Assembly (NCBI GenBank): GCA_030390025.1
Contig: JASTWF010000034.1
Location: forward strand, 2,852,001-2,916,000
DNA: 64,000 bases
Origin: Squalus acanthias
Lineage: Eukaryota
Direction of reading: 5' to 3'
In this document: piece by piece, positions 1 through 64,000 of the stretch
How the letters are laid out: each line of letters opens with the position of its first letter
How positions within the stretch are numbered: position 1 is the first letter of the stretch
The notes under the pieces: model-generated
Database searches by the model: none
Told to the model about the DNA's origin: nothing
The model's input: only the letters and a program-made list of their open reading frames with translations
Translations under genes and position numbers: made by a program

Positions 1-521
1 TCCATCTATAACTACTTTTTTGCCTACGTCCTGCCATCCAGTTCTGAATCCAGCTCAATATATTACCACTAATACCAGAGTATTTGATCTTATAGAGAAG
101 CCTCTTATGCGGTACCTTATCCACCAACTTTGTAACTTCTTCAAAAATACAATTAGATTTGTAAGACATGACCGCCTTGTTATGAAGTAATGTTGGGTGT
201 CCCTAATATGACCCTCTCTATCCAAGTATTCATATATTGCATCCTTAATGATTCCTTCAAGCATATTACCTATTACTGATGTTAAACTAATGGGCCTATA
301 CTTACCCGGGTCTGTCTTGTCACCTTTTGTAACGATGTGGACTACATTAGCCTCCTTGCAGTCTACAGGAACCATTCCAGAGTGCAGTAAGGTTTTAAAA
401 ATACAGGCTCGGGTCCAGCAAAGCACATGCCCCATCTCCCTGAGGACTGTCGAGTGGATACCATCCGGCCCGGCTGCTCCATCTATTTTCAAGTTCTTAA
501 TTATTTCTAAAACAATCTGTG
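1..521 (-). mobile_element. Degenerate CR1-type LINE ORF2 fragment (RT region), split by the Gypsy insertion; continues at 4965-~5470
   Basis: Minus ORF contains GPDGIH...KTDPGKYRPISLTSV...SCLTNL, typical of CR1 ORF2. Confidence 0.85.
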
Positions 522-715
522 TTTGGTAACACAATACAGCTTCCTGTGACTCGAACTTTATTGCATCACTTCCTGTGATTAGTCCAGGATAAATACTGGA
601 CTGATCAGTTGGATCCTGGAGAGGCATAGAGTAAGACCTCTTTTGTATGTAGCACCTTTTTAGTTGATTAAAGCTTACTTTAAGTTCACCACGCGTAAGG
701 CTCATTCTTACGACA
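522..715 (+). repeat. 5' LTR of the Gypsy element
   Basis: Direct repeat of 4771-4964; starts TT (TG in the 3' copy) and ends CA. Confidence 0.95.
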
Positions 716-793
716 ATTTAATCAACTTTGAAAAACTTCGCACTCAAACTTTTTAGACGAACTCGGAACTAAGGATCCAGGGAATCACCCATC

Positions 794-3700
794 ATGGAAA
801 ACATCCTTAAACCATCGCGTCTTGACTTGGACCCAAACACCCCAGCAGCGGTAAGGTGTGGAAACACTGGTATCGCACGTTTGACAATTTTCTCGAATAT
901 TGCAATGCTGATGGTGACTCAAAGTTGCGGATACTCATCAACTGTGTCACCCCGAATGTATTTCAGTATGTGGAGGAATGGGGCAGTTACGAGAAGGCAA
1001 TTCGGACGCTTAAAAGGCTATATACTAAGACACCGAATGAGGTCTATGCCAGACATCTACTAGGTACAGCCCAACAAGGGCCGGAGGAATCCATTGATAA
1101 ATTCCTCCAAGAGCTTCGCAGACTTAGTATGGACTGTAACTTTCAGGCGGCCTCAGCTGAGCTGTACCGTGAAGAAATGATCCGTGATGCTTTCATCTGC
1201 GGGCTTGCCTCCCCATTTATACGCCAGCGTCTACTGGAAAGTAAGACACTTGAGCTTCAGAGAGCTTATGACATGGCTTGCTCTCTAGATCTGGCAAAAA
1301 GAAATGCAGACCTTTATACAGTGCCCAGACCTCGGTCTGCTGCCTTAACTACAGTCAGGCAATTTAAGAGGCCACAGGTGAACTCTATTAGGGAGGACTT
1401 TATCCCTGACGATCAATCTGATGACTTCACTGATGAAGAGGATGATGACCCCACTGTGGCAGCCTCTTGGCAATCTAAGAAATGCTTCTTTTGTGGTGAT
1501 GAGTTTCACCCTCGGAAATTCTGCCCTGCTCGCAATGCGTTTTGCAGTCATTGCAACAAAAAGGGTCATTTTGCAAAGGTTTGCCTATCAAGAGCCTCTA
1601 CGAGGGCTTATCAAGCTAAGTCCTACCGAACTGCCCCGGTAAGGGCCTATCAAGATGTTCCGGCTAAAATCTATCGTGCTTCCTCTCGGGTTTTCTCTCG
1701 AAGAAACACACCTAGAGTTTCAGCCACTCTTTGTGCAACGACACCAATTACAGCTGCTTGTCCTCAGAACCTATTCCATGCAGCTACAAAAGCATCAATT
1801 AATGGACATACTTTAGATGCCTTAATTGACTCAGGTAGCACTGATAGTTTCATTAGGGAACAGATTGTTGCAGAGTTAAAGCTACATGTTTTCCCATCGG
1901 ACCAGGCAATTGCGATGGCTCAGTCATCACTTAATACCAGAATTTCTGGCTTTTGTATGGTTGAAATAACACTTAATGGTCACAGGTATCCCTCCACCCG
2001 GCTTTCGGTGCTCAAGGACTTATGTAGTGATCTTATCTTAGGGCTGGATTTTCAAAAGCAGCATAAGAAGCTCACCATTGAGTTCGGCGGATCCAAACCT
2101 GAACTCACTATTTCTAATATACGACCTCGATTACCGTTCTGTGCATTGTCAGCAGCTTCACTGGATGAACCTTCACTGTTTACCAGTATCCCTCCTCGAT
2201 GCAAACCGATTATAACAAAGTCACGACGTTTCAGTCAGGAAGACCGGTCTTTTATTGCGGCTGAGATTTCTCGGCTTTTAGCAGAGGATATCATCGAGTC
2301 TTGTTCGTCGCCATGGCGCGCCCAGGTCGTTATTGTTAAGAACCCTCTACAACCTCACAAGAAACGGCTGTGCATTGACTATTCACAGACCATCAATCAA
2401 TATACGGACTTGGACGCATACCCATTGCCGCGCATCGATGATATGGTTAATAAACTGGCTGAGTACATGGTGTTCTCAACATATGATCTGAAAAGTGCCT
2501 ATCATCAGGTACCCTTGAAGGTCTCAGACAAGCAGTATACGGCCTTTGAAGCCAATGGACGGCTGTATCAATTTCGTCGCCTCCCCTTTGGGGTCACTAA
2601 TGGAGTGGCTGTCTTCCAGCGAGCAATGGATGACCTGGTCAAACAGGAAGACTTGAAGGATACGTTTCCTTATCTGGACAATATTACTGTCGCAGGTCGG
2701 AATCAGCGGGAACATGACGCCAATCTCAACGATTTTGGGATGCACTCCAGCACCGTAATTTGACATTAAATGCGGCTAAATCCATTGAGTCACAACCAAC
2801 CATCAACATCCTTGGCTATTGTGTGGGCAATGGCATCATTAAACCTGACCCTGAAAGGCTTCGCCCACTCCAAGAACTCCCGCCACCTAAGAATCCGGCC
2901 TCCTTGCGCCGGGCCCTCGGTCTGTTTGCATACTATGCTAAATGGATTCCTAACTTCTCGGACCGAATCCAACCTCTACTGAAGGCCAGCACATTCCCAC
3001 TAGACACAGCGGCTGTTGCAGCCTTTAACCTCCTGAAAAAACAGTTGGAGAAAGCGGCTCTTCACTCCATCGATGAGAGTCTTCCTTTTGTTGTTGAGTG
3101 TGATGCCTCGGAGGTGGCGATCTCGGCCACTCTGAATCAGGAAGGTCGTCCGGTGGCATTTTTGTCCAGGACTTTTCAAGGGGCTGAGCTACATTATCCT
3201 CCAGTCGAGAAAGAAGCTGCAGCCATCATAGAGGCAGTACGGAAGTGGAGTCATCTCCTAGCTCGCTAGCACTTTACCTTAATCACGGACCAGCGATCGT
3301 TCGCCTTCATGCTCGATAATCGTAAACGGACCAAAATTAAAAATAATAAAATCCAGCTTTGGTGGCTTGAATTGGCCTCTTTTGGTTACACCATCCACTA
3401 TCGACCTGGCAAGGAGAATGTGGCTCCGGATACCCTCACACGAGCATTCTGCTCCGCCATGGCACCCTGTACGCTCGTAGACATCCATGATGGGTTGTGT
3501 CATCCGGGCGTTACTCGCATGCTACACTTCGTGCGGTCCCGAAATCTCCCATTCTCTACCGGGGATGTAAAGAAGATGTGCTCGGACTGCAGAGTCTGTG
3601 CGGAATTGAAACCTCAGTTTTTCCGCCCCTCGGGTGGTATACTCATACATGCGACCCAGCCAATGCAACGGCTTAGCATCGATTTTAAGGGGCCGTTGCC

Positions 3701-4749
3701 CTCTTCAACTCGCAACACTTATCTATTGACCATGGTCGATGAGTATTCCCGTTTTCCGTTTGCCTTTCCCTGCCCCAATATGCTGACGACCACGGTTATC
3801 AGCTGCCTTGAGCAGGTGTTTGCTTTCTGTGGCATGGCATCCTTTGTTCATTCGGATCGGGGCCCTTCTTTTATGTCAGGAGAACTCAAGGCCTATCTCT
3901 CGGAACGGGGGTATTGCTGCCAGCAGAACGACGCCTTATCATCCGGTCGGGAATGGGCAAGTCGAGCGTTTTAACGCTATCATCTGGAATGCGGTACGTC
4001 TGGCTTTGAGATCTCGGGGCCTACCCAACCAGCAATGGGAAGCAGTACTTCCAGACGCATTACACTCCACACGGTCCCTCCTTTCGACCGCCACAAATAC
4101 GACGCCTCATGAACGGTTCTTCCGATTTCAGCGTCGCTCATCCTATGGGATATCTCTCCCGTCGTGGCTGACTGCACCGGGACCAGTGCTACTCCGAAGA
4201 TATGTCCGGGCGTCTAAGAATGACCCCCTGGTAGATGAGGTTGAGCTCACTGACGTCAACCCTACCTACGCCTATATTCGGTATCCTGACGGTCGGGAAT
4301 CTACCGTGTCATTGCGGGATCTGGCTCCCTGCCCGCCGAAACATAGAGGGACACCAGGGGATGATATTGTACCAGGCACATCTCTGGGCTCGCCAGGTGC
4401 CTCTCATCACAATCTGGATCTGACGCCGGCTGGTACCTCACTCCAGCGTGCCGACCTGGGGCAGACTGACTATGAGCCCGTCGGGGCTCGCACGCGCAGC
4501 CACGATCCACCCCGTACCGTACGCTCGGAAACGGATCTGCCACAGCCCTGCCCGACACCCGTTCGGGCACCAGTACACAGTCAGGATCGTCCTGACCCCT
4601 CACAGAGCGGGCTGGATCACTCGGACTCTGGTCCACGGACCGCGGCGGGTAAACGGTCTAGGGGCCCTCTACCGCTACGAGAACCCAAACGGGTGTGGCT
4701 CTCCCTCGTCCGGCGGCTACGAAATGGAGGGAGCATCCCGGCCTCCTAA
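794..4749 (+). pseudogene. Gypsy gag-pol polyprotein with frameshifts (~855, ~2740, ~3905) and an in-frame stop (TAG 3267-3269)
   Basis: Zinc knuckles CFFCGDEFHPRKFC and CSHCNKKGHFAKVC; protease ALIDSGS; RT DLKSAYHQ/LPFG/YLDN; RNase H ECDAS..EKE; integrase H-H-C-C, DFKGP, SDRG, GQVERFN. Confidence 0.93.
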
Positions 4750-4770
4750 TATTTTGGGGGGGGGGGAGAA

Positions 4771-4964
4771 TGTGGTAACACAATACAGCTTCCTGTGACT
4801 CCAACTTTATTGCATCACTTCCTGTGATTAGTCCAGGATAAATACTGGACTGATCAGTTGGATCCTGGAGAGGCATAGATTAAGACCTCTTTTGTATGTA
4901 GCACCTTTTTAGTTGATTAAAGCTTACTTTAAGTTCACCACGCATAAGGCTCATTCTTACGACA
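4771..4964 (+). repeat. 3' LTR of the Gypsy element
   Basis: TG...CA termini, preceded by a G-rich PPT and followed by TSD CTGTG. Confidence 0.95.
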
Positions 4965-5470
4965 CTGTGCATCTATGTTAATACAGGTTTGGTTAGAAAC
5001 ATTTTTAAATTCTAATAGTTGAACATCATCTTCAAGGTTGAAGACTTTAGTAATTCTCCGACTCTTCACAACTGAAAAAGCTTTCCCCATTGCTCCCACA
5101 GTTGTCTAAAGTCTTTTTTTCCATGAACCAGTCAGCCACCTTGGCCTTTTCTTACCATATTTCCTTCTTTTGAATTTGGGCACACATTTGTTTTCCACAT
5201 TTTTTATCTTATTCTTAAAAACTTTCCATTTATATTCTACATCGGTCTCATTAGCCAATTTACCCGTTCCAAATCATCTGCCATTTTGGTGAGGTTTGCT
5301 CTTCTGAAATCTGGTACGAGTTGCAGGTTCTCAGTACCTTTAGTTTTATTTCCAGTTGGAACCGTAGAATGCTGTGGTCACTGTTGACCAGATGTTCCCC
5401 CACATGGAGACCCGATACGAGGTCAGGCTCACTTCTAAATATTAGATCCAATATATGATTATCCCTGGTT
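4965..5470 (-). mobile_element. CR1 ORF2 fragment (endonuclease C-terminus/linker), upstream part of the 1-521 element
   Basis: Minus ORF DLIFRSEPDLVSGLHVGEHLVNSDH resembles the AP-endonuclease SDH motif. Confidence 0.75.
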
Positions 5471-5479
5471 ACTTCATTA

Positions 5480-7755
5480 CAGATAAAGAGTGAAGTTCGC
5501 TCTACAGTGTATCAAACACACCCAAGGCAGGTATAGCACCAGTTAGACAAAGAATAAAGCTCCTTCTACATTGCACCCATCAGCTGCAGCACCGGTTAGA
5601 TACAAAGTAAAGCTCCCTCGACGCTTTCACATCAAGCACTCCCAGGACAGGTACAGCACTGGATGGAAACAACGTGGTGTTCGATCGACACGGTCCCCAT
5701 CAAACAGTCCAGGGCTATTTAGCACCAGTTATACATCGCTCCAACAAATTCTCCCAGGACAGGTATGGCACAGTTTAGATACAAAGGAAAGATCAAGGCT
5801 GATCTTCGACCTCAACTACAAATTCCCGCCCGTTCTCCATATCACTTGAATCTACTTCGAGTCCAAAAATCTATCTATCTATCTGCCTTGAATATACAGT
5901 ACTCTACGATTCAGCATACACAGCACTCTGGGAAAGAGATTTCCAAAGATTTACAAACCTCTGAGTGAAGACATTCCTCCTCATCTTAGGCTGAATAATG
6001 GCCGACCCCTTATGCTGAGACTGTGACCCCTAGTTCAGGACTCTCCAGCCAGGGGAAACAACCTCTCAGCATCCACCCTGTCAATCCCCGTCAGAATCTT
6101 AAATGAGATCACCTCTCATTCTTCAAAACTACAGAGAGTATGCAGCGTAGAGGGAACATTGAGAGTGACAAGTACCATTTTACCAAATGTCAACTGTAGA
6201 TGTCCAGGAGCTGACATTGTGACAAACACGGTCAGTATGGTATCAGACGGGTCTGAATCGTTCCATTTTAGAAAAACACTCCCGGGGCAGGTACAGCACG
6301 GGATAGATAAAGGGTAAAGCACGCTCTACACTGCCCCATCAAACACTCCCAGGGCAGGAACAGCACGGGTTAGATACAGAGTAAAGCTCCCTCTACACTG
6401 GCCCATCAAACACTCCCATGGCAGGTACAGCACGGGTTAGATACAGAGTAACCTCCCTCTACACTGTCTCATAAAACACTCCCAGGCCAGGTACAGCAAA
6501 GGTTACATACTGAGTAAAATTTCACCTATACTCCCCATCAAACACTGCCAAGGCAGGTACAGCACAGGTTAGATAAAGGGTAAAGCACGCTCTACACTGC
6601 CCCATCAAACACTCCCAGGGCAGGTACAGCACGGGTTAGATACAGAGTAACCTCCCTCTACACTGTCCCATCAAACACTCCCAGGCAAGGTACAGCAAAG
6701 TTTACATACTGAGTAAAACTTCAGCTATACTGCCCCGTCAAACACTCCCAGGGCAGGTACAGCACAGGTTAGATACAGAGTAAAGCTCCCGCTACACTGT
6801 CCCATCAAACACTCCCAGGGCAGGTACAGCACGGGTTAGATACAGTGTAAAGCCGTCTCCACACTGTCCCATCAAACACTCCCAGGACAGGTACAGCACG
6901 GGTTAGATAAAGGGTAAAGCACGCTCTACACTGCCCCATCAAACACGCCCAGGGCAGGTACAGCACGGGTTAGATACAGAGTAAAGCTCCCTCTACACTA
7001 TCCCATCAAACACTCCCAGGGCAGGTACAGAACGGGTTAGATACAGAAGTAAAGCTCCCTCTACAATGTCCCATCAAACACTCCCAGGGCAGGTACAGCA
7101 CGGGTTAGATACAGAGTAAAGCTCCCTCTCCACTGTCCCATCAAACACTCCCAGGGCAGGTACAGCACGGGTTAGATACAGGTTAAAGCTCCTACAAAAC
7201 TGTCCCATCAAACGCTCCCAGGTAGTTACGGCATGGGTTAGCTAGTGGGTAACGTTCCATGTACACTGTCCCATCAAACAATCCCACAGCAGTTACAGCA
7301 CCGGTTAGATAGAAAGTAAAGCACTCGCTACACCGTCCCATCAACAACTCCGAGGGCAGGTACAGCACAGGCTAGTAACAGAGCAAAGCTCCCTGTAAAC
7401 TATTCCATGAAACACTCCCAGGCAGGTACAGCACGTTTTAGATACAGAGTAAAGCTCCCTTCCCATTCTTCAATCAAACACTCACAGGACAGGTGCAGCC
7501 TCAGACAGTTGCCAGGGAGAGAGAAGCAGCGTGGAGACATACGGGCAGTACAGTACCAGATGAGAGTGAATAGTTCCTTTTAATCAATGTTTAATGATAC
7601 ACGTACAGGAGCTGACACTGAGACGACACACACGGGACAAACAGGTACGGTATCAGAAAGGGGTGAATAGTTCCCTTTTAAAAATTCACTCCCAAGGTAG
7701 GTACTGCACGGGTTAGATGCAGAGTAAAGCTTCCTGCACACAGTCCTCCCATCAT
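5480..7755 (+). repeat. 67-bp tandem satellite (TACACTGTCCCATCAAACACTCCCAGGGCAGGTACAGCACGGGTTAGATACAGAGTAAAGCTCCCTC); best conserved 6275-7500; interrupted by a CR1 3' fragment at ~5790-6130
   Basis: CAGCACGGG recurs at 6361 and 6428 (period 67). Confidence 0.9.
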
Positions 7756-7756
7756 A

Positions 7757-10700
7757 TAAGAACATAAGAACGTAAGAAATAGGAGCAGGAGTAGACCAAT
7801 CGGCCCCTCGAGCCTGCTCTGCCATTCAATGAGATCATGGCTGATCTGATCCAACCTCAACTCTAAAGAACACAAGAAGTAGGAGCAGGACCAGGTCACT
7901 CGGCCCCTGGGCCCGCTCCGCCACCCACAGGGCCTTGACCGATCCGAACTCAAACTCATGTCCAATTTCCAGCCCGCTCCCCGTAACCCCTAATTCCCTT
8001 TACTTCTAGGAAACGGTCTATTTCTGTTTTAAATTTATTTAATGAAGTAGCTTCCACAGCTTCCTGGGGTAGCAAATTCCACAGACCCACTACCCTCTGA
8101 GTGAAAAAGTTTCTCCTCATCTCAGTTTTGAAAGAGCAGCCCCTTATTCTAAGATTATGTCCCCTAGTTCTAGTTTCACCCATCATTGGGAACATCCTCA
8201 CCGCGTCCACCCGATCAAGCCCCTTCACAATAATGGCCCAGAAATTGATCTCGCTCTGTTCCCGCGGGGGTAAGCCTTCCCCGCGTGTCTCACCTCGCTT
8301 ATGCTTTTTCTGATCCAGCTCGCACGAACTTGATGTTCCAGACATCAGCTGTGCTGGGCTTGCGTATCCCAGCGGCGTAGTGAATTCGTGCGAGCTGTGG
8401 GATCACGTGACTCAGTTAGAGCCAATGGCAGCACACCATCTTCCATTCATAAGTCTCACAGCATGGCTGTGAGACTTATGAATCTTACACCCCCCCAAAA
8501 TAATAGCTAAACCTCAATTAAATTAAAAAAAAAACCATCACATTAATAAAATAAGTATAGTTAATTAAATTAACCATTTTAAATAAAAAATTAAATTTTT
8601 GAAAAAATTTAAAATCTTTTAAAAAGTTATAAAAATAAACTTACCTGTCTTTAAAGTCTATAAAAAAGATATACCTGTAAAAAAAAATTCAAAAAAATAC
8701 TTAATTCACTACTTACCTTCTTAAAAGCGGGTCTTACTCCTCCTTTTCGCATTTCCAAAATCTTCCCTACTTACCTGCGCGTCCAAAGCATGAAGTGCAC
8801 AGCGTGCGCGCAGCCTGTAGCGCGCACGCGATGCACCCAGGCCCCGCCCCCTTTTCGGAAGAGCAATTGCCGGTTTTCAGCGCATGCGCAGGGCATGCAG
8901 AAAACCGGCAATTGGAGTAGGAATACGCGAGAGTATGCAGTGCGTACTCTCGCGTCCCGGGATCAATTTTCGGCCCTATATGTTTCAATAAGATCGCCTC
9001 TCATTCTTCATAACTCCAATGAGTAGAGAACCAATCTACTCAACCTCTCCTCATATGTCCACCCGCTCAACCCCGGAATTAACCGAGTGAACCTTCTGTG
9101 TACTGCCTCGAGAGCAAGTATGTCTTTTCTTAAGTATGGACACCAAAACTGTATACAGTACTCCAGGTGCGGTCTCACCAATACCCTATACAACTGCAGC
9201 AATACCTCCCTGTTTTTATATTCTATCCCACTAGTTATAAAAGCCAACATTCCATTGGCTTTCTTGATCACCTGCTGCACCTGCCTACTAACTTTTTGAT
9301 TTTCTTGCACCAAGACCCCCAGATCCCTTTGTACTGCAGTACTTTCCAATTTCTCGCCATTAAGATAATAACTTGCTCTCTGATTTTTCCTGCCAAAGTG
9401 CATAACCTCACATTATCCAAAATTGTATTGCATCTGCCAAATCTCTGCCCACTCATCCAGCCTGTCTATATCCCCTTGTAGGTTTTTTATGTCCTCCTCA
9501 CTCTATACTTTCCCTCCCATCTTTGTATCATCTGCAAAAGTTGATATGTTACACTCGGTCCCCTCCTCCAAATCGTTAATATAGATTGTAAAGAGTTGGG
9601 GACCCAGCACCGACCCCTGCGGAACACCACTGGCTACTGGTTGCCAGTCCGAGAATGAACCATTTATCCCAACTCTCTGCTTCCTGTTAGACAACCAATC
9701 CTCCACCCATGTCAGAATATTACCTGCAATCCAGTGATTTTTTATCTTGAGTAATAATCTTTATGTGGCACCTTGTCGAATGCCTTCTGGAAGTCTAAAT
9801 ACACTACATCCACTGGTTCCGCTTTATCCACCCTGTACGTTTTGTCCTCAAAGAACTCGAGCAAATTTGTCAGACATGACTTCCCTTTCATAAAGCCATG
9901 CTGACTTTGTCCTATTAAATTATGTTTATCTAAATGTTCCGTTACTGTCTCCTTAATAATAGACTCCAAAATTTTACCCACCACAGATGATACGCTAACT
10001 GGTCTATAATTTCCAGCCTTCTGCCTACAACCCTTTTTAAATAAGGGTGTTACATTAGCAGTTTTCCAATCTGCCAGGACCTTTGCTGAGTTCAGGGAGT
10101 TTTGGAAATTTATTACCAAAGCATCCACAATTCCTACTGCCACTTCCCTCAAGACCCTAGGATGTAAGCCATCAGGTCCAGGGGATTTATCTGCCTTGAG
10201 TCCCATTATTTTACTGAGTACCAATTCCTTAGTGATTTTAATCGTATTTAGCTGCTCCCCCACTAGAGCCCCCTGTTTGTCCAGTGTTGGGATATTCTTA
10301 GTGTCCTCTACCGTAAAGACTGAAACAAAATATTTGTTCAGCATTTTTGCCATCTCCATGTTTCCCACCATTAATTTCCCGGTCTCATCCTCTAAGGGAC
10401 CTACGTTTGCCTTAACCACCCTTTTTCTTTTTATATAACTATAGAAACTCTTGCTATCTGTTTTTATATTTTTTGCTAATTTATTTTCATAGTCTATTTT
10501 CCCTTTCTTAATCAATCCTTTAGTTACTTTTTGTTGTCTTTTGAAGACTTTCCAATCTTCTATCCTCCCACTAACTTTGGCTACCTTATATGTCCTTCTT
10601 TTTAGTTGGATACTTTCTTTAATTTCTTTACTTAGCCATGGATGGCTGTCATTTCTTTGACACCCTTTTTCCCTCAGTGGAATATATTTATTTTGAAAGT

Positions 10701-11755
10701 TGTAAAATAACTCCTTGAATGAACACCACTGCTCAAGTACCGTCTTACCCTTTAATCTATTTTCCCAGTCCACTTTAATCAATTCTGCTCTCATACTATC
10801 ATAGTCTCCTTTATTCAAGCTCAGCATGCTTGTTTGAGAACCAACCTTCTCACCCTCTAATTCAACCATGTTATGGTCACTCATTCCAAGAGTATCCTTA
10901 GCTAGGACATTATTAATTAATCCTGACTCATTACACAGTACCAGGTCCAAGATTGCTTGCCCCCTTGTGGGATCAGTTACATACTGCTAAAGAAATCCAT
11001 CCCTAAGACACTCAATAAACTCTTCCTCAAGGCTGCCCTGCCCAATTTGATTTGTCCAGTTAATATGATAGTTAAAATCACCCATAATTATAGCTGTTCC
11101 CTTATTACATGCCCCAACTATTTCCTTATTAATACTTCTTCCAACAGAGTTGCAACTATTAGGAGGCCTATATACTACGCCCACCAGTGTTTTTCTCCCC
11201 TTATTATTCCTTATCTCTACCCAAACTGTTTCATTACCCTGATCTTTTGACCCAATATCATTTCTCTGTATTACAGTGATTCCTTCCTTTATTAACATAG
11301 CCTGTCCTTCCTGATTGTTAAATACCCTGGCATATTTAATTCCCAGACGTTGTCACCCTACAGCCATGTTTCTGTAATGGCCACAAGATCATACCCATAC
11401 ATAGTTATTTGTGCCGTTAACTCGTCAATTTTGTTACGAATGCTACGTGCATTCAGATAAAGAACTTTCAAAGGTGTTTTGCGACACTTACTTCCTGCTT
11501 TTTCCTTATTTAACACTTTACCTTTTACTCCATACCTTCTGTCCCTTCCTGACATGCTTTCCTCTCTCTTGCTGGTCAGGTTCCCAACCCCCTGCCACAT
11601 TAGTTTAAATCCTCCCCAACAGCACTAGCAAACACTCCCCCTAGGACAGCGGTCCCGGCCCTGCCCAGGTGCAGACCGTCCGGTTTGTACTGGTCCCACC
11701 TCCCCCAGAACCGGTTCCAATGTCCCAGGAATTTGAATCCCTCCCCCTTGCACCA
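7757..11755 (-). mobile_element. 5'-truncated young CR1 LINE (end of ORF1, near-complete frameshifted ORF2, 3' UTR), interrupted by the insertion at 8235-8976
   Basis: LKVLYLNARSIRNK endonuclease start, [43 protein letters not shown]; (TTCTTATG)n-like tail at ~7757-7776. Confidence 0.95.
8235..8976. mobile_element. Non-autonomous TIR DNA transposon (MITE-like, probably PIF/Harbinger-type) inside CR1
   Basis: Imperfect TIRs GGCCCAGAAATTGATC / GATCAATTTTCGGCCC (13/16); CR1 sequence resumes on both sides; no coding capacity. Confidence 0.7.
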
Positions 11756-11784
11756 TACTCTCAGGGCAGGTATAGCACGGATTT

Positions 11785-12355
11785 ACCTGCGAGTCTTTGA
11801 TGAGACAGTGTGGAGGGAGCGTTGCTCTGGATCTAATCCCGTGCTGTACCTGCCCTGGGAGTGTTTGAAATGACAGTGTAGAATGAGTTTTACTCTGTAT
11901 CTAATCCCGTGTTGTACCTGCCCTCTGAGTGTTTAATGGGACAATGCAGAGAGAGTTTTGCTCTGTAACTAATCCTGTGGTGTACCTGCCCTCTGAATGT
12001 TGTTGATGGGACAGTGTAGAGGGAGTTTTAATCTGTATCTAACACGTACTGTACCTGACCTGGGAGTGTTTGATGGGACAGTGCAGAGAGAGCTTTACTC
12101 TGTATCTATCCCGTGCTGTACCTGCCCTGGGAGTGTTTGATGGGACAGTGTAGAGAGAGCTTTACTCTGTATCTAACCTGTGCTGTACCTGCCCTGGGAT
12201 TGCTTGATGGGACAGTGCGGAGAGAGCTTTACTCTGTATCTATCCCGTGCTGTACCTGCCCTGTGAGTGTTTGGTTGGACAGTTTAGAGGGAGCTTTGCT
12301 CTGTATATTACCCGTGCTGTACCTGCCCTGGGAGTGTTTTATGGGATAGCGTCGA
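11785..12355 (-). repeat. 67-bp satellite in inverted orientation
   Basis: Reverse complement of the 5480-7755 unit (GTGCTGTACCTGCCCTGGGAGTGTTTGATGGGACAGTGTAG). Confidence 0.9.
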
Positions 12356-12859
12356 GGGAAATTCAAAGTGAGAGATGTAGAGATTTCAACAAATAAAGAA
12401 TTATAAAGAGATGAAGGAAAGGTATAGAGAGATACAGACATATAAAGCAAGAAACAGATAAATAGAGATTCATATACAGAGAGCCACATAAAGAGTGAGG
12501 TTCAGAGATATACAGAGAGGGAGAGATACAGAGATATAAAGAAAGCTGTAGAGATACAGGACACGCCTCTTTGACTGTACAGCCTGCGTTTGTATCCCAC
12601 TGGCCCCAAATGTAACCAGGGACCCTCACCGCCTGTCTCCCCAAATTTAAATAAAGCATCTTTCATTCTTACATTTCATCACTCCCAAATTCCCAGAGAA
12701 CCAGTGAGAGAAACTGGGGACCAGAACGCAGATAGTGAGAAATACATAGACAGCGATCAAGAAAAGAAGTAGAAAGATATACGGAGAGTTACAGCTGCAG
12801 AAAGAGATTAAAAGAAAGAGAGAGATGGGGGAATAAAGATAAAAATATAGCCGCAAGAG

Positions 12860-13230
12860 CGATTAAAATCAGGGATGCTCAAGAGGCCAGAATTGGAGGG
12901 GTGCAGATATCTCGGAGGGTTGTAGGGCTGGAGGAGGTTACAGAGATAGGTAGGGAGAGCGCGTGGAGGGATTTGAAAACAAAGATGAGAATTTTCAAAT
13001 TGAAGCGTTGCTGGACCGGGAGCCAGTGTTGGTCAGCAAGCACAGGAGTGTTGGGTGACCGGGACTTGGTGCGAGTTAGGATATGGCAGCAGAGTTTTGG
13101 TTAAGCTTAAGTTTATGGAGGGTGAAAGATCTGGGGCCGGTTAGGTGTGCATTGGAATAGTCAAGTCCAGAGATAACAAAGGCATATTTGAGGGTATCAG
13201 CAGCAGATGAGCTGAGGTAGGGACGGACAT
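12860..13230 (-). mobile_element. L2-clade LINE 3' ORF2 fragment
   Basis: Minus strand reads TPVLADQHWLPVQQRFNLKILIFVFKSLH, the L2-type HWLP motif. Confidence 0.75.
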
Positions 13231-13612
13231 GGAGATACAAAGTAAATCTCACTCTGCACTGTCACATCAAACACTCACAGGCAGGTACAGGTTAGATAAA
13301 GAGTAAAGCTCCTTCTACACAGTCATATTAAACACTCCAAGGGCAGGTACAGCACACGATAGATACAGAGTAAATTTCGCTCTTCATTGTCCCCATTAAA
13401 TACTCCAAGTGCAGGTACAGCATGGGTTAATTACAGTTAAAAGCTACTTCTACACTGCCTCACCAAACATTTACACGGCAGGTGCAGCACCTGTTAGGTA
13501 ACGGGTAAATCTCCCTCTGCACTGTGCCATCAATTTCTCCCAAGGCAAGTACAGCAGGAGTAAAGCTCCCACTACCCAATCCCACCAAACACAGCCAGGG
13601 CAGGTACAGCAT
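13230..13612 (+). repeat. Degenerate 67-bp satellite units (more at ~13885-14020)
   Basis: Repeated CAAACACTC..GGCAGGTACAGCA..GTTAGATAC..GTAAAGCTC. Confidence 0.75.
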
Positions 13613-13774
13613 AGACCTTCCCTTTTGTTCTTTCCTCCCATACCCTCTTTTCCCTGCCTCTGTACTTGTTTAAAATCTGTTACATCAGTAACATTTTCCA
13701 TTTCTGATGAAAGGTCATCGACCTGAAACATTGACTCAGTTTCTCTCTCCACAGATGCTGCCTGACCTGCTGAG
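13612..13774 (+). mobile_element. Penelope-like element 3'/pLTR fragment with a decayed hammerhead motif
   Basis: CTGATGA-A-AGGTC-ATC-GACCT-GAAA-CA-TT at 13704-13732; homologous to 39241-39372. Confidence 0.7.
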
Positions 13775-15355
13775 CAATGTTCCCTGGAAGGTTCTTGGCC
13801 GCGCAGCGATCTGTAAGATCCTGCGCAATTAAATTCATAGTTCGCACAGTGAGCTGGAGCTGGTGGAGGGGCCCAATACCCAAACACCCGGGATGCAAAG
13901 TAAAGCTCCGTCTGCACTGCCACATCAAATATTCCCCGGGCAATAATAGTACGGGTTATATAAAGATTAAAGTTCTCTGCACTGTCCCAATCAAATGCTC
14001 CCAGGGCAAGTACAGCACTGATCCCAACTCATCGCCAGGGCTGGGGAGAGATAACCTCGCCGCCTTCTTAGCAAGTTTAACCATGTTACTCACTTTCTGA
14101 TTTGAACTCCGTTTGGAATTAAACTTTATTTTACTTTTTTTGTTGTATGTTTAACGACAGCATTGAAGGGGGAAATAGAAACTTGGAGCAACTTCTTCTG
14201 TCAAAGCTGCAATGAGACTTGAAAGAATTTAAAGATTTTTAATGAACTTTTCACAATAAATGAGTGTTAAAAACATTTTTCCCCCCTAAGTTTTGAATAT
14301 CATTTTTGGAAGAAACAGAAGCAAAAATCAATTTCCTCCTCATCTAAACAAGTTTCAACCAGGTCTTGAAGTCCAAACGTTTTTAAAGAGGTTCTGAAAT
14401 GCTTAAAATGTTTTAAAATTGAAATTACTCAATTTTTGATTGTGAGCGATCAAGTGAAGTGAGTAGCTTTACACAAACATGCAACCATGGTGTTGAGGAG
14501 GGGGAGGGCAGGGGAGGATTTGTAGGAGTTAAATACTAATTTTAAATGAATTTTAAAAAAATATACCATTAAGACATATAGGAAGAGAACGAAAAAATGG
14601 AAAAACACAAAACCTTTTATTTTGCCTGTCGTTCTGTAGTCCTAACAAGTCACAGGAATAATGTAAATGTAGATTTCCTCTTAAACATTTAGGGAAGTGT
14701 TAACAGAAACAAGAGATATATAATGATGTAAAAAAATTGCAGGAAACTATTTTATTTGTTTATTGAGAAAGACACAGAAAATACTTTGATTAAACTGATA
14801 ACGTACAATTCGATTGAATGTTTGATATAGGAGATGAAAAATTGTGAGTTCAATGAAGTTTGTTCCCCGCTTTTAATTGTGAAGTACCTAAAATAATTCA
14901 ACATTTTTCTTGATAAGAGCAGGGAATAATATTGTGGAGAATGTTTGAGAGAAAAACACTAGGAGCGAAATTGGTAAATTATAAATCTTCACATCAACAT
15001 ATGAGTAAACATTTCCTAGTCAGTCTGACTGGTTCTTCTGTCCAGAAAGAAAGGCAGATGTTTATTTCTGTTAAATCACAGTTTTTCCTGCTTTTTGTTT
15101 ATAATTCAGTGACACAAATTGTGTATGTGTTTTTCTGCAATTGTGAATAAGTGCTGCATTTCTCACCTATTACATGGGTGGTGTGCTGGTTCAAGAAGAC
15201 CACGTTTATTCATGGAAGTTATTGAAGTTGAAAATACGGATACCCATTTTGTTCAGTTCTTTTTAATATTGTGAATTAAAGAACTACAGCACTTTATATT
15301 TGTTGATTGTCTGGTTGCATTGTGATTAATATTCTAATAACTTACGTGGACGTAA

Positions 15356-16607
15356 TATGTGGATGGAATATAATGCTGAGAAATGTGAAGTTATCCACTT
15401 TGCATTTCTATTTTTCCTACCAGAGTATTTTTTAAATGGTGAGAGATTGGGAAATGTTGGTATTCAGAGGGACCTGGGTGTCCTTGTACACGAATCACTG
15501 AACTTTAACCTGCAAGTACAGCAAGCAATTAGGAAAGCAAAAGGTATGTTGGCCGTCATTACAAGAGGATTTGAGTATAAAAGTAAAGACATCTTATTGC
15601 AATTATACAGGGCCCTGGTGAGATACACACCTGGAGTACTGTGTACAGTGTTGGTCTCCTTACCTAAGGAAGGGTATACTTGTGCAAGGAAGGTTCACCA
15701 GGCTGGTTCCTGGGATGGGGGGATTGTCCTATGTGGAGAGATTGAGTAGACGAAGCCTACATTCTCTAGAGTTTAGAAGAATGAGGTGTGATCTAATTGA
15801 AACATACAAAATGCTTACTATGCTTGACTGGTTAGATGCAGGGAGGATGACATATGGGCAACACGGTGGCTTAGTGGTTAGCACTGGTGCCTCACAGCGC
15901 CAGGGATCTGGGTTCGAATCTGACCTCGGGTGACTGTATGTGTGGAGTTTGCACATTCTCCCTGTGTCTGCGTGGGTTTCCTCTGGGTACTCCGGTTTCC
16001 TCCCACAGTCCAAAAATGTGCGGGTTAGGTTGATTTGGCTATGATAAATTGACCCTTAGTGTTAGGGGGGGATTAAATATGTGGGGTTATGGGGATAGGA
16101 TGGGATATGTTAGGGGGAATTAAATACGTGGGGTTACGGGGGTAGGGTGGGATATGTGTACTGTGGGGATTAAAGCAGGGACAGGGTACTGGATTTGAAT
16201 GATCAGCCATGATCGCATTGAATGGTGGAGCAGGCTCGACGGGCCGAATGGCCTACTCCTGCTCCTAGATTCTATGTTTGTATGTTTCCCCTGGCCTGGG
16301 AGTCCAGAACCAGGGGTCACAGTTTCAGAATAAGTGGTCGGCCATTTAGGACTGAGAAGAGGAGAAATTTCTTCATCCAGAGGGTGGCGAATCCTTGGAA
16401 TTCTATAGCCCAGAGAGCTTTGGAGACTCAATCATTGAGTATATTCAAGACACAGAGCGATAGATTTTTGAATATTGAGGGAATCAAGGGATATGGGGAT
16501 AGTGCAGGAAAGTGGAGATGAGGTAGAAGAACAGCCATGATCATATTGAATGGCGGAGCAGGCTCGAAGGGCCAAATGGCCTACTCCTGCTCCTATTTCT
16601 TATGTTC
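15356..16607 (+). mobile_element. CR1 3' fragment interrupted by a SINE
   Basis: MEYNAEKCEVIHF, RDLGVLV, LEFRRMR motifs; tail CCTATTTCTTATGTTCTTA. Confidence 0.85.
15855..16280 (+). mobile_element. tRNA-derived V-SINE (HE1-like) with a CR1-derived tail
   Basis: A box TGGCTTAGTGG, B box GGTTCGAATC, V-domain GGGTTTCCTCTGGGTACTCCGGTTTCCTCCCACAGTCCAAA. Confidence 0.85.
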
Positions 16608-16654
16608 TTAAAGCTCCCTCAATACTGTCCGAACAAACAATTCCAGGCAGGCGC

Positions 16655-16790
16655 ACAAAAGCAAAATACTGCGGATGCTGGAAATCTGAAGTAAAAACAG
16701 AAAATGCTGGGAATAATCAGCAGGTCAGGCAGCATCTGTGGAGAGAGAAATAGAGTTAACGTTTCAGGTCTTAGACCTTTCATTGGAACA
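16655..16790 (-). mobile_element. Penelope-like pLTR fragment, hammerhead core mutated
   Basis: Minus strand GTT-CCAATGA-AAGGTC-TAA-GACCT-GAAA-CGTT-AAC; same family as 39241-39372. Confidence 0.65.
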
Positions 16791-18006
16791 GGCAGGTACC
16801 CATGGACTAGTTACAGAGCAATGCTCCATTCACATCACTTTAGCACACTGATATACCCCACACCATTCCCTTTAACACTCTGATATACCCCACAACCCTC
16901 ACTGTAACACTCTGGTCACCTCACTACACTCTGATATACCCACACCGCTCACTGCAACACTCAGATACACCCCACTCTCTTTCATACCCCACACCTCTCA
17001 CTGTAACACAATGATATACCCCACACCCCTCACTGTAGCACTCTGAGATACTGAAGAACCCTCACTGTAACACTCTGATGATACACCCCACATCCCTCAC
17101 TGTGACACTCTGGTATACCCCACACACCTCACTGTAACACTGTTATACCCCACAACAATCACTATAATAATCTGATATACCCCACAACCCCTCACTGTAA
17201 CACTCTGATACAAACCACACCCCTCACTATAACTCTGATATTGCCCACACTCCTCACTGTAACACTCTATGACATACCCCAAACATCTCACGGTAACACA
17301 CCGTTATTACCACGACCCTCACTGTAACATTCGCTGATATACTCCATTTTCCTCGCTGTAATACTCTGATATACCCGACACCCCTCAATGTAACACACTG
17401 ATATAACCCCACACCCCTGACTGTAACACTCTGATATACACCACACCCCTCACTGTAGCACTCTGATGAACACCCACTCTCCTGACTGCAACACTCTGAT
17501 ATATCCCACACATGCTTTGTGTAACAAACCGATATACCCCACACCCCTTTATGCTTACACACTGATATACGCCGCTCCCCTCAATTTAACAGTCTGATAT
17601 ACCTCACACACCTCACTGTAGCACTGATAAACCCCTTAATTTAATCATCTCTTACATATTTCAAACCTCTCACTGTAACAGACCGATATACCCCACTCAC
17701 CCCACTTTAACACTCTGATATACCGCATACCCCTCGCTGTAACACTTTGATATACCCCACGCCCCTCACTCTAATCTCTGTTATACCCCAAACCCCTCGC
17801 TGTAAAACTGTGATTTATCAGACACCTCTCACTGTAATACTGATATACACAACAACCCTTCACTGCAAAACACTGATATACCCCACACGACTCACTTTAA
17901 CTATCTGAATAACCCCACACCCCTCACTGTAACACTGTCATATACCCCACATGTCTCACTGTAACTCTCTGATTTAACACATACACTTCACTACAACACG
18001 TTGATC

Positions 18007-19133
18007 TGAAGGGATAATTACTAGTCCTAGTCCCTTTAAGGCTAGCCCGGATCAAGCATATTCTTCAGACGTTCACTTTCAACCAAACTTTGAGGTAGAC
18101 GAATCCTAAAGATGCTTAATTGGGTCTAAAGGTCCGGACTATCTCTCCCTAAAGGAAAGGAACAACCTGAAAATGTTACCGTCCTCCAGATAGCACTTTT
18201 AATAAGTTTAGACAGACGGTAACGTTCCGGATATTATGAGGGTCTGGACAACTCCCCAGAATTCTGCAACTCCTCACCAAAGAGTGTACAGAGATTGAGT
18301 TTGCGAGTTTGATACAGAAGTCTTATTTGAGACAATTCTAAAAATATATAGATTTATTAAAGAACCGACATGTAATTTACAGTTGGTGTGTCAATCGCAA
18401 CATTAACAGTTCCAAAAAGAGAAAGCTTACAATTCTATTATTAGAGAACCTTACTTTCAAATCTTAACTTCGCTACAGTTTTACAGTTCTTAATTTTCTA
18501 CAGGATATCCACCAAAATCAAATAACTTTGATACCCGAGGTACATAGAGTTGGAGACATACAGAGCCACCTCTGAAGCCAAGAATCACCTTGCCCCTTAA
18601 AGCGAGTCTACTATCCCATTTGACAGTTCAATATTTATACCCTTTTCCAGTGGTATTTTCTTTAAGGTTTTCTGCCGATGTAAGCTAATTATCTCTGGTG
18701 ATTTTTCTGCTGACCCCTGCAATTCTTACAGTCACCACAGCTGGCAGCATTACAGAATTATGTCTCTTCCCTAGGTGTTCTTAATTTACCATAAAAAACG
18801 GCGTAACGGCAGGTGCGTTTTACTTGATGTCATTTTTACGAAGGCAGATGTTTGTGCTTCTTTACAAAATCTAAATTAGAACACCTTAACCTGGGTGAAC
18901 CATTGTCTTGTTCCGAAAGGTCAGACTACCGGAGCCTTTAACCTTCTGTTTCAATAAGGTTATTGATTCAGTGTCAACAACTATCTTATCTCTACAGCCA
19001 GAATGCTTTCACAGCATTTTCATAGTTAGGTTTCTAGATTTCCAGATCCAGTTTGTCATGTTTTAATAAGGCCAGAATTCTTTCATAGAATGGTGTATTT
19101 TTCTGAATAGGTTATATGGCTTATTCTTTCACA
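18007..19133 (-). mobile_element. Probable solo LTR (ERV-like, ~1.13 kb)
   Basis: Discrete insertion in the minisatellite with TG...CA termini and imperfect 4-bp TSD GATC/GATA; minus-strand TATAAA (18639-18634) then AATAAA (18358-18353); no ORF. Confidence 0.65.
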
Positions 19134-19207
19134 GATAAACCACACACCTCTCACTGCAACACACTGATATACCCCACACTCCTGATTGTAACACTCTCTT
19201 ACATACC

Positions 19208-20035
19208 CCAAGGAAGGCAAATGGTATGCTGGCCTTCATTACAAGAGGATTAGAGTACAGGTGTGAAGAAGTCTACCTCCCTTTGTATAGTGCCTTGATG
19301 AGACCACACCTGGAGTACTGTGTGCAATTGTTGTCTCCTTACCTAAGGAAGGATATACTTGCCATAGAGGGAGTGCAACGAAAGTTCACGAGATTGATTC
19401 CTGGGAAGGCGGGACTGTCGTATGAGAAGAGATTGAGTAAACTAGTCCTGTATTCTCTTGAATTCAGAAGAATGAGTGGGGATCTTATTGAAGCATAAAA
19501 CATTATTACAGGGCTTGATAGGTTGGATGCTGGGAGAATGTTTCCCTTGGCTGGGGAGTCTAGAACCAGGGGCCACAGCCTCATGATAAAGGGTAGGCCA
19601 TTCAGGACTGAGATGAGAAGCATAGAAGATAGGAGATGGAGTAGGCCATTCGGCCCCTCGAGTCTGCTCCGCCATTCAATACGATCATGGCTGATCATCC
19701 AAATTCAGTATCCTGTCATTGCTTTATCCCCATATCCCTTGATCCCCTTCGCCTTAAGAAATATATCTAACTCTAATACAGACATTTCTTCAAACAGAGG
19801 GTGGTGAATCTTTGGAATTCTCTACCCTATAAGGCTGTGGATGCTCAGTCATTGAATATATTCGAAACAGAAGTCGATAGATTTCTGACTAGTAATGGCA
19901 TGAAGGGATATCGAGATAAGGCAGGTGAAAGGATTGAGGCAGAAAATCAGCCATGATCTCATTGAATGGCAGAGCAGGCTCAAGGGTCTGAATGATCTAC
20001 TCCTGCTCCTATTTCTTACGTTCTTATGTTCTTAA
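19208..20035 (+). mobile_element. CR1 3' fragment with a nested antisense CR1 3' end (~19619-19775)
   Basis: KANGMLAFI, RPHLEYCVQ, LEFRRM motifs; (TTCTTATG) tail at ~20010-20035. Confidence 0.85.
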
Positions 20036-20839
20036 ACCTCTCACTGTAACACACCGTTTTACTCCACGCCCGTCACTGTAACACTGTCTGATATATTCCA
20101 AACCCCGCGCTGTAACACTCTGATATACCCGACACCCCTCAATGTAAAACACTCATATAAACCTACACCCCTGATTGTAAAACTCTGTTATACACCACAC
20201 TTCTCACTGTAAAACTCTGATATTCCCAACACCGCTCATTGTATTACTCGGATGTACCCCACACCCCTCACTGTAACACTGATATACCCCCACACCCCTC
20301 ACTGTAACACTGCGATATCCACCACACCCCTCACTGTAACTCTCTGATATACCCCACACCGTTCACGGTAAAACTATGATATACCCCACACACCTCACTA
20401 CAACACTTTGATAAACCCCACACCCCTCACTGTAACACTCGGATATACCCCACACTACTCACTGTAACACTCTGATGTACCGAACATACCTCACTACAAC
20501 ACGCTGATAAACCCCACACCACCCATTGTAACACTCTGATACATCCCTTAATGTAACTCTCTCTTACATGCTGATACACCCACCACTCACTGTTGTCACT
20601 GCCACTTTAATCCCATGGGCTTCAATTTTGGTAATATGTGATCCATTATCAAGAACCTTTTGTAATGATTGGGAAATTGGTACAGTGTGAGCAGTATCAA
20701 TCATACAACGATAGAATTGGAGATCCAAGTGGTGTTGACAATTTGTTTAGCGTACTGTAAGCCCCGCTCTGATCACAGGCCTCATCTGGTTTCAATCAAT
20801 GAATTATAAAAGCATTGATTTTAATCCTATTTTATTATT

Positions 20840-21400
20840 TCGATGTATTTGTTCTCAGGCTAGGGGTGACGCTGTCAAGATTGGTATCACTTGCCCATCC
20901 CTAGTTACCCATGAGAAAATGGTGGGCCTTCATCTTGAGCCGCTGCAGTCCGTGTGGTGAAGGTGCTCCCACAAGCTTTTGACCCAGTGACGATGAAGGA
21001 ACAACGATATATTTGAAGGTTACGGTAGCATAGTGGTTATGTTGCTGGACTAGTAAACCAGATGACTGGGCAAATAATCTAAAGACATGTGTTCAAATCC
21101 CAGAAGCTGGGGGAATTTAAATGCCATTAATTAAACAAATCTGGAATAAAAAGCTTGTGTAAATCTGGAATAAAAACCCACCTGGTTCACTAATGGCTTT
21201 TCGGGACGGCAATCTACCGTTCTTACCTGGTCTGGCTGAAATGTGATTCCAGACCCACTGCAATGTGGCTGATTATTAACTGACCTCTGAAATAGCTCAT
21301 CAAGACACTCACTTGTCTCAGGTGGCTCACCATCACCTGCTTAAGGGATGGCAATAAATGCTGGCTTTGTCAGCGGTGCCCACATCCCAAGAATTAGTTA
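20840..21400. mobile_element. Antisense LINE 3'-tail fragment (~20840-21010) followed by a tRNA-derived SINE (~21018-21395, +)
   Basis: A box GGTAGCATAGTGG, B box GTTCAAATCCC; tail GGCAATAAATGCTGGC..GCCCACATCCCA matches the LINE end at ~54570-54650. Confidence 0.65.
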
Positions 21401-21687
21401 TAATGATTCAAAAAGCATCATAATGTTTTATTAACGGTCATAATGATTTATAAAGTGTTATAAAAGATCTGTAAAGTTGTGTAATGATTTTAAAGTGTTG
21501 TAATGACTAATAAAGTCCTGGTGCCGGGCCATCTCCTCCCCGGACTGGGCTGTTCGAGGTTCTCTGGGCCGTGCCGGGCCAGGCTGCTCCGACTCGCCAC
21601 CCGCTCTCACAGTAACCGGGACTCCAACTGCTCCCGCCATCCGGACACTCGCCTGTCGCCGCCAGGGAAAGACCCCGACTGACTGCC

Positions 21688-24600
21688 ACAATCCTTGTGC
21701 GGTGCCTCAGAGCCGCCATTTTTGTGCGGGGCCCCAGAGCCGCCATTTTTTGCGGGGCCCCAGTGCCGCAATCCTTGTGCGGAGCCCCATTGCCACCATC
21801 TTTGAGCGGGGCTCCAGAGCCGCCATCTATGTGCAGGGCCCCAGTGCCACCATCTTTAAGCGGGGCCCCTGTGCCACCATCTTTGTGCGGGGCTCCAGAG
21901 CCGCCATCTTTGTGCGGAGCCCCAGTGGCACCATCTTTGTGCGGGGCCCCAGTGCCAACATTTTTGTGCGGGACCCCTCTGCCACCATCTTTGTGCGGGG
22001 CCCCAATGCCGCCATCTATTAGCGGGGCTCCAAATGCGCCATCTTTCTGTCGGGCGCTGGAGTCGCCATATTTGTGCATGGCCCCAGCGCCGCCATTTTT
22101 GCGGAGCCTCAGAGACGCCATTTTTGTGCTGGGCCCCAGAGCCGCCATCTTTGTGCTGGGCCCCGGAGCAGCCACCTTTGTGCTGTGACCCACAGCCGCC
22201 ATTTTGTGCTGATCGCCAGAGCCGCCATCTTTGTGCGGGGCCCCAGAGTCACCTGTTTCTGCGGTGCACCAGAGCCGCCATCTTTGTGCGGAGCCCCAGA
22301 GCCGCCATCTTTGTGCGGAGCACCGGAGCCGCCATCTTTGTGCTGGGCCCCGGAGCCGCCATTTTTGTGCGGTACTCCAGAGCTGCCATTTTTGTGCTGT
22401 GCCCCTGAGCCGCCAATTTTGTGCGGAGCCCCAGACCCGCTATCTTTGTGCGGAGCCCCAGAGCCGCCATCTTTGTGCGGAGCACCGGAGCCGCCATCTT
22501 TGTGCTGGGCCCCGGAGCCGCCATTTTTGTGCGGTACTCCAGAGCCGCCATTTTTGTGCGGGGCCCCAAAGTCGGCACATTTGTGCGGTGCCCCAGAGCT
22601 GCCATCGTTGTGCTGTGCCCCTGAGCCGCCAATTTTGTGCGGAGGCCCAGACCCGCCATCTTTGTGCGGAGACCAAGAGCCGCCATCTTTGTGCGGAGCA
22701 CCGGAGCCGCCATCTTTGTGCTGGGCCCCGGATCCGCCATCTTTTTGCGTGGCCCCAGAGCCGCCATCATTGTGCTGGGCCCCGGAGCCGCCATTTTTGT
22801 GCTGCGCCCCAGAGCCGCCATTTTGTGCTGTGCCCCAGAGCCGCCATCTTTGTGCGGTACTCCAGAGCCGCCATTTTTGTGCGGGGCCCCAAAGTCGGCA
22901 CATTTGTGCGGTGCCCCAGAGCTGCCATCGTTGTGCTGTGCCCCTGAGCCGCCAATTTTGTGCGAAGCCCCAGACCCGCCATCTTTGTGCGGAGCCCCAG
23001 AGCCGCCATCTTTGTGCGGAGCACCGGAGCCGCCATCTTTGTGCTGGGCCCCGGAGCCGCCATCTTTGTGCGTGGCCCCAGAGCCGCCATCATTGTGCTG
23101 TGCCCCGGAGCCGCCATTTTTGTGCTGCGCCCCAGAGCCGCCATTTTGTGCTGTGCCCCAGAGCCGCCATCTTTGTGCGGTACTCCAGAGCTGCCATCGT
23201 TGTGCTGTGCCCCTGAGCCGCCAATTTTGTGCGGAGCCCCAGACCCGCCATCTTTGTGCGGAGTCCCAGAGCCGCCATCTTCGAGCTAGGCCCCTGAGCT
23301 GCCAACTTTATGCGGTGCCCCAGAGCCGCCGTCTATGTGCGGGGCTCCAGAGCAGCCATTTTTGTGCTGGGCCCCAGAGCCGCCATCATTGTGCGGGGCC
23401 CCAGAGCCGCCATCCTTGTGCGGGGCACCAGAGCCGCCATCTTTGTGCTGGGCCGCGAAGCCGCCAATTTTGGGCGGGTACCAGAGCCGCCAGCTATGTG
23501 CGGGGCGCCGGAGCCGACAGCTTTTTGCGGGGCGCCAGAGCCGCCACTTTTTGGGTGGGAACCCAGAGCCGCCATTTTTGTGCGGGTCCCCGGAGCCGCC
23601 ATGTTTGTGCTGCAACCCAGAGCCGCAATTTTGTGCTGTGCTCCGGAGCCGCCATCTTTGTGCGGATCTCCAGAGCCGCCATCATTGTGCGGCGCCCCAA
23701 ACTCGCCACATTTGTGCGGTGCCCCAGAGCTGCCATCGTTGTGCGGGCCGCGGAGCCGCCACCTTTGTGCTGTGCCCCTGAGCCGCCATTTTTGTGCGGA
23801 GCCCCAGAGCCGCCATCTTCGTGCTAGGCCCCGGATCCGCCAACTGTATGCGGTGCCCCAGAGCCGCCGTCGATGTGCGGGGCTACAGAGCCGCCATTTT
23901 TGGCCGGGGCCCCAGAGCCGCCATCTATGTTTTGGGCCCCAGAGCCGCCATCTTTGTGCTGGGCCCCAGAGCCGTCATCTTTGTGCTGGGCTGCGGAGTT
24001 GCCAATTTTGGGCGGGACCCAGAGCCGCCATCTTTGTGCGGGGCGCCGGAGCCGACAGCTTTTTGCGCGGCACCAGACCCGCCATTTTTTGGGTGGGAAC
24101 CCAGAGCCGCCATTTTTGTGCGGTTCCCCGGAGACGCCATGTTTGTGCGGGGCCCCAGAGCCGCCATCTTTATGCGGGGCCCCGAAGCCGCCATCTTTGT
24201 CGGAGCCCCACAGCCGCCAGCTTCGTGCTGGGCCCCAGAGCAGCCATTTTTCTGCCGGACCCCCAGAGCCGCCATTTTTGTGCGGTTGTCCCGGAGTGGC
24301 CATCTTTGTGCGATGCCCCAGAGCTGCCATCTTTGTGCCTCGCCCTGGAGCCGCCATCTTTATGCGGAGCCCCAGAGCCGCCAACTTTGTCCAGGGCCCC
24401 AGAGCAGCCGTCTTTGTCCGCGGCCCCAGAGCCGCCATTTTTGTGCAAGGCTCCAGAGCTGCCATCTTTGTCCGGGGCTCAAGAGCCGCCATCTTTGGGC
24501 GGATATCCAGAGCCGCCATCTTTGTGCGGGGCCCCAAACTCGCCACATTTGTGCGGTACCACAGAGCTGCCATCGTTGTGCGGGCCGCGGAGCCGCCACC

Positions 24601-25696
24601 TTTGTGCTGTGCTCCTGAGCCGCCATTTTTGTGCGGAGCCCCAGAGCCGCCATCTTTGTGCGGGGCCCCAGAGCCGCCATCTTCGTGCTAGGCCCCGGAG
24701 CTGCCAACTTTATGCGGTGCCCCAGAGCCGCCGTCGATGTGCGGGGCTACAGAGCCGCCATTTTTGGCCGGGGCCCCAGAGCCGCCATCTATGTGCTGGG
24801 CACCAAAGTCGCCTTTTTGTGCTGGGCCCCAGAGCCGCCATCTTTGTGCTGGGCCCCAGAGCCGCCATCTTTGTGCTGGGCCGCGGAGTTGCCAATTTTG
24901 GGCGGGACCCAGAGCCGCCATCTTTGTGCGGGGCGCCGGAGCCGACAGCTTTTTGCGCGGCACCTGAGCCGCCATTTTTTGGGTGGGAACCCAGAGCCGC
25001 CATTTTTGTGCGGTTCCCCGGAGACGCCATCTTTGTGCGGGGCCCCAGAGCCGCCATCTTTATGCGGGGCCCCGAAGCCGCCATCTTTGTCGGAGCCCCA
25101 CAGCCGCCAGCTTCGTGCTGGGCCCCAGAGCAGCCATCTTTCTGCCGGAACCCCAGAGCCGCCATTTTTGTGCGGTGTCCCGGAGTGGCCATCTTTGTGC
25201 GAGGCCCCAGAGCTGCCATCTTTGTGCCTCGCCCTGGAGCCGCCATCTTTATGCGGAGCCCCAGAGCCGCCAACTTTGTCCAGGGCCCCAGAGCAGCCGT
25301 CTTTGTCCGGGGCCCCAGAGCCGCCATTTTTGTGCGAGGCTCCAGAGCTGCCATCTTTGTCCGGGGCTCCAGAGCCGCCATCTTTGGGCGGGACCCGAGA
25401 GCCGCCATTTTTGTGCGGAGCCCCAGAGCCGCCATCTTTGTGCTGGGACCCGGAGCCGCCATCTTTGGACGGGACCCCAGAGCCGCCATTTTTGAGCGGT
25501 GCCCCAGAGCCGCCATATTTGTGCTGGGATCCGGAGCCGCCATCTTTGGTCGGGACCCCAGAGCCGCCATCTTTGTGTGGTGCCCCAGAGCCGCCATATA
25601 TGTGCTGGACCGCGGAGCCGCCATCTTTGTGCTGGGCTCCAGAGCCGCCATATTTGTGCGGAGCCCCAGAGCCGCCATCTTTGTGCGGGGCGCCAC
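21688..25696. repeat. GC-rich 27-bp tandem array (GAGCCGCCATCTTTGTGCGGGGCCCCA), about 150 units
   Basis: 9-aa periodicity (APEPPSLCG / KMAALGPRT) across frames; unit visible directly. Confidence 0.97.
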
Positions 25697-25750
25697 AATA
25701 TCAGGCCCAGGGAATTCTCAACTCTCAGGTTGCAAAGTCTCCGCTTCTTC

Positions 25751-26652
25751 TCATCCTTTAATGAATTTTACAATCAGAGTAAAGGGATATTTTCCCACAT
25801 TCTTCAACTGCTGTCTAAACTTAGTCTGGGTCACGGCATAAATCCCAGTGTTTGTGCAGCAACTCAGCAGCTGCAGCATGAATCCCAGTTCCATTACATA
25901 ATATGGTATAAATACAGAATTATCCCCCAAATAAAACATCCGGCTCCATATAGAATACACCATAAACATTGCCCATAACAGGATGAAATTGCCGGAGATA
26001 ACAAGCAGTAAAATGATGGATTTCCTGCGGCTCTCCATCTCTGGGTCTCTGGGACACTCCCCACTGCTGGGACCCCGGAGTCTCCTGCGGGCTCTGCTGG
26101 CCACTAAAATGTGTCTGACGGTGACAGCATTGAGCAGCACAATCACCACAAATGGGACACACGGGGTGAGAATATAATGAACGAGCTCGATTGTTCCCCA
26201 GACCCGTGAATTCCGAACATCGATTGTGATATCACAAAACCAGGGCTGGTTCCCATGCCTATACCGACCTCTGAACATAAAATACCAGGTGATGTCCTTT
26301 AAACCGCTCAGCACAGTCACTATTCCCAGAATCACAGCCGCCGTTTTCTCGGTGCAATATTTAGTTTTCAGCTTCTGGCAACAAATGGCCACAAATCGAT
26401 CAAAGGTGAAAGTGACGGTGAACCAGACAGAACAGTCTGTGGCTGCGAACAGCAGGACGGCGTGGATATTACACACGCGGATGGACCACACGAAATCAAG
26501 CTGTTCCTTATAAACAATCGGAATGTGCCTCAATATCAGGTCGAGGATGACGACCAGTAGATCCGCCGCTGCCATGGCCACCAGGTAGCGAGTGACACAT
26601 TTGGAGAGATCACACTTTCCCCGAGACAGGATCACAATCGTTATTAAGTTAA
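25751..26652 (-). CDS. Class A GPCR of the GPR139/GPR142-like family, main coding exon (TM1 second half to C-terminus), intact
   Basis: Acceptor TTCCCTTCCTCACAG|TT at 26653/26652 (phase 1); NLITIVILSRGKC..YLVAMAAADLLV..TFDRFVAIC..RRKSIILL..LSCCTNTGIY..KFRQQL; open to TGA at 25753-25751. Confidence 0.92.
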
Positions 26653-28807
26653 CTGTGAGGAAGGGAAATAAACAGGGAAATTATACATCAGGCTGGGAGC
26701 AAAAGCAGCAGTTTGATGGAATTCGGGGTGAAATCTGCAACTGATAACCGACATTCAATGATATAATCTAATCCTAGTACCTGTGAAGCAAAATACGGAG
26801 CTTATTGTAAGAATAATCGGGAATACATTGTGGAATCAACAAATGAAATGGAATAAATACATTATGAAAGTAACAGATGTTTGATCAAGGAGAGATTAAA
26901 TGATCGATCTAAATTTAGCCCAGCAGACAAAAGCACCGCTCGAGGTACCAGGGACACAAAGGACCAGACCCTCTCAGGAAGCCTTCATGTCCCGGGATCA
27001 GTCAGCATTTGGAGCGGTGCAGTTCGCTTCTGTGTAACTGTGTTAGGGAGGGGGAAATCCCGCTTGGATTCCTGCTCTTGGTTAGAATATCCATTTTATT
27101 TAGAACTGAAAATGAATGCAACAGCAAAATACAGAAACTGCATCCTTGGCATGCAATAATTACAAGCAATTGTATATAAAAGGTACGGATGTAATACGAC
27201 AATGCTAAGATAATAAATACAAGTGCACTGTAGTAATAAAGATAACTGGGTTATCAGATATATTTTGGAGATTGAGTTTACTGCATTTTTGTTGAAATAC
27301 TCAAATTCTAGCTCATTGAAAGGAAGATTTGCCAAGTAACATTGCAAGTAATGGCCTCTGAATTAAAGTAAATAGTGATGATTGACCAGGTAATGTCCCA
27401 CTAAATTCATTTATCAGCATCGAAATCAGCCAACTTAACCCACAGGCAAAGTGCCGCCGAATGCTGTTGTAAAGTATCTGAACACAAATGGAAGAGATTT
27501 ATCCTTGTACTTTTTCACGTGTTGTTTCCAACTTGTGCAGAGAATATTAGACGAGAAGATATCAAAGGATTTTCTTATCCTCAGTGCTTCAGTTACAATC
27601 AGCTGGGAGTATTTATCCTGAAGTACAGCAGGATGCAATAGAGAATCACTCTGGGTCACACTGACAGATCCACTGTACTATGACAGACGGGCATGGGATC
27701 CAATTGTAAATTCAAAACATGATCAGAAAGAAATGTATTGAAATCTGGCTGAATTAACGTTTTGTGAGAATGTAAATTATTCTTGTAATCATACTTTAGC
27801 CATCAGAAGCAGTGCCAATAATGCAGAACTGGAGAGGGTGAAAAAGGAGACACTGACTGGAACTGAATGATTAGCGGATATTTCAGACATTTAAAGATGT
27901 GGATGTGATCTGCCAGGATTTGTTCCTGTGACTCTGTAAGTAACCATACCGAGCATTAGGTGAAAACAAAAGCAAAATACTGCGGATACTGGAAATCTGA
28001 AATTAAAACAGAAAATGATGGAAATACTCAGCGGGTTAGACAGTATCTGTGGAGAGAGAGAGAAACAGAGTTCTAGTTTCAGGTCCATGGCCTTTCGCCA
28101 TTAGGTGAAAAGTCTCCTAAACCAAGACAGCATTCTTCTGACCTGATACAAATGTTCAGTGTCGGTAGCAGATTGAAATTCGTTAAATAAAGAGTCACCT
28201 CCAATAAATTTATTTGAGTTGAATATAGAACATTTTAATGTTGGTAACACAATATCACGATCAGAATCAATAGCTGACAGCAGCGCGGATGGGATGGGGA
28301 ACGACAAAGAGAGAAACACAGTTAAACATGCGGGGGAAAAGCCGGTTGGTTTGCGCCTCCCCTTAGCGCATTCGGGGGCGCTATCCGTGTGCTCGATACT
28401 TAGCGCCCGAGCACGGCTATTTTAGCGCCACTAGCGAAATAGACCAGTCTTTTTGCAGCGGTGCTAAAGAATGCCGCAACGTTCTCCTGCACTCGCAGAT
28501 CGTGACATCATGCGAGAGTGCAACGCCCCGGTAACACCCCGGACCGGATAATGGGTCACGTCCCCTGCCTTTCCGCCTGCCGCTAGGAACGACAGGTAGA
28601 GGGGAACGTTTTCAAGTCAGGAAGGAGCTGTGGGAGCGCTATTTAAAGGCGGCCGCTTCCTGTCTTTTCTTGTCGGCAAAATTTTTGGTACACACAGGTT
28701 GAGAGGGAGACAGACGTCTGGAGAGATTCGACGCTGACCGAAAGAGTTTTGGGTCCTGAGAACAACTTTGGAGGTTCATTTTTATTTCACCTTCCTTCTA
28801 ACGATAT

Positions 28808-29975
28808 ATGGAAGCTTCGATGGTGGCTGCACTAACTCGGGGCTTCTTCATTGTCCAGCTTCACCTTCAGAGACAGCAGAGGCGCAGAGAGACAGTGGCA
28901 AACATTGTCAGAGGGAGGAGGGTCAACAGGCCTCTGCACAGGAGACCTTATCCTCCCAGGGTATTCCGGGAGCAATTCTCCTCCTATATCCATTTGTCTG
29001 AGGAGCAGTGTTTCCAAAGACTGCGGGTCAGCAAGGAGGTGGAAACTGAGCTCTGCCACCTCCTGCAACCAGATCTGCAGCCTTAGTTCAGGATCAGGAC
29101 GTCTCTGTCGATGGCAGTGAAGGTGACAGTGGCTCTGAATTTCGAAGTCAGCTGTCCCTTTCAGACTTCTACTGGGGACATAGTGAATATCTCCCAGTTT
29201 GCTGTTCATTGTTGCATCCAGGAGGTGACAAAGGCTTTGTAGAAGAGGAGACGCCAGTACATCTCTCCCGACGACCCGGGACAAACAGCACAAACGCGCA
29301 TGTGGCTGTGCGAGAATAGTGGGCTTCCCCATGGTTCAGGGCGCCATTGACTACACGCATGTGTCATTGTGGGCAACTTATGACAATGCAGAGGTGTTCC
29401 GAAACCACAAGGGAATCCACTCTCTGAATGTCCAGTTGGTGTGTGACCACAGACAGCTCATCCTCGCCGTCAATGCCCGCTATCTTGGCAGCAGCCACGA
29501 TACTTTTATCCTGCGGCAGACTGGTGTCGCAGACCTTTTCCAACCACCGCATCAACCTAGTGGATGGCTCCTTGGGGACAAGGGTTATCCACTCTGCACC
29601 TGGCTGATGACACCGCTCCATAAACCCAACACCCCTGCCGAGCTGCAATACAATGAGAGCCATAGCTCCACCAGGAACCTCATTGAGCACACGACCGGTG
29701 ACTTGAAACAAAGGTTCCGGTGTCTGGACCACTCAGAGGGAGCCCTGCAGTACTATCCCGAGCAAGTCTCCCTCTTTATTGTTGTGTGCTACATGCTTCA
29801 AAACATTGCAATCATGAGGGCCCAGCTATTGCCACCAGGGATTGGTGCACCACCTGAGGAGGAGGATGAGGAGGAGGTTGAAGAGGAGGATCAGCAGCAC
29901 CAACGTGGCAGGGAGGCGCACCATGTTGCCATTGCAAGGGCTGTCCGTGAATGGCTGATAAGACACCGATTCTAA
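28808..29975 (+). pseudogene. Harbinger DDE transposase (HARBI1-like), disrupted
   Basis: GFPMVQGAIDYTHV, HSLNVQLVCDH, GSSHD, LLGDKGYP, RNLIEHTTGDLKQRFRCL; stop at 29084-29086 and further disruptions. Confidence 0.92.
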
Positions 29976-30269
29976 TCCCTTACTGAGAAGATGGCTTCTG
30001 GGATGAAGAAGCACATCACTGAAAGCATCCCGCACACCATATTGCCGGGCAAAGCTGCAATGATTCAAATCAGGAAAGATGTAAAGTTAGAATTTCTAAA
30101 AATATTTATGTTACAAAATCTGTGTAATTTATTCAGGACAAACAATTAGAAACAGACCCAACAATTCATGAACTAACAAAACTTGTCCTCACAACATGGA
30201 CATAAACGGCAAAACAGTAAACAAATATAATAACAACAACCTCGAACTTTCCAACAAACATTCCCCGAT

Positions 30270-33200
30270 TTATTTACAGAGTCTACTGTTGGCCTTCGAG
30301 GGTGACCTCCATCCCCTGCGCACTTCCCCCTTTCCCACCCTACTGCTCCACCTAATTTGGCTCCACTGTCTGCAGCAAGGCTGGTGGAAGGCTGCTGAAT
30401 GCTGGATCAAGAGATTGCCTTGAAGGACGCCCTCGACCAGCTCTGGGCCTGGAGTGCCCGGCTGCAGACTGCACCAACTCTGCACGGGCGGCAGCAGGCT
30501 GGGCTGGCTGTGTTGCAGGCCGTGCCAAGTGCAATGGGGAAGTGGCGTTGGTGGGACAGGAATGCTGTCAACTTGAGAGTGGGCAGCACCTTCCTGTTCG
30601 ACCGACACACTGCCACTCCCCCGTTGCAGAACCTCAGCATCCGGTGCAATCTGCTCCAGCACAGATTGCTGGCCTGCTGCCGTACCTTGATCTCCCTGAT
30701 GGACGTTGGGTGACCCTGCGAGGATGGCAGTACTCATGCTTGCGTGACATCAATCTGAGACTGCATGACAGCAGTCTGAGACTGGATGGCACCATCCAAT
30801 GACTGAATTGCAGCACTTTGTGATTGCGTTGCGTCGGTCTGTGCTGCAATGGATCGTGCCACCTCACCCATTACACACGGCTCTGGTTCACCACGGTCTC
30901 CCTGCTATTCAACCATCCTCTGCAATGAGGCAAGGATGGGTTCAAGGGCTTGTGCACAGATGACAGCTGTGCTAGCGGTGGACTCCTCCACGCTCCTAGC
31001 CAGTGTATCCATGCTGTCAAGCACCCTTGCCATTGCACCCATCAGCTCAGTGTTCATGCTCAAGGCTTGGGTATTCATGGCCGCGATAAAGAGGTCCTCA
31101 TCCAAGTCCTGTGCAGCAGACCTCGCGCGCCTGCTTCCCTTACCCATGTGGCATTGCTGTAGCCCGCTGGGTCCAGGAGATTCTCCCTCACAGACCCTAA
31201 CACCCTTTTCCCCGCCAGGGAATGCCTGGATCCAGTGTCTGATGTTTCACCCTTGGGAGATGCAGGTGGTGAGCCTCTGGCTTCCTCTTCCTCCTCGACT
31301 AGCAAATTGCTGCCACTAGCAGGCTGAGGGACAGGCTGGTCAGCAGGTGGCTCACTATCTGAAAGCAGGAAGGTGCTAGAGTGGCTTTAGCATAAGCGCA
31401 GGGGGGCAGGAAGGGAGCAAGGACTGGAGACAGTTAGTTGGATTGAAAGTGTAAAAGGCTGGTGTTGTGAGGGTGAAGAGGTGTGAGAGAGGAGAGAAAG
31501 CTGATGAACATACCATTGCTGTCCCAAGGGGGTCGACCTCTCCAGCGGACACTGCACCTATGACCTGGCTGGCAACGATACTGTGCACTCTGTCCTCCAA
31601 CTCAGTCAGGAGGTGTAGGTCCGCCGGTCCTGGTCCCATGCTTTGCTGCTACCGTCTGTTATGAGAGAACTTGGCCTGCAAGAAAAAGGACAGCTTGTGA
31701 GTGAGTGAGTGTGGAGTCATGTGTTTGGCAGATGTGCTTACCATAGTTAAATAGTCGTTATTGTGTGCAGCCATGTGTTTGGCAGATAGAGCCATAGAGT
31801 TATACAGCACAGAAAGAGGGCCTTCGGCCCATCGTGTCCGCGCCCGCCATCAAGCCCTATCTATTCGAATCTCATTTTCCAGCACTTGGTCCGTAGCCTT
31901 GTATGCTATGGCGTTTCAAGTGCACATCCAAATCCTTCTTGAAAGTTGTGAGGGTTCCTGCCTCTACCACCCTTTCAGCCAGTGAGTTCCAGATTCCAAC
32001 CATCCTCTGGGTGATTTGTTTTTCCCTCAAATCCCCTCTAAACCTCCTGCCCCTTACCTTGAAACTATGCTACCTGGTCATTGCCCCCTCTACTAAGGGG
32101 AAAACTTCCTTTCTATCTACTCTATCTATGCCCCTCATAATTGTGTACACCTCAATCAGGTGTCCCCTCAGCCTTCTCTGGTCTAAGGAAAACAATCCCA
32201 TCCTGTCCAGTCTCTCTTCATAACTGAAACGCTCCAGCCCAGGTAACATCCTGCTGAATCTCCTCTGCACCCTCTCCAATGCAATCACATCCTTCCTATA
32301 GTGTGGCGACCAGAACTGCACACAGTATTCCAGCTGTGGCCTAACTAGCATTTTGTATAGCTCCATCATAACCTCCCTACTCTTATATACTATGCCTCGG
32401 CTAATGAAGGCAAGTATCACATATGCCTTCTTAGCCACCTTATCTACCTGTCCTGCTGACTTCAGGGATCTATGTACATGCACACCAAGGACCCTCTGAT
32501 CCTCTGTCCATCCTCGGTTCCTACCATTCATTGTGTATTCTCTTGCCTTGTTAATCCTCCCAAAATGCATCACCTCACACTTTTCAGGGTTAAAATCCAT
32601 TTGCCACTGTTCTGCTCATCTGACCAACCCGTCTATATCGTCCTGTAGCCTCAGGCTTCCCTCCTCGCTATTTACCACTCCACCAATTTTCGTATCATCT
32701 GCGAACATACTGATCATACCTCCTACATTCATATCTAATTCATTAATGTAAATTACAATCAGCAAAAGACCAAGCACCGATCACTGCGGTACACCACTGA
32801 ACACAGGCTTCCAGTTAAAAAAAAAACTTCGACCATCATCCTCTGCCTGCTGCCACTAAGCCAATTTTGCATCCAATGTGCCAAATTGCCCTGGAGCCCA
32901 TGGGCTTTTACCTTCCTGACCAGTCTCCCATGTGCAACTATGTCAAAAGCCTTACTGAAGTCCATGTAGACTACATCAACTGCACTACCCTCATCCACAC
33001 ACCTGGTCACCCACTCGAAAAATTCAATCAAATTGGTTAGACATGATCTCCCCCTGACAAAGCCACGCTGACTATCCTGGATCAATCCTTGACTCTGCAA
33101 GTGGAGACTAATTCTGTCCCTCAGAATTTTTCCAATAATTTCCCTACCACTGATATTAGGTTCACTGGCCTGTAATTCCCTGGTTTATCCCTACTACCCT

Positions 33201-35765
33201 TGTTGAATAATGGTACTATGTTAGCTGTTCTCCAGTCCTCTGGCACCTCCGCTGTGGCTAGAGAGGTTCTGAAAATTTATGTCAGAGCCCCTGCAATCTC
33301 CTCCCTTGCCTTACACAACAGCCTGGGATACATCTTGTCTGGGCCTGTGGATTTATCCACATTTAAGCCCGCTAAAGACCGTTAGTATCGCCACACATTC
33401 AATGCTAAGTTGTTCAATTGTATCACAATCCCCCTGCATGCTATCAATGCCTATATCGTCCTTCTCCATAATGAACAAAGATGCAAAATATTAAATTAAA
33501 ACCTCACCTACATCTTACGGCTCTACATACAGATTGCCACTTTGGTCCCTAATGGGCCCTACTCTTTCCCTGGTTCTTCTCTTGCCCTTAATATACTTAT
33601 AAAACACCTTGGGATTTTACTTTATTTAGACTGCCAGTGTTTTTTCATGACCCCTCTTCGCTGTCCTAATTTCTTTTTTAAGTACCCCCCTGCACTTTCT
33701 GTACACTTCTAGGGCTTCCACTGTTTTTAGTCCTTTGTATCTGCCAAAAGCCTCCCTGTTTTCCTAATCCATTCATGTATATCCCTTCACATCCAGGGTT
33801 CCTTGGACTTGTTGGTCGCACCCTTGACCTTTACGGGAACATGTTGGCGCTGTACCCTTTCTATTTCATTTCTGAATGACTCCCACTGCTCTGATGTGGT
33901 TTTTCCTACAAGTAGCTGATCCCAGTCCATTTTGGCCAGACCCTGCCTTATCATATTAATATCGGCCTTCCCCCAATTTAGAACCTTTATTTCCGATCCA
34001 TCTTTGTCCTTTTCCATGACTACCTTAAATCTCACCGAATTATGGTCACTGTCACCAAAATGCACTCCTACTGACGCTTCTACCTCTTGCCCGCGTACAT
34101 TCCCTAGAATTAGGTCCAGTACTGCCCCCTCTCTTGTAGGACTTTTTACATGCTGGCTCAAAAAGCTCTCCTGGATGAACTTTAAGTATTCCGCACCCTC
34201 TAAGCCTTTCAAACTCTGACTATCCCAGTTAATATTGAGGAAGTTGAAATCCCTTACTATTATTAACCTATTTTTTCTGCACATCTCTGAGATTTGCCTA
34301 CATATCTGTTCCTCTATCTCCCCCAGACTGTTTGGGGGCCTTAGTACACTTCCACCAAAGTGCTTGCCCCCTTTTTGTTTTTAAGGTCTACCCATCGGGC
34401 CTCATTAGAGGAACCTGCTAAGATATCATCCCTCCTTACTGCAGTAATTGACTCCTTGATTAATATTGCGATACCCACTCCTCTTTTACAACCCCTCTGT
34501 CTCGCCTGAAGATTCTATACCCCGGAATATTGAGCTGCCCGTCCTGCCCATCCCTCAACCATGTCTCTGTGATAGCAATACTATCATACTCCCATGTGTT
34601 CATCAACACCTTCAATTCCTCTGCCTTACTCGTAAGACTCCTTGCATTAAAATAAATGCCATCCAGGCTTGCCATAACCCCTTGTGCCGTTACATATTTG
34701 CTCTGGCTTTCAGACTGAGTTGTTCTTTTCTCTATATTTGGCTGTGCATCACCCCCTACTATAGCTCCATTCCGTATCCCATCCCCCTGCCATGTTAGTT
34801 TAAGCCCCCTCCCCCACACCAACAGCACTAGCAAACCTCCCCGCAAGGATGCTGGTCCCTTTCCGGTTCAGGTGCAACCCGTCAGACTAGTACAGGTCCC
34901 ACCTTCCCCAGAAGGATACCCAGTGATCCATCAAACTAAAGCCCTCCCTCCTGAACCAACTCTTTCGCCACACATTCATCTGCTCTATCCTCCTATTACT
35001 ATACTCACTTGCACATGGCACCGGGAGTAATCCAGAGATTACAACCTTTGAGGTCCTGCTTTTGAATCTGCTTCCTAACTCCTTAAATTTGGTTGCAGGA
35101 CCTCATCCCTCTTTCTACCTATGTCGTTAGTGCCAATGTGAACCACGACCTCTGACTGTTCCCCCTTCCCCTTCAGAATGCCCTGCAGCCGTTCAGTGAC
35201 ATCCTTGACCCTGGAACCAGGGAAGCAACCTACGATCCTGGAGTCACCAGGATGTGCCTAGAATAGTTGAACAGCCGTTATTGTGTGCAGCCATGTGTTT
35301 AGCAGATGTGCCTACTATAGTTGATTAGCCGTTACTGTGTGCAGCCATGTTTTTGGCAGTTGTGTCTCCTCTAGTTGAATAGCGATTAATGTGTGCAAGG
35401 TGTGGGATGTGCATGTGTGTTTTATGAGATGGACATAGTTCTTGGATGAGTGTTGGGCATTTGGGTTTGTAAATCCTCTGGGCACAGAGTGGAGTTGAGA
35501 TGGAGGGATGTAGAGGTATTGAAAAGTACGTAATCACCCGAATGAGGTAATTGAACTTCATACGACATTGGGTGTGGGTCCTCGGCATCAGGCTCCTCGA
35601 GCAGATGTGCTGAACCACCTCCCTCCACACCCTTCTAAATTCCCGGGGCAATGGCCTCCTGCCACTCTCTTGGAGCAGCACTGCGCATCGCCGTCCCGCA
35701 GCGCCAACCAGAGCCACCAATGCCTCGTCACTGAAACGCCTAGCTCTTTCTCTGGGCCTCTCCAT
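30270..35765 (-). pseudogene. Harbinger Myb/SANT-like gene: exon 1 35765-~35536, exon 2 31675-31514, exon 3 31358-~30270
   Basis: MERPRERARRFSDEALVALV..W..V..RTHTQCRMKFNYL (SANT/trihelix); acceptors TTGCAG| and TTTCAG|, donor |GTATGT; internal TAG in exon 2. Confidence 0.8.
31786..35248 (-). mobile_element. 5'-truncated CR1 LINE (esterase end, EN, RT, 3' UTR) in the Harbinger Myb intron
   Basis: YFNARSL, AITETWL, SDHN, DFSKAFD, RPQLEYCVQFWSP; CTCTAT-type tail near 31790; flanked by a ~54-bp intronic tandem repeat. Confidence 0.92.
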
Positions 35766-35799
35766 CACTTAGAATTAATAACTGGACATAGATCCTTAC

Positions 35800-35890
35800 T
35801 AGGAACATCAACAGCAGTGAGGAGGGGATAGTACATATTTTGTATATCATAACACATTCCTAATATCCTGAGCACTTCTCCCCAATCCAT
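35800..35890 (-). CDS. GPCR first coding exon A (MDWGEVLRILGMCYDIQNMYYPLLTAVDVP)
   Basis: ATG at 35890; family-type YYPLL.A..VP followed by phase-1 donor A|GTAAGG; joins exon 26652 in frame (330 aa). Confidence 0.75.
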
Positions 35891-36017
35891 TCTGTGGGTG
35901 TCTCGTGGTCTTTGTGCTGGGGGAAGCGCGCTGACTGTGTGAGGTGACACAGTGAAGGAAATCTTCTTAGTTAGAGCAGAGGGAAATAACCAAGTGACAT
36001 CATTAGGCCTCACTGTA

Positions 36018-36061
36018 ACTGGCATTAATTACAGTCATTGAACAAACAGACTCATTGAACC
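36018..36061 (-). promoter_or_regulatory. Conserved upstream element of exon A (homeodomain- and forkhead-like cores)
   Basis: 37/44 identity to 52614-52657, at a similar distance upstream of exon B. Confidence 0.65.
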
Positions 36062-36234
36062 ACTGTCACCACAGCACTTTACTGCAACACAATCTAGCTC
36101 ACATTATTGTACACAGTTTTAAATTAAAAGTGAGCGAATACGCACTATTTCATCTGCCCATAAACATAAGAATATAAGGATTAGGAGAAGGAGTAGGCCA
36201 TACGGCCCTTCGAGCCCTTCATTGAATGAGATCA

Positions 36235-36692
36235 TGGCTCAGTTGGTAGCACACTCGCCTCTCAGTCAGAGGTTATGTGTTCAAGTGCCCACTCCAGGGA
36301 ATTGAGCCCATAAATCTAGACTGACACTCCAATGTAGTAATGAGGGAGTGCTGCACTGTTGGAGGTGCCGTCTTTCGGGTGAGACGTTAAACCGAGGCCC
36401 CGTCTGCTCTCTCAGGTGGACGGAAAAGATCCGATTGCACAAATTCGAAGAACAGTACAGGAGTTATCTCCGGTGTTCTGGCCAATATTTATCCCTCAAT
36501 CAATATAAAAGAAACAGTTTATCTGGTCATTATCACGTTGCTGTTTCTGGGAGCTTGCTGTGCGCAAATTGGCTGCCGCGTTTCTCACATTACAACAGTG
36601 ACTACACTGCAAAAGTATTAATTGACTGTAAAACGCTTCGAGACGTCTGGTGGTCGTGAAAGGCGCTATATAAATGTAAGTCTTTCTTTTTA
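36235..36692 (+). mobile_element. Deu-domain tRNA-derived SINE (SacSINE1-like)
   Basis: A box TGGCTCAGTTGG, B-box-like GTTCAAGT, body GAGACGTTAAACCGAGGCCCCGTCTGC, tail GAAAGGCGCTATATAAATG. Confidence 0.8.
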
Positions 36693-36713
36693 TTTAATTT
36701 TAGACATTGCAAT

Positions 36714-37192
36714 AGCAAAATACTGCGGATGCTGGAAATCTGATGCAGGGCAGGGAAAGGGTGTCGGGGAGGAAGTAATAAAAGGAACGGCCTGTGATAG
36801 GGTGGAAGGCAGGAGTGGTTAAATGTTGCAAATGGCAATAGTAGAATCATCAACAGCTGCCGCCTGAAAAATGGGGGCCGAGGTTAAGGTCTGAAATTGT
36901 TGAACTCAGTGTTGAGTCCAGAAGGCTGATAAAGTGCCTAATTGGAAGATGAGGTGTTGTTCCTCGAACTTACGTTGTAAGAGGCCGAGGACAGAGAGGT
37001 CAGAGTGGGAGTGGAGCGCTTGTCACTTTAATTCTCCGCTCCACTCCCACACTGACTGCAGCTCCGGCGGCAGCTGTTGATGATTCTACCATCCACATTT
37101 GTAACATTTAACCACTCCTGCCTTCCACCCTATGACAGACCGTCCCTTTTGTTATTTCCTCCCCTCCCCCCTTTCCCTGCCCCTGCACCTGA
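36714..37192. mobile_element. Penelope-like element: minus-strand 3' fragment (36714-~37017) joined to an inverted plus copy that resumes at 39241
   Basis: Minus strand reads QRKFEEQHLIFQLGTL..GLNTEFN (one frameshift; GIY-YIG C-terminus); ~36745-36865 is an inverted repeat of ~37066-37188. Confidence 0.75.
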
Positions 37193-39240
37193 TTGATTAA
37201 GAAAGGGAAGATAGATTATGAAAGTAAATTAGCAAAACATATAAAAACAGATAATAAGAGTTTTTATAGTTATATAAAAAGAAAAAGGGTGGCTAAAGTA
37301 AATGTTGGTCCCTTAGAGGATAAGACCGGGAAATTAATGGTGGGAAATATGGAGATGGCAAAAACACTGAATGAATATTTTGTATCAGTCTTTACAGTAG
37401 AGGACACTAAGAATATCCCAACACTGGACAAACAGGGGGCTATAGGGGGAGAGGAGCTAAACACGATCAAAATCACTAAGGAAGTGGTACTCGGTAAAAT
37501 AATGGGACTCAAGGCGGATAAATCACCTGGACCTGATGGCTTACATCCTAGAGTCTTGAAGGAAGTGGCGGTAGGGATTGTAGATGCATTGGTAATAATT
37601 TTTCAAAACTCCCTGGATTCCACTAAGGTCCCGGCAGACTGGAAAACTGCTAATGTAACACCCTTATTTAAAAAGGGCAGGAGACAGAAGGCTGGTAACT
37701 ATAGACCAGTTAGCCTAACATCTGTGGTAGGTAAAATTTTGGAGTCCATTATTAAGGAAACAGTAACAGGACATTTGGATAATCATAATTTAATAGGACA
37801 AAGTCAGCATGGTTTTACGAAGGGGAAGTCATGTTTGACAAATTTGCTGGAGTTCTTTGAGGAAGTAACATATAGAGTGGATAAAGGGGAACCAGTGGAC
37901 GTAGTGTATTTAGACTTCCAAAAGGCATTTGACAAGGTGCCACACAAAAGATTATTGCTTAAGGTAAAAAATCACGGGATTGGGGGTAATATTCTGGCAT
38001 GGATAGAGGATTGGCTATCTAACAGAAAGCAAAGAGTTGGGATAAATGGTTCATTCTCAGACTGGCAATCAGTAACTAGTGGTGTTCCACAGGGGTCAGT
38101 GCTGGGTCCCCAACTCTTTACAATCTATATTAACGATTTGGAGGAAGGACCAAGTGTAACATATCAAAATTTGCAGATGATACAAAGATGGGAGGGAAAG
38201 TAGTGAGAGAGGAGGACATAAAAAACCTGCAAGGGGACATAGACAGGCTAAGTAAGTGGGCAGAGATTTGGCAGATGGAATACAACACTGGAAAGTGTGA
38301 GGTGATGCACTTTGGCAGGAAAAATCCTAGAGCAATTTATTATCTTAATGGCAAGAAACTGGAGAGTACTGAAGTGCAAAGGGATCTGGGGGTCCTGGTG
38401 CACGAAACTCAAAAGGTTAGTATGCAGGTGCAGCAAGTGATTAAGAAGGCAAATGGAATGTTGGCTTTCATTGCTAGGGGGATAGAATATAAAAATAGGG
38501 AGGTATTGCTTCAGTTTTACAAGGTATTGGTGAGACCGCACCTGGAATACTGCATACAGTTTTGGTGTCCTTACTTAAGGAAATACATCCTTGCTCTCGA
38601 GGCAGTGCAAAAAAGGTTCACTCGGTTAATCCCGGGGATGAGGGGGTGGTCATATGAGGAGAGGTTGGGTAGATTGGGACTCTACTCATTGGAGTTCAGA
38701 AGAATGAGAGAAGATCTTATTGAAATATATAAGATTGTGAAGGGGTTGGATCGGGTGGATGCGGGGAGGATGTTCCCGATGACGGGTGAGACTAGAACTA
38801 GGGGACATAGTCTTAGAATAAGGGGCTGCTCTTTCAAAACTGAGATGAGGAGGAAATACTTCACTCAGAGGGTGGTAGGTCCATGGAATATGCTGCCACA
38901 AAAAGCTGTAGAAGCTACATCATTAAATAAATTTAAAACATAAATAGACAGTTTCCTAGAAGTAAAGGGCATTAAGGGTTACGGGGAGCGGGCAGGAATT
39001 TGGACATGAGTCTAGGTTCGGATCGGTCATGGCCCTGTGGGTAGTGGAGCGGGCCCAGGGACCGTGTAGCCTGATTCTGCTCCTATTTCGTGTGTGCAAT
39101 TCTGTTAGATGCAGGAGATGGTTCTGTGATAGATAGTAGATTGGCGGTTAGGATCAGATCAGCCATGATCTTATTGAATGGCGGAGCAGGCTCGAGGGGC
39201 CGATTGGCCTACTCCTGCTCCTATTTCTTATGTACTTATG
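37193..39240 (+). mobile_element. 5'-truncated young CR1 LINE, same subfamily as 7757-11755
   Basis: ORFs 37193-38203 and 38188-38943 are nearly identical in protein to the 7757-11755 copy; tail TTCTTATGTACTTATG. Confidence 0.95.
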
Positions 39241-39268
39241 TTAACCTGTTACCTCTCTAACTTTTTCC

Positions 39269-39305
39269 AGTTCTGATGAAGGGTCACAGACCTGAAACGT
39301 TAACT
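39269..39305 (+). ncRNA. Minimal type I hammerhead ribozyme motif in a Penelope-like pLTR (39241-~39372)
   Basis: AGTT-CTGATGA-A-GGGTC-ACA-GACCT-GAAA-CG-TT-AACT: intact core, stem I AGTT/AACT, stem II, palindromic stem III. Confidence 0.75.
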
Positions 39306-39374
39306 CTGTTCCTTTCTCCCCGGATGCTGCCTGACCTGCTGAGTGTTTCCAGCATTTTCTGTTTCTATCTTAGA

Positions 39375-40600
39375 CCTTCATGGATTCTCTGTTAGTCTGA
39401 ACCCACATAATACCGTACTATTTCATGCTTTACTGCTATCTGTCTCTCCCTATCTTTTGTGAACCTTGTTTCTCCTTTCTAATGCCACATCCTGGTGCCC
39501 ATCCCCCTGGCAGATTAGTTTAAACGCTCGCCAACAGCACTAGCAACCACCCCCGCCCACACCTCGTGAGTATATTGGTTCCGGCTCTGTTGAGGTGCAA
39601 CCCGACCGGCCTTTTCAGGTCCCACCTCCCCCAGAACCGGCCCCAATGTCCCAGGAATATAAAGCCCTCCCTCCAGCACCATATCTCCAGCCACACATTA
39701 AATTGCTCTCTCCTCCTATTTCTGTATTCACTTGCTCGTGGCACCAGGAGTAATCTGGAGATTACTACCTTCGAGGTCCTGCTTTATAATCTCTTTCCTA
39801 GCTCCCTATTATCTGCCTACAGGATCACATTCCTCTCTCTACCTATGTGGATGATTCCAATATGGACCACGACCTCAGTCTGTTCACCATCACCCCTCAG
39901 AATGTCCTGCAGCCACTCAGTGACATCCTTGACCCTGGTACCAGGGAGGCAACATATCATCCTGGAGTCACGTCTGTGGCTGGAGAAACACCTGTCTGTT
40001 CCTTTAACTATCGAATCTCCTATCACTATTGCTTTCCCGACCTTCCTGCCCCCGCCCCCCTACAGCTCAGCCACCAGTGGTGCCATGGACTTGGCTCTGG
40101 CTGTACTCCCCAGAGGACCCATCGAATATTGGTTCGAGAGTGAGATGCACTCATGGGGCTCCTGCACTAAATGCGTGGTTCTCCTTATCTGTCTGACGGT
40201 CATCCATTCCCTCTCTTCCTGCACACTCTTATGCTGCGGGGTGACCACCTCCTGAAACGTGCTATCCACGGAGCTCTTAGCCTCACGGCTGCACCGCAGT
40301 GAAGCCAGCTGCTGCTCAAGCTCCGAAACCCGTGGGAAGTGTCCTGGAGTTCCCACATGACACAAGGTGTACATTCCACGGCACTGAGGTGCCCTGCCAT
40401 GCCTCTATTTAATAGACTACCAACTAACTTAACGGAATTAAACTCAAGACTTCAAAAAAATCACCATCAACATGCTATTTTTTCTTTGCAGCGTCTTCCC
40501 TTGTGCTGATGTCACTTACCTCACTCCCTAACACTCGCTCCCAGCTCCGGGTTCTCTGGCCTACCTTTACCTCCGGCCGCTCCTCTCGCTCTCTCGTCCT
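39375..40600 (-). mobile_element. CR1 5' fragment (5' UTR and ORF1 zinc finger/coiled coil/SGNH esterase)
   Basis: MAGHLSAVECTPCVMWE, IGDSIVKG, CCLPG, VVVHIG, GLHLNRAG. Confidence 0.85.
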
Positions 40601-40798
40601 TCCCCCACTCTCCAATTCCCAAGCTTTCCAAATTCACAACCTTAGCACTCTGTTTAGACCACTGACAAAATTGATTTCCCCACACTAGATCTCTGATTTA
40701 TTCCATACCAGGCCATCAGGATTAAAGAAATAATAAATAAATGGTCTTAAATGGCGGGATCAGAGAGAATATCCCAGTGATGGAACGATGGGACTCGA

Positions 40799-41455
40799 CT
40801 AGATTACATTGCTCCCACCTCAATCCAGGAATTTCATTCCCAGGGCGGCCTAGATTACACTGCTCCACCTCAATCCAGGAATTTCATTCCCAGGGCCGCC
40901 TAGATTACACTGCTCCCGCCTCAGTACAGGAATTTCTTTCCCAAGGCCGCCTAGATTACACTGCTCCTGCCTCAATCCAGGAATTTCATTCCCAGGGCCG
41001 CCTAGTTTATACTGCTCCCACCTCAATCCAGTAATTTCATTCCCTGGACTGCCTAGTTTACACTGCTCCCGCCTCAGTCCAGGAATTTCATTCTCAGGGC
41101 TGCCTAGATTACACTGCTCCCGCCTAAATCCAGGAACTTAATTCACAGGGCTGCCTAGATTACACTGCTCCTGCCTCAGTCCCGGAATTTCATTCCCAGG
41201 GCTGCCTAGATTACACTGCTCCCACCTCAGTCCAGGAATTTCATTCCCAGGGCTGCCTAGATTACACTGCTCCCGCCTCAGTCCAGGAATTTCATTGCCA
41301 GGGCTGCCTAGATTACACTGCTCCCACCTTAGTCCAGGAATTTCATTCCCAGGGCCGCCTAGATTACACTGCTCCTGCCTCAATCCAAGAATTTCTTTCC
41401 CAGGGCCGCCTAGATTACTCTACTCCCAACTCAGTACAGGAATTTCATTCTCAGT
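40799..41455 (+). repeat. 51-bp minisatellite, 13 units (CTAGATTACACTGCTCCCGCCTCAGTCCAGGAATTTCATTCCCAGGGCTGC)
   Basis: Units start at about 40799, 40850, 40900 ... 41410. Confidence 0.93.
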
Positions 41456-41859
41456 TAATTTCTCTATTGCCTGAAAATAGAAGAAGAAGAAGAAGAAGAA
41501 GAAGAGTGACCTTACCCAGACAAAGATGTCATCGTGTTTGACTGAGGGGAAGAATAATTAAAAGGAGCAAAGGATTAAAACGAAGGGATGAAAGGAAAAC
41601 ACTTAAAATATTAACCAATTAGATAAATACGCTGTAAGCACCCCAATACTCCATGAAACTCTCTGGAAACATTAAATTCTCGCATAATCATACTCACAGA
41701 ACCATACCTGTCAGTCAACATTCCCAAACCCTCCATCACCATTCCAGGGTCTGCACAGACCCACCAGAGGTGGGGAACAGGTGTATACAATCGGGAGGGA
41801 GAAACCCTGTGAGTCCACAACATTGCCTGAGGATATAATGAAGTCTGATGGCTTCCAGT

Positions 41860-42290
41860 CAGACATGGGCAAGGTAACTTCCTGCCGATTACCACCTACC
41901 GCCCTCCTTCAGCTGATGAATCGGCACATCTTCATGCTGAACACCAGTTGATGGGAGCACCGAGAGAAGAACGGGCGCAAATTATACTCTGTGTCGGGAG
42001 GGGGAAACTTCAATGTCCATCACCAATAGTGCCTGGGAAGTACCATCATTAACCGAGCCCTGAAGAACACAGCTGCCAGACTGGGATTGCGGCAGGTGGT
42101 GGGAGATCTAAGATGAGAGAAAAGCCTGCTTGACCTCGTCCTCACCAATCTATCTATCGCATATGCATCTGTCCATGACGATATTGGTAGGACTGACCAC
42201 TGCACAATATTTGTGGAGAATAAGTCTCGCCTTCACCCTGAGGCCACCCTCCATCATATCATGTGCATCTACCATGGTGATCAATGGAAT
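41860..42290 (+). mobile_element. Degenerate LINE endonuclease fragment
   Basis: TTYRPPSADES, G.FNVHH, LDLVLTN and DH-like remnants. Confidence 0.55.
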
Positions 42291-42467
42291 GAAATTAGAC
42301 AGAGCCAAGCGATCCCAACACATCAAATTATTTCAAAGCTTTCAAATCCTGTTGTGAATGGTAATGAACAATTGAGCCATTTCCCCATAGCCCTGAAAAT
42401 TTCTCCTTTTCAAGTTTGCATCCAATTACCTTTTGGAAATTACAGTTAAGAAAGGATGAAATAATTG

Positions 42468-43275
42468 AATTCATAGAGCGCTTTTCACGATCTTGGGATG
42501 TCCCAAAGCGCTTTCAAGCCAATTACGTCCTTCCTGTTGAAGTGAAGTCACTGTTGTACTGTAGAAAACGTGGCAGCCAATTTGAGCACAACAAGCTCCC
42601 ACAAACAGCAACGTGATAATGAACAGATAATAAGCTTTAATGATATTGATTGAGATAAATATTGGCCAGAACACTGGGGTTAATTCTGCTGCTCTTCTTC
42701 AATAAAATTCCATGGGATCTTTTCATCCAACTTATAGAACAGAAACATTTAACGTCTCATCTGGGACATAGCACCGCTGACAGTGCAGTGCTCCCTCAGT
42801 ACTGCCCCTCTGATAGTGCAGTGCTCCCTCAGTACTGCCCCTCTGACAGTGCAGTGCACCCTCAGTACTGCCCCTCTGACAGTGCAGTGCTCCCTCAGTA
42901 CTGCCCCTCTGACAGTGCAGTGCTCCCTCAGTTCTGCCCTTCTGACAGTGCAGTGCTCCCTCAGTACTGCCCCTCTGACAGTGCAGTGCTCCCACAGTAC
43001 TGCCCCTCTGACAGTGCAGTGCTCCTTTGGTACTGCCCCTCCGACAGTGCGGTGCTCCCTCAGTACTGTCCCTCTGACAGTGCAGTGTTCCCTCAGTACT
43101 GCCCCTCTGACGGTGCAGTGCTCCCTCAGTACTGCCCCTGTGACAGTACAGTGCTCCCTCAGTACTGCCCCTCTGACAGTGCAGTGCTCCCTCAGTACTG
43201 CCCCTCTGACTGAGATGCGCTCCCTCAGTACTGCCCCTCCAACAATGCAGCACTCCCTCAGTACTGGCTTGAGTG
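42468..43275 (-). mobile_element. Deu-type SINE whose internal 33-bp segment is amplified into a minisatellite (~42778-43265, ~15 units)
   Basis: 42468-42770 is the reverse complement of the SINE body at 36380-36690; unit GACAGTGCAGTGCTCCCTCAGTACTGCCCCTCT. Confidence 0.85.
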
Positions 43276-43309
43276 CAGTTTGTCATGGAGTGCAGCATGG
43301 AACCGAGTG

Positions 43310-46300
43310 TTAAGATGCGAGTCTGGTGAGTGAGGGAGTTCAGGGAGGGATGTGTTCCTTTCTTTTTCTGTTTTTGTCAGCTTCCAAGACCTGGTCAGTA
43401 TTTCTACAATCTAAACGTTAAAGTACAAGTAAGGTCTCGAGATTAGAGCAAGTTGTGTTTACAGGGAAGTAAGGTACCTAATGTATTTAATATTCTTTAA
43501 CTTAAAGGTAGTAAATTAAGGGTAGGACATGGCAGGGCAGCTCGGCAGCGTGGAGTGCTCCTCCTGTGCTATGTTGGAAGTCAGGGACACTTTAGGTGTC
43601 CAGGGCGAACAAATGTGCAGGAAGTGTCTCCAGCTGCAGCTACTCGAAATCCGCTTTTCGGAGTAGGATCTGCGACTGGAGTCAATGTGGAGCATCCCCG
43701 AAGTTGAGATCTTCGTGGATAGAACGTTTAACGAGGTGGTCACAACGCAGGTAAAGAGTGTACAGGCAGATAGGAAATAAATGACCGCCAGACAGTGTAA
43801 AAGAACTAGGAAGGCAGTGCAGGAGTCCCCTGGGTCCATCTACCTCTCCAACAGATTTTCCGTTTTGGATACTGATGGGGGAAATGGTTTCTCAGGGGAA
43901 TGCAGCAAGAGCAAAGTCCGTGGCACTACGAGTGGCTCAGCACCACAGGAGGGGGTGAAAAGAGTTGGAGAGCAATAGTGATTGGGGATTCTATCGTAAG
44001 GGGAACAGATAGATGTTTCTGTGGCCGCAGACGTGACTCCAGGATGGTATGTTGCCTCCCTGGTGCCAGGTTCAAGGATGTCACTGAATGGCTGCAGGGT
44101 ATTCTGAAGGCGGATGGCGAACTGTCAGAGATCGTAATCCACATTGGTATCAACGACATGGGTAGAAAGAGGGATGAGGTCCTGCAACAAGAATTTAGGG
44201 AGCTAGGTAGCAGATTAAAAAGCAGGACCTCAAAGGTTGTAATCTCTGTTTTACTCCCGGTGCCACGTGCTAGTGAGTATTGGAATAGGAGAATAGAGCA
44301 GATGAATGCGTGGCTAAAGAGTTGGTGCAGGAGGGAGGGCTTTAGTATCCTGGATCACTGGGTCTGCTTCTGGGGAAGGTGGGACCTGTACAAATCGGAC
44401 GGAATGCACCTGAACCGGAACGGGACCAACATTCTTGCGGGGAGATTTGCTAGTACTATTCGGGGGGCGGGGGGGGGGCGGTGCTGGGGTCGGGGGTGTT
44501 AATCTAGCTTGGCAGGGGGATGCGATACGGAGTGGAGCTATAGTCGGGGGTGATGCACAACCAAATATACAGGAAAAAAATAGTCAGCCTGGAAGGCAGA
44601 GCAAATATGTAACGGCACAAGGGGTTATGGCAAGGCTGGAAGGCAATCATTTTAATGCAATGAGACTTGCGAGTAAGGCAGATGAATTGAACGTGTTGAT
44701 GAACACATGGGAGTATGATATTGTTGCTATCACAGAGACATAGTGGAGGGAGGGGCAGGACTGGCAGCTCAATTTTCCAGGATATAGATTATTCAGGCGA
44801 GACAGAGCAGGGTGTAAAAGAGGAGGGGTGTCGTAATATTAATCAAGGAGTCAATTACTGCTGTAAGGAGGGATGATATCTTAGCAGGTTCCTCTAATGA
44901 GGCCATATGGGCAGAACTTAACAACAAAAAGTGAGCAAGCACTTTGCTGGGAGTGTACTACAGGGCCCCAAACAGTCAGGGAGAGATAGATGAACATATA
45001 TGTAGGCAAATCTCAGAGAAGTGTCGAAATAATAGGGTAATAATAGTAGGGGATTTCAACTTCCACAATATCAACTGGGATAGTGAGAGTGTGAAAGGCT
45101 TAGAGGGTGCGGAATTCTTAAAGTGCATCCAGAAGAGAGTTTTGAGCCAGCATGTTGAAAGTCCTACCAGACAGGGGGCGGGTCTGGACCTAATCTTAGG
45201 GAATGCAGCTGCGCAAGTGGTGGAAGTGTCAGTAGGAGAGCATTTTGGTGACAGTGACCATAATTCGGTGAGATTTAAGGTAGTCGTGGAAAAGGACAAA
45301 GAAGGACCGGAAATAAAGTTTATAAATTGGGGAAATGCCGAATTTAATATGATAAGGCTGGATCTGACCAAAGTGGAGTGGATCAGCTATTTGTAGGAAA
45401 ATCCACATCAGAGCAGTGGGAGTCTTTCAGAAAGGAAATAGAGAGTGTACAACGCCAACATGGTCCCGTAAAGGTCAAGGGTGGGACCAACAAGCCCAGA
45501 GAACACTCGATGTCAAGGGACATGCAAGAATGGATTAAGAAAAAAAGGGAGGCTTTTGGCAGATAAAAATGACTAAAAACAGTGGAAGCCCTAGAGGAGT
45601 ATAGAAAGTGCAGGGGGTCATTTTAAACGAAATTAGGAGAGCGAAGAGGGGGCATGAAAAAAACACTGGTGGGCTGAAAAAAGGAAAATCCCAAGGTGTT
45701 TTATAAGTATATCAAGGGCAAGCGGAAAACCAGGGAAAGAGTAGGGCCCATGGGGGACCAAAGTGGCAATCTGCGTGTAGAGCCGGAAGATGTGGGTGTG
45801 TTTTCAAATGAATATTTTGCAGCTATGTTCACTATGGAGAAGGATGATGCAGGCATAGAAATCAGGCAGGGGGATTGTGATAAACTTAAACAAATTAGTA
45901 TTGAGAGGGAGGACGTACTAGCGGTTTTAGTGGGTATAAATTTGGATAAATCACCAGGCCCAGACGAGATGTATCCCACGCTGCTGTGTGAGGCAAGTGA
46001 GGAGATTGCAGGGGCTGTGACACAAATTTTCCGAACCTCTCTGGTCACAGGGGAGGTGACAGATGACTGGAGAACAGCTAACGTATACCATTATTCAACA
46101 AGGGTAGTAGGGATAAACCAGTGAATTACAGGCCAGTGAGCCTAACATCAGTGGTAGGGAAATTATTGGAAAAAATTATGAGGAACAGAATTAGTCTACA
46201 CTTGGAGAGGCAAGGATTAAATAAGGATGTTCAGCATGGCTTTGTAAGGGGGAGATCACTTCTAACCAATTTGATTGAATTTTTCGAGGGGGTGACTCGG

Positions 46301-47527
46301 TGTGTGGATGAGAGTAGTGCAGTTGATGCCGTCTACATGGACTTCAGTAAGGCTTTTGACAATGTCCCACATGGGAGACTGGTCAAGAAGGTAAGAGCCC
46401 ATGGGATCCAGGGCAATTTGGCACATTGGATCCAAAATTTGTTTCGTGGCAGGAGGAATAGGGTGATGGTCGAAGGTTGTTTTTGTGACTTGAAGCCTGT
46501 GACCATTGGTGTACCGCAGGGATCGGTGCTGGGTCCTTTGCTGTTTGTAGTGTGCATTAATGATTTAGATATGAATGTAGGAGGTATGATCAGTAAGTTC
46601 GCAGATGACACGAAATTGGTGGAGTGGTAAATAGTGAGGAGTGAAGCCTCAGACTACAGGACGATATAGACGGGTTGGTTAGATGGGCAGAACAGTGACA
46701 AATGGAATTTAGCCCTGAAAAGTGTGAGGTGATGCATTTTGGGAGGAATAACAAGGCAAGGGGATAAACATTGAATGGTAAGACCCTAGGAAGTACAGAG
46801 TATCAGAGGGACCTTGGTGTGCATGTACATAGATCCCTGAAGGCAGCAGGACAGGTAGATAAGGTGGTTAAAAAGGCATATGGGATACTTGCCTTCATTA
46901 GTCGAGGCATAGAATATAAGTGCAGGTAGGTTGTGTTGGAGACGTACAAAATGCTAGTTAGGCCACAGCTGGAATACTGTGTGCAGTTCTGTTCGCCACA
47001 CTATCGGAAGGATGTGATTGCATTGGAGAGGGTGCAGAGGAGATTCACCAGGATGTTACCTGGGCTGGAGCGCTGCAGCTATGAAGAGAGACTGGACAGG
47101 CTGGGGTTGTTTTCCTTAGAGCAGAGAAGGCTGAGGGGGGACCTGATTGAGGTGTACAAAATTATGATGGGCATAGATAGGGTAGATAGAAATACATTTT
47201 CCCCTTAGTAGAGGGGACAATAACCAGGGCGCATAGTTTCAACGTAAGGGGCAGGAGGTTTAGAGGGGATTTGAGGAAAATCTTTTTCATCCAGAGTGTG
47301 GCTGGAATCTGGAACTCACTTCCTGAAACGGTGGTAGAGGCAGGAACCCCCACAGCATTCAAGAAGCATTTAGATGAGCATTTGAAACGCCACAGCATAC
47401 AAGGCTACGGACCAAGTGCTGGAAAATGGGAATAGAATAGATAGGGCCTGATGGCCGGCGCGGACACAATGGGCGGAAGGGCCTCTTTCTGTGCTGTATA
47501 ACTATAACTATCGATGACTCTATGACA
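43310..47527 (+). mobile_element. Near full-length degenerate CR1 LINE (5' UTR, ORF1 from ATG 43529, ORF2, tail)
   Basis: MAGQLGSVECSSC..CRKC zinc finger, IVIGDSIVRG/DGMHLN esterase, EN, RT FADD; tail GATGACTCTATGAC; many stops. Confidence 0.93.
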
Positions 47528-47529
47528 GC

Positions 47530-50500
47530 GCATCATTTCAAAGTTTGAAAATGACAGAAAACGCGGAAATGTTAATAAACAGTGAGAATGATAGTAACAG
47601 ACTTCAGGAGGACGCAGACAGACTGGTGAAATGGGCAGACACATGACAGATACAATTTAACACATAGAAGGGTGAAGTGATACATGTTGGCAGGAAGCAT
47701 GAGCAGAGGCAATATAAACTAAACGGTACAATTTCAAAGCGGGTGCACGATCAGAGAGATCTGGTGTGTACTACACAAATCTTTGAAGTTGACAGGACAA
47801 GTAGCGATGGCTGTTAATAAAGCATAAGGAGTCCTTAGCTTTACAAAGAGAGACACAGAGTAACACAATCCAGGTAGAAATGTTAACCTATTAAAAAGCA
47901 TTGGTTAGACCCCAGCTGGAGTATTGTGTCCAATTCTGAGCACCACACTTTGGCAAGCATGTCAAGGATTAGAGAAGGTGTACAGGAGTTTTACCAGAAT
48001 GGTACCAGGGATTTGGGACTTCAATTACGTGGAGAGTCAGGAGAAGCTGGGATTGTTCATTTTAGAGCAGCGAAGGTTAAGAATCACAGAATCGTAGAAT
48101 CATAGAAATCTACGGCACAGAAGGAGGCCATTTGGCCTATTGCATCTGCGCCGGTCGAAATAGAGCTTTCCAGCCTAATCCGACTTTCCAGCTCTTGGTC
48201 CGTAGCCCTGTAGGTGATGGCACTTCAAGTGCATATCCATGTACGTTTTAAACGTGATGAGGGTTTCTGCCTCTACCACCCTTTCAGGCCTTCAGTTTCA
48301 GACCCGCACCGACCTCTGGGTGAAACAAATTCTCCTCATCTCCCATCTAATCCTTCTACCAATTACTCTAAATCTATTCTCCTTGGCTATTGACCTCTCT
48401 GCCTGGGGAAATAGGTGCTTGCTATCCACTCTATCTCGGCCCCCCATAATTTTATACACCTCAATTTAATCTCCCCTCAGCCTCCTCTGTTCCAATGTAT
48501 AGAACCCCAGACTATTCTCCAGTCTTGGCAACATCCACGTAAATCACCTCTATAACGGCTCGACTGCAATCACATCTTTCCTGTAATGTTTTGACCAAAA
48601 TTGAACGCAGTATTCCAGCTGTGGCCTAATTGGTGTTTTATACAGTTCTAGCATAAACTCCCTTGCTTTTATATTCTTTGCTTCGGCTAATAAAGCAACG
48701 TATTGGTGGACAAGGGTGGACATATGAGGAGAGGTTGAGTAGATTGGGACTCTACTCATTGGAGTTCAGAAGAATGAGAGGCGATCTTATTGAAACATAT
48801 AAGATTGTGAAGGGGCTTGAACGGGTGGATGCGGTAAGGATGTTCCCAAGGATGGGTGAAACTAGAACTAGGGGCATAATCTTAGAATAAGGGGCTGCAC
48901 TTTCAAAACTGTGATGAGGAGAAACTTCTTCACTCAGAGGGTAGTAGGTCTGTGGAATCTGCTGCCCCAGGAAGCTGTGGAAGCTACATCATTAAATAAA
49001 TTTAAAATAGAAATAGACAGTTTCGTAGAAGTAAAGGGAATTACGGGTTACGGGGAGCTGGCAGGAAATTGGACATGAGGCTGAGTTCGGATCGGTCAAG
49101 GCCCTGTGGGTGGCGGAGCGGGCCCAGGGGCTGAGTGGCCGGGTCCTGCTCCTACTTCTTATATTCTTTAGATTTGAGGTTAGGATCAGATCAGCCATGA
49201 TCTTATTGAATGGCGGAGCAGGCTCGAGGGGCCGATTGGCCTACTCCTGCTCCTATTTCTTATGTTCTTATATTATTATGTTCTTATCCCACATGCCTTT
49301 TTAACTACCCTATCTAAATATCTTGATAGTTTTAGAGATATGTGGAAATGTACTCCAAGGTCCCTCTGTTCCACTGCACCTCTCAGTATCCTACCATTTA
49401 TTGTGTATTCCTTTTTTTTCGCCCGCCACAAATGCATTACCTCACACTTCTCCGAAATGAAGTCCATTTGCCACTGTTCTGCCCACCGGACCAGTCCATT
49501 GATATCTTCCTGCAGTCTACAGCTTTCTTCCTCACTATCAACCACACGGCCAATTTTTGTATCATGTGCAAACTTCTTCATCATGTCCCCAACATTGAAG
49601 TCGAAATCATAGATATCTATCACAAATAGCAGGGGACCTAGTACTGAGCCCTGTGGAACCCCACTGGAAACAACCTTCACGTCACAAAGAACACCCATCG
49701 ACCATTACGACCTTTGCTTCCTGCCACTGAGCCAATTTTGGATCCAACTTGCCACTTTCCCTTGAATCCAATGACCAACCTGTCATGTGGGACCTTGTCA
49801 AAGGCCTTACTAATATCTACGTGGACTACATCAAATGCACTCCCCTCATCGACCCTCCTCAAAAAATTCAATCAAGTTAGTTAGACACGACCTTCCCTTA
49901 ACATTACCACGCTGACTGTCCTTGTTTAATCTGTGCCTTTCTAAATGCCGATTTATACTGCCCCTCAGAATTTTTCAATATTTTTTCCACCACCAAGGTT
50001 AGTCTGACTGCCCTGTAATTACTCGGTCTATCCCTTTCTCCCTTTTTAAATGTGGTACAACATTAGCAGTCTTCCAGTCCTCTGTCATCACGCCTGTAGC
50101 CAGAGAGGATTGGAAAATGATGGTCTGAGCCTCCGCTATTTCCTCCCTTAAAAGGCTGGGATACATTTCATCCGACCCTCGTGATTTATCTAATTTCAAA
50201 GATGCTAAGCACCTTAATGTTTCCTCTCTCACTATGTTTATCTCATCTAATATTTCACACTCCTCCTCCTTAACTACAATGTCTGCATCATCTCACTCTT
50301 CTGTGAAGACAGACACAAAGTATTTTTTTAGAACCATGTCCACGTCTTCCGCCTCTACACACAGATTACTTTTTGGTCTGTAATAGGCCATACTCTTTCC
50401 TTAGTTATCCTCTTGCTCTTGATGTATGTATAAAATATCTTTGGGTTTTCCTTGATTTTACATGCCAATATTTTTTCATGCCATCTCTTTGCTTTCCTAA

Positions 50501-51215
50501 TTTACTTTTTAATTTCACCCCTGCACTTTCTATACTCCTCTAGGCTTTCTGTAGTATTGAGCTCTCGGTATCTGACAAAAGCTTCCCTTTTTTCCCCCTT
50601 ATCCTACCTGTATTCCCCTTGACATCCAGGGAGCTCTGGATTTGGAAGTCCCATCCTTTATCATTTTGGGAATATATTTGCTCTGAGCCCTCACTATCTC
50701 CTCGTTGAATGCTTCCCACGGATCCGAACTGATTTCCAATTAAGAAGCTGTTTCCAGTCCACTTTTCCTAAATTTCATCTCAGCTTAGTAAATTTGGCCT
50801 TTCGCCAATTGAAAACTTTTAAACCTGGTCTTTCTTTGTCCTTTTCCATTAGGGGAGATTTAGTATAGATATTCCAGATTGTAATGGGTTTTGATAGAGT
50901 AAGTAAGTCGGTTTCCAGAGGCAGAATGGTGGGTAACCAAAGGAAACACATTTAAAGTAATTGGCAAGAGAACCAGAGGAGAGATGATAATTTTCTTTAC
51001 GCAGTGAGTTGTGATCTAGAATGTACTGACTGAGAACGTGGTGGAAGCAGATTCAATAGTAAATTTCGAAAGGGAATGGGGTAATTAGATGAAGGGGAAT
51101 TTTATATGGGGCACTGATGAAAGAGTAGGACTGAATTGATAACTCTTTCAAAGAGACGGCATGGACACGATGGGCCGAATGCCCTCCGTCTGTGATGTAC
51201 CGTTCTATGATTCTA
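47530..51215. mobile_element. Nest of CR1 fragments: + 47530-48085, - 48085-50850 interrupted by a young + 3' end (~48705-49283), + 50850-51215
   Basis: CR1 RT and C-terminal motifs in ORFs 48663, 49276, 49677 and 49999; several CR1 tails. Confidence 0.85.
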
Positions 51216-51419
51216 TGAGCAAGAGACAGAGAGAGAGAGAAGAGGGAGAGAGGAGGGGTAGAGAGAGATAATGGGAGAAGGAGAGAAATAAAAATAGAGA
51301 CTGAAAGACAGGGAGAGGTACAGAGGGAAAGAAATTAACTTTAAAAGGGGAATTGGATAAATACCTGAAGGGGAACAATTTGCAGGACTATGGCAAAAGA
51401 GCAAGGGAATGGGACTAAT

Positions 51420-51915
51420 TGCAGGAGTCAGGCCATGGTGGGATTTGAACATGAGGAGCAGAATATTTAAATCGAGTTGTTGCCGGATCGGCAGCCAATG
51501 TTGGTCAGTGATCACAGGGGTGATGGGTGAACGGGACATGATATGTGTTAGGATATGGGCAGCAGAGTTTTGGATGAGCTCTAGTTTATGGAGGCTTGTT
51601 ACTGGGAAGCCGGCCAGGAGAGCATTGGAATAGTCGTGTCTGGATTTAGCACAGGCACGGATGAGGGTTTATGCAGTGGAAGGGCTGAGGTGGAGCGGAG
51701 ATGGGTGAAATTTTGGGGGTGGTAGTCGGCAGGACTGGTGATTCAGAGGATATGAGTTCGGAACTCAGCTCAGGGACAAAGAGATCGCAGAGGTTGCAAA
51801 CAGCCTGGTTCAGCCTCAGACATTGACCAGGGAGGGGGACTGAATCGGTAGATAGAGAATGGAGTTTGTGACGAGGACCGAAGACAATGGCTTCGCTCTT
51901 CCCAAAATTTTAATG
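51420..51915 (-). mobile_element. L2-clade LINE fragment
   Basis: SRSPITPVITDQHWLPIRQQLDLNILLLMFKS motif. Confidence 0.75.
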
Positions 51916-52159
51916 ACAAAAACAGTAATTCAGTGAAACGTGATTTACAGATCCAATTTCTGGATATAGAGACATACTGGGACACCAACAGCAGCAAAGA
52001 ATGAAGAATAGTAATACAGTTAGCAAAGGTTTACAGGGTTAATAGCTGGATAGAGAGACTTACAAGGAACAACAACTGCAGCAATGAGGGGAGAGTAAAT
52101 GACACGAACAGTAATACAGTAACACATGGTTAACAGAATAGCTGGATAGAGAGACCTAC

Positions 52160-52382
52160 CAGGCACACCAACTGCAGCAAGGAGCGGATAGTAAATGTAT
52201 TGGATAATCAGAAGTGCCAACTCTATCCGATTTTCTAATGGGATTCTATCATAATATTCTGAAAGAAAGTCAAACGCCCAGCTGAAACTCCTGCCCATTG
52301 ATGTAGTATTCCAATCTACTGTTCTCAGATTCTGATCCATTGTTGTAACATTCCAATCTACTGTTCTCAGATTCTGATCCAT
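52160..52382 (-). CDS. GPCR first coding exon B (MDQNLRTVDWNVTT...IQYIYYPLLAAVGVP)
   Basis: ATG 52382 in ACAATGG context; YYPLLAAVGVP then phase-1 donor G|GTAGGT; joins exon 26652 to give GVPVNL (374 aa). Confidence 0.82.
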
Positions 52383-52562
52383 TGTTGTAACATTCCAATC
52401 TACTGCTCTCAGATTCCGACTCCCTCTCTGTGGAGCAGCGCGCTGATCCCTGTTAGTGCCGGAGATGATGCTCTCACTGACACTATGGGATAACACATTG
52501 AAAGGAGTCCCTTATTAATAGAAGAGGGAAACCCTGCACTGATACAATTAGAGTCCATGGAG

Positions 52563-52657
52563 ACTGATATTAATTACAGTCACTAAACAAACATCTTCAG
52601 TTAACCCGTGGAGACTGACATTAATTACTGTCACTGAACAAACAGCTTCAGTTAACC
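52563..52657 (-). promoter_or_regulatory. Two tandem copies (51-bp period) of the conserved upstream element of exon B
   Basis: ACTGA(T/C)ATTAATTAC(A/T)GTCACT(A/G)AACAAACA..CTTCAGTTAACC twice; homologous to 36018-36061. Confidence 0.65.
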
Positions 52658-52704
52658 CCTTTCAATCCAACACTTTTTATACCACAGTAAAGTAGAACAT
52701 TTAC

Positions 52705-53357
52705 CCGCTCCGGATGAGATGTGTGAGGATTGCTGAGAGAAATAATGGTGGAAATAGCGCAGGCTCTGGCCAGAATATTTCAATCCTCATCGGATATGGG
52801 AGTGGTGGCATAGGACAGGAGGGTTGCAAATGTTACACCCTGTTTAAAAAAGGAGAGAGCGATAAACCCTGTAACTGCAGGCCAGTCAGACTAACGACAG
52901 TGGTGGGAAAACTCTAGAGGCCATATTCACAGAGAAAAGTTTCTGTCTTTGGAAAAAACATGGATTAAAAAATGACAACCAGCATGGATATGTTAACGGC
53001 AAAGTGTGTCTGACAAACTTAAGTTCTTTGATGAAGTAACGGAAATGGTTGATATCGGTAGTGAGGTTGATGTTGTGTATATGGACATTCAAAATGCATT
53101 TGATGAAGTGCAATTGAATCGACTTGTTAGGACCAAAGGGACAGTGGCAGTCGGTTCTGACATTGGCTAAGGCACAGTAAACCGAGAGTGGTGGTGAACT
53201 TTTGTTGTTCAGACTGGAGGGAAGTGTACAGTGCTATCCCCCAGATGTCGCTATTCGGACCACTGCTCTTTTTTATATATATTAATGATATAGACTTGTA
53301 TATACACACAGAGCGGGATAGTAGTAGGCTTCAGGAGGACATAGACAGACTGCTGAA
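52705..53357 (+). mobile_element. Old CR1 RT fragment
   Basis: LFKKGESDKPCNCRPVRLT and YMDIQNAFD remnants. Confidence 0.7.
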
Positions 53358-54650
53358 ATGAGCAAAGTGATGGAGGGTGCCATCGACAGTGCTATTATGT
53401 GGCACTTACTCACTAATAATCTTCTCACCGATGCCCAGTTTGAGTTCTGCCAGGAGCACTCGGCTCCTAACCTCATTACAGCCTTGGTCCAAAAATGGAC
53501 AAAGGAGCTGAATTTCAGTGGTGAGGAGAGAGTGACTGCCCTTGACATCAAGGCAGCATTGGACTGATTGTGGCATCAAGGAGCCCCAGTAAAATTGTGG
53601 CAATGGAAAGCAGGGGGAAAACGCTCCACTGGCTCACGTCATACCCGGCACAACGGAAGATGGTTGCGGTTTTTGGAGGTCAATCATCACAGCCCCAGGA
53701 CATCGCTGCATGAGTACATCAGGGCAGTGCCCTCAGCCGAACCATCTTCAGCTACGTCATCAATGACCTTCCATTAATCATAAGGTCAGAAATGGGGATG
53801 TTCACTGATGACTGCACAGTGTTCAGCGCCATTCACAACTCCACAGATAATGAAGCAGTCCATGCCCGCATGCAGCAAGACCTGGACGACGTTCAGGCTT
53901 GGGCTGATAAGTGGCAGGCAATAACTATCTCCAACAAGAGCCACATACCCTTGACATTAAATGGGGTTAGCATCGCCAAATCCGCCATCATCAATATCCT
54001 GTGTGTCACCATTGACCAGAATCTCAACTGGACCAACCAGATAAATACTGTGGCTAACAGAGCAGGTCAAGGCTGGGTATTCTGCGGCGAGTGTCTCACC
54101 TCCTGAATCCCCAAAGCCTTTCCACCATCTACAAGGCACAAGTCAGGAGTGTGATGGAATACTATCCACTTGCCTGGATGAATGCAGCTCCAACAACACT
54201 CAAGAAGCTCGAAATCGTCCAGGACAAAGCAGCCCACTTGATTGCTACCCCATCCACCACATTAAAAATTCCCTCCCTCCACCAGCGGCGCACCGTGGCT
54301 GCAGTGTGTATTATGTACAAGTTGCACTGCAGCAACTCGCTAAGGCTTCTTCAGCAGCACCTTCCAATCCCGCGGCCTCTACCACCTAGAAGGACAAGGA
54401 CAGCAGGAGCATGTGAACACCACCACCTGTAAATTTAGCTCCAAGTCACACACCATCCTGACCCGGAAGTATATCGTTGTTCCTTCATTGTCGCTGGGTC
54501 AAAATCCTACAACTCCCTCAGTAACAGCACTGTGGGACCACCTTCACCTCACGGACTGCAGCGGTTCAAGAGGGCGGCTCACCACCACCTTCTCAAGGGC
54601 AATGAATGCTGGTCGTGGCAGCGATCCCACATTGCATAAATGAATAAAAA
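53357..54650 (+). mobile_element. 3' part of a distinct CR1-group (Zenon-like) LINE
   Basis: ALDIKAA.D.WHQG, MFTDD, YKAQVRSVMEY, RRTVAA; ends ATAAATGAATAAAAA. Subfamily label tentative. Confidence 0.7.
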
Positions 54651-54669
54651 TGAAAAACAGCACAAATGA

Positions 54670-56340
54670 CAGGGGAAGTTCCATAAATTCCATAGATTCT
54701 AGAACGGTTCCCGCGGATTGGAATGTCGCAAATCTAACCCCACTGTTTAAGAAAAGGGGGAGAGTGAAAACGGGGAACTACAGACCAGTTATCCTGACAT
54801 CAGTAGCAGGGAAAATGCTTGAATATATTATTAAGAGCGGGGTAACAGGGCAGTTAGAAAATTAAAATAGGATTGGGCAGAGTCAACACGGATTTATGAA
54901 AGGGAAATTGTGTTTGACAACTCTGTTAGAGATTTCGGAGGTTGTAACTAGCAGAATAAGAACATAAGAAATAGAACATAAGAAATAGGAGCAGGAGTAG
55001 GCCAATCGGCCCCTCGAGCCTGCTCTGCCATTCAATAAGATCATGGCTGATCTGATGCTAACCTCAAATCTGAAGAACACAAGAAGTAGGAGCAGTACCC
55101 GGCCACTCAGCCACTGGGCCCGCTCCGCCACCCACAGGGCCCTGACCGATCCGAACTCAGCCTCATAGATAAGGGGGAGCCAGTAGATGTGGTGGATTTG
55201 GATTTTCAGAAGCCATTCGATAAGGTGCCACACAAGAGGTTATTAAACAAAATTAGCGTTCATGGGATTAGGGGTAATATACTCGTATGGGTTGAGGATT
55301 GTTTAACGGACAGAAAACAGAGAGTAGCAATAAACGGGTCATTTTCGAGTTGGCAGGTTGTAACTAGTGGGGTACCGCAAGAATCAGTGCTTGGGCCTCA
55401 GCTATTCACAATCCGCATCAATGATTTGGATGAGGGGACCAAATGTAATATTTCCAAGTTTGCTGATGATACAAAGCTGGGTGGGAATGTAAGTTGTGAG
55501 GCTAAGTGAGTGGGCAAGAACATTGCAAATGGAATATAACGTGGAGAAATGTGAAGTTAGGAAAAATAGTAAAGCAGAGTATTTTTAAAATAGTGAGAGA
55601 TTGGGAAATGTAGGTGTTCAGAGGGACCTGGGTGTACTTGTACGTGAATCACTGAAATTTAACATACAGATACAGCAAGCAATTAGGAAAGCAAATGGTA
55701 TGTTGGCCTTTATTACAAGAGGATTTGAGCATAAGAGTAAAGACATCTTACTGCAATTATATAAGGCCCTGGTGAGACCACACCTGGAGTATTGTGTACA
55801 GTTTTGGTCTCCTTACCTAAGGAAGGATATACTTGCCAAAGAGGGAGTGCAACGAAGGTTCACCAGGCTGGGTCCTGGGATGGGGCGGGGGTTTTTCCTA
55901 TGAGGACAGATTGAGTAGACTAGGCCTATATTCTCTAGAGTTTAGCAGAATGAGAGGTGATCTCATTGTAACATACACAATTCTTCCAGGGTCCATGTTA
56001 GATGCAGGTAGGATGTTTACACTGGCTGGGGAGTGTAGAACCAGGGATCACACTCGCAGAAAAAGAGGTCGGCCAGCTAGGTCTGAGATGAGGAGAAATT
56101 TCTTTACTCAGAGGGTGGGGATCTTTGGAAATCTCTACCTCTGAGGGCTGTGGTCGTTGAGTATATTCAAGACAGAGATCGATAGATTTTTGGATATGAA
56201 GGGAATCAAGGGATATTGGGAAAGTTCAGGAAAGTGGAGTTGAGGTAGAAGACCAGCCCTGATCTTATAGAACGGTGCAGCAGGCTCAATGTGTCAAATG
56301 GCCTACTGCTGCTGCTATTTCTTATCTTCACATGTTCTAA
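54670..56340 (+). mobile_element. CR1 3' half with an antisense young CR1 3'-UTR insertion (~54955-55165)
   Basis: [22 protein letters not shown]; the insert starts with (AACATAAG)n. Confidence 0.88.
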
Positions 56341-56559
56341 CTCTCACTATCTATCCCCATCATTCTTTTGCCTCTGTACACCTCTGCCTCTCTGTCTGTC
56401 TGTCTCTCTCTATCTCTCTATGGCTGTCGATGGCGCTCCCCCTGGCTGTCTTTCTCTCTCTCTCTCTGTTTATATTTCTCTATGCTCACTCTCTTTGTTT
56501 CTCTTTCTCTCTCTTTGTGTTTGACTGTCTCTCTCTCTCGATCTTAAACATCCCTTACC

Positions 56560-58891
56560 CTGAATCTCCCCCTCAATGTCTCTCTCCCTAAGTCTCTCCC
56601 CCTCAGTCTCTCCCCCTCAGTCTCTCCCCCTCAGTCTCACCCCCTCAGTCTCTCCCCCTCAATCTCTCCCCCTCAATCACTCTCCCCCTCAATCTCTCCC
56701 CCTCAATCTCTCTCCCCCTCAATCTCTCTCCCCCTCAATCTCTCTCCCCCTCAATCTCTCTCCCCCTCAATCTCTCTCCCCCTCAATCTCTACCCCCATC
56801 AATGTCTCTCCCCCTCAACCTCTCTCCCCCTCAATGTCTCTCCCCATCAATCTCCCTCCCCCTCAATCTCTCCCCCTCAATGTCTCTCCCGCTCAATGTC
56901 ACCCCCTCAATCTCCCTCCCCCATCAATATCCCCCCCTCAATGTCTCTCCCCCTCAATCTCTCCCCCTCAACCTCTCCCCTCAACCTCCCCCTCAACTAC
57001 CCCCTCAATCTCTCTCCCCTCAATCTCTCCCCCTCAATCTCTCTCTCCCTCAATCACTCCCCCTCAATCTCTCCCCCTCAACTATCCTCCTCAATCTCTC
57101 CCCTCAATCTCACTCCCTCAATCTCTCTCCATCAATCTCCCCCTCTCAATCTCTCCCCTCAATCTCTCCTCCCTCAATCTCTCCCCCTCAATCTCTCCCC
57201 CTCAATCTCTCCCCCTCAATCTCTCCCACTCAATCTCTCCCCCTCAATCTCTCCCCCTCAATCCTCCCCCTCAATCTCTCCCCTCAATCTCCCCCCCAAT
57301 CTTCTCCCTCAATCTCTCCCCCACAATGTCTCTCTCCCTCAATCTCTCTCCGTCAATCTCTCCCCTCAATCTCTCCCCCTCAATGTCTCTATCCCTCAAT
57401 CTCTCTCCCAACCTCTCTCCCTCAATCTCTCCCCCTCAATCTCTCCCCCTCAATCTCACCCCCTCAAACTCTCTCCCTCAAACTCTCTCCCTCAATCTCT
57501 CCTCCTCAATCTCTCCCCCTCAATCTCTACCTCAATCTCTCCCCCTCAATCTTTCTCACTCAATCTCTCCCTCAATCTCTCCCCCTCAATCTCTCCCCCT
57601 CAATCACTCCCCTCAATCTCCCCCTCAATCTCTCACCCACAATCTCCCCATCAATCTCTCTCCCTCAATCTCTGCCCCTCAATCTGCCCCCCTCAATCTC
57701 CCCCTCAATCTCTCCCCCTCAATCTCTCCACTCAATCTCTCCCCCTCAATGTCTCTATCCCTCAATCTCTCTCCCAACCTCTCTCCCTCAATTTCTCCCC
57801 CTCAATCTCTCCCCATCAATCTCACCCCCTCAAACTCTCTACCTCAATCTCTCCCCCTCAATCTCTCCCCCTCAATCTCTCCCTCAATCTCTCCCCCTCA
57901 ATCTCTCACTCAATCTCTCCACCTCAATCTCTCCCCCTTAATCGCTCACCCTCAATCACTCCCCCTCAATCTCCCCCTCAATCTCTCACCCACAATCTCC
58001 CCCTCAATCTCTCCCCCTCAATCTCTCCCCCACAATCTCCCCCTCAATCTCTCCCCTCAATCTCTCCCCCTCAATCTCACCCCCTCAATCTCTCCCCCTC
58101 AAACTCTCCCCCTCAATGTCTCTCCCCCTCAATCTCTCCCCCTCAATCTCTCCCTCAATCTCTCCCTCAATCTCTCCACCTCAATCTCTCTCCTACTCAA
58201 TTTCTCCCTCAATATCTGCCCCCAATCTATCCCACTCAATCTCTCCCCCTCAATCTCTCCCCCTCAATCTCTCCCCCTCAATCTCTCTCCCTCAATCTCG
58301 CCCCCTCAATCTCTCCCCCTCAATCTCCCCCCCTCAATCTCTCTCCATCAATGTCTCTCCCCCTCAATCTCTCCCCCACAATCTCTCCCCCTCAATCTCT
58401 CCCCCTCAGTCTCTCTCCCTCAATCACTTCCCTTCAATCTTACCCCTCAATCCCTCTCCCAATCTCTCCCTCTCAATCTCTCTCCCCCAATCTCTACATC
58501 AATCTCTCCCCCACAATCTCTCCCCCTCAATCTCCACCCAAAATGTCTCTCCCACTCAATCTCTCCCCCCCAATCTCTCCCCCTCAATCTCTCCCCCTCA
58601 ATCTCTCCCCCTCAATCTCTCCCTCAATGTCTCCCCACAATCTCACTCCCTCAATCTCTCCCTCAATATCTCCCCCTCAATCTCTCCCCCTCAATCTCTC
58701 CCTCAATGTCTCCCCCACAATCTCACTCCCTCAATCTCTCCCCCTCAATCTCTCCCCTCAATCTCTCCCCCTCAATGTCTCTCTACCTAAATCTCTCTCC
58801 CAATCTCTCCGCCTCAATGTCTCCCGTCAATGTCTCTCCCCCTCAATCTCTCCCGCTCAATCTACCTCAATCTCTCACCCTCAATCTCTCC
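56560..58891. repeat. C-rich minisatellite (~14-bp CTCTCCCCCTCAAT) running into the gap
   Basis: Direct inspection. Confidence 0.95.
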
Positions 58892-59391
58892 NNNNNNNNN
58901 NNNNNNNNNNNNNNNNNNNNNNNNNNNNNNNNNNNNNNNNNNNNNNNNNNNNNNNNNNNNNNNNNNNNNNNNNNNNNNNNNNNNNNNNNNNNNNNNNNNN
59001 NNNNNNNNNNNNNNNNNNNNNNNNNNNNNNNNNNNNNNNNNNNNNNNNNNNNNNNNNNNNNNNNNNNNNNNNNNNNNNNNNNNNNNNNNNNNNNNNNNNN
59101 NNNNNNNNNNNNNNNNNNNNNNNNNNNNNNNNNNNNNNNNNNNNNNNNNNNNNNNNNNNNNNNNNNNNNNNNNNNNNNNNNNNNNNNNNNNNNNNNNNNN
59201 NNNNNNNNNNNNNNNNNNNNNNNNNNNNNNNNNNNNNNNNNNNNNNNNNNNNNNNNNNNNNNNNNNNNNNNNNNNNNNNNNNNNNNNNNNNNNNNNNNNN
59301 NNNNNNNNNNNNNNNNNNNNNNNNNNNNNNNNNNNNNNNNNNNNNNNNNNNNNNNNNNNNNNNNNNNNNNNNNNNNNNNNNNNNNNNNNNN
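58892..59391. other. Assembly gap (500 N)
   Basis: Run of exactly 500 N, probably a placeholder size. Confidence 0.99.
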
Positions 59392-62300
59392 TGCACTGCC
59401 TTCCTAGTTCTTTTACACTGTCTGGCGGTCATTTATTTCCTATCTGCCTGTACACTCTTTACCTGCGTTGTGACCACCTCGTTAAACGTTCTATCCACGA
59501 AGATCTCAACTTCGGGGATGCTCCACATTGACTCCAGTCGCAGATCCTACTCCGAAAAGCGGATTTCGAGTAGCTGCAGCTGGAGACACTTCCTGCACAT
59601 TTGTTCGCCCTGGACACCTAAAGTGTCCCTGACTTCCAACATAGCACAGGAGGAGCACTCCACGCTGCCGAGCTGCCCTGCCATGTCCTACCCTTAATTT
59701 ACTACCTTTAAGTTAAAGAATATTAAATACATTAGGTACCTTACTTCCCTGTAAACACAACTTGCTCTAATCTCGAGACCTTACTTGTACTTTAACGTTT
59801 AGATTGTAGAAATACTGACCAGGTCTTGGAAGCTGACAAAAACAGAAAAAGAAAGGAACACATCCCTCCCTGAACTCCCTCACTCACCAGACTCGCATCT
59901 TAACACTCGGTTCCATGCTGCACTCCATGACAAACTGCACTCAAGCCAGTACTGAGGGAGTGCTGCATTGTTGGAGGGGCAGTACTGAGGGAGCGCATCT
60001 CAGTCAGAGGGGCAGTACTGAGGGAGCACTGCACTGTCAGAGGGGCAGTACTGAGGGAGCACTGTACTGTCACAGGGGCAGTACTGAGGGAGCACTGCAC
60101 CGTCAGAGGGGCAGTACTGAGGGAACACTGCACTGTCAGAGGGACAGTACTGAGTGAGCACCGCACTGTCGGAGGGGCAGTACCAAAGGAGCACTGCACT
60201 GTCAGAGGGGCAGTACTGTGGGAGCACTGCACTGTCAGAGGGGCAGTACTGAGGGAGCACTGCACTGTCAGAAGGGCAGAACTGAGGGAGCACTGCACTG
60301 TCAGAGGGGCAGTACTGAGGGAGCACTGCACTGTCAGAGGGGCAGTACTGAGGGTGCACTGCACTGTCAGAGGGGCAGTACTGAGGGAGCACTGCACTAT
60401 CAGAGGGGCAGTACTGAGGGAGCACTGCACTGTCAGCGGTGCCATGTCCCAGATGAGACGTTAAACGTTTCTGTTCTATAAGTTGGATGTAAAAGATCCC
60501 ATGGAATTATATTGAAGAAGAGCAGCAGAATTAACCCCAGTGTTCTGGCCAATATTTATCTCAATCAATATCATTAAAGCTTATTATCTGTTCATTATCA
60601 CGTTGCTGTTTGTGGGAGCTTGTTGTGCTCAAATTGGCTGCCACGTTTTCTACAGTACAACAGTGACTTCACTTCAAAAGGAAGGACGTAATTGGCTTGA
60701 AAGCGCTTTGGGACATCCCAAGATCGTGAAAAGCGCTCTATGAATTCAATTATTTCATCCTTTCTTAACTGTAATTTCCAAAAGGTAATTGGATGCAAAC
60801 TTGAAAAGGAGAAATTTTCAGGGCTATGGGGAAATGGCTCAATTGTTCATTACCATTCACAACAGGATTTGAAAGCTTTGAAATAATTTGATGTGTTGGG
60901 ATCGCTTGGCTCTGTCTAATTTCATTCCATTGATCACCATGGTAGATGCACATGATATGATGGAGGGTGGCCTCAGGGTGAAGGCGAGACTTATTCTCCA
61001 CAAATATTGTGCAGTGGTCAGTCCTACCAATATCGTCATGGACAGATGCATATGCGATAGATAGATTGGTGAGGACGAGGTCAAGCAGGCTTTTCTCTCA
61101 TCTTAGATCTCCCACCACCTGCCGCAATCCCAGTCTGGCAGCTGTGTTCTTCAGGGCTCGGTTAATGATGGTACTTCCCAGGCACTATTGGTGATGGACA
61201 TTGAAGTTTCCCCCTCCCGACACAGAGTATAATTTGCGCCCGTTCTTCTCTCGGTGCTCCCATCAACTGGTGTTCAGCATGAAGATGTGCCGATTCATCA
61301 GCTGAAGGAGGGCGGTAGGTGGTAATCGGCAGGAAGTTACCTTGCCCATGTCTGACTGGAAGCCATCAGACTTCATTATATCCTCAGGCAATGTTGTGGA
61401 CTCACAGGGTTTCTCCCTCCCGATTGTATACACCTGTTCCCCACCTCTGGTGGGTCTGTGCAGACCCTGGAATGGTGATGGAGGGTTTGGGAATGTTGAC
61501 TGACAGGTATGGTTCTGTGAGTATGATTATGCGAGAATTTAATGTTTCCAGAGAGTTTCATGGAGTATTGGGGTGCTTACAGCGTATTTATCTAATTGGT
61601 TAATATTTTAAGTGTTTTCCTTTCATCCCTTCGTTTTAATCCTTTGCTCCTTTTAATTATTCTTCCCCTCGGTCAAACAGTATGACATGTTTGTCTGGGT
61701 AAGGTCATTCTCTTCTTCTTCTTCTTCTTCTTCTTCTATTTTCAGGCAATAGAGAAATTAACTGAGAATGAAATTCCTGTACTGAGTTGGGAGTAGAGTA
61801 ATCTAGGCGGCCCTGGGAAAGAAATTCTTGGATTGAGGCAGGAGCAGTGTAATCTAGGCGGCCCTGGGAATGAAATTCCTGGACTAAGGTGGGAGCAGTG
61901 TAATCTAGGCAGCCCTGGCAATGAAATTCCTGGACTGAGGCGGGAGCAGTGTAATCTAGGCAGCCCTGTGAATGAAATTCCTGGACTGAGGCGGGAGTAG
62001 TGTAATCTAGGCGGCCCTGGGAATGAAATTCCTGGACTGAGGCGGGAGCAGTGTAACCTAGGCAGCCCTGGGAATGAAATTCCTGGACTGCGGTGGGAGC
62101 AGTGTAATCTAGGCAGCCCTGGGAATGAAATTCCATGGACTGAGGCAGGAGCAGTGTAATCTAGGCAGCCCTGGGAATGAAATTCCTGGATTGAGGCGGG
62201 AGCAGTGTAATCTAGGCAGCCCTGAGGATGAAATTCCTGGATTTAGGCAGGAGCAGTGTAAACTAGGCAGTCCTGGGAATGAAATTCCTGGATTGAGGTG

Positions 62301-64000
62301 GGAGAAGTGTAATCTAGGCTGTGCCTGGGAATGAAATTCCTGGACTGAGGTGGGAGCAGTATAATCTAGGCTGTGCCTGGGAATTAAATTCCAGGACTGA
62401 GGCGGGAGCAGTGTAACCTAGGCAGCCCTGGGAATGAAATTCCTGGACTGAGGTGGGAGCAGTGTAATCTAAGCAGCCCTGGGAATGAAATTCCTGGACT
62501 GAGGCAGGAGCAGTGTTAACTAGGCAGCCCTGGGAATGAACTTCCAGGATTGAGGCAGGAGCAGTGTAATGTAGGCAGCCCTGGGAATGAAATTCCTGGA
62601 CTGAGGCAAGAGCAGTGTAATCTAGGCAGCCCTGGGAATGAAATACCTGGAATGAGGCAGGAGCAGTGTAATCTAGGCAGCCCTGGGAATTAAATTCCTG
62701 GATTGAGGCGGGAGCAGTGTAATCTAGGCAGCCCTCTGAATGAAATTCCTGGACTGAGGAGGGAGCAGTGTAACCTAGGCAGCCCTGGGAATGAAATTCC
62801 TGGACTGAGGTGGGAGCAGTGTAATCTAGGCAGCCCTGGGAATGAAATTCCGGGACTGAGGCAGGAGCAGTGTAATCTAGGCAGCCCTGTGAATTAAGTT
62901 CCTGGATTTAGGCGGGAGCAGTGTAATCTAGGCAGCCCTGAGAATGAAATTCCTGGACTGAGGCGGGAGCAGTGTAAACTAGGCAGTCCAGGGAATGAAA
63001 TTACTGGATTGAGGTGGGAGCAGTGTAAACTAGGCGGCCCTGGGAATGAAATTCCTGGATTGAGGCAGGAGCAGTGTAATCTAGGCGGCCTTGGGAAAGA
63101 AATTCCTGTACTGAGGCGGGAGCAGTGTAATCTAGGCGGCCCTGGGAATGAAATTCCTGGATTGAGGTGGAGCAGTGTAATCTAGGCCGCCCTGGGAATG
63201 AAATTCCTGGATTGAGGTGGGAGCAATGTAATCTAGTCGAGTCCCATCGTTCCATCACTGGGATATTCTCTCTGATCCCGCCATTTAAGACCATTTATTT
63301 ATTATTTCTTTAATCCTGATGGCCTGGTATGGAATAAATCAGAGATCTAGTGTGGGGAAATCAATTTTGTCAGTGGTCTAAACAGAGTGCTAAGGTTGTG
63401 AATTTGGAAAGCTTGGGAATTGGAGAGTGGGGGAAGGAGGAGAGAGCGAGAGGAGCGGCCGGAGGTAAAGGTAGGCCAGAGAACCCGGAGCTGGGAGCGA
63501 GTGTTAGGGAGTGAGGTAAGTGACATCAGCACAAGGGAAGACGCTGCAAAGAAAAAATAGCATGTTGATGGTGATTTTTTTGAAGTCTTGAGTTTAATTC
63601 CGTTAAGTTAGTTGGTAGTCTATTAAATAGAGGCATGGCAGGGCACCTCAGTGCCGTGGAATGTACACCTTGTGTCATGTGGGAACTCCAGGACACTTCC
63701 CACGGGTTTCGGAGCTTGAGCAGCAGCTGGCTTCACTGCGGTGCAGCCGTGAGGCTAAGAGCTCCGTGGATAGCACGTTTCAGGAGGTGGTCACCCCGCA
63801 GCATAAGAGTGTGCAGGAAGAGAGGGAATGGATGACCGTCAGACAGACAAGGAGAACCACGCATTTAGTGCAGGAGCCCCATGAGTGCATCTCACTCTCG
63901 AACCAATATTCGATGGGTCCTCTGGGGAGTACAGCCAGAGCCAAGTCCATGGCACCACTGGTGGCTGAGCTGTAGGGGGGCGGGGGCAGGAAGGTCGGGA
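59392..64000 (-). repeat. Inverted near-identical copy of 40035-43821 (CR1 5' ends, SINE/33-bp array, expanded 51-bp array)
   Basis: 59392 pairs with 43821 and 64000 with 40035; mirrored ORFs are almost identical (e.g. 41611-41895 vs 61319-61603). Confidence 0.97.
61765..63240 (-). repeat. 51-bp minisatellite, about 29 units
   Basis: Reverse complement of 40799-41455, about 820 bp longer. Confidence 0.93.

Follow-up and report, generated by a model that had tools for sequence, protein, structure and literature searches.

A chromodomain-less Gypsy family of Squalus acanthias with a clade-wide pairing between LTR and leader that probably serves Tf1-like self-priming

The window, by which we mean the whole stretch of 64,000 nucleotides analysed here (Squalus acanthias, assembly GCA_030390025.1, contig JASTWF010000034.1, positions 2,852,001 to 2,916,000 of the forward strand), carries close to its start a Gypsy LTR retrotransposon (Table 1). 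The element has the LTRs, target-site duplication (TSD), polypurine tract and gag-protease-reverse transcriptase (RT)-RNase H-integrase order of Ty3/Gypsy elements, and its best match in the PDB is the RT of Ty3. Gag holds two knuckle-like motifs, the CCHC spacing in the first being below canonical, and a profile search of the integrase tail at E<=1 returned neither a chromodomain nor SH3_Tf2-1, in keeping with the earlier note on this DNA, which had seen no evident chromodomain. There are four differences between the 5' and 3' LTRs of this copy, and its open reading frame is damaged by frameshifts near 850, near 2740-2760 and near 3910, and by a stop at 3267-3269. It is embedded in a decayed LINE-like fragment on the minus strand (1-521 and 4970-5450), which we take to be of CR1/L2 type. 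Elsewhere in the window, a 67-bp repeat forms arrays in either orientation (6267-7500, 11768-12377 and 13237-14038), and there are other tandem arrays with units of 27, 32, 33, 51 and 14 bp. A scan of viral contigs gave no match.

Table 1. Features of the element and its leader, in window coordinates
Feature	Position	Strand	Remarks
TSD CTGTG, left copy	517..521		5 bp, repeated at 4965-4969
LTR retrotransposon, Gypsy	522-4964	+	4,443 bp
5' LTR	522..715	+	194 bp; first bases TT (TG in 3' LTR), last bases CA
AGCTT microhomology in U3	538..542	+	joined to R-U5 (672-676) in four dead insertions elsewhere
TATA-like word, GATAAATA	588..595	+	sole such word upstream of the arm; putative function
TTAGTT, A662 predicted +1	660..665	+	A at -11 in 12/17, G at -10 in 15/17 families
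LTR arm, predicted self-primer	662..672	+	11 nt
ATTAAA poly(A)-signal variant	667..672	+	3' end of arm
Predicted hairpin	673..685	+	immediately behind the inferred cut site
Predicted U5 hairpin	694..712	+	adjoins primer site; not kept across families
Unpaired base between LTR CA and primer site	716	+	same CA+1 register in 27 relatives
Putative primer-binding site (PBS)	717..727	+	complement of 662-672; without TGG
gag-protease-RT-RNase H-integrase	794..4749	+	two CCHC-type knuckles in Gag; without chromodomain
Polypurine tract	4756..4770	+
3' LTR	4771..4964	+	194 bp; second arm copy at 4911-4921
TSD CTGTG, right copy	4965..4969

Attention had been drawn to the leader of this element by two claims, that no TGG-type PBS follows the 5' LTR, which ends at 715, and that an 11-nt site just beyond it is complementary to the LTR itself. 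Both held: TGG is absent from 716-735, and AGTTGATTAAA (662-672) is the exact reverse complement of TTTAATCAACT (717-727), with mismatches at either edge of the helix (T661/T728 and G673/A716). Of 20,000 dinucleotide-shuffled versions of the LTR, 4 gave a match of at least 11 nt starting 0-5 nt past its end, and with both sides shuffled the figure was 6 of 20,000. This helix dominates the predicted fold at every RNA start tried between 600 and 663, with a mean pair probability of 0.90-0.92 for starts from 600 to 662, and the fold predicted from 655 offers extra potential pairing of 657-661 with 731-735 beyond a 3-nt bulge. Rfam returned no match. As a control, 20 other Gypsy regions of the same genome were inspected, seven of which, belonging to another lineage, had a readable LTR end: all seven have TGG within 5 nt, and a self-match of just 0-7 nt. 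TGG-primed elements of this genome, presumably Mag-like, share only 29-37% RT identity with the window element. In U3, a perfect 7-bp inverted repeat with TCCAG-type arms (582-599) flanks the TATA-like word.

The family to which the window copy belongs is young and large. The genome contains 2,232 exact matches to its LTR-PBS junction; the 150 copies scored out of 13,170 candidates had 99-100% RT identity, and a single 1,325-aa open frame is present in many of the other copies. Both 11-mers are intact in 18 of the 20 copies fetched, the exceptions being L046, in which a deletion in the 5' LTR removes the arm, and L053, which has no 5' LTR. One copy with an unbroken 1,325-aa frame (L002/L038, G000:C2671:4750400-4755700) is a second copy of the window insertion itself, with the same flanks, inverted and 1.9 Mb off on the same contig, reflecting either a segmental duplication or an assembly duplicate. 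A subfamily with 183-bp LTRs (L040, L054, L055 and L065-L067; about 794 LTR matches), whose LTR pairs are identical in most copies, has A at -12, counting back from the arm's 3' end, extending the helix to 12 bp. In six copies (L059-L064) the frame is longer, at 1,417-1,636 aa, and Gag and RT lie farther apart by as much as ~780 bp, apparently through in-frame expansions within gag. At G000:C1:566513-575076, three LTR-PBS junctions are spaced at exactly 4,247 bp, the length of the element minus one LTR, such that this tandem array shares single LTRs, as is described for Tf1/Tf2 in passages of PMC11042837. Searching the Squalus genome with a ray protein returned the window element's family alone.

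Whether the pairing is kept was assessed in relatives from a metagenome scan. Of 80 loci, 39 were removed before counting (33 without a Gag start, four with an odd Gag-RT distance and two with too little upstream DNA), leaving 41 usable relatives at 52-68% RT identity. A perfect inverted repeat of at least 11 bp lies upstream of gag in 32 of these 41, matched by 0-1 of 40 shuffles, and in 27 of the 32 the LTR-complementary site, of 11-21 bp, stands in the same CA+1 register, this CA being the LTR end in relatives that have both LTRs. The five out of register comprise three single-mismatch or CA-mutated versions of the helix and two other repeats. Among the nine relatives with less than 11 bp, a decayed helix is visible by eye in three (L086, L122 and L136) and none in six, five of which have a damaged Gag start. 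The helix is distributed over the entire RT tree (43 rows, with one excluded for stops), a tree of relatives only. Protein relatives are assigned to hosts among the corals, crustaceans and insects, plus a nematode, a mollusc, a tunicate and a ray, and no chromodomain was found among the 25 commonest families across 20 aligned relatives.

Together with the window element, the 27 relatives in register make 28 sequences that fall into 17 families, with RT nucleotide identities of 53-79%; these are related, such that counts across them are not independent. The 17 families carry 16 different 11-mers, only two of 272 crossings between families yield a perfect match of arm and site, and a single position can show up to four pair types; positions 1-11 are paired by the selection of loci, and it is the crossings and pair types that are informative. 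Across families, then, the pairing is kept with different letters. The earlier note had asked for a covariation test across copies of the family; there, none of ten variants was compensated (two are possibly one locus), a sample uninformative at such depth. Over 16 positions, 254 pairs are Watson-Crick and four G-U. Family-specific pairing extends beyond the 11-mer to -16 (67/85, against 36.7 by permutation; 0/20,000), then falls sharply at -17, from 12/17 to 5/16, and stays at the background level from -17 to -22. Two permuted contigs were added beyond the 17 families: the closest relative, L068 (RT 77%), has 13 bp with one compensated change at -5 relative to the window, and L092 has about 16 bp of pairing by eye. 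The pairing is confirmed as a real, clade-wide feature.

The spacing of arm and PBS is only 36-66 nt. The arm ends in AATAAA or ATTAAA in 13 of the 17 families and in other hexamers in four, while two families (the L083 group and L095) retain the helix with AATAAA placed in the loop. A pyrimidine-purine step occupies -12/-11 in 9/17 families, and +2..+4, at the predicted hairpin behind the arm, have a 3-nt partner in 13/17, a raw count with no shuffle baseline. We considered the conserved YAG (-12..-10) as a candidate 3' splice site and set this aside, as the pairing spans the would-be junction. L140 has a second 11-bp arm complement upstream in U3, plus a decayed match to the PBS. A search for the generic arm-PBS pattern gave nine matches against 15 in the reversed control, none of them related by pairing.

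Dead insertions of the window family provide a second type of evidence, as fossil footprints of aberrant reverse transcription. Four TSD-flanked insertions, with four distinct internal deletions, have both LTRs shortened to 60 bp, U3 base 17-21 being fused to 672-676 via AGCTT. Since the first strand transfer is where a change shared by both LTRs originates, the strong-stop DNA would have ended at this point. At two further independent loci, an inverted U3 end is fused to 672, bringing to six the dead insertions whose R-U5 starts at 672-676, right behind the arm, whereas no case was found for any of four other junctions at microhomologies of 5-6 nt, including two at 660-666. Only six junctions, against the 2,232 in the genome, have a base other than T at PBS+12: three inverted-U3 continuations, two T-to-A changes in whole elements and one deletion. 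That this position is mismatched in all but these copies suggests the usual primer in this family is at most 11-12 nt long. In the three continuations the PBS runs on as an exact inverted copy of U3, to 617 in L225, to 556 in L227 and to the LTR start in L230, which argues that a polymerase extended the arm:PBS duplex. The inverted copies in L225 and L227 are 56 and 117 nt long, and their own LTRs lack that sequence, hence a second molecule or 3' LTR RNA would have been the primer or template there; L230 has two U3 ends and a TSD matching at 4 of 5 positions, and is a fold-back product.

Break scans, filtered such that they see part of all breaks, were directed at three positions chosen by the analyst. 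At 673 they returned six short LTRs, the two inverted-U3 loci and one point change; at 662, eight point changes, a one-LTR deletion and L268, a copy without TSD or LTRs that spans 661/662-4663; and at 684, two one-LTR deletions. A stricter scan for breaks at 662 returned none. Together, the footprints are suggestive of an RNA that begins at about 662 and is cut at about 672/673, although the reduction of the PBS to one base in L257 means the cut could be one base earlier. Separately, two independent LTR-sized insertions (L272 and L273, at G000:C18:68560318 and C399:16188) contain a piece of U3 in inverted orientation, which switches at the palindrome (window 582-620) and retains two extra PPT-side bases, suggesting a 2-nt extension at the U3 end of the linear DNA.

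These observations make it very likely that elements of this clade prime reverse transcription from their own RNA in some form, and probable that they do so in the manner of Tf1, with a fragment of ~11 nt from the RNA's 5' end in place of a tRNA. The tRNA-independent self-priming suggested earlier is thus supported by the retention of different letters in a fixed register, the lack of a tRNA-type site, and the footprints behind the arm. Transcription would start at or near A662, and the first ~11 nt of the RNA would pair onto 717-727. By analogy with Tf1, the RNase H of the RT would then cleave the RNA at about 672/673, and the new 3' end would be extended across 716 and U5 up to the cut end at 673, generating a strong-stop DNA that would move on to the 3' LTR and its copy of R. 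Later, the primer would be copied back into the PBS during plus-strand synthesis, thereby keeping the two 11-mers matched. The pairing would also hide ATTAAA at the 5' end only, the 3' LTR being without a partner. In retroelements, the 3' end of the primer must sit where the end of U5 is defined; the fixed CA+1 register is at this position.

A start at 662 is predicted, and fits both the conserved AG at -11/-10, within what is presumably an initiator-like (Inr) motif, TTAGTT, and the beginning of L268; against it, pairing to -16 exceeds an RNA beginning at -11, and the TATA-like word would indicate a start near 620 rather than 662. We infer the cut directly behind the primer from the six R-U5 insertions and their empty controls. 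The scarcity of G-U pairs would fit copying of the primer into the PBS better than selection for an RNA hairpin. Further observations count against Tf1-like self-priming: the 11-bp repeat is lacking in nine of 41 relatives and displaced from the register in five of 32; near 662 (one) and 684 (two) there are one-LTR deletions of the ordinary kind as well; no within-family variant is compensated; a long primer or a second molecule was used at least in L225 and L227; and of the Tf1 'pretzel', the pair of flanking duplexes was not found. Some of this could be reconciled if the 5' 11-mer were the normal primer in the window family, with occasional long primers or fold-back gradually adding a few bases to the PBS, and if cutting of the 3' arm removed the R acceptor and led to mis-jumps.

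The pairing to -16 and the sharp fall at -17 are also what would be expected were the primer a longer RNA, either the 3' LTR's arm (in the same genome or a second one) or a 5' fragment of a transcript begun upstream, with the cut behind AUUAAA and ~16 nt copied before its removal. The inverted U3 copies behind the PBS in L225 and L227 would fit such a primer, and a strong-stop end at 673 would equally follow from a start site at 673. However, the mismatch at -12 is almost never corrected in the window family; A672/G673 is a poor start context, compared with the Y-R at -12/-11 in nine of 17 families; the long inverted copies accompany failed strand transfers, that is, dead products; and mis-jumps ending at 662 were not found in the junction searches at 660-666. 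We regard this as unlikely, though other families may use a long primer as a matter of course.

The earlier note had also suggested that the helix might mask the poly(A) signal, and this stands as a plausible second role, likely a side benefit, but not as the sole one. Were masking the only function, with another primer in use, the hexamers at the end of the arm in 13 of 17 families and the presence of a partner only behind the 5' LTR would be readily understood. Nevertheless, the helix is kept in the two families that have AATAAA outside it, meaning masking alone does not explain the pairing, and a canonical hexamer is missing from the end of four of the 17 arms. Furthermore, masking needs neither the fixed CA+1 register nor such a scarcity of G-U pairs, a different primer site was not seen, and the footprints at 672-676 are left unexplained, making this reading very improbable.

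Less credible still is priming at 717 by half a tRNA or another small RNA of the host, with the LTR match being secondary, although half-tRNA priming is known in Copia lineages according to passages of PMC6317226. There is no site of the tRNA 3'-end type in any of the 17 families; as regards half-tRNAs, the comparison covered 17 tRNA sequences of only four isotypes (Lys, Thr, Cys and Leu), among which the best match, internal stretches included, was 7 bp by Watson-Crick pairing or 8 with G-U, and the best matches fell in doubtful intron-containing predictions. The 16 different 11-mers in 17 families each track their own LTR. Least credible is that the match is a functionless by-product of DNA-level fold-back (quasi-palindrome correction), as, although L230 is a product of the fold-back type and such events could perfect an inverted repeat, the fixed register and the priming of thousands of young copies without a tRNA site would both go unexplained.

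If Tf1-like self-priming operates here, the consequences extend beyond this family. Tf1 has been shown to self-prime, and this ability is regarded as characteristic of the Tf1/sushi chromoviruses; its use by a widespread animal lineage without a chromodomain would imply either that it originated a second time or that it is far older. Such a clade would be invisible to annotation that relies on tRNA-based PBSs, may be beyond the reach of silencing by 3'-tRNA fragments, and would have priming tied to the choice of poly(A) site. The chances seem to us evenly poised on a fuller picture, in which a large non-chromoviral Gypsy lineage found across animals would prime independently of Tf1/sushi, using the segment with the poly(A) signal as primer, such that one helix would prime, silence the 5' poly(A) signal and be rewritten each cycle, with the 3' arm acting as a second, long primer and the mis-copied products mapping the cut to 672/673. 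As the family is young and has thousands of copies, its start site, cut site and primer length are directly measurable in native tissue. Among the papers searched, which included few subscription titles and no Repbase reports, none described self-priming in an animal Gypsy clade outside the chromoviruses; Repbase entries are said to mention self-priming for some insect Gypsy families.

Neither protein cluster names nor the ESM Atlas gave a name for the clade, and SH3_Tf2-1 matches were of no use as a source of chromoviruses, none of the 16 fetched regions holding an RT. The element resembles Mag and Micropia/Mdg3, which have two CCHC arrays in Gag according to passages of PMC2577118, in this feature, in its short length and LTRs, and in an animal-wide range. 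However, Culex Mag elements prime with tRNA-Leu/Ser/Arg, as part of PMC3286476 describes, and the Squalus element lacks a tRNA PBS of this kind.

The closest functional parallel is with Tf1/Tf2 of Schizosaccharomyces pombe, and with Tj1 and Tosmo, which likewise have a PBS just past the LTR CA that is complementary to a stretch of the LTR. The primer of Tf1 is the first 11 bases of its RNA, which RNase H cuts off between bases 11 and 12 (passages of PMC7175516). A single gag-pol frame is also common to Tf1/Tf2 and the Squalus family, and the Squalus array is similar to the tandem copies of Tf1, which share one LTR, the Tf1 cDNA keeping a single-stranded PBS (passages of PMC11042837). The Tf1/sushi group has as its common traits self-priming, a chromodomain and a three-duplex 'pretzel', with a chromodomain in all seven fission-yeast elements (passages of PMC10085805), whereas the Squalus element has no chromodomain and two CCHC-type knuckles. 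Under a coarse test, a 'pretzel' leader was not evident, as the loop-leader duplex reached z<-2 in 2/17 families and the loop-end duplex in 1/17. Further differences lie in the arm, which here usually bears a poly(A) hexamer at its short distance from the PBS, and in the named hosts, those of the protein relatives being corals and arthropods together with a nematode, a mollusc, a tunicate and a ray. Hence, by the features examined, chromodomain and pretzel, we would not file the element with Tf1/sushi, even though it appears to work like Tf1. Self-priming has also been predicted, from sequence alone, for Tcn1 and for the TAR (Houba, Osr-1) Ty1/copia elements of plants, according to passages of PMC6317226. 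TAR belongs to Copia, while Tcn1 is chromoviral, and both are from plants or fungi; together they show that self-priming can occur outside one clade.

Follow-up and report, generated by a model that had tools for sequence, protein, structure and literature searches.

The question raised by this locus of the shark Squalus acanthias is whether one G-protein-coupled receptor (GPCR) can be made with either of two N termini. Within the window, the whole 64,000-nucleotide stretch of DNA that we analyzed, two first exons (A and B) lie upstream from a single seven-transmembrane (7TM) exon, and a preliminary description proposed, as its main idea, promoter-selected N-terminus switching of the kind known from protocadherin and UGT1 genes. 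Our results do not support that idea. Only the far exon, B, stays intact, and so exon A has probably been left behind to decay and does not switch the receptor tip; we infer that A is a relic and B the working first exon (Table 1).

The gene structure itself was as first described, including the coordinates, reading frames, and splice signals of both first exons. Exon A is 91 nucleotides long (30 codons plus one phase-1 base) and exon B 223 (74 codons plus one base), and either can be joined in frame to the 7TM exon at the acceptor TTTCCCTTCCTCACAG/TTAAC at 26652, giving receptors of 330 (A) or 374 (B) amino acids. A tblastn search of the window found no second 7TM exon, in agreement with the earlier statement, and the interval between 52160 and 26652 is free of assembly gaps. 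The proposed homology between the DNA upstream from A and that upstream from B was borne out (local score, 95; the highest of 300 shuffles reached 42), as was the replacement of G by D in the GVP motif of exon A (G28D). Exon B encodes 14-amino-acid N-glycosylation-sequon repeats, which form a hypervariable ectodomain, and the first half of TM1; of the two degenerate copies of its end, the first terminates in an in-frame donor, CCTT/GTAAGT, at 52064. The 7TM exon contains the 7tm_1 domain (PF00001; 78.3 bits against a Pfam cutoff of 30.5). A 500-N gap (58892-59391) forms the center of a ~90-kb inverted near-copy, either an allelic duplicate or a young inverted duplication, which carries a second A and a 7TM exon that is 99.7% identical just outside the window.

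TABLE 1. Features of the two-first-exon receptor locus (positions within the window)
Feature	Position	Strand	Remarks
Single 7TM exon, beginning with the second half of TM1 and ending at the stop	25751..26652	-	Class A GPCR, GPR139-like shark family
Rest of Harbinger-type element	28337..31600	.	DDE_Tnp_4 transposase fragment at 29229-29975 (+)
Myb/SANT-like frame, Harbinger-type transposon	35328..35766	-	Weak Pfam hits, below cutoff
Exon A, 30 amino acids, short first-exon class, open in window copy	35800..35890	-	Phase-1 donor CCTA/GTAAGG
Exon A promoter-like region with 5' UTR	35891..36100	-	TATA-like box altered in window copy
Two degenerate tandem copies of the B exon end	51960..52159	-	Directly past B
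Exon B, coding part, 74 amino acids	52160..52382	-	Phase-1 donor CCTG/GTAGGT
Promoter-like region of B	52420..52700	-	TATA-like TATTAATAAG at 52520-52511 and duplicated 51-nt motif block
Inverted near-copy of left arm, start	59392..64000	+	Mirrors 43821 downwards, after 500-N gap

Exon pairing across the surrounding cluster argues against a choice among first exons. A contiguous 1.864 Mb contains 21 7TM exons, 18 of which have a B exon, arranged as B-A-7TM in 11 cases and with B only in 7; of the three without B, two have an assembly gap just upstream from A, and the third carries a stop and lacks any first exon. Units in gap-free DNA hold at most two first exons, B stands at about 1:1 with the 7TM exons, and no A-only gene was found in the gap-free units of the 1.86-Mb cluster. 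The B-A-7TM order recurs on two contigs in 10 other units, and these units are ~80 to 93% identical where compared. Three B-only units retain a stump of the A promoter (36239-35993), and the remaining ones resume at differing points (31202, 27161, and 26922); the B-only genes have lost A by deletion. The preliminary description suggested counting first exons against 7TM exons across the genome, and the totals, which are calibrated estimates, come to ~370 acceptors, 250 B exons, and 100 A exons, with first exons not in excess.

The integrity of exon B supports its role as the working first exon. It is intact in all 21 copies in contiguous DNA and in 40/40 copies of a similarity-picked set, with no stops observed where 7.5 would be expected under neutrality. 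Its TM1 half is under purifying selection (pN/pS, 0.11 to 0.20; on distinct variants, 0.18 to 0.20, with p ~0.001). Copies of A and of B are related and gene converted; the counts here and below therefore lack independence, and the p-values err on the optimistic side. The promoter-like region of B is about half as variable as its flanks (14 copies). A B-type first-exon end was seen in 70 of the 86 homologue models with a recognizable end, from four other sharks, which points to B as the native partner of the 7TM exon. Of 120 models, this typing excluded 2 that were fused and 6 in which the anchor motif was absent, and the regular expression misassigns several rows (P0118 belongs to the short type, and P0036, P0099, and P0110 resemble truncated B).

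The alternative that survives best, possible but doubtful in our judgment, is that some of the genes still make genuine, if minor, use of A as an alternative promoter and first exon, by which a short, sequon-free 30-amino-acid N terminus would replace the glycosylated B ectodomain of 60 to 100 amino acids on the same receptor core. The record of A across the family speaks against this: A evolves neutrally and has been broken and deleted repeatedly, and B has not. Six of 14 copies of A in contiguous DNA are broken (ATG lost, stop gained, or frame shifted) and 8 are open; in the similarity-picked set, 12/31 are broken, by at least four separate lesions, and the ATG is lost in 7/31. Stops are at the neutral expectation (2 observed, 2.3 expected), pN/pS on distinct variants is 0.83 to 0.98, and non-CpG variants per site number 0.279 in A coding sequence, compared with 0.302 for controls from introns and transposons (P = 0.40), tests whose power is low because the exon has only 30 codons. 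Radical changes in TM1 (G>D in 10/31 copies, as well as P>S/H, L>P/H, and Y>C) fall at positions that are nearly fixed across 57 homologues. The A peptides are near-identical between copies, next to hypervariable B peptides, and the gap-free units of the cluster include no A-only gene. In the window, the copy of A combines G28D with an altered TATA-like box, TAACTAAG (35973-35966), and 9 nucleotides are absent 5' of its ATG. The A at position -1 of the donor was considered as a further sign of decay and rejected; 3/12 intact short-class exons carry it.

Several features nevertheless fit a minor promoter. Most copies (19/31, the window copy included) keep the ATG, an open frame, and the GT donor; the GT is present in every sampled copy, the TATA-like CTAAATAAGG is readable in 25/31, and the match of the A donor to U1 equals that of the window's B donor (8/11 each). 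A second in-frame ATG at codon 19 could rescue many of the copies without the first, pairwise pN/pS is 0.60, below 1, and the promoter of A is weakly conserved. Selection on A could be weak because the copies are redundant. Short first exons are the normal functional type in other clusters, and in a sawshark model (P0059) the first exon is short, has an A-type junction, and is joined to a 7TM part that groups near this clade, with weak support (the trees are quick and unrooted, with many open forks, and vertebrate GPR139/142 rows are absent from them). A precedent for GPCR N termini chosen by promoter is GPR35, a class A GPCR and a single gene with demonstrated transcripts, whose N-terminus length is reported to be set by promoter use and splicing; those isoforms differ by a 31-amino-acid extension and not by the exchange of paralogous TM1-bearing exons that a functional A would entail (PMC9450150). 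In its broadest form, which we consider unlikely, ~100 members of a shark-specific family of several hundred diversifying GPR139-like receptors would carry a captured sister-subfamily promoter and first exon, amounting to a family-wide N-terminus switch spliced inside TM1. The choice would then be between a long, glycosylated, hypervariable tip and a short, constant one, maybe in an unrecognized chemosensory or immune repertoire.

It is improbable that the coding role of A is dead while its promoter persists as an intronic enhancer or noncoding start that tunes or silences the gene. Among the segments of A, variability falls below that of controls in the core promoter only (0.18 versus 0.30), and its motif block is family-wide, common to the promoters of B and of the short-class exons. 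Statistically this is a marginal result (P = 0.045 before correction for the four segments compared), since values as low occur in 2 of 38 control windows, and the distal promoter and UTR segments evolve neutrally. Most of the A promoter is missing from B-only genes whose 7TM exons are intact.

We favor the explanation that A is an orphan exon, probably carried along in ~100 duplicated genes, and that B likely serves as the working first exon. In this account a short-class paralogue contributed a promoter-exon fragment that came to occupy intron 1 of a B-type ancestor, either because the fragment was inserted there or because the gene body that belonged to it was deleted; the B-A-7TM unit would next have been amplified by segmental duplication, and A would have drifted. 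Transcription would start from the B promoter, splicing from 52160 to 26652 would skip A, and A would have no role as an internal exon. The diversity of the receptors would then reflect how many genes there are and how much their B ectodomains and outer loops vary, and exon choice would not contribute. All 12 short-class exons sampled elsewhere in the genome are intact and are closer to A than to B in the alignment, matching A at ~70% over 310 nucleotides. The preliminary description had kept an orphan exon from a deleted paralogue as its fallback; that part is the better supported, with A as the orphan, but the orphaning was not local, since it predates the copying of the B-A-7TM unit to roughly 100 copies.

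The intron sequence of A ends after 30 nucleotides at the ATG of the Harbinger Myb frame, which lies ~35 nucleotides past the donor, and a rearrangement breakpoint probably lies at ~35770-35766. Two ideas about this neighborhood were rejected. Carriage of A as independent Harbinger cargo is contradicted by free Harbinger copies without A and by the placement of A in contiguous DNA, where each copy has the same orientation and lies downstream from B or beside a gap. A promoter of A that drives a domesticated Myb gene is at odds with early frame-shifting deletions (8 and 14 nucleotides) in 2/4 aligned copies. A three-exon B-A-7TM mRNA was likewise discarded as improbable, since it would contain the TM1 half twice.

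In a search of sequencing runs, none was on record as RNA, and none contained half of the 7TM exon words (largest share, 0.43). For the X1, X2, X5, and X19 contigs at 80% likeness on 25745-36100, transposon contigs swamped the picture; in these transposon-swamped data, the joint from 35800 to 26652 was not among the best 15 of 492 joints listed, nor was a loose end at 26652 among the best 24 of 7335 listed, and these absences weigh neither for nor against the use of A. Depth over exon A was low in three presumed-RNA runs, which we do not count as evidence. One X2 contig (386 nucleotides; depth, 5.6; 35691-36068) runs unspliced across the A donor into Harbinger, a hint that the junction between A and Harbinger is present outside the assembly.

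In the clustered protocadherin and UGT1 loci, constant exons are single and variable exons are many and maintained. A locus of that type, with several variable first exons and one constant 7TM exon, is very improbable here and is already largely refuted. The likeness consists of separate homologous putative promoters, each ahead of a first exon that is predicted to be able to join the shared acceptor, together with one B-A(broken)-B run ahead of a gap (C2671:2536507-2557188). The shark locus differs in having one B per 7TM exon and no variable-exon bank: duplication affects the entire unit, the 7TM exon also exists in many, variable copies, the exon that does not vary is A, and of the two first exons one is decaying; the limit of two first exons per unit and the genome-wide totals given above point the same way. 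An assembly artifact, in which a 7TM exon belonging to B once lay between B and A but was dropped or collapsed, is barely credible, given the gap-free interval and the same order in 10 other diverged units on two contigs, even though cluster gaps are bordered by duplicates 98 to 99.6% identical.

A parallel may also be drawn with the OR, V1R, and TAAR clusters, which undergo birth-and-death evolution. The shark family belongs to a different GPCR lineage but, like them, has expanded in tandem into clades specific to a species, includes pseudogenes and orphan fragments, varies on its extracellular surfaces, and has a promoter motif in common among its members. GPR139/142 probably have a phase-1 split in TM1 as well. 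In humans, GPR139 is conserved and present as one gene, whereas the shark members number in the hundreds and have variable outer loops; human GPR139 gave the best sequence match to a solved structure over the whole 7TM exon (PDB 7vug and 9m42; E, 1.4e-7), a distant one. Models named "probable G-protein coupled receptor 139" from Heptranchias perlo, Heterodontus francisci, Pristiophorus japonicus, and Scyliorhinus torazame belong to the same family, with 55 to 80% identity over the 7TM exon among the 120 matches listed. They have the same YYPxL...GVP/VN junction and, in most, a B-type repeat N terminus; all are automatic gene models with one N terminus each. An open literature search found no paper on the family or its layout; supplements and subscription papers may mention the family.

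If our preferred reading is true, the locus offers a clean case of an orphan exon hitchhiking through the expansion of a gene family. It would also carry a warning: gene predictors that take the nearest first exon would misassign the N terminus of ~100 receptors and therefore leave the hypervariable ectodomain out. Use of A, by contrast, would mean that a whole GPCR family can exchange its ectodomain through promoter choice. Classical odorant-receptor repertoires are regarded as small in sharks, yet this genome contains an estimated several hundred GPR139-like genes with a shared promoter motif and an excess of amino acid change in the outer loops, on the outer face of the receptor. The family itself, with its hundreds of GPR139-like members and their diversifying outer loops, is of more interest than the question of exon A.

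The B-A-7TM arrangement, in which a long first exon (B), a short one (A) and one 7TM exon follow each other on one strand, is real and family-wide. The exon positions in the preliminary description were correct, and both first exons join the acceptor in frame; it had found no other 7TM exon between A and B, and the window indeed holds none; the sole assembly gap lies outside the gene. The homology that it had noted between the DNA upstream of A and that upstream of B is beyond chance. Use of the A-7TM or the B-7TM junction is what we infer from the sequence. The 7TM exon encodes a class A GPCR (PF00001); among solved structures, GPR139 matches it best (E 1.4e-7). Its database relatives number 2482 at E<=1e-30, the closest being shark models labeled "probable G-protein coupled receptor 139"; all 120 relatives among the matches listed (of 2482) belong to four shark genera.

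Features of the window, in window coordinates
Feature	Coordinates	Strand	Length	Details
LTR retroelement	524-4964			192-nt LTRs 98% identical; gag/pol-like frames fragmented; absent from mirror arm
GC-rich minisatellite	21500-25700		~27-nt unit	right after 7TM stop codon; common to paralogues
7TM exon	25751-26652	-		acceptor at 26652
Exon A	35890-35800	-	91 nt	ends CCTA/GTAAGG; joined to acceptor 26652, 330 aa
Motif block, A promoter	36060-35960
51-nt array	40799-41454			in shared intron scaffold
33-nt array	42777-43266			in shared intron scaffold
Exon B end and donor repeats	52159-51960			triplicated, degenerate
Exon B	52382-52160	-	223 nt	ends CCTG/GTAGGT; joined to acceptor 26652, 374 aa
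B N-terminal repeats	52295-52416		42-nt unit	mostly one N-x-T/S sequon each
Motif block, B promoter	52680-52500
CT-rich array	56550-58890			long; upstream of B
Assembly gap	58892-59391

In the 3.7-Gb assembly that holds the window (G000:C2671:2852001-2916000), all 131 scored matches to the 7TM exon showed 83-100% identity. Annotation by tblastn, combined with a profile of first-exon ends built from 57 homologues, covered 1.464 Mb surrounding the window plus 0.4 Mb of another cluster contig (C3707). A B exon lay upstream in 18 of the 21 7TM exons in this DNA, 11 as B-A-7TM and 7 as B-7TM, and A was located between B and the 7TM exon in every case. Two of the three 7TM exons without B had A and then immediately an assembly gap, and the third carried a stop and had no first exon. 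A 7TM exon was missing for another three B exons and for one broken A, all of which lie before gaps. A run of B, broken A and B on one strand, followed by a 200-N gap, was seen at G000:C2671:2536507-2557188 on the window's contig; the ectodomain sequence of its second B is identical to that of the B at C3707:900581.

We consider it probable that B is the single working first exon and that A is an amplified relic. Broken copies made up 6 of 14 A exons in contiguous DNA (ATG changed to ATA in three, a stop in two, a frameshift in one) versus 0 of 21 B exons, and 12 of 31 versus 0 of 40 in a larger, similarity-picked set, where four or more distinct lesions account for the broken copies. The 30 A exons that remain when the frameshifted copy is omitted had, counted as distinct variants, 11 synonymous and 35 nonsynonymous changes (pN/pS 0.83-0.98). 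For B, the final 12 codons in 40 exons had 11 and 5, respectively (pN/pS 0.18-0.20, p about 0.001), and the direct contrast of A and B over those codons gave p=0.044, values that are optimistic because of common ancestry and gene conversion among copies; pN/pS of the B ectodomain was 1.1-1.5 (pairwise, 1.63). Stops were as frequent in A as 2 observed versus 2.3 expected, and in B 0 versus 7.5. Non-CpG variants per site reached 0.279 in A coding DNA versus 0.302 in intron and transposon controls (10 non-redundant units). These patterns indicate that B, unlike A, is being maintained.

It is possible, though we think it unlikely, that A serves as a minor alternative promoter: A has a pairwise pN/pS of 0.60, its copies are mostly still open, and GT is kept in every sampled copy, results that count against a relic. 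Also against a relic, most copies have a second ATG at codon 19, and variability in A's 70-nt core promoter was 0.18, below controls (P=0.045 uncorrected), with 2 of 38 control windows equally low. The window's own A is open, but its TATA-like box is altered and 9 nt are deleted before the ATG; the reported D for G in this exon was confirmed (G28D) and puts a charge within TM1 at a position that is G in 51 of 57 homologues. Survival of A as a regulatory remnant is improbable.

Genome-wide, exact patterns matched 251 acceptors, 191 B donors and 50 A exons; control patterns gave 0 matches. Scaled by sensitivity in annotated DNA (15/22, 16/21 and 7/14, respectively), rough genome estimates are 370, 250 and 100, counts that may be inflated by allelic duplicates in the assembly. 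Since first exons are not in excess over 7TM exons, the protocadherin-like system suggested earlier, with promoter-selected first exons spliced to a constant exon, fails and is very improbable.

An inverted near-copy of about 90 kb is centered on the window's gap. Its identity is 98-99.5% in long unique blocks close to the gap and about 95% at greater distance; it starts within the B-A intron and includes a second A plus a 7TM exon that is 99.7% identical. The window's B-A-7TM gene is unaffected by it, and that the layout is an artefact is hardly credible. A direct duplicate of about 24 kb (G000:C2671:1739705; 99.4-99.6% identical) ends exactly at another gap, which makes allelic duplication plausible and suggests that both gap-flanking duplicates are allelic. 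The A region (35790-36090) is 96% identical to C2671:1194642-1194941, 1.7 Mb away, with the 9-nt deletion in common, and 91% identical to its twin across the gap (C2671:2923477-2923785), although the twin's flanks are 97-99% identical; gene conversion is the likely cause.

Searching the genome with a short N-terminus from Heptranchias gave 150 scored matches, all stop-free (1018 candidates), of which almost none lay on the cluster contigs studied. The 12 fetched were all intact first exons of 32-35 aa, and all aligned better to A than to B (at best 215 of 308 positions, from the promoter through UTR and exon to the start of the intron), which places A in the short class. The match between A and family exons stops at 35770, ~30 nt past the exon end, and from 35766, at the Myb ATG, the sequence is homologous to free Harbinger-type transposon copies; in three such copies the upstream DNA bears no relation to A. 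A rearrangement breakpoint here would have cost A its own intron and the transposon its 5' end. The rest of the intron scaffold is common to B-only units, three of which keep an A promoter stump (36239-35993), while in others alignment resumes at 31202, 29998, 27161 or 26922. These stumps and differing resume points indicate that the subfamily ancestrally had A and that several deletions removed it; A may have come by insertion, or else been stranded when its own gene was deleted.

B-type N-termini occurred in 70 of 86 typed models from four other sharks (Heptranchias perlo, Heterodontus francisci, Pristiophorus japonicus and Scyliorhinus torazame), and their N-terminal repeats were also seen there. 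In quick trees the Squalus acanthias copies formed a group to themselves (support 83-91), and most models from each of the other sharks clustered by species. A quick, unrooted tree placed five sawshark short-exon models with an A-like junction in a separate, well-supported 7TM clade of 9 rows; another such model (P0059) fell weakly near the Squalus acanthias clade.

A, B and short-class promoters have in common a motif block that contains a TAATTA core and a TATA-like box, in the order GTTTGTTCAGTGACTGTAATTAATG, TTCCCTC, TATA-like box. The short-class first exons that have it belong to clusters located on other contigs, and B promoters have two or three tandem copies of it. Predicted B exons range among paralogues from 46 to about 100 aa, mainly in 14-aa steps. 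In several B copies the frame is open as far as a second donor, 96 nt on, which, if used, would add 32 hydrophobic residues.

Among 13 intact 7TM exons, pN/pS was 1.82 in extracellular stretches versus 0.51 in the rest, from pairwise counts with boundaries drawn by eye. The receptor family, which includes paralogues on C2671 and C3707, numbers several hundred members and shows excess amino-acid change both in these stretches and in the B ectodomain. Searches of the open literature returned no description of it. This shark family is a candidate for an unrecognised chemosensory or immune repertoire.
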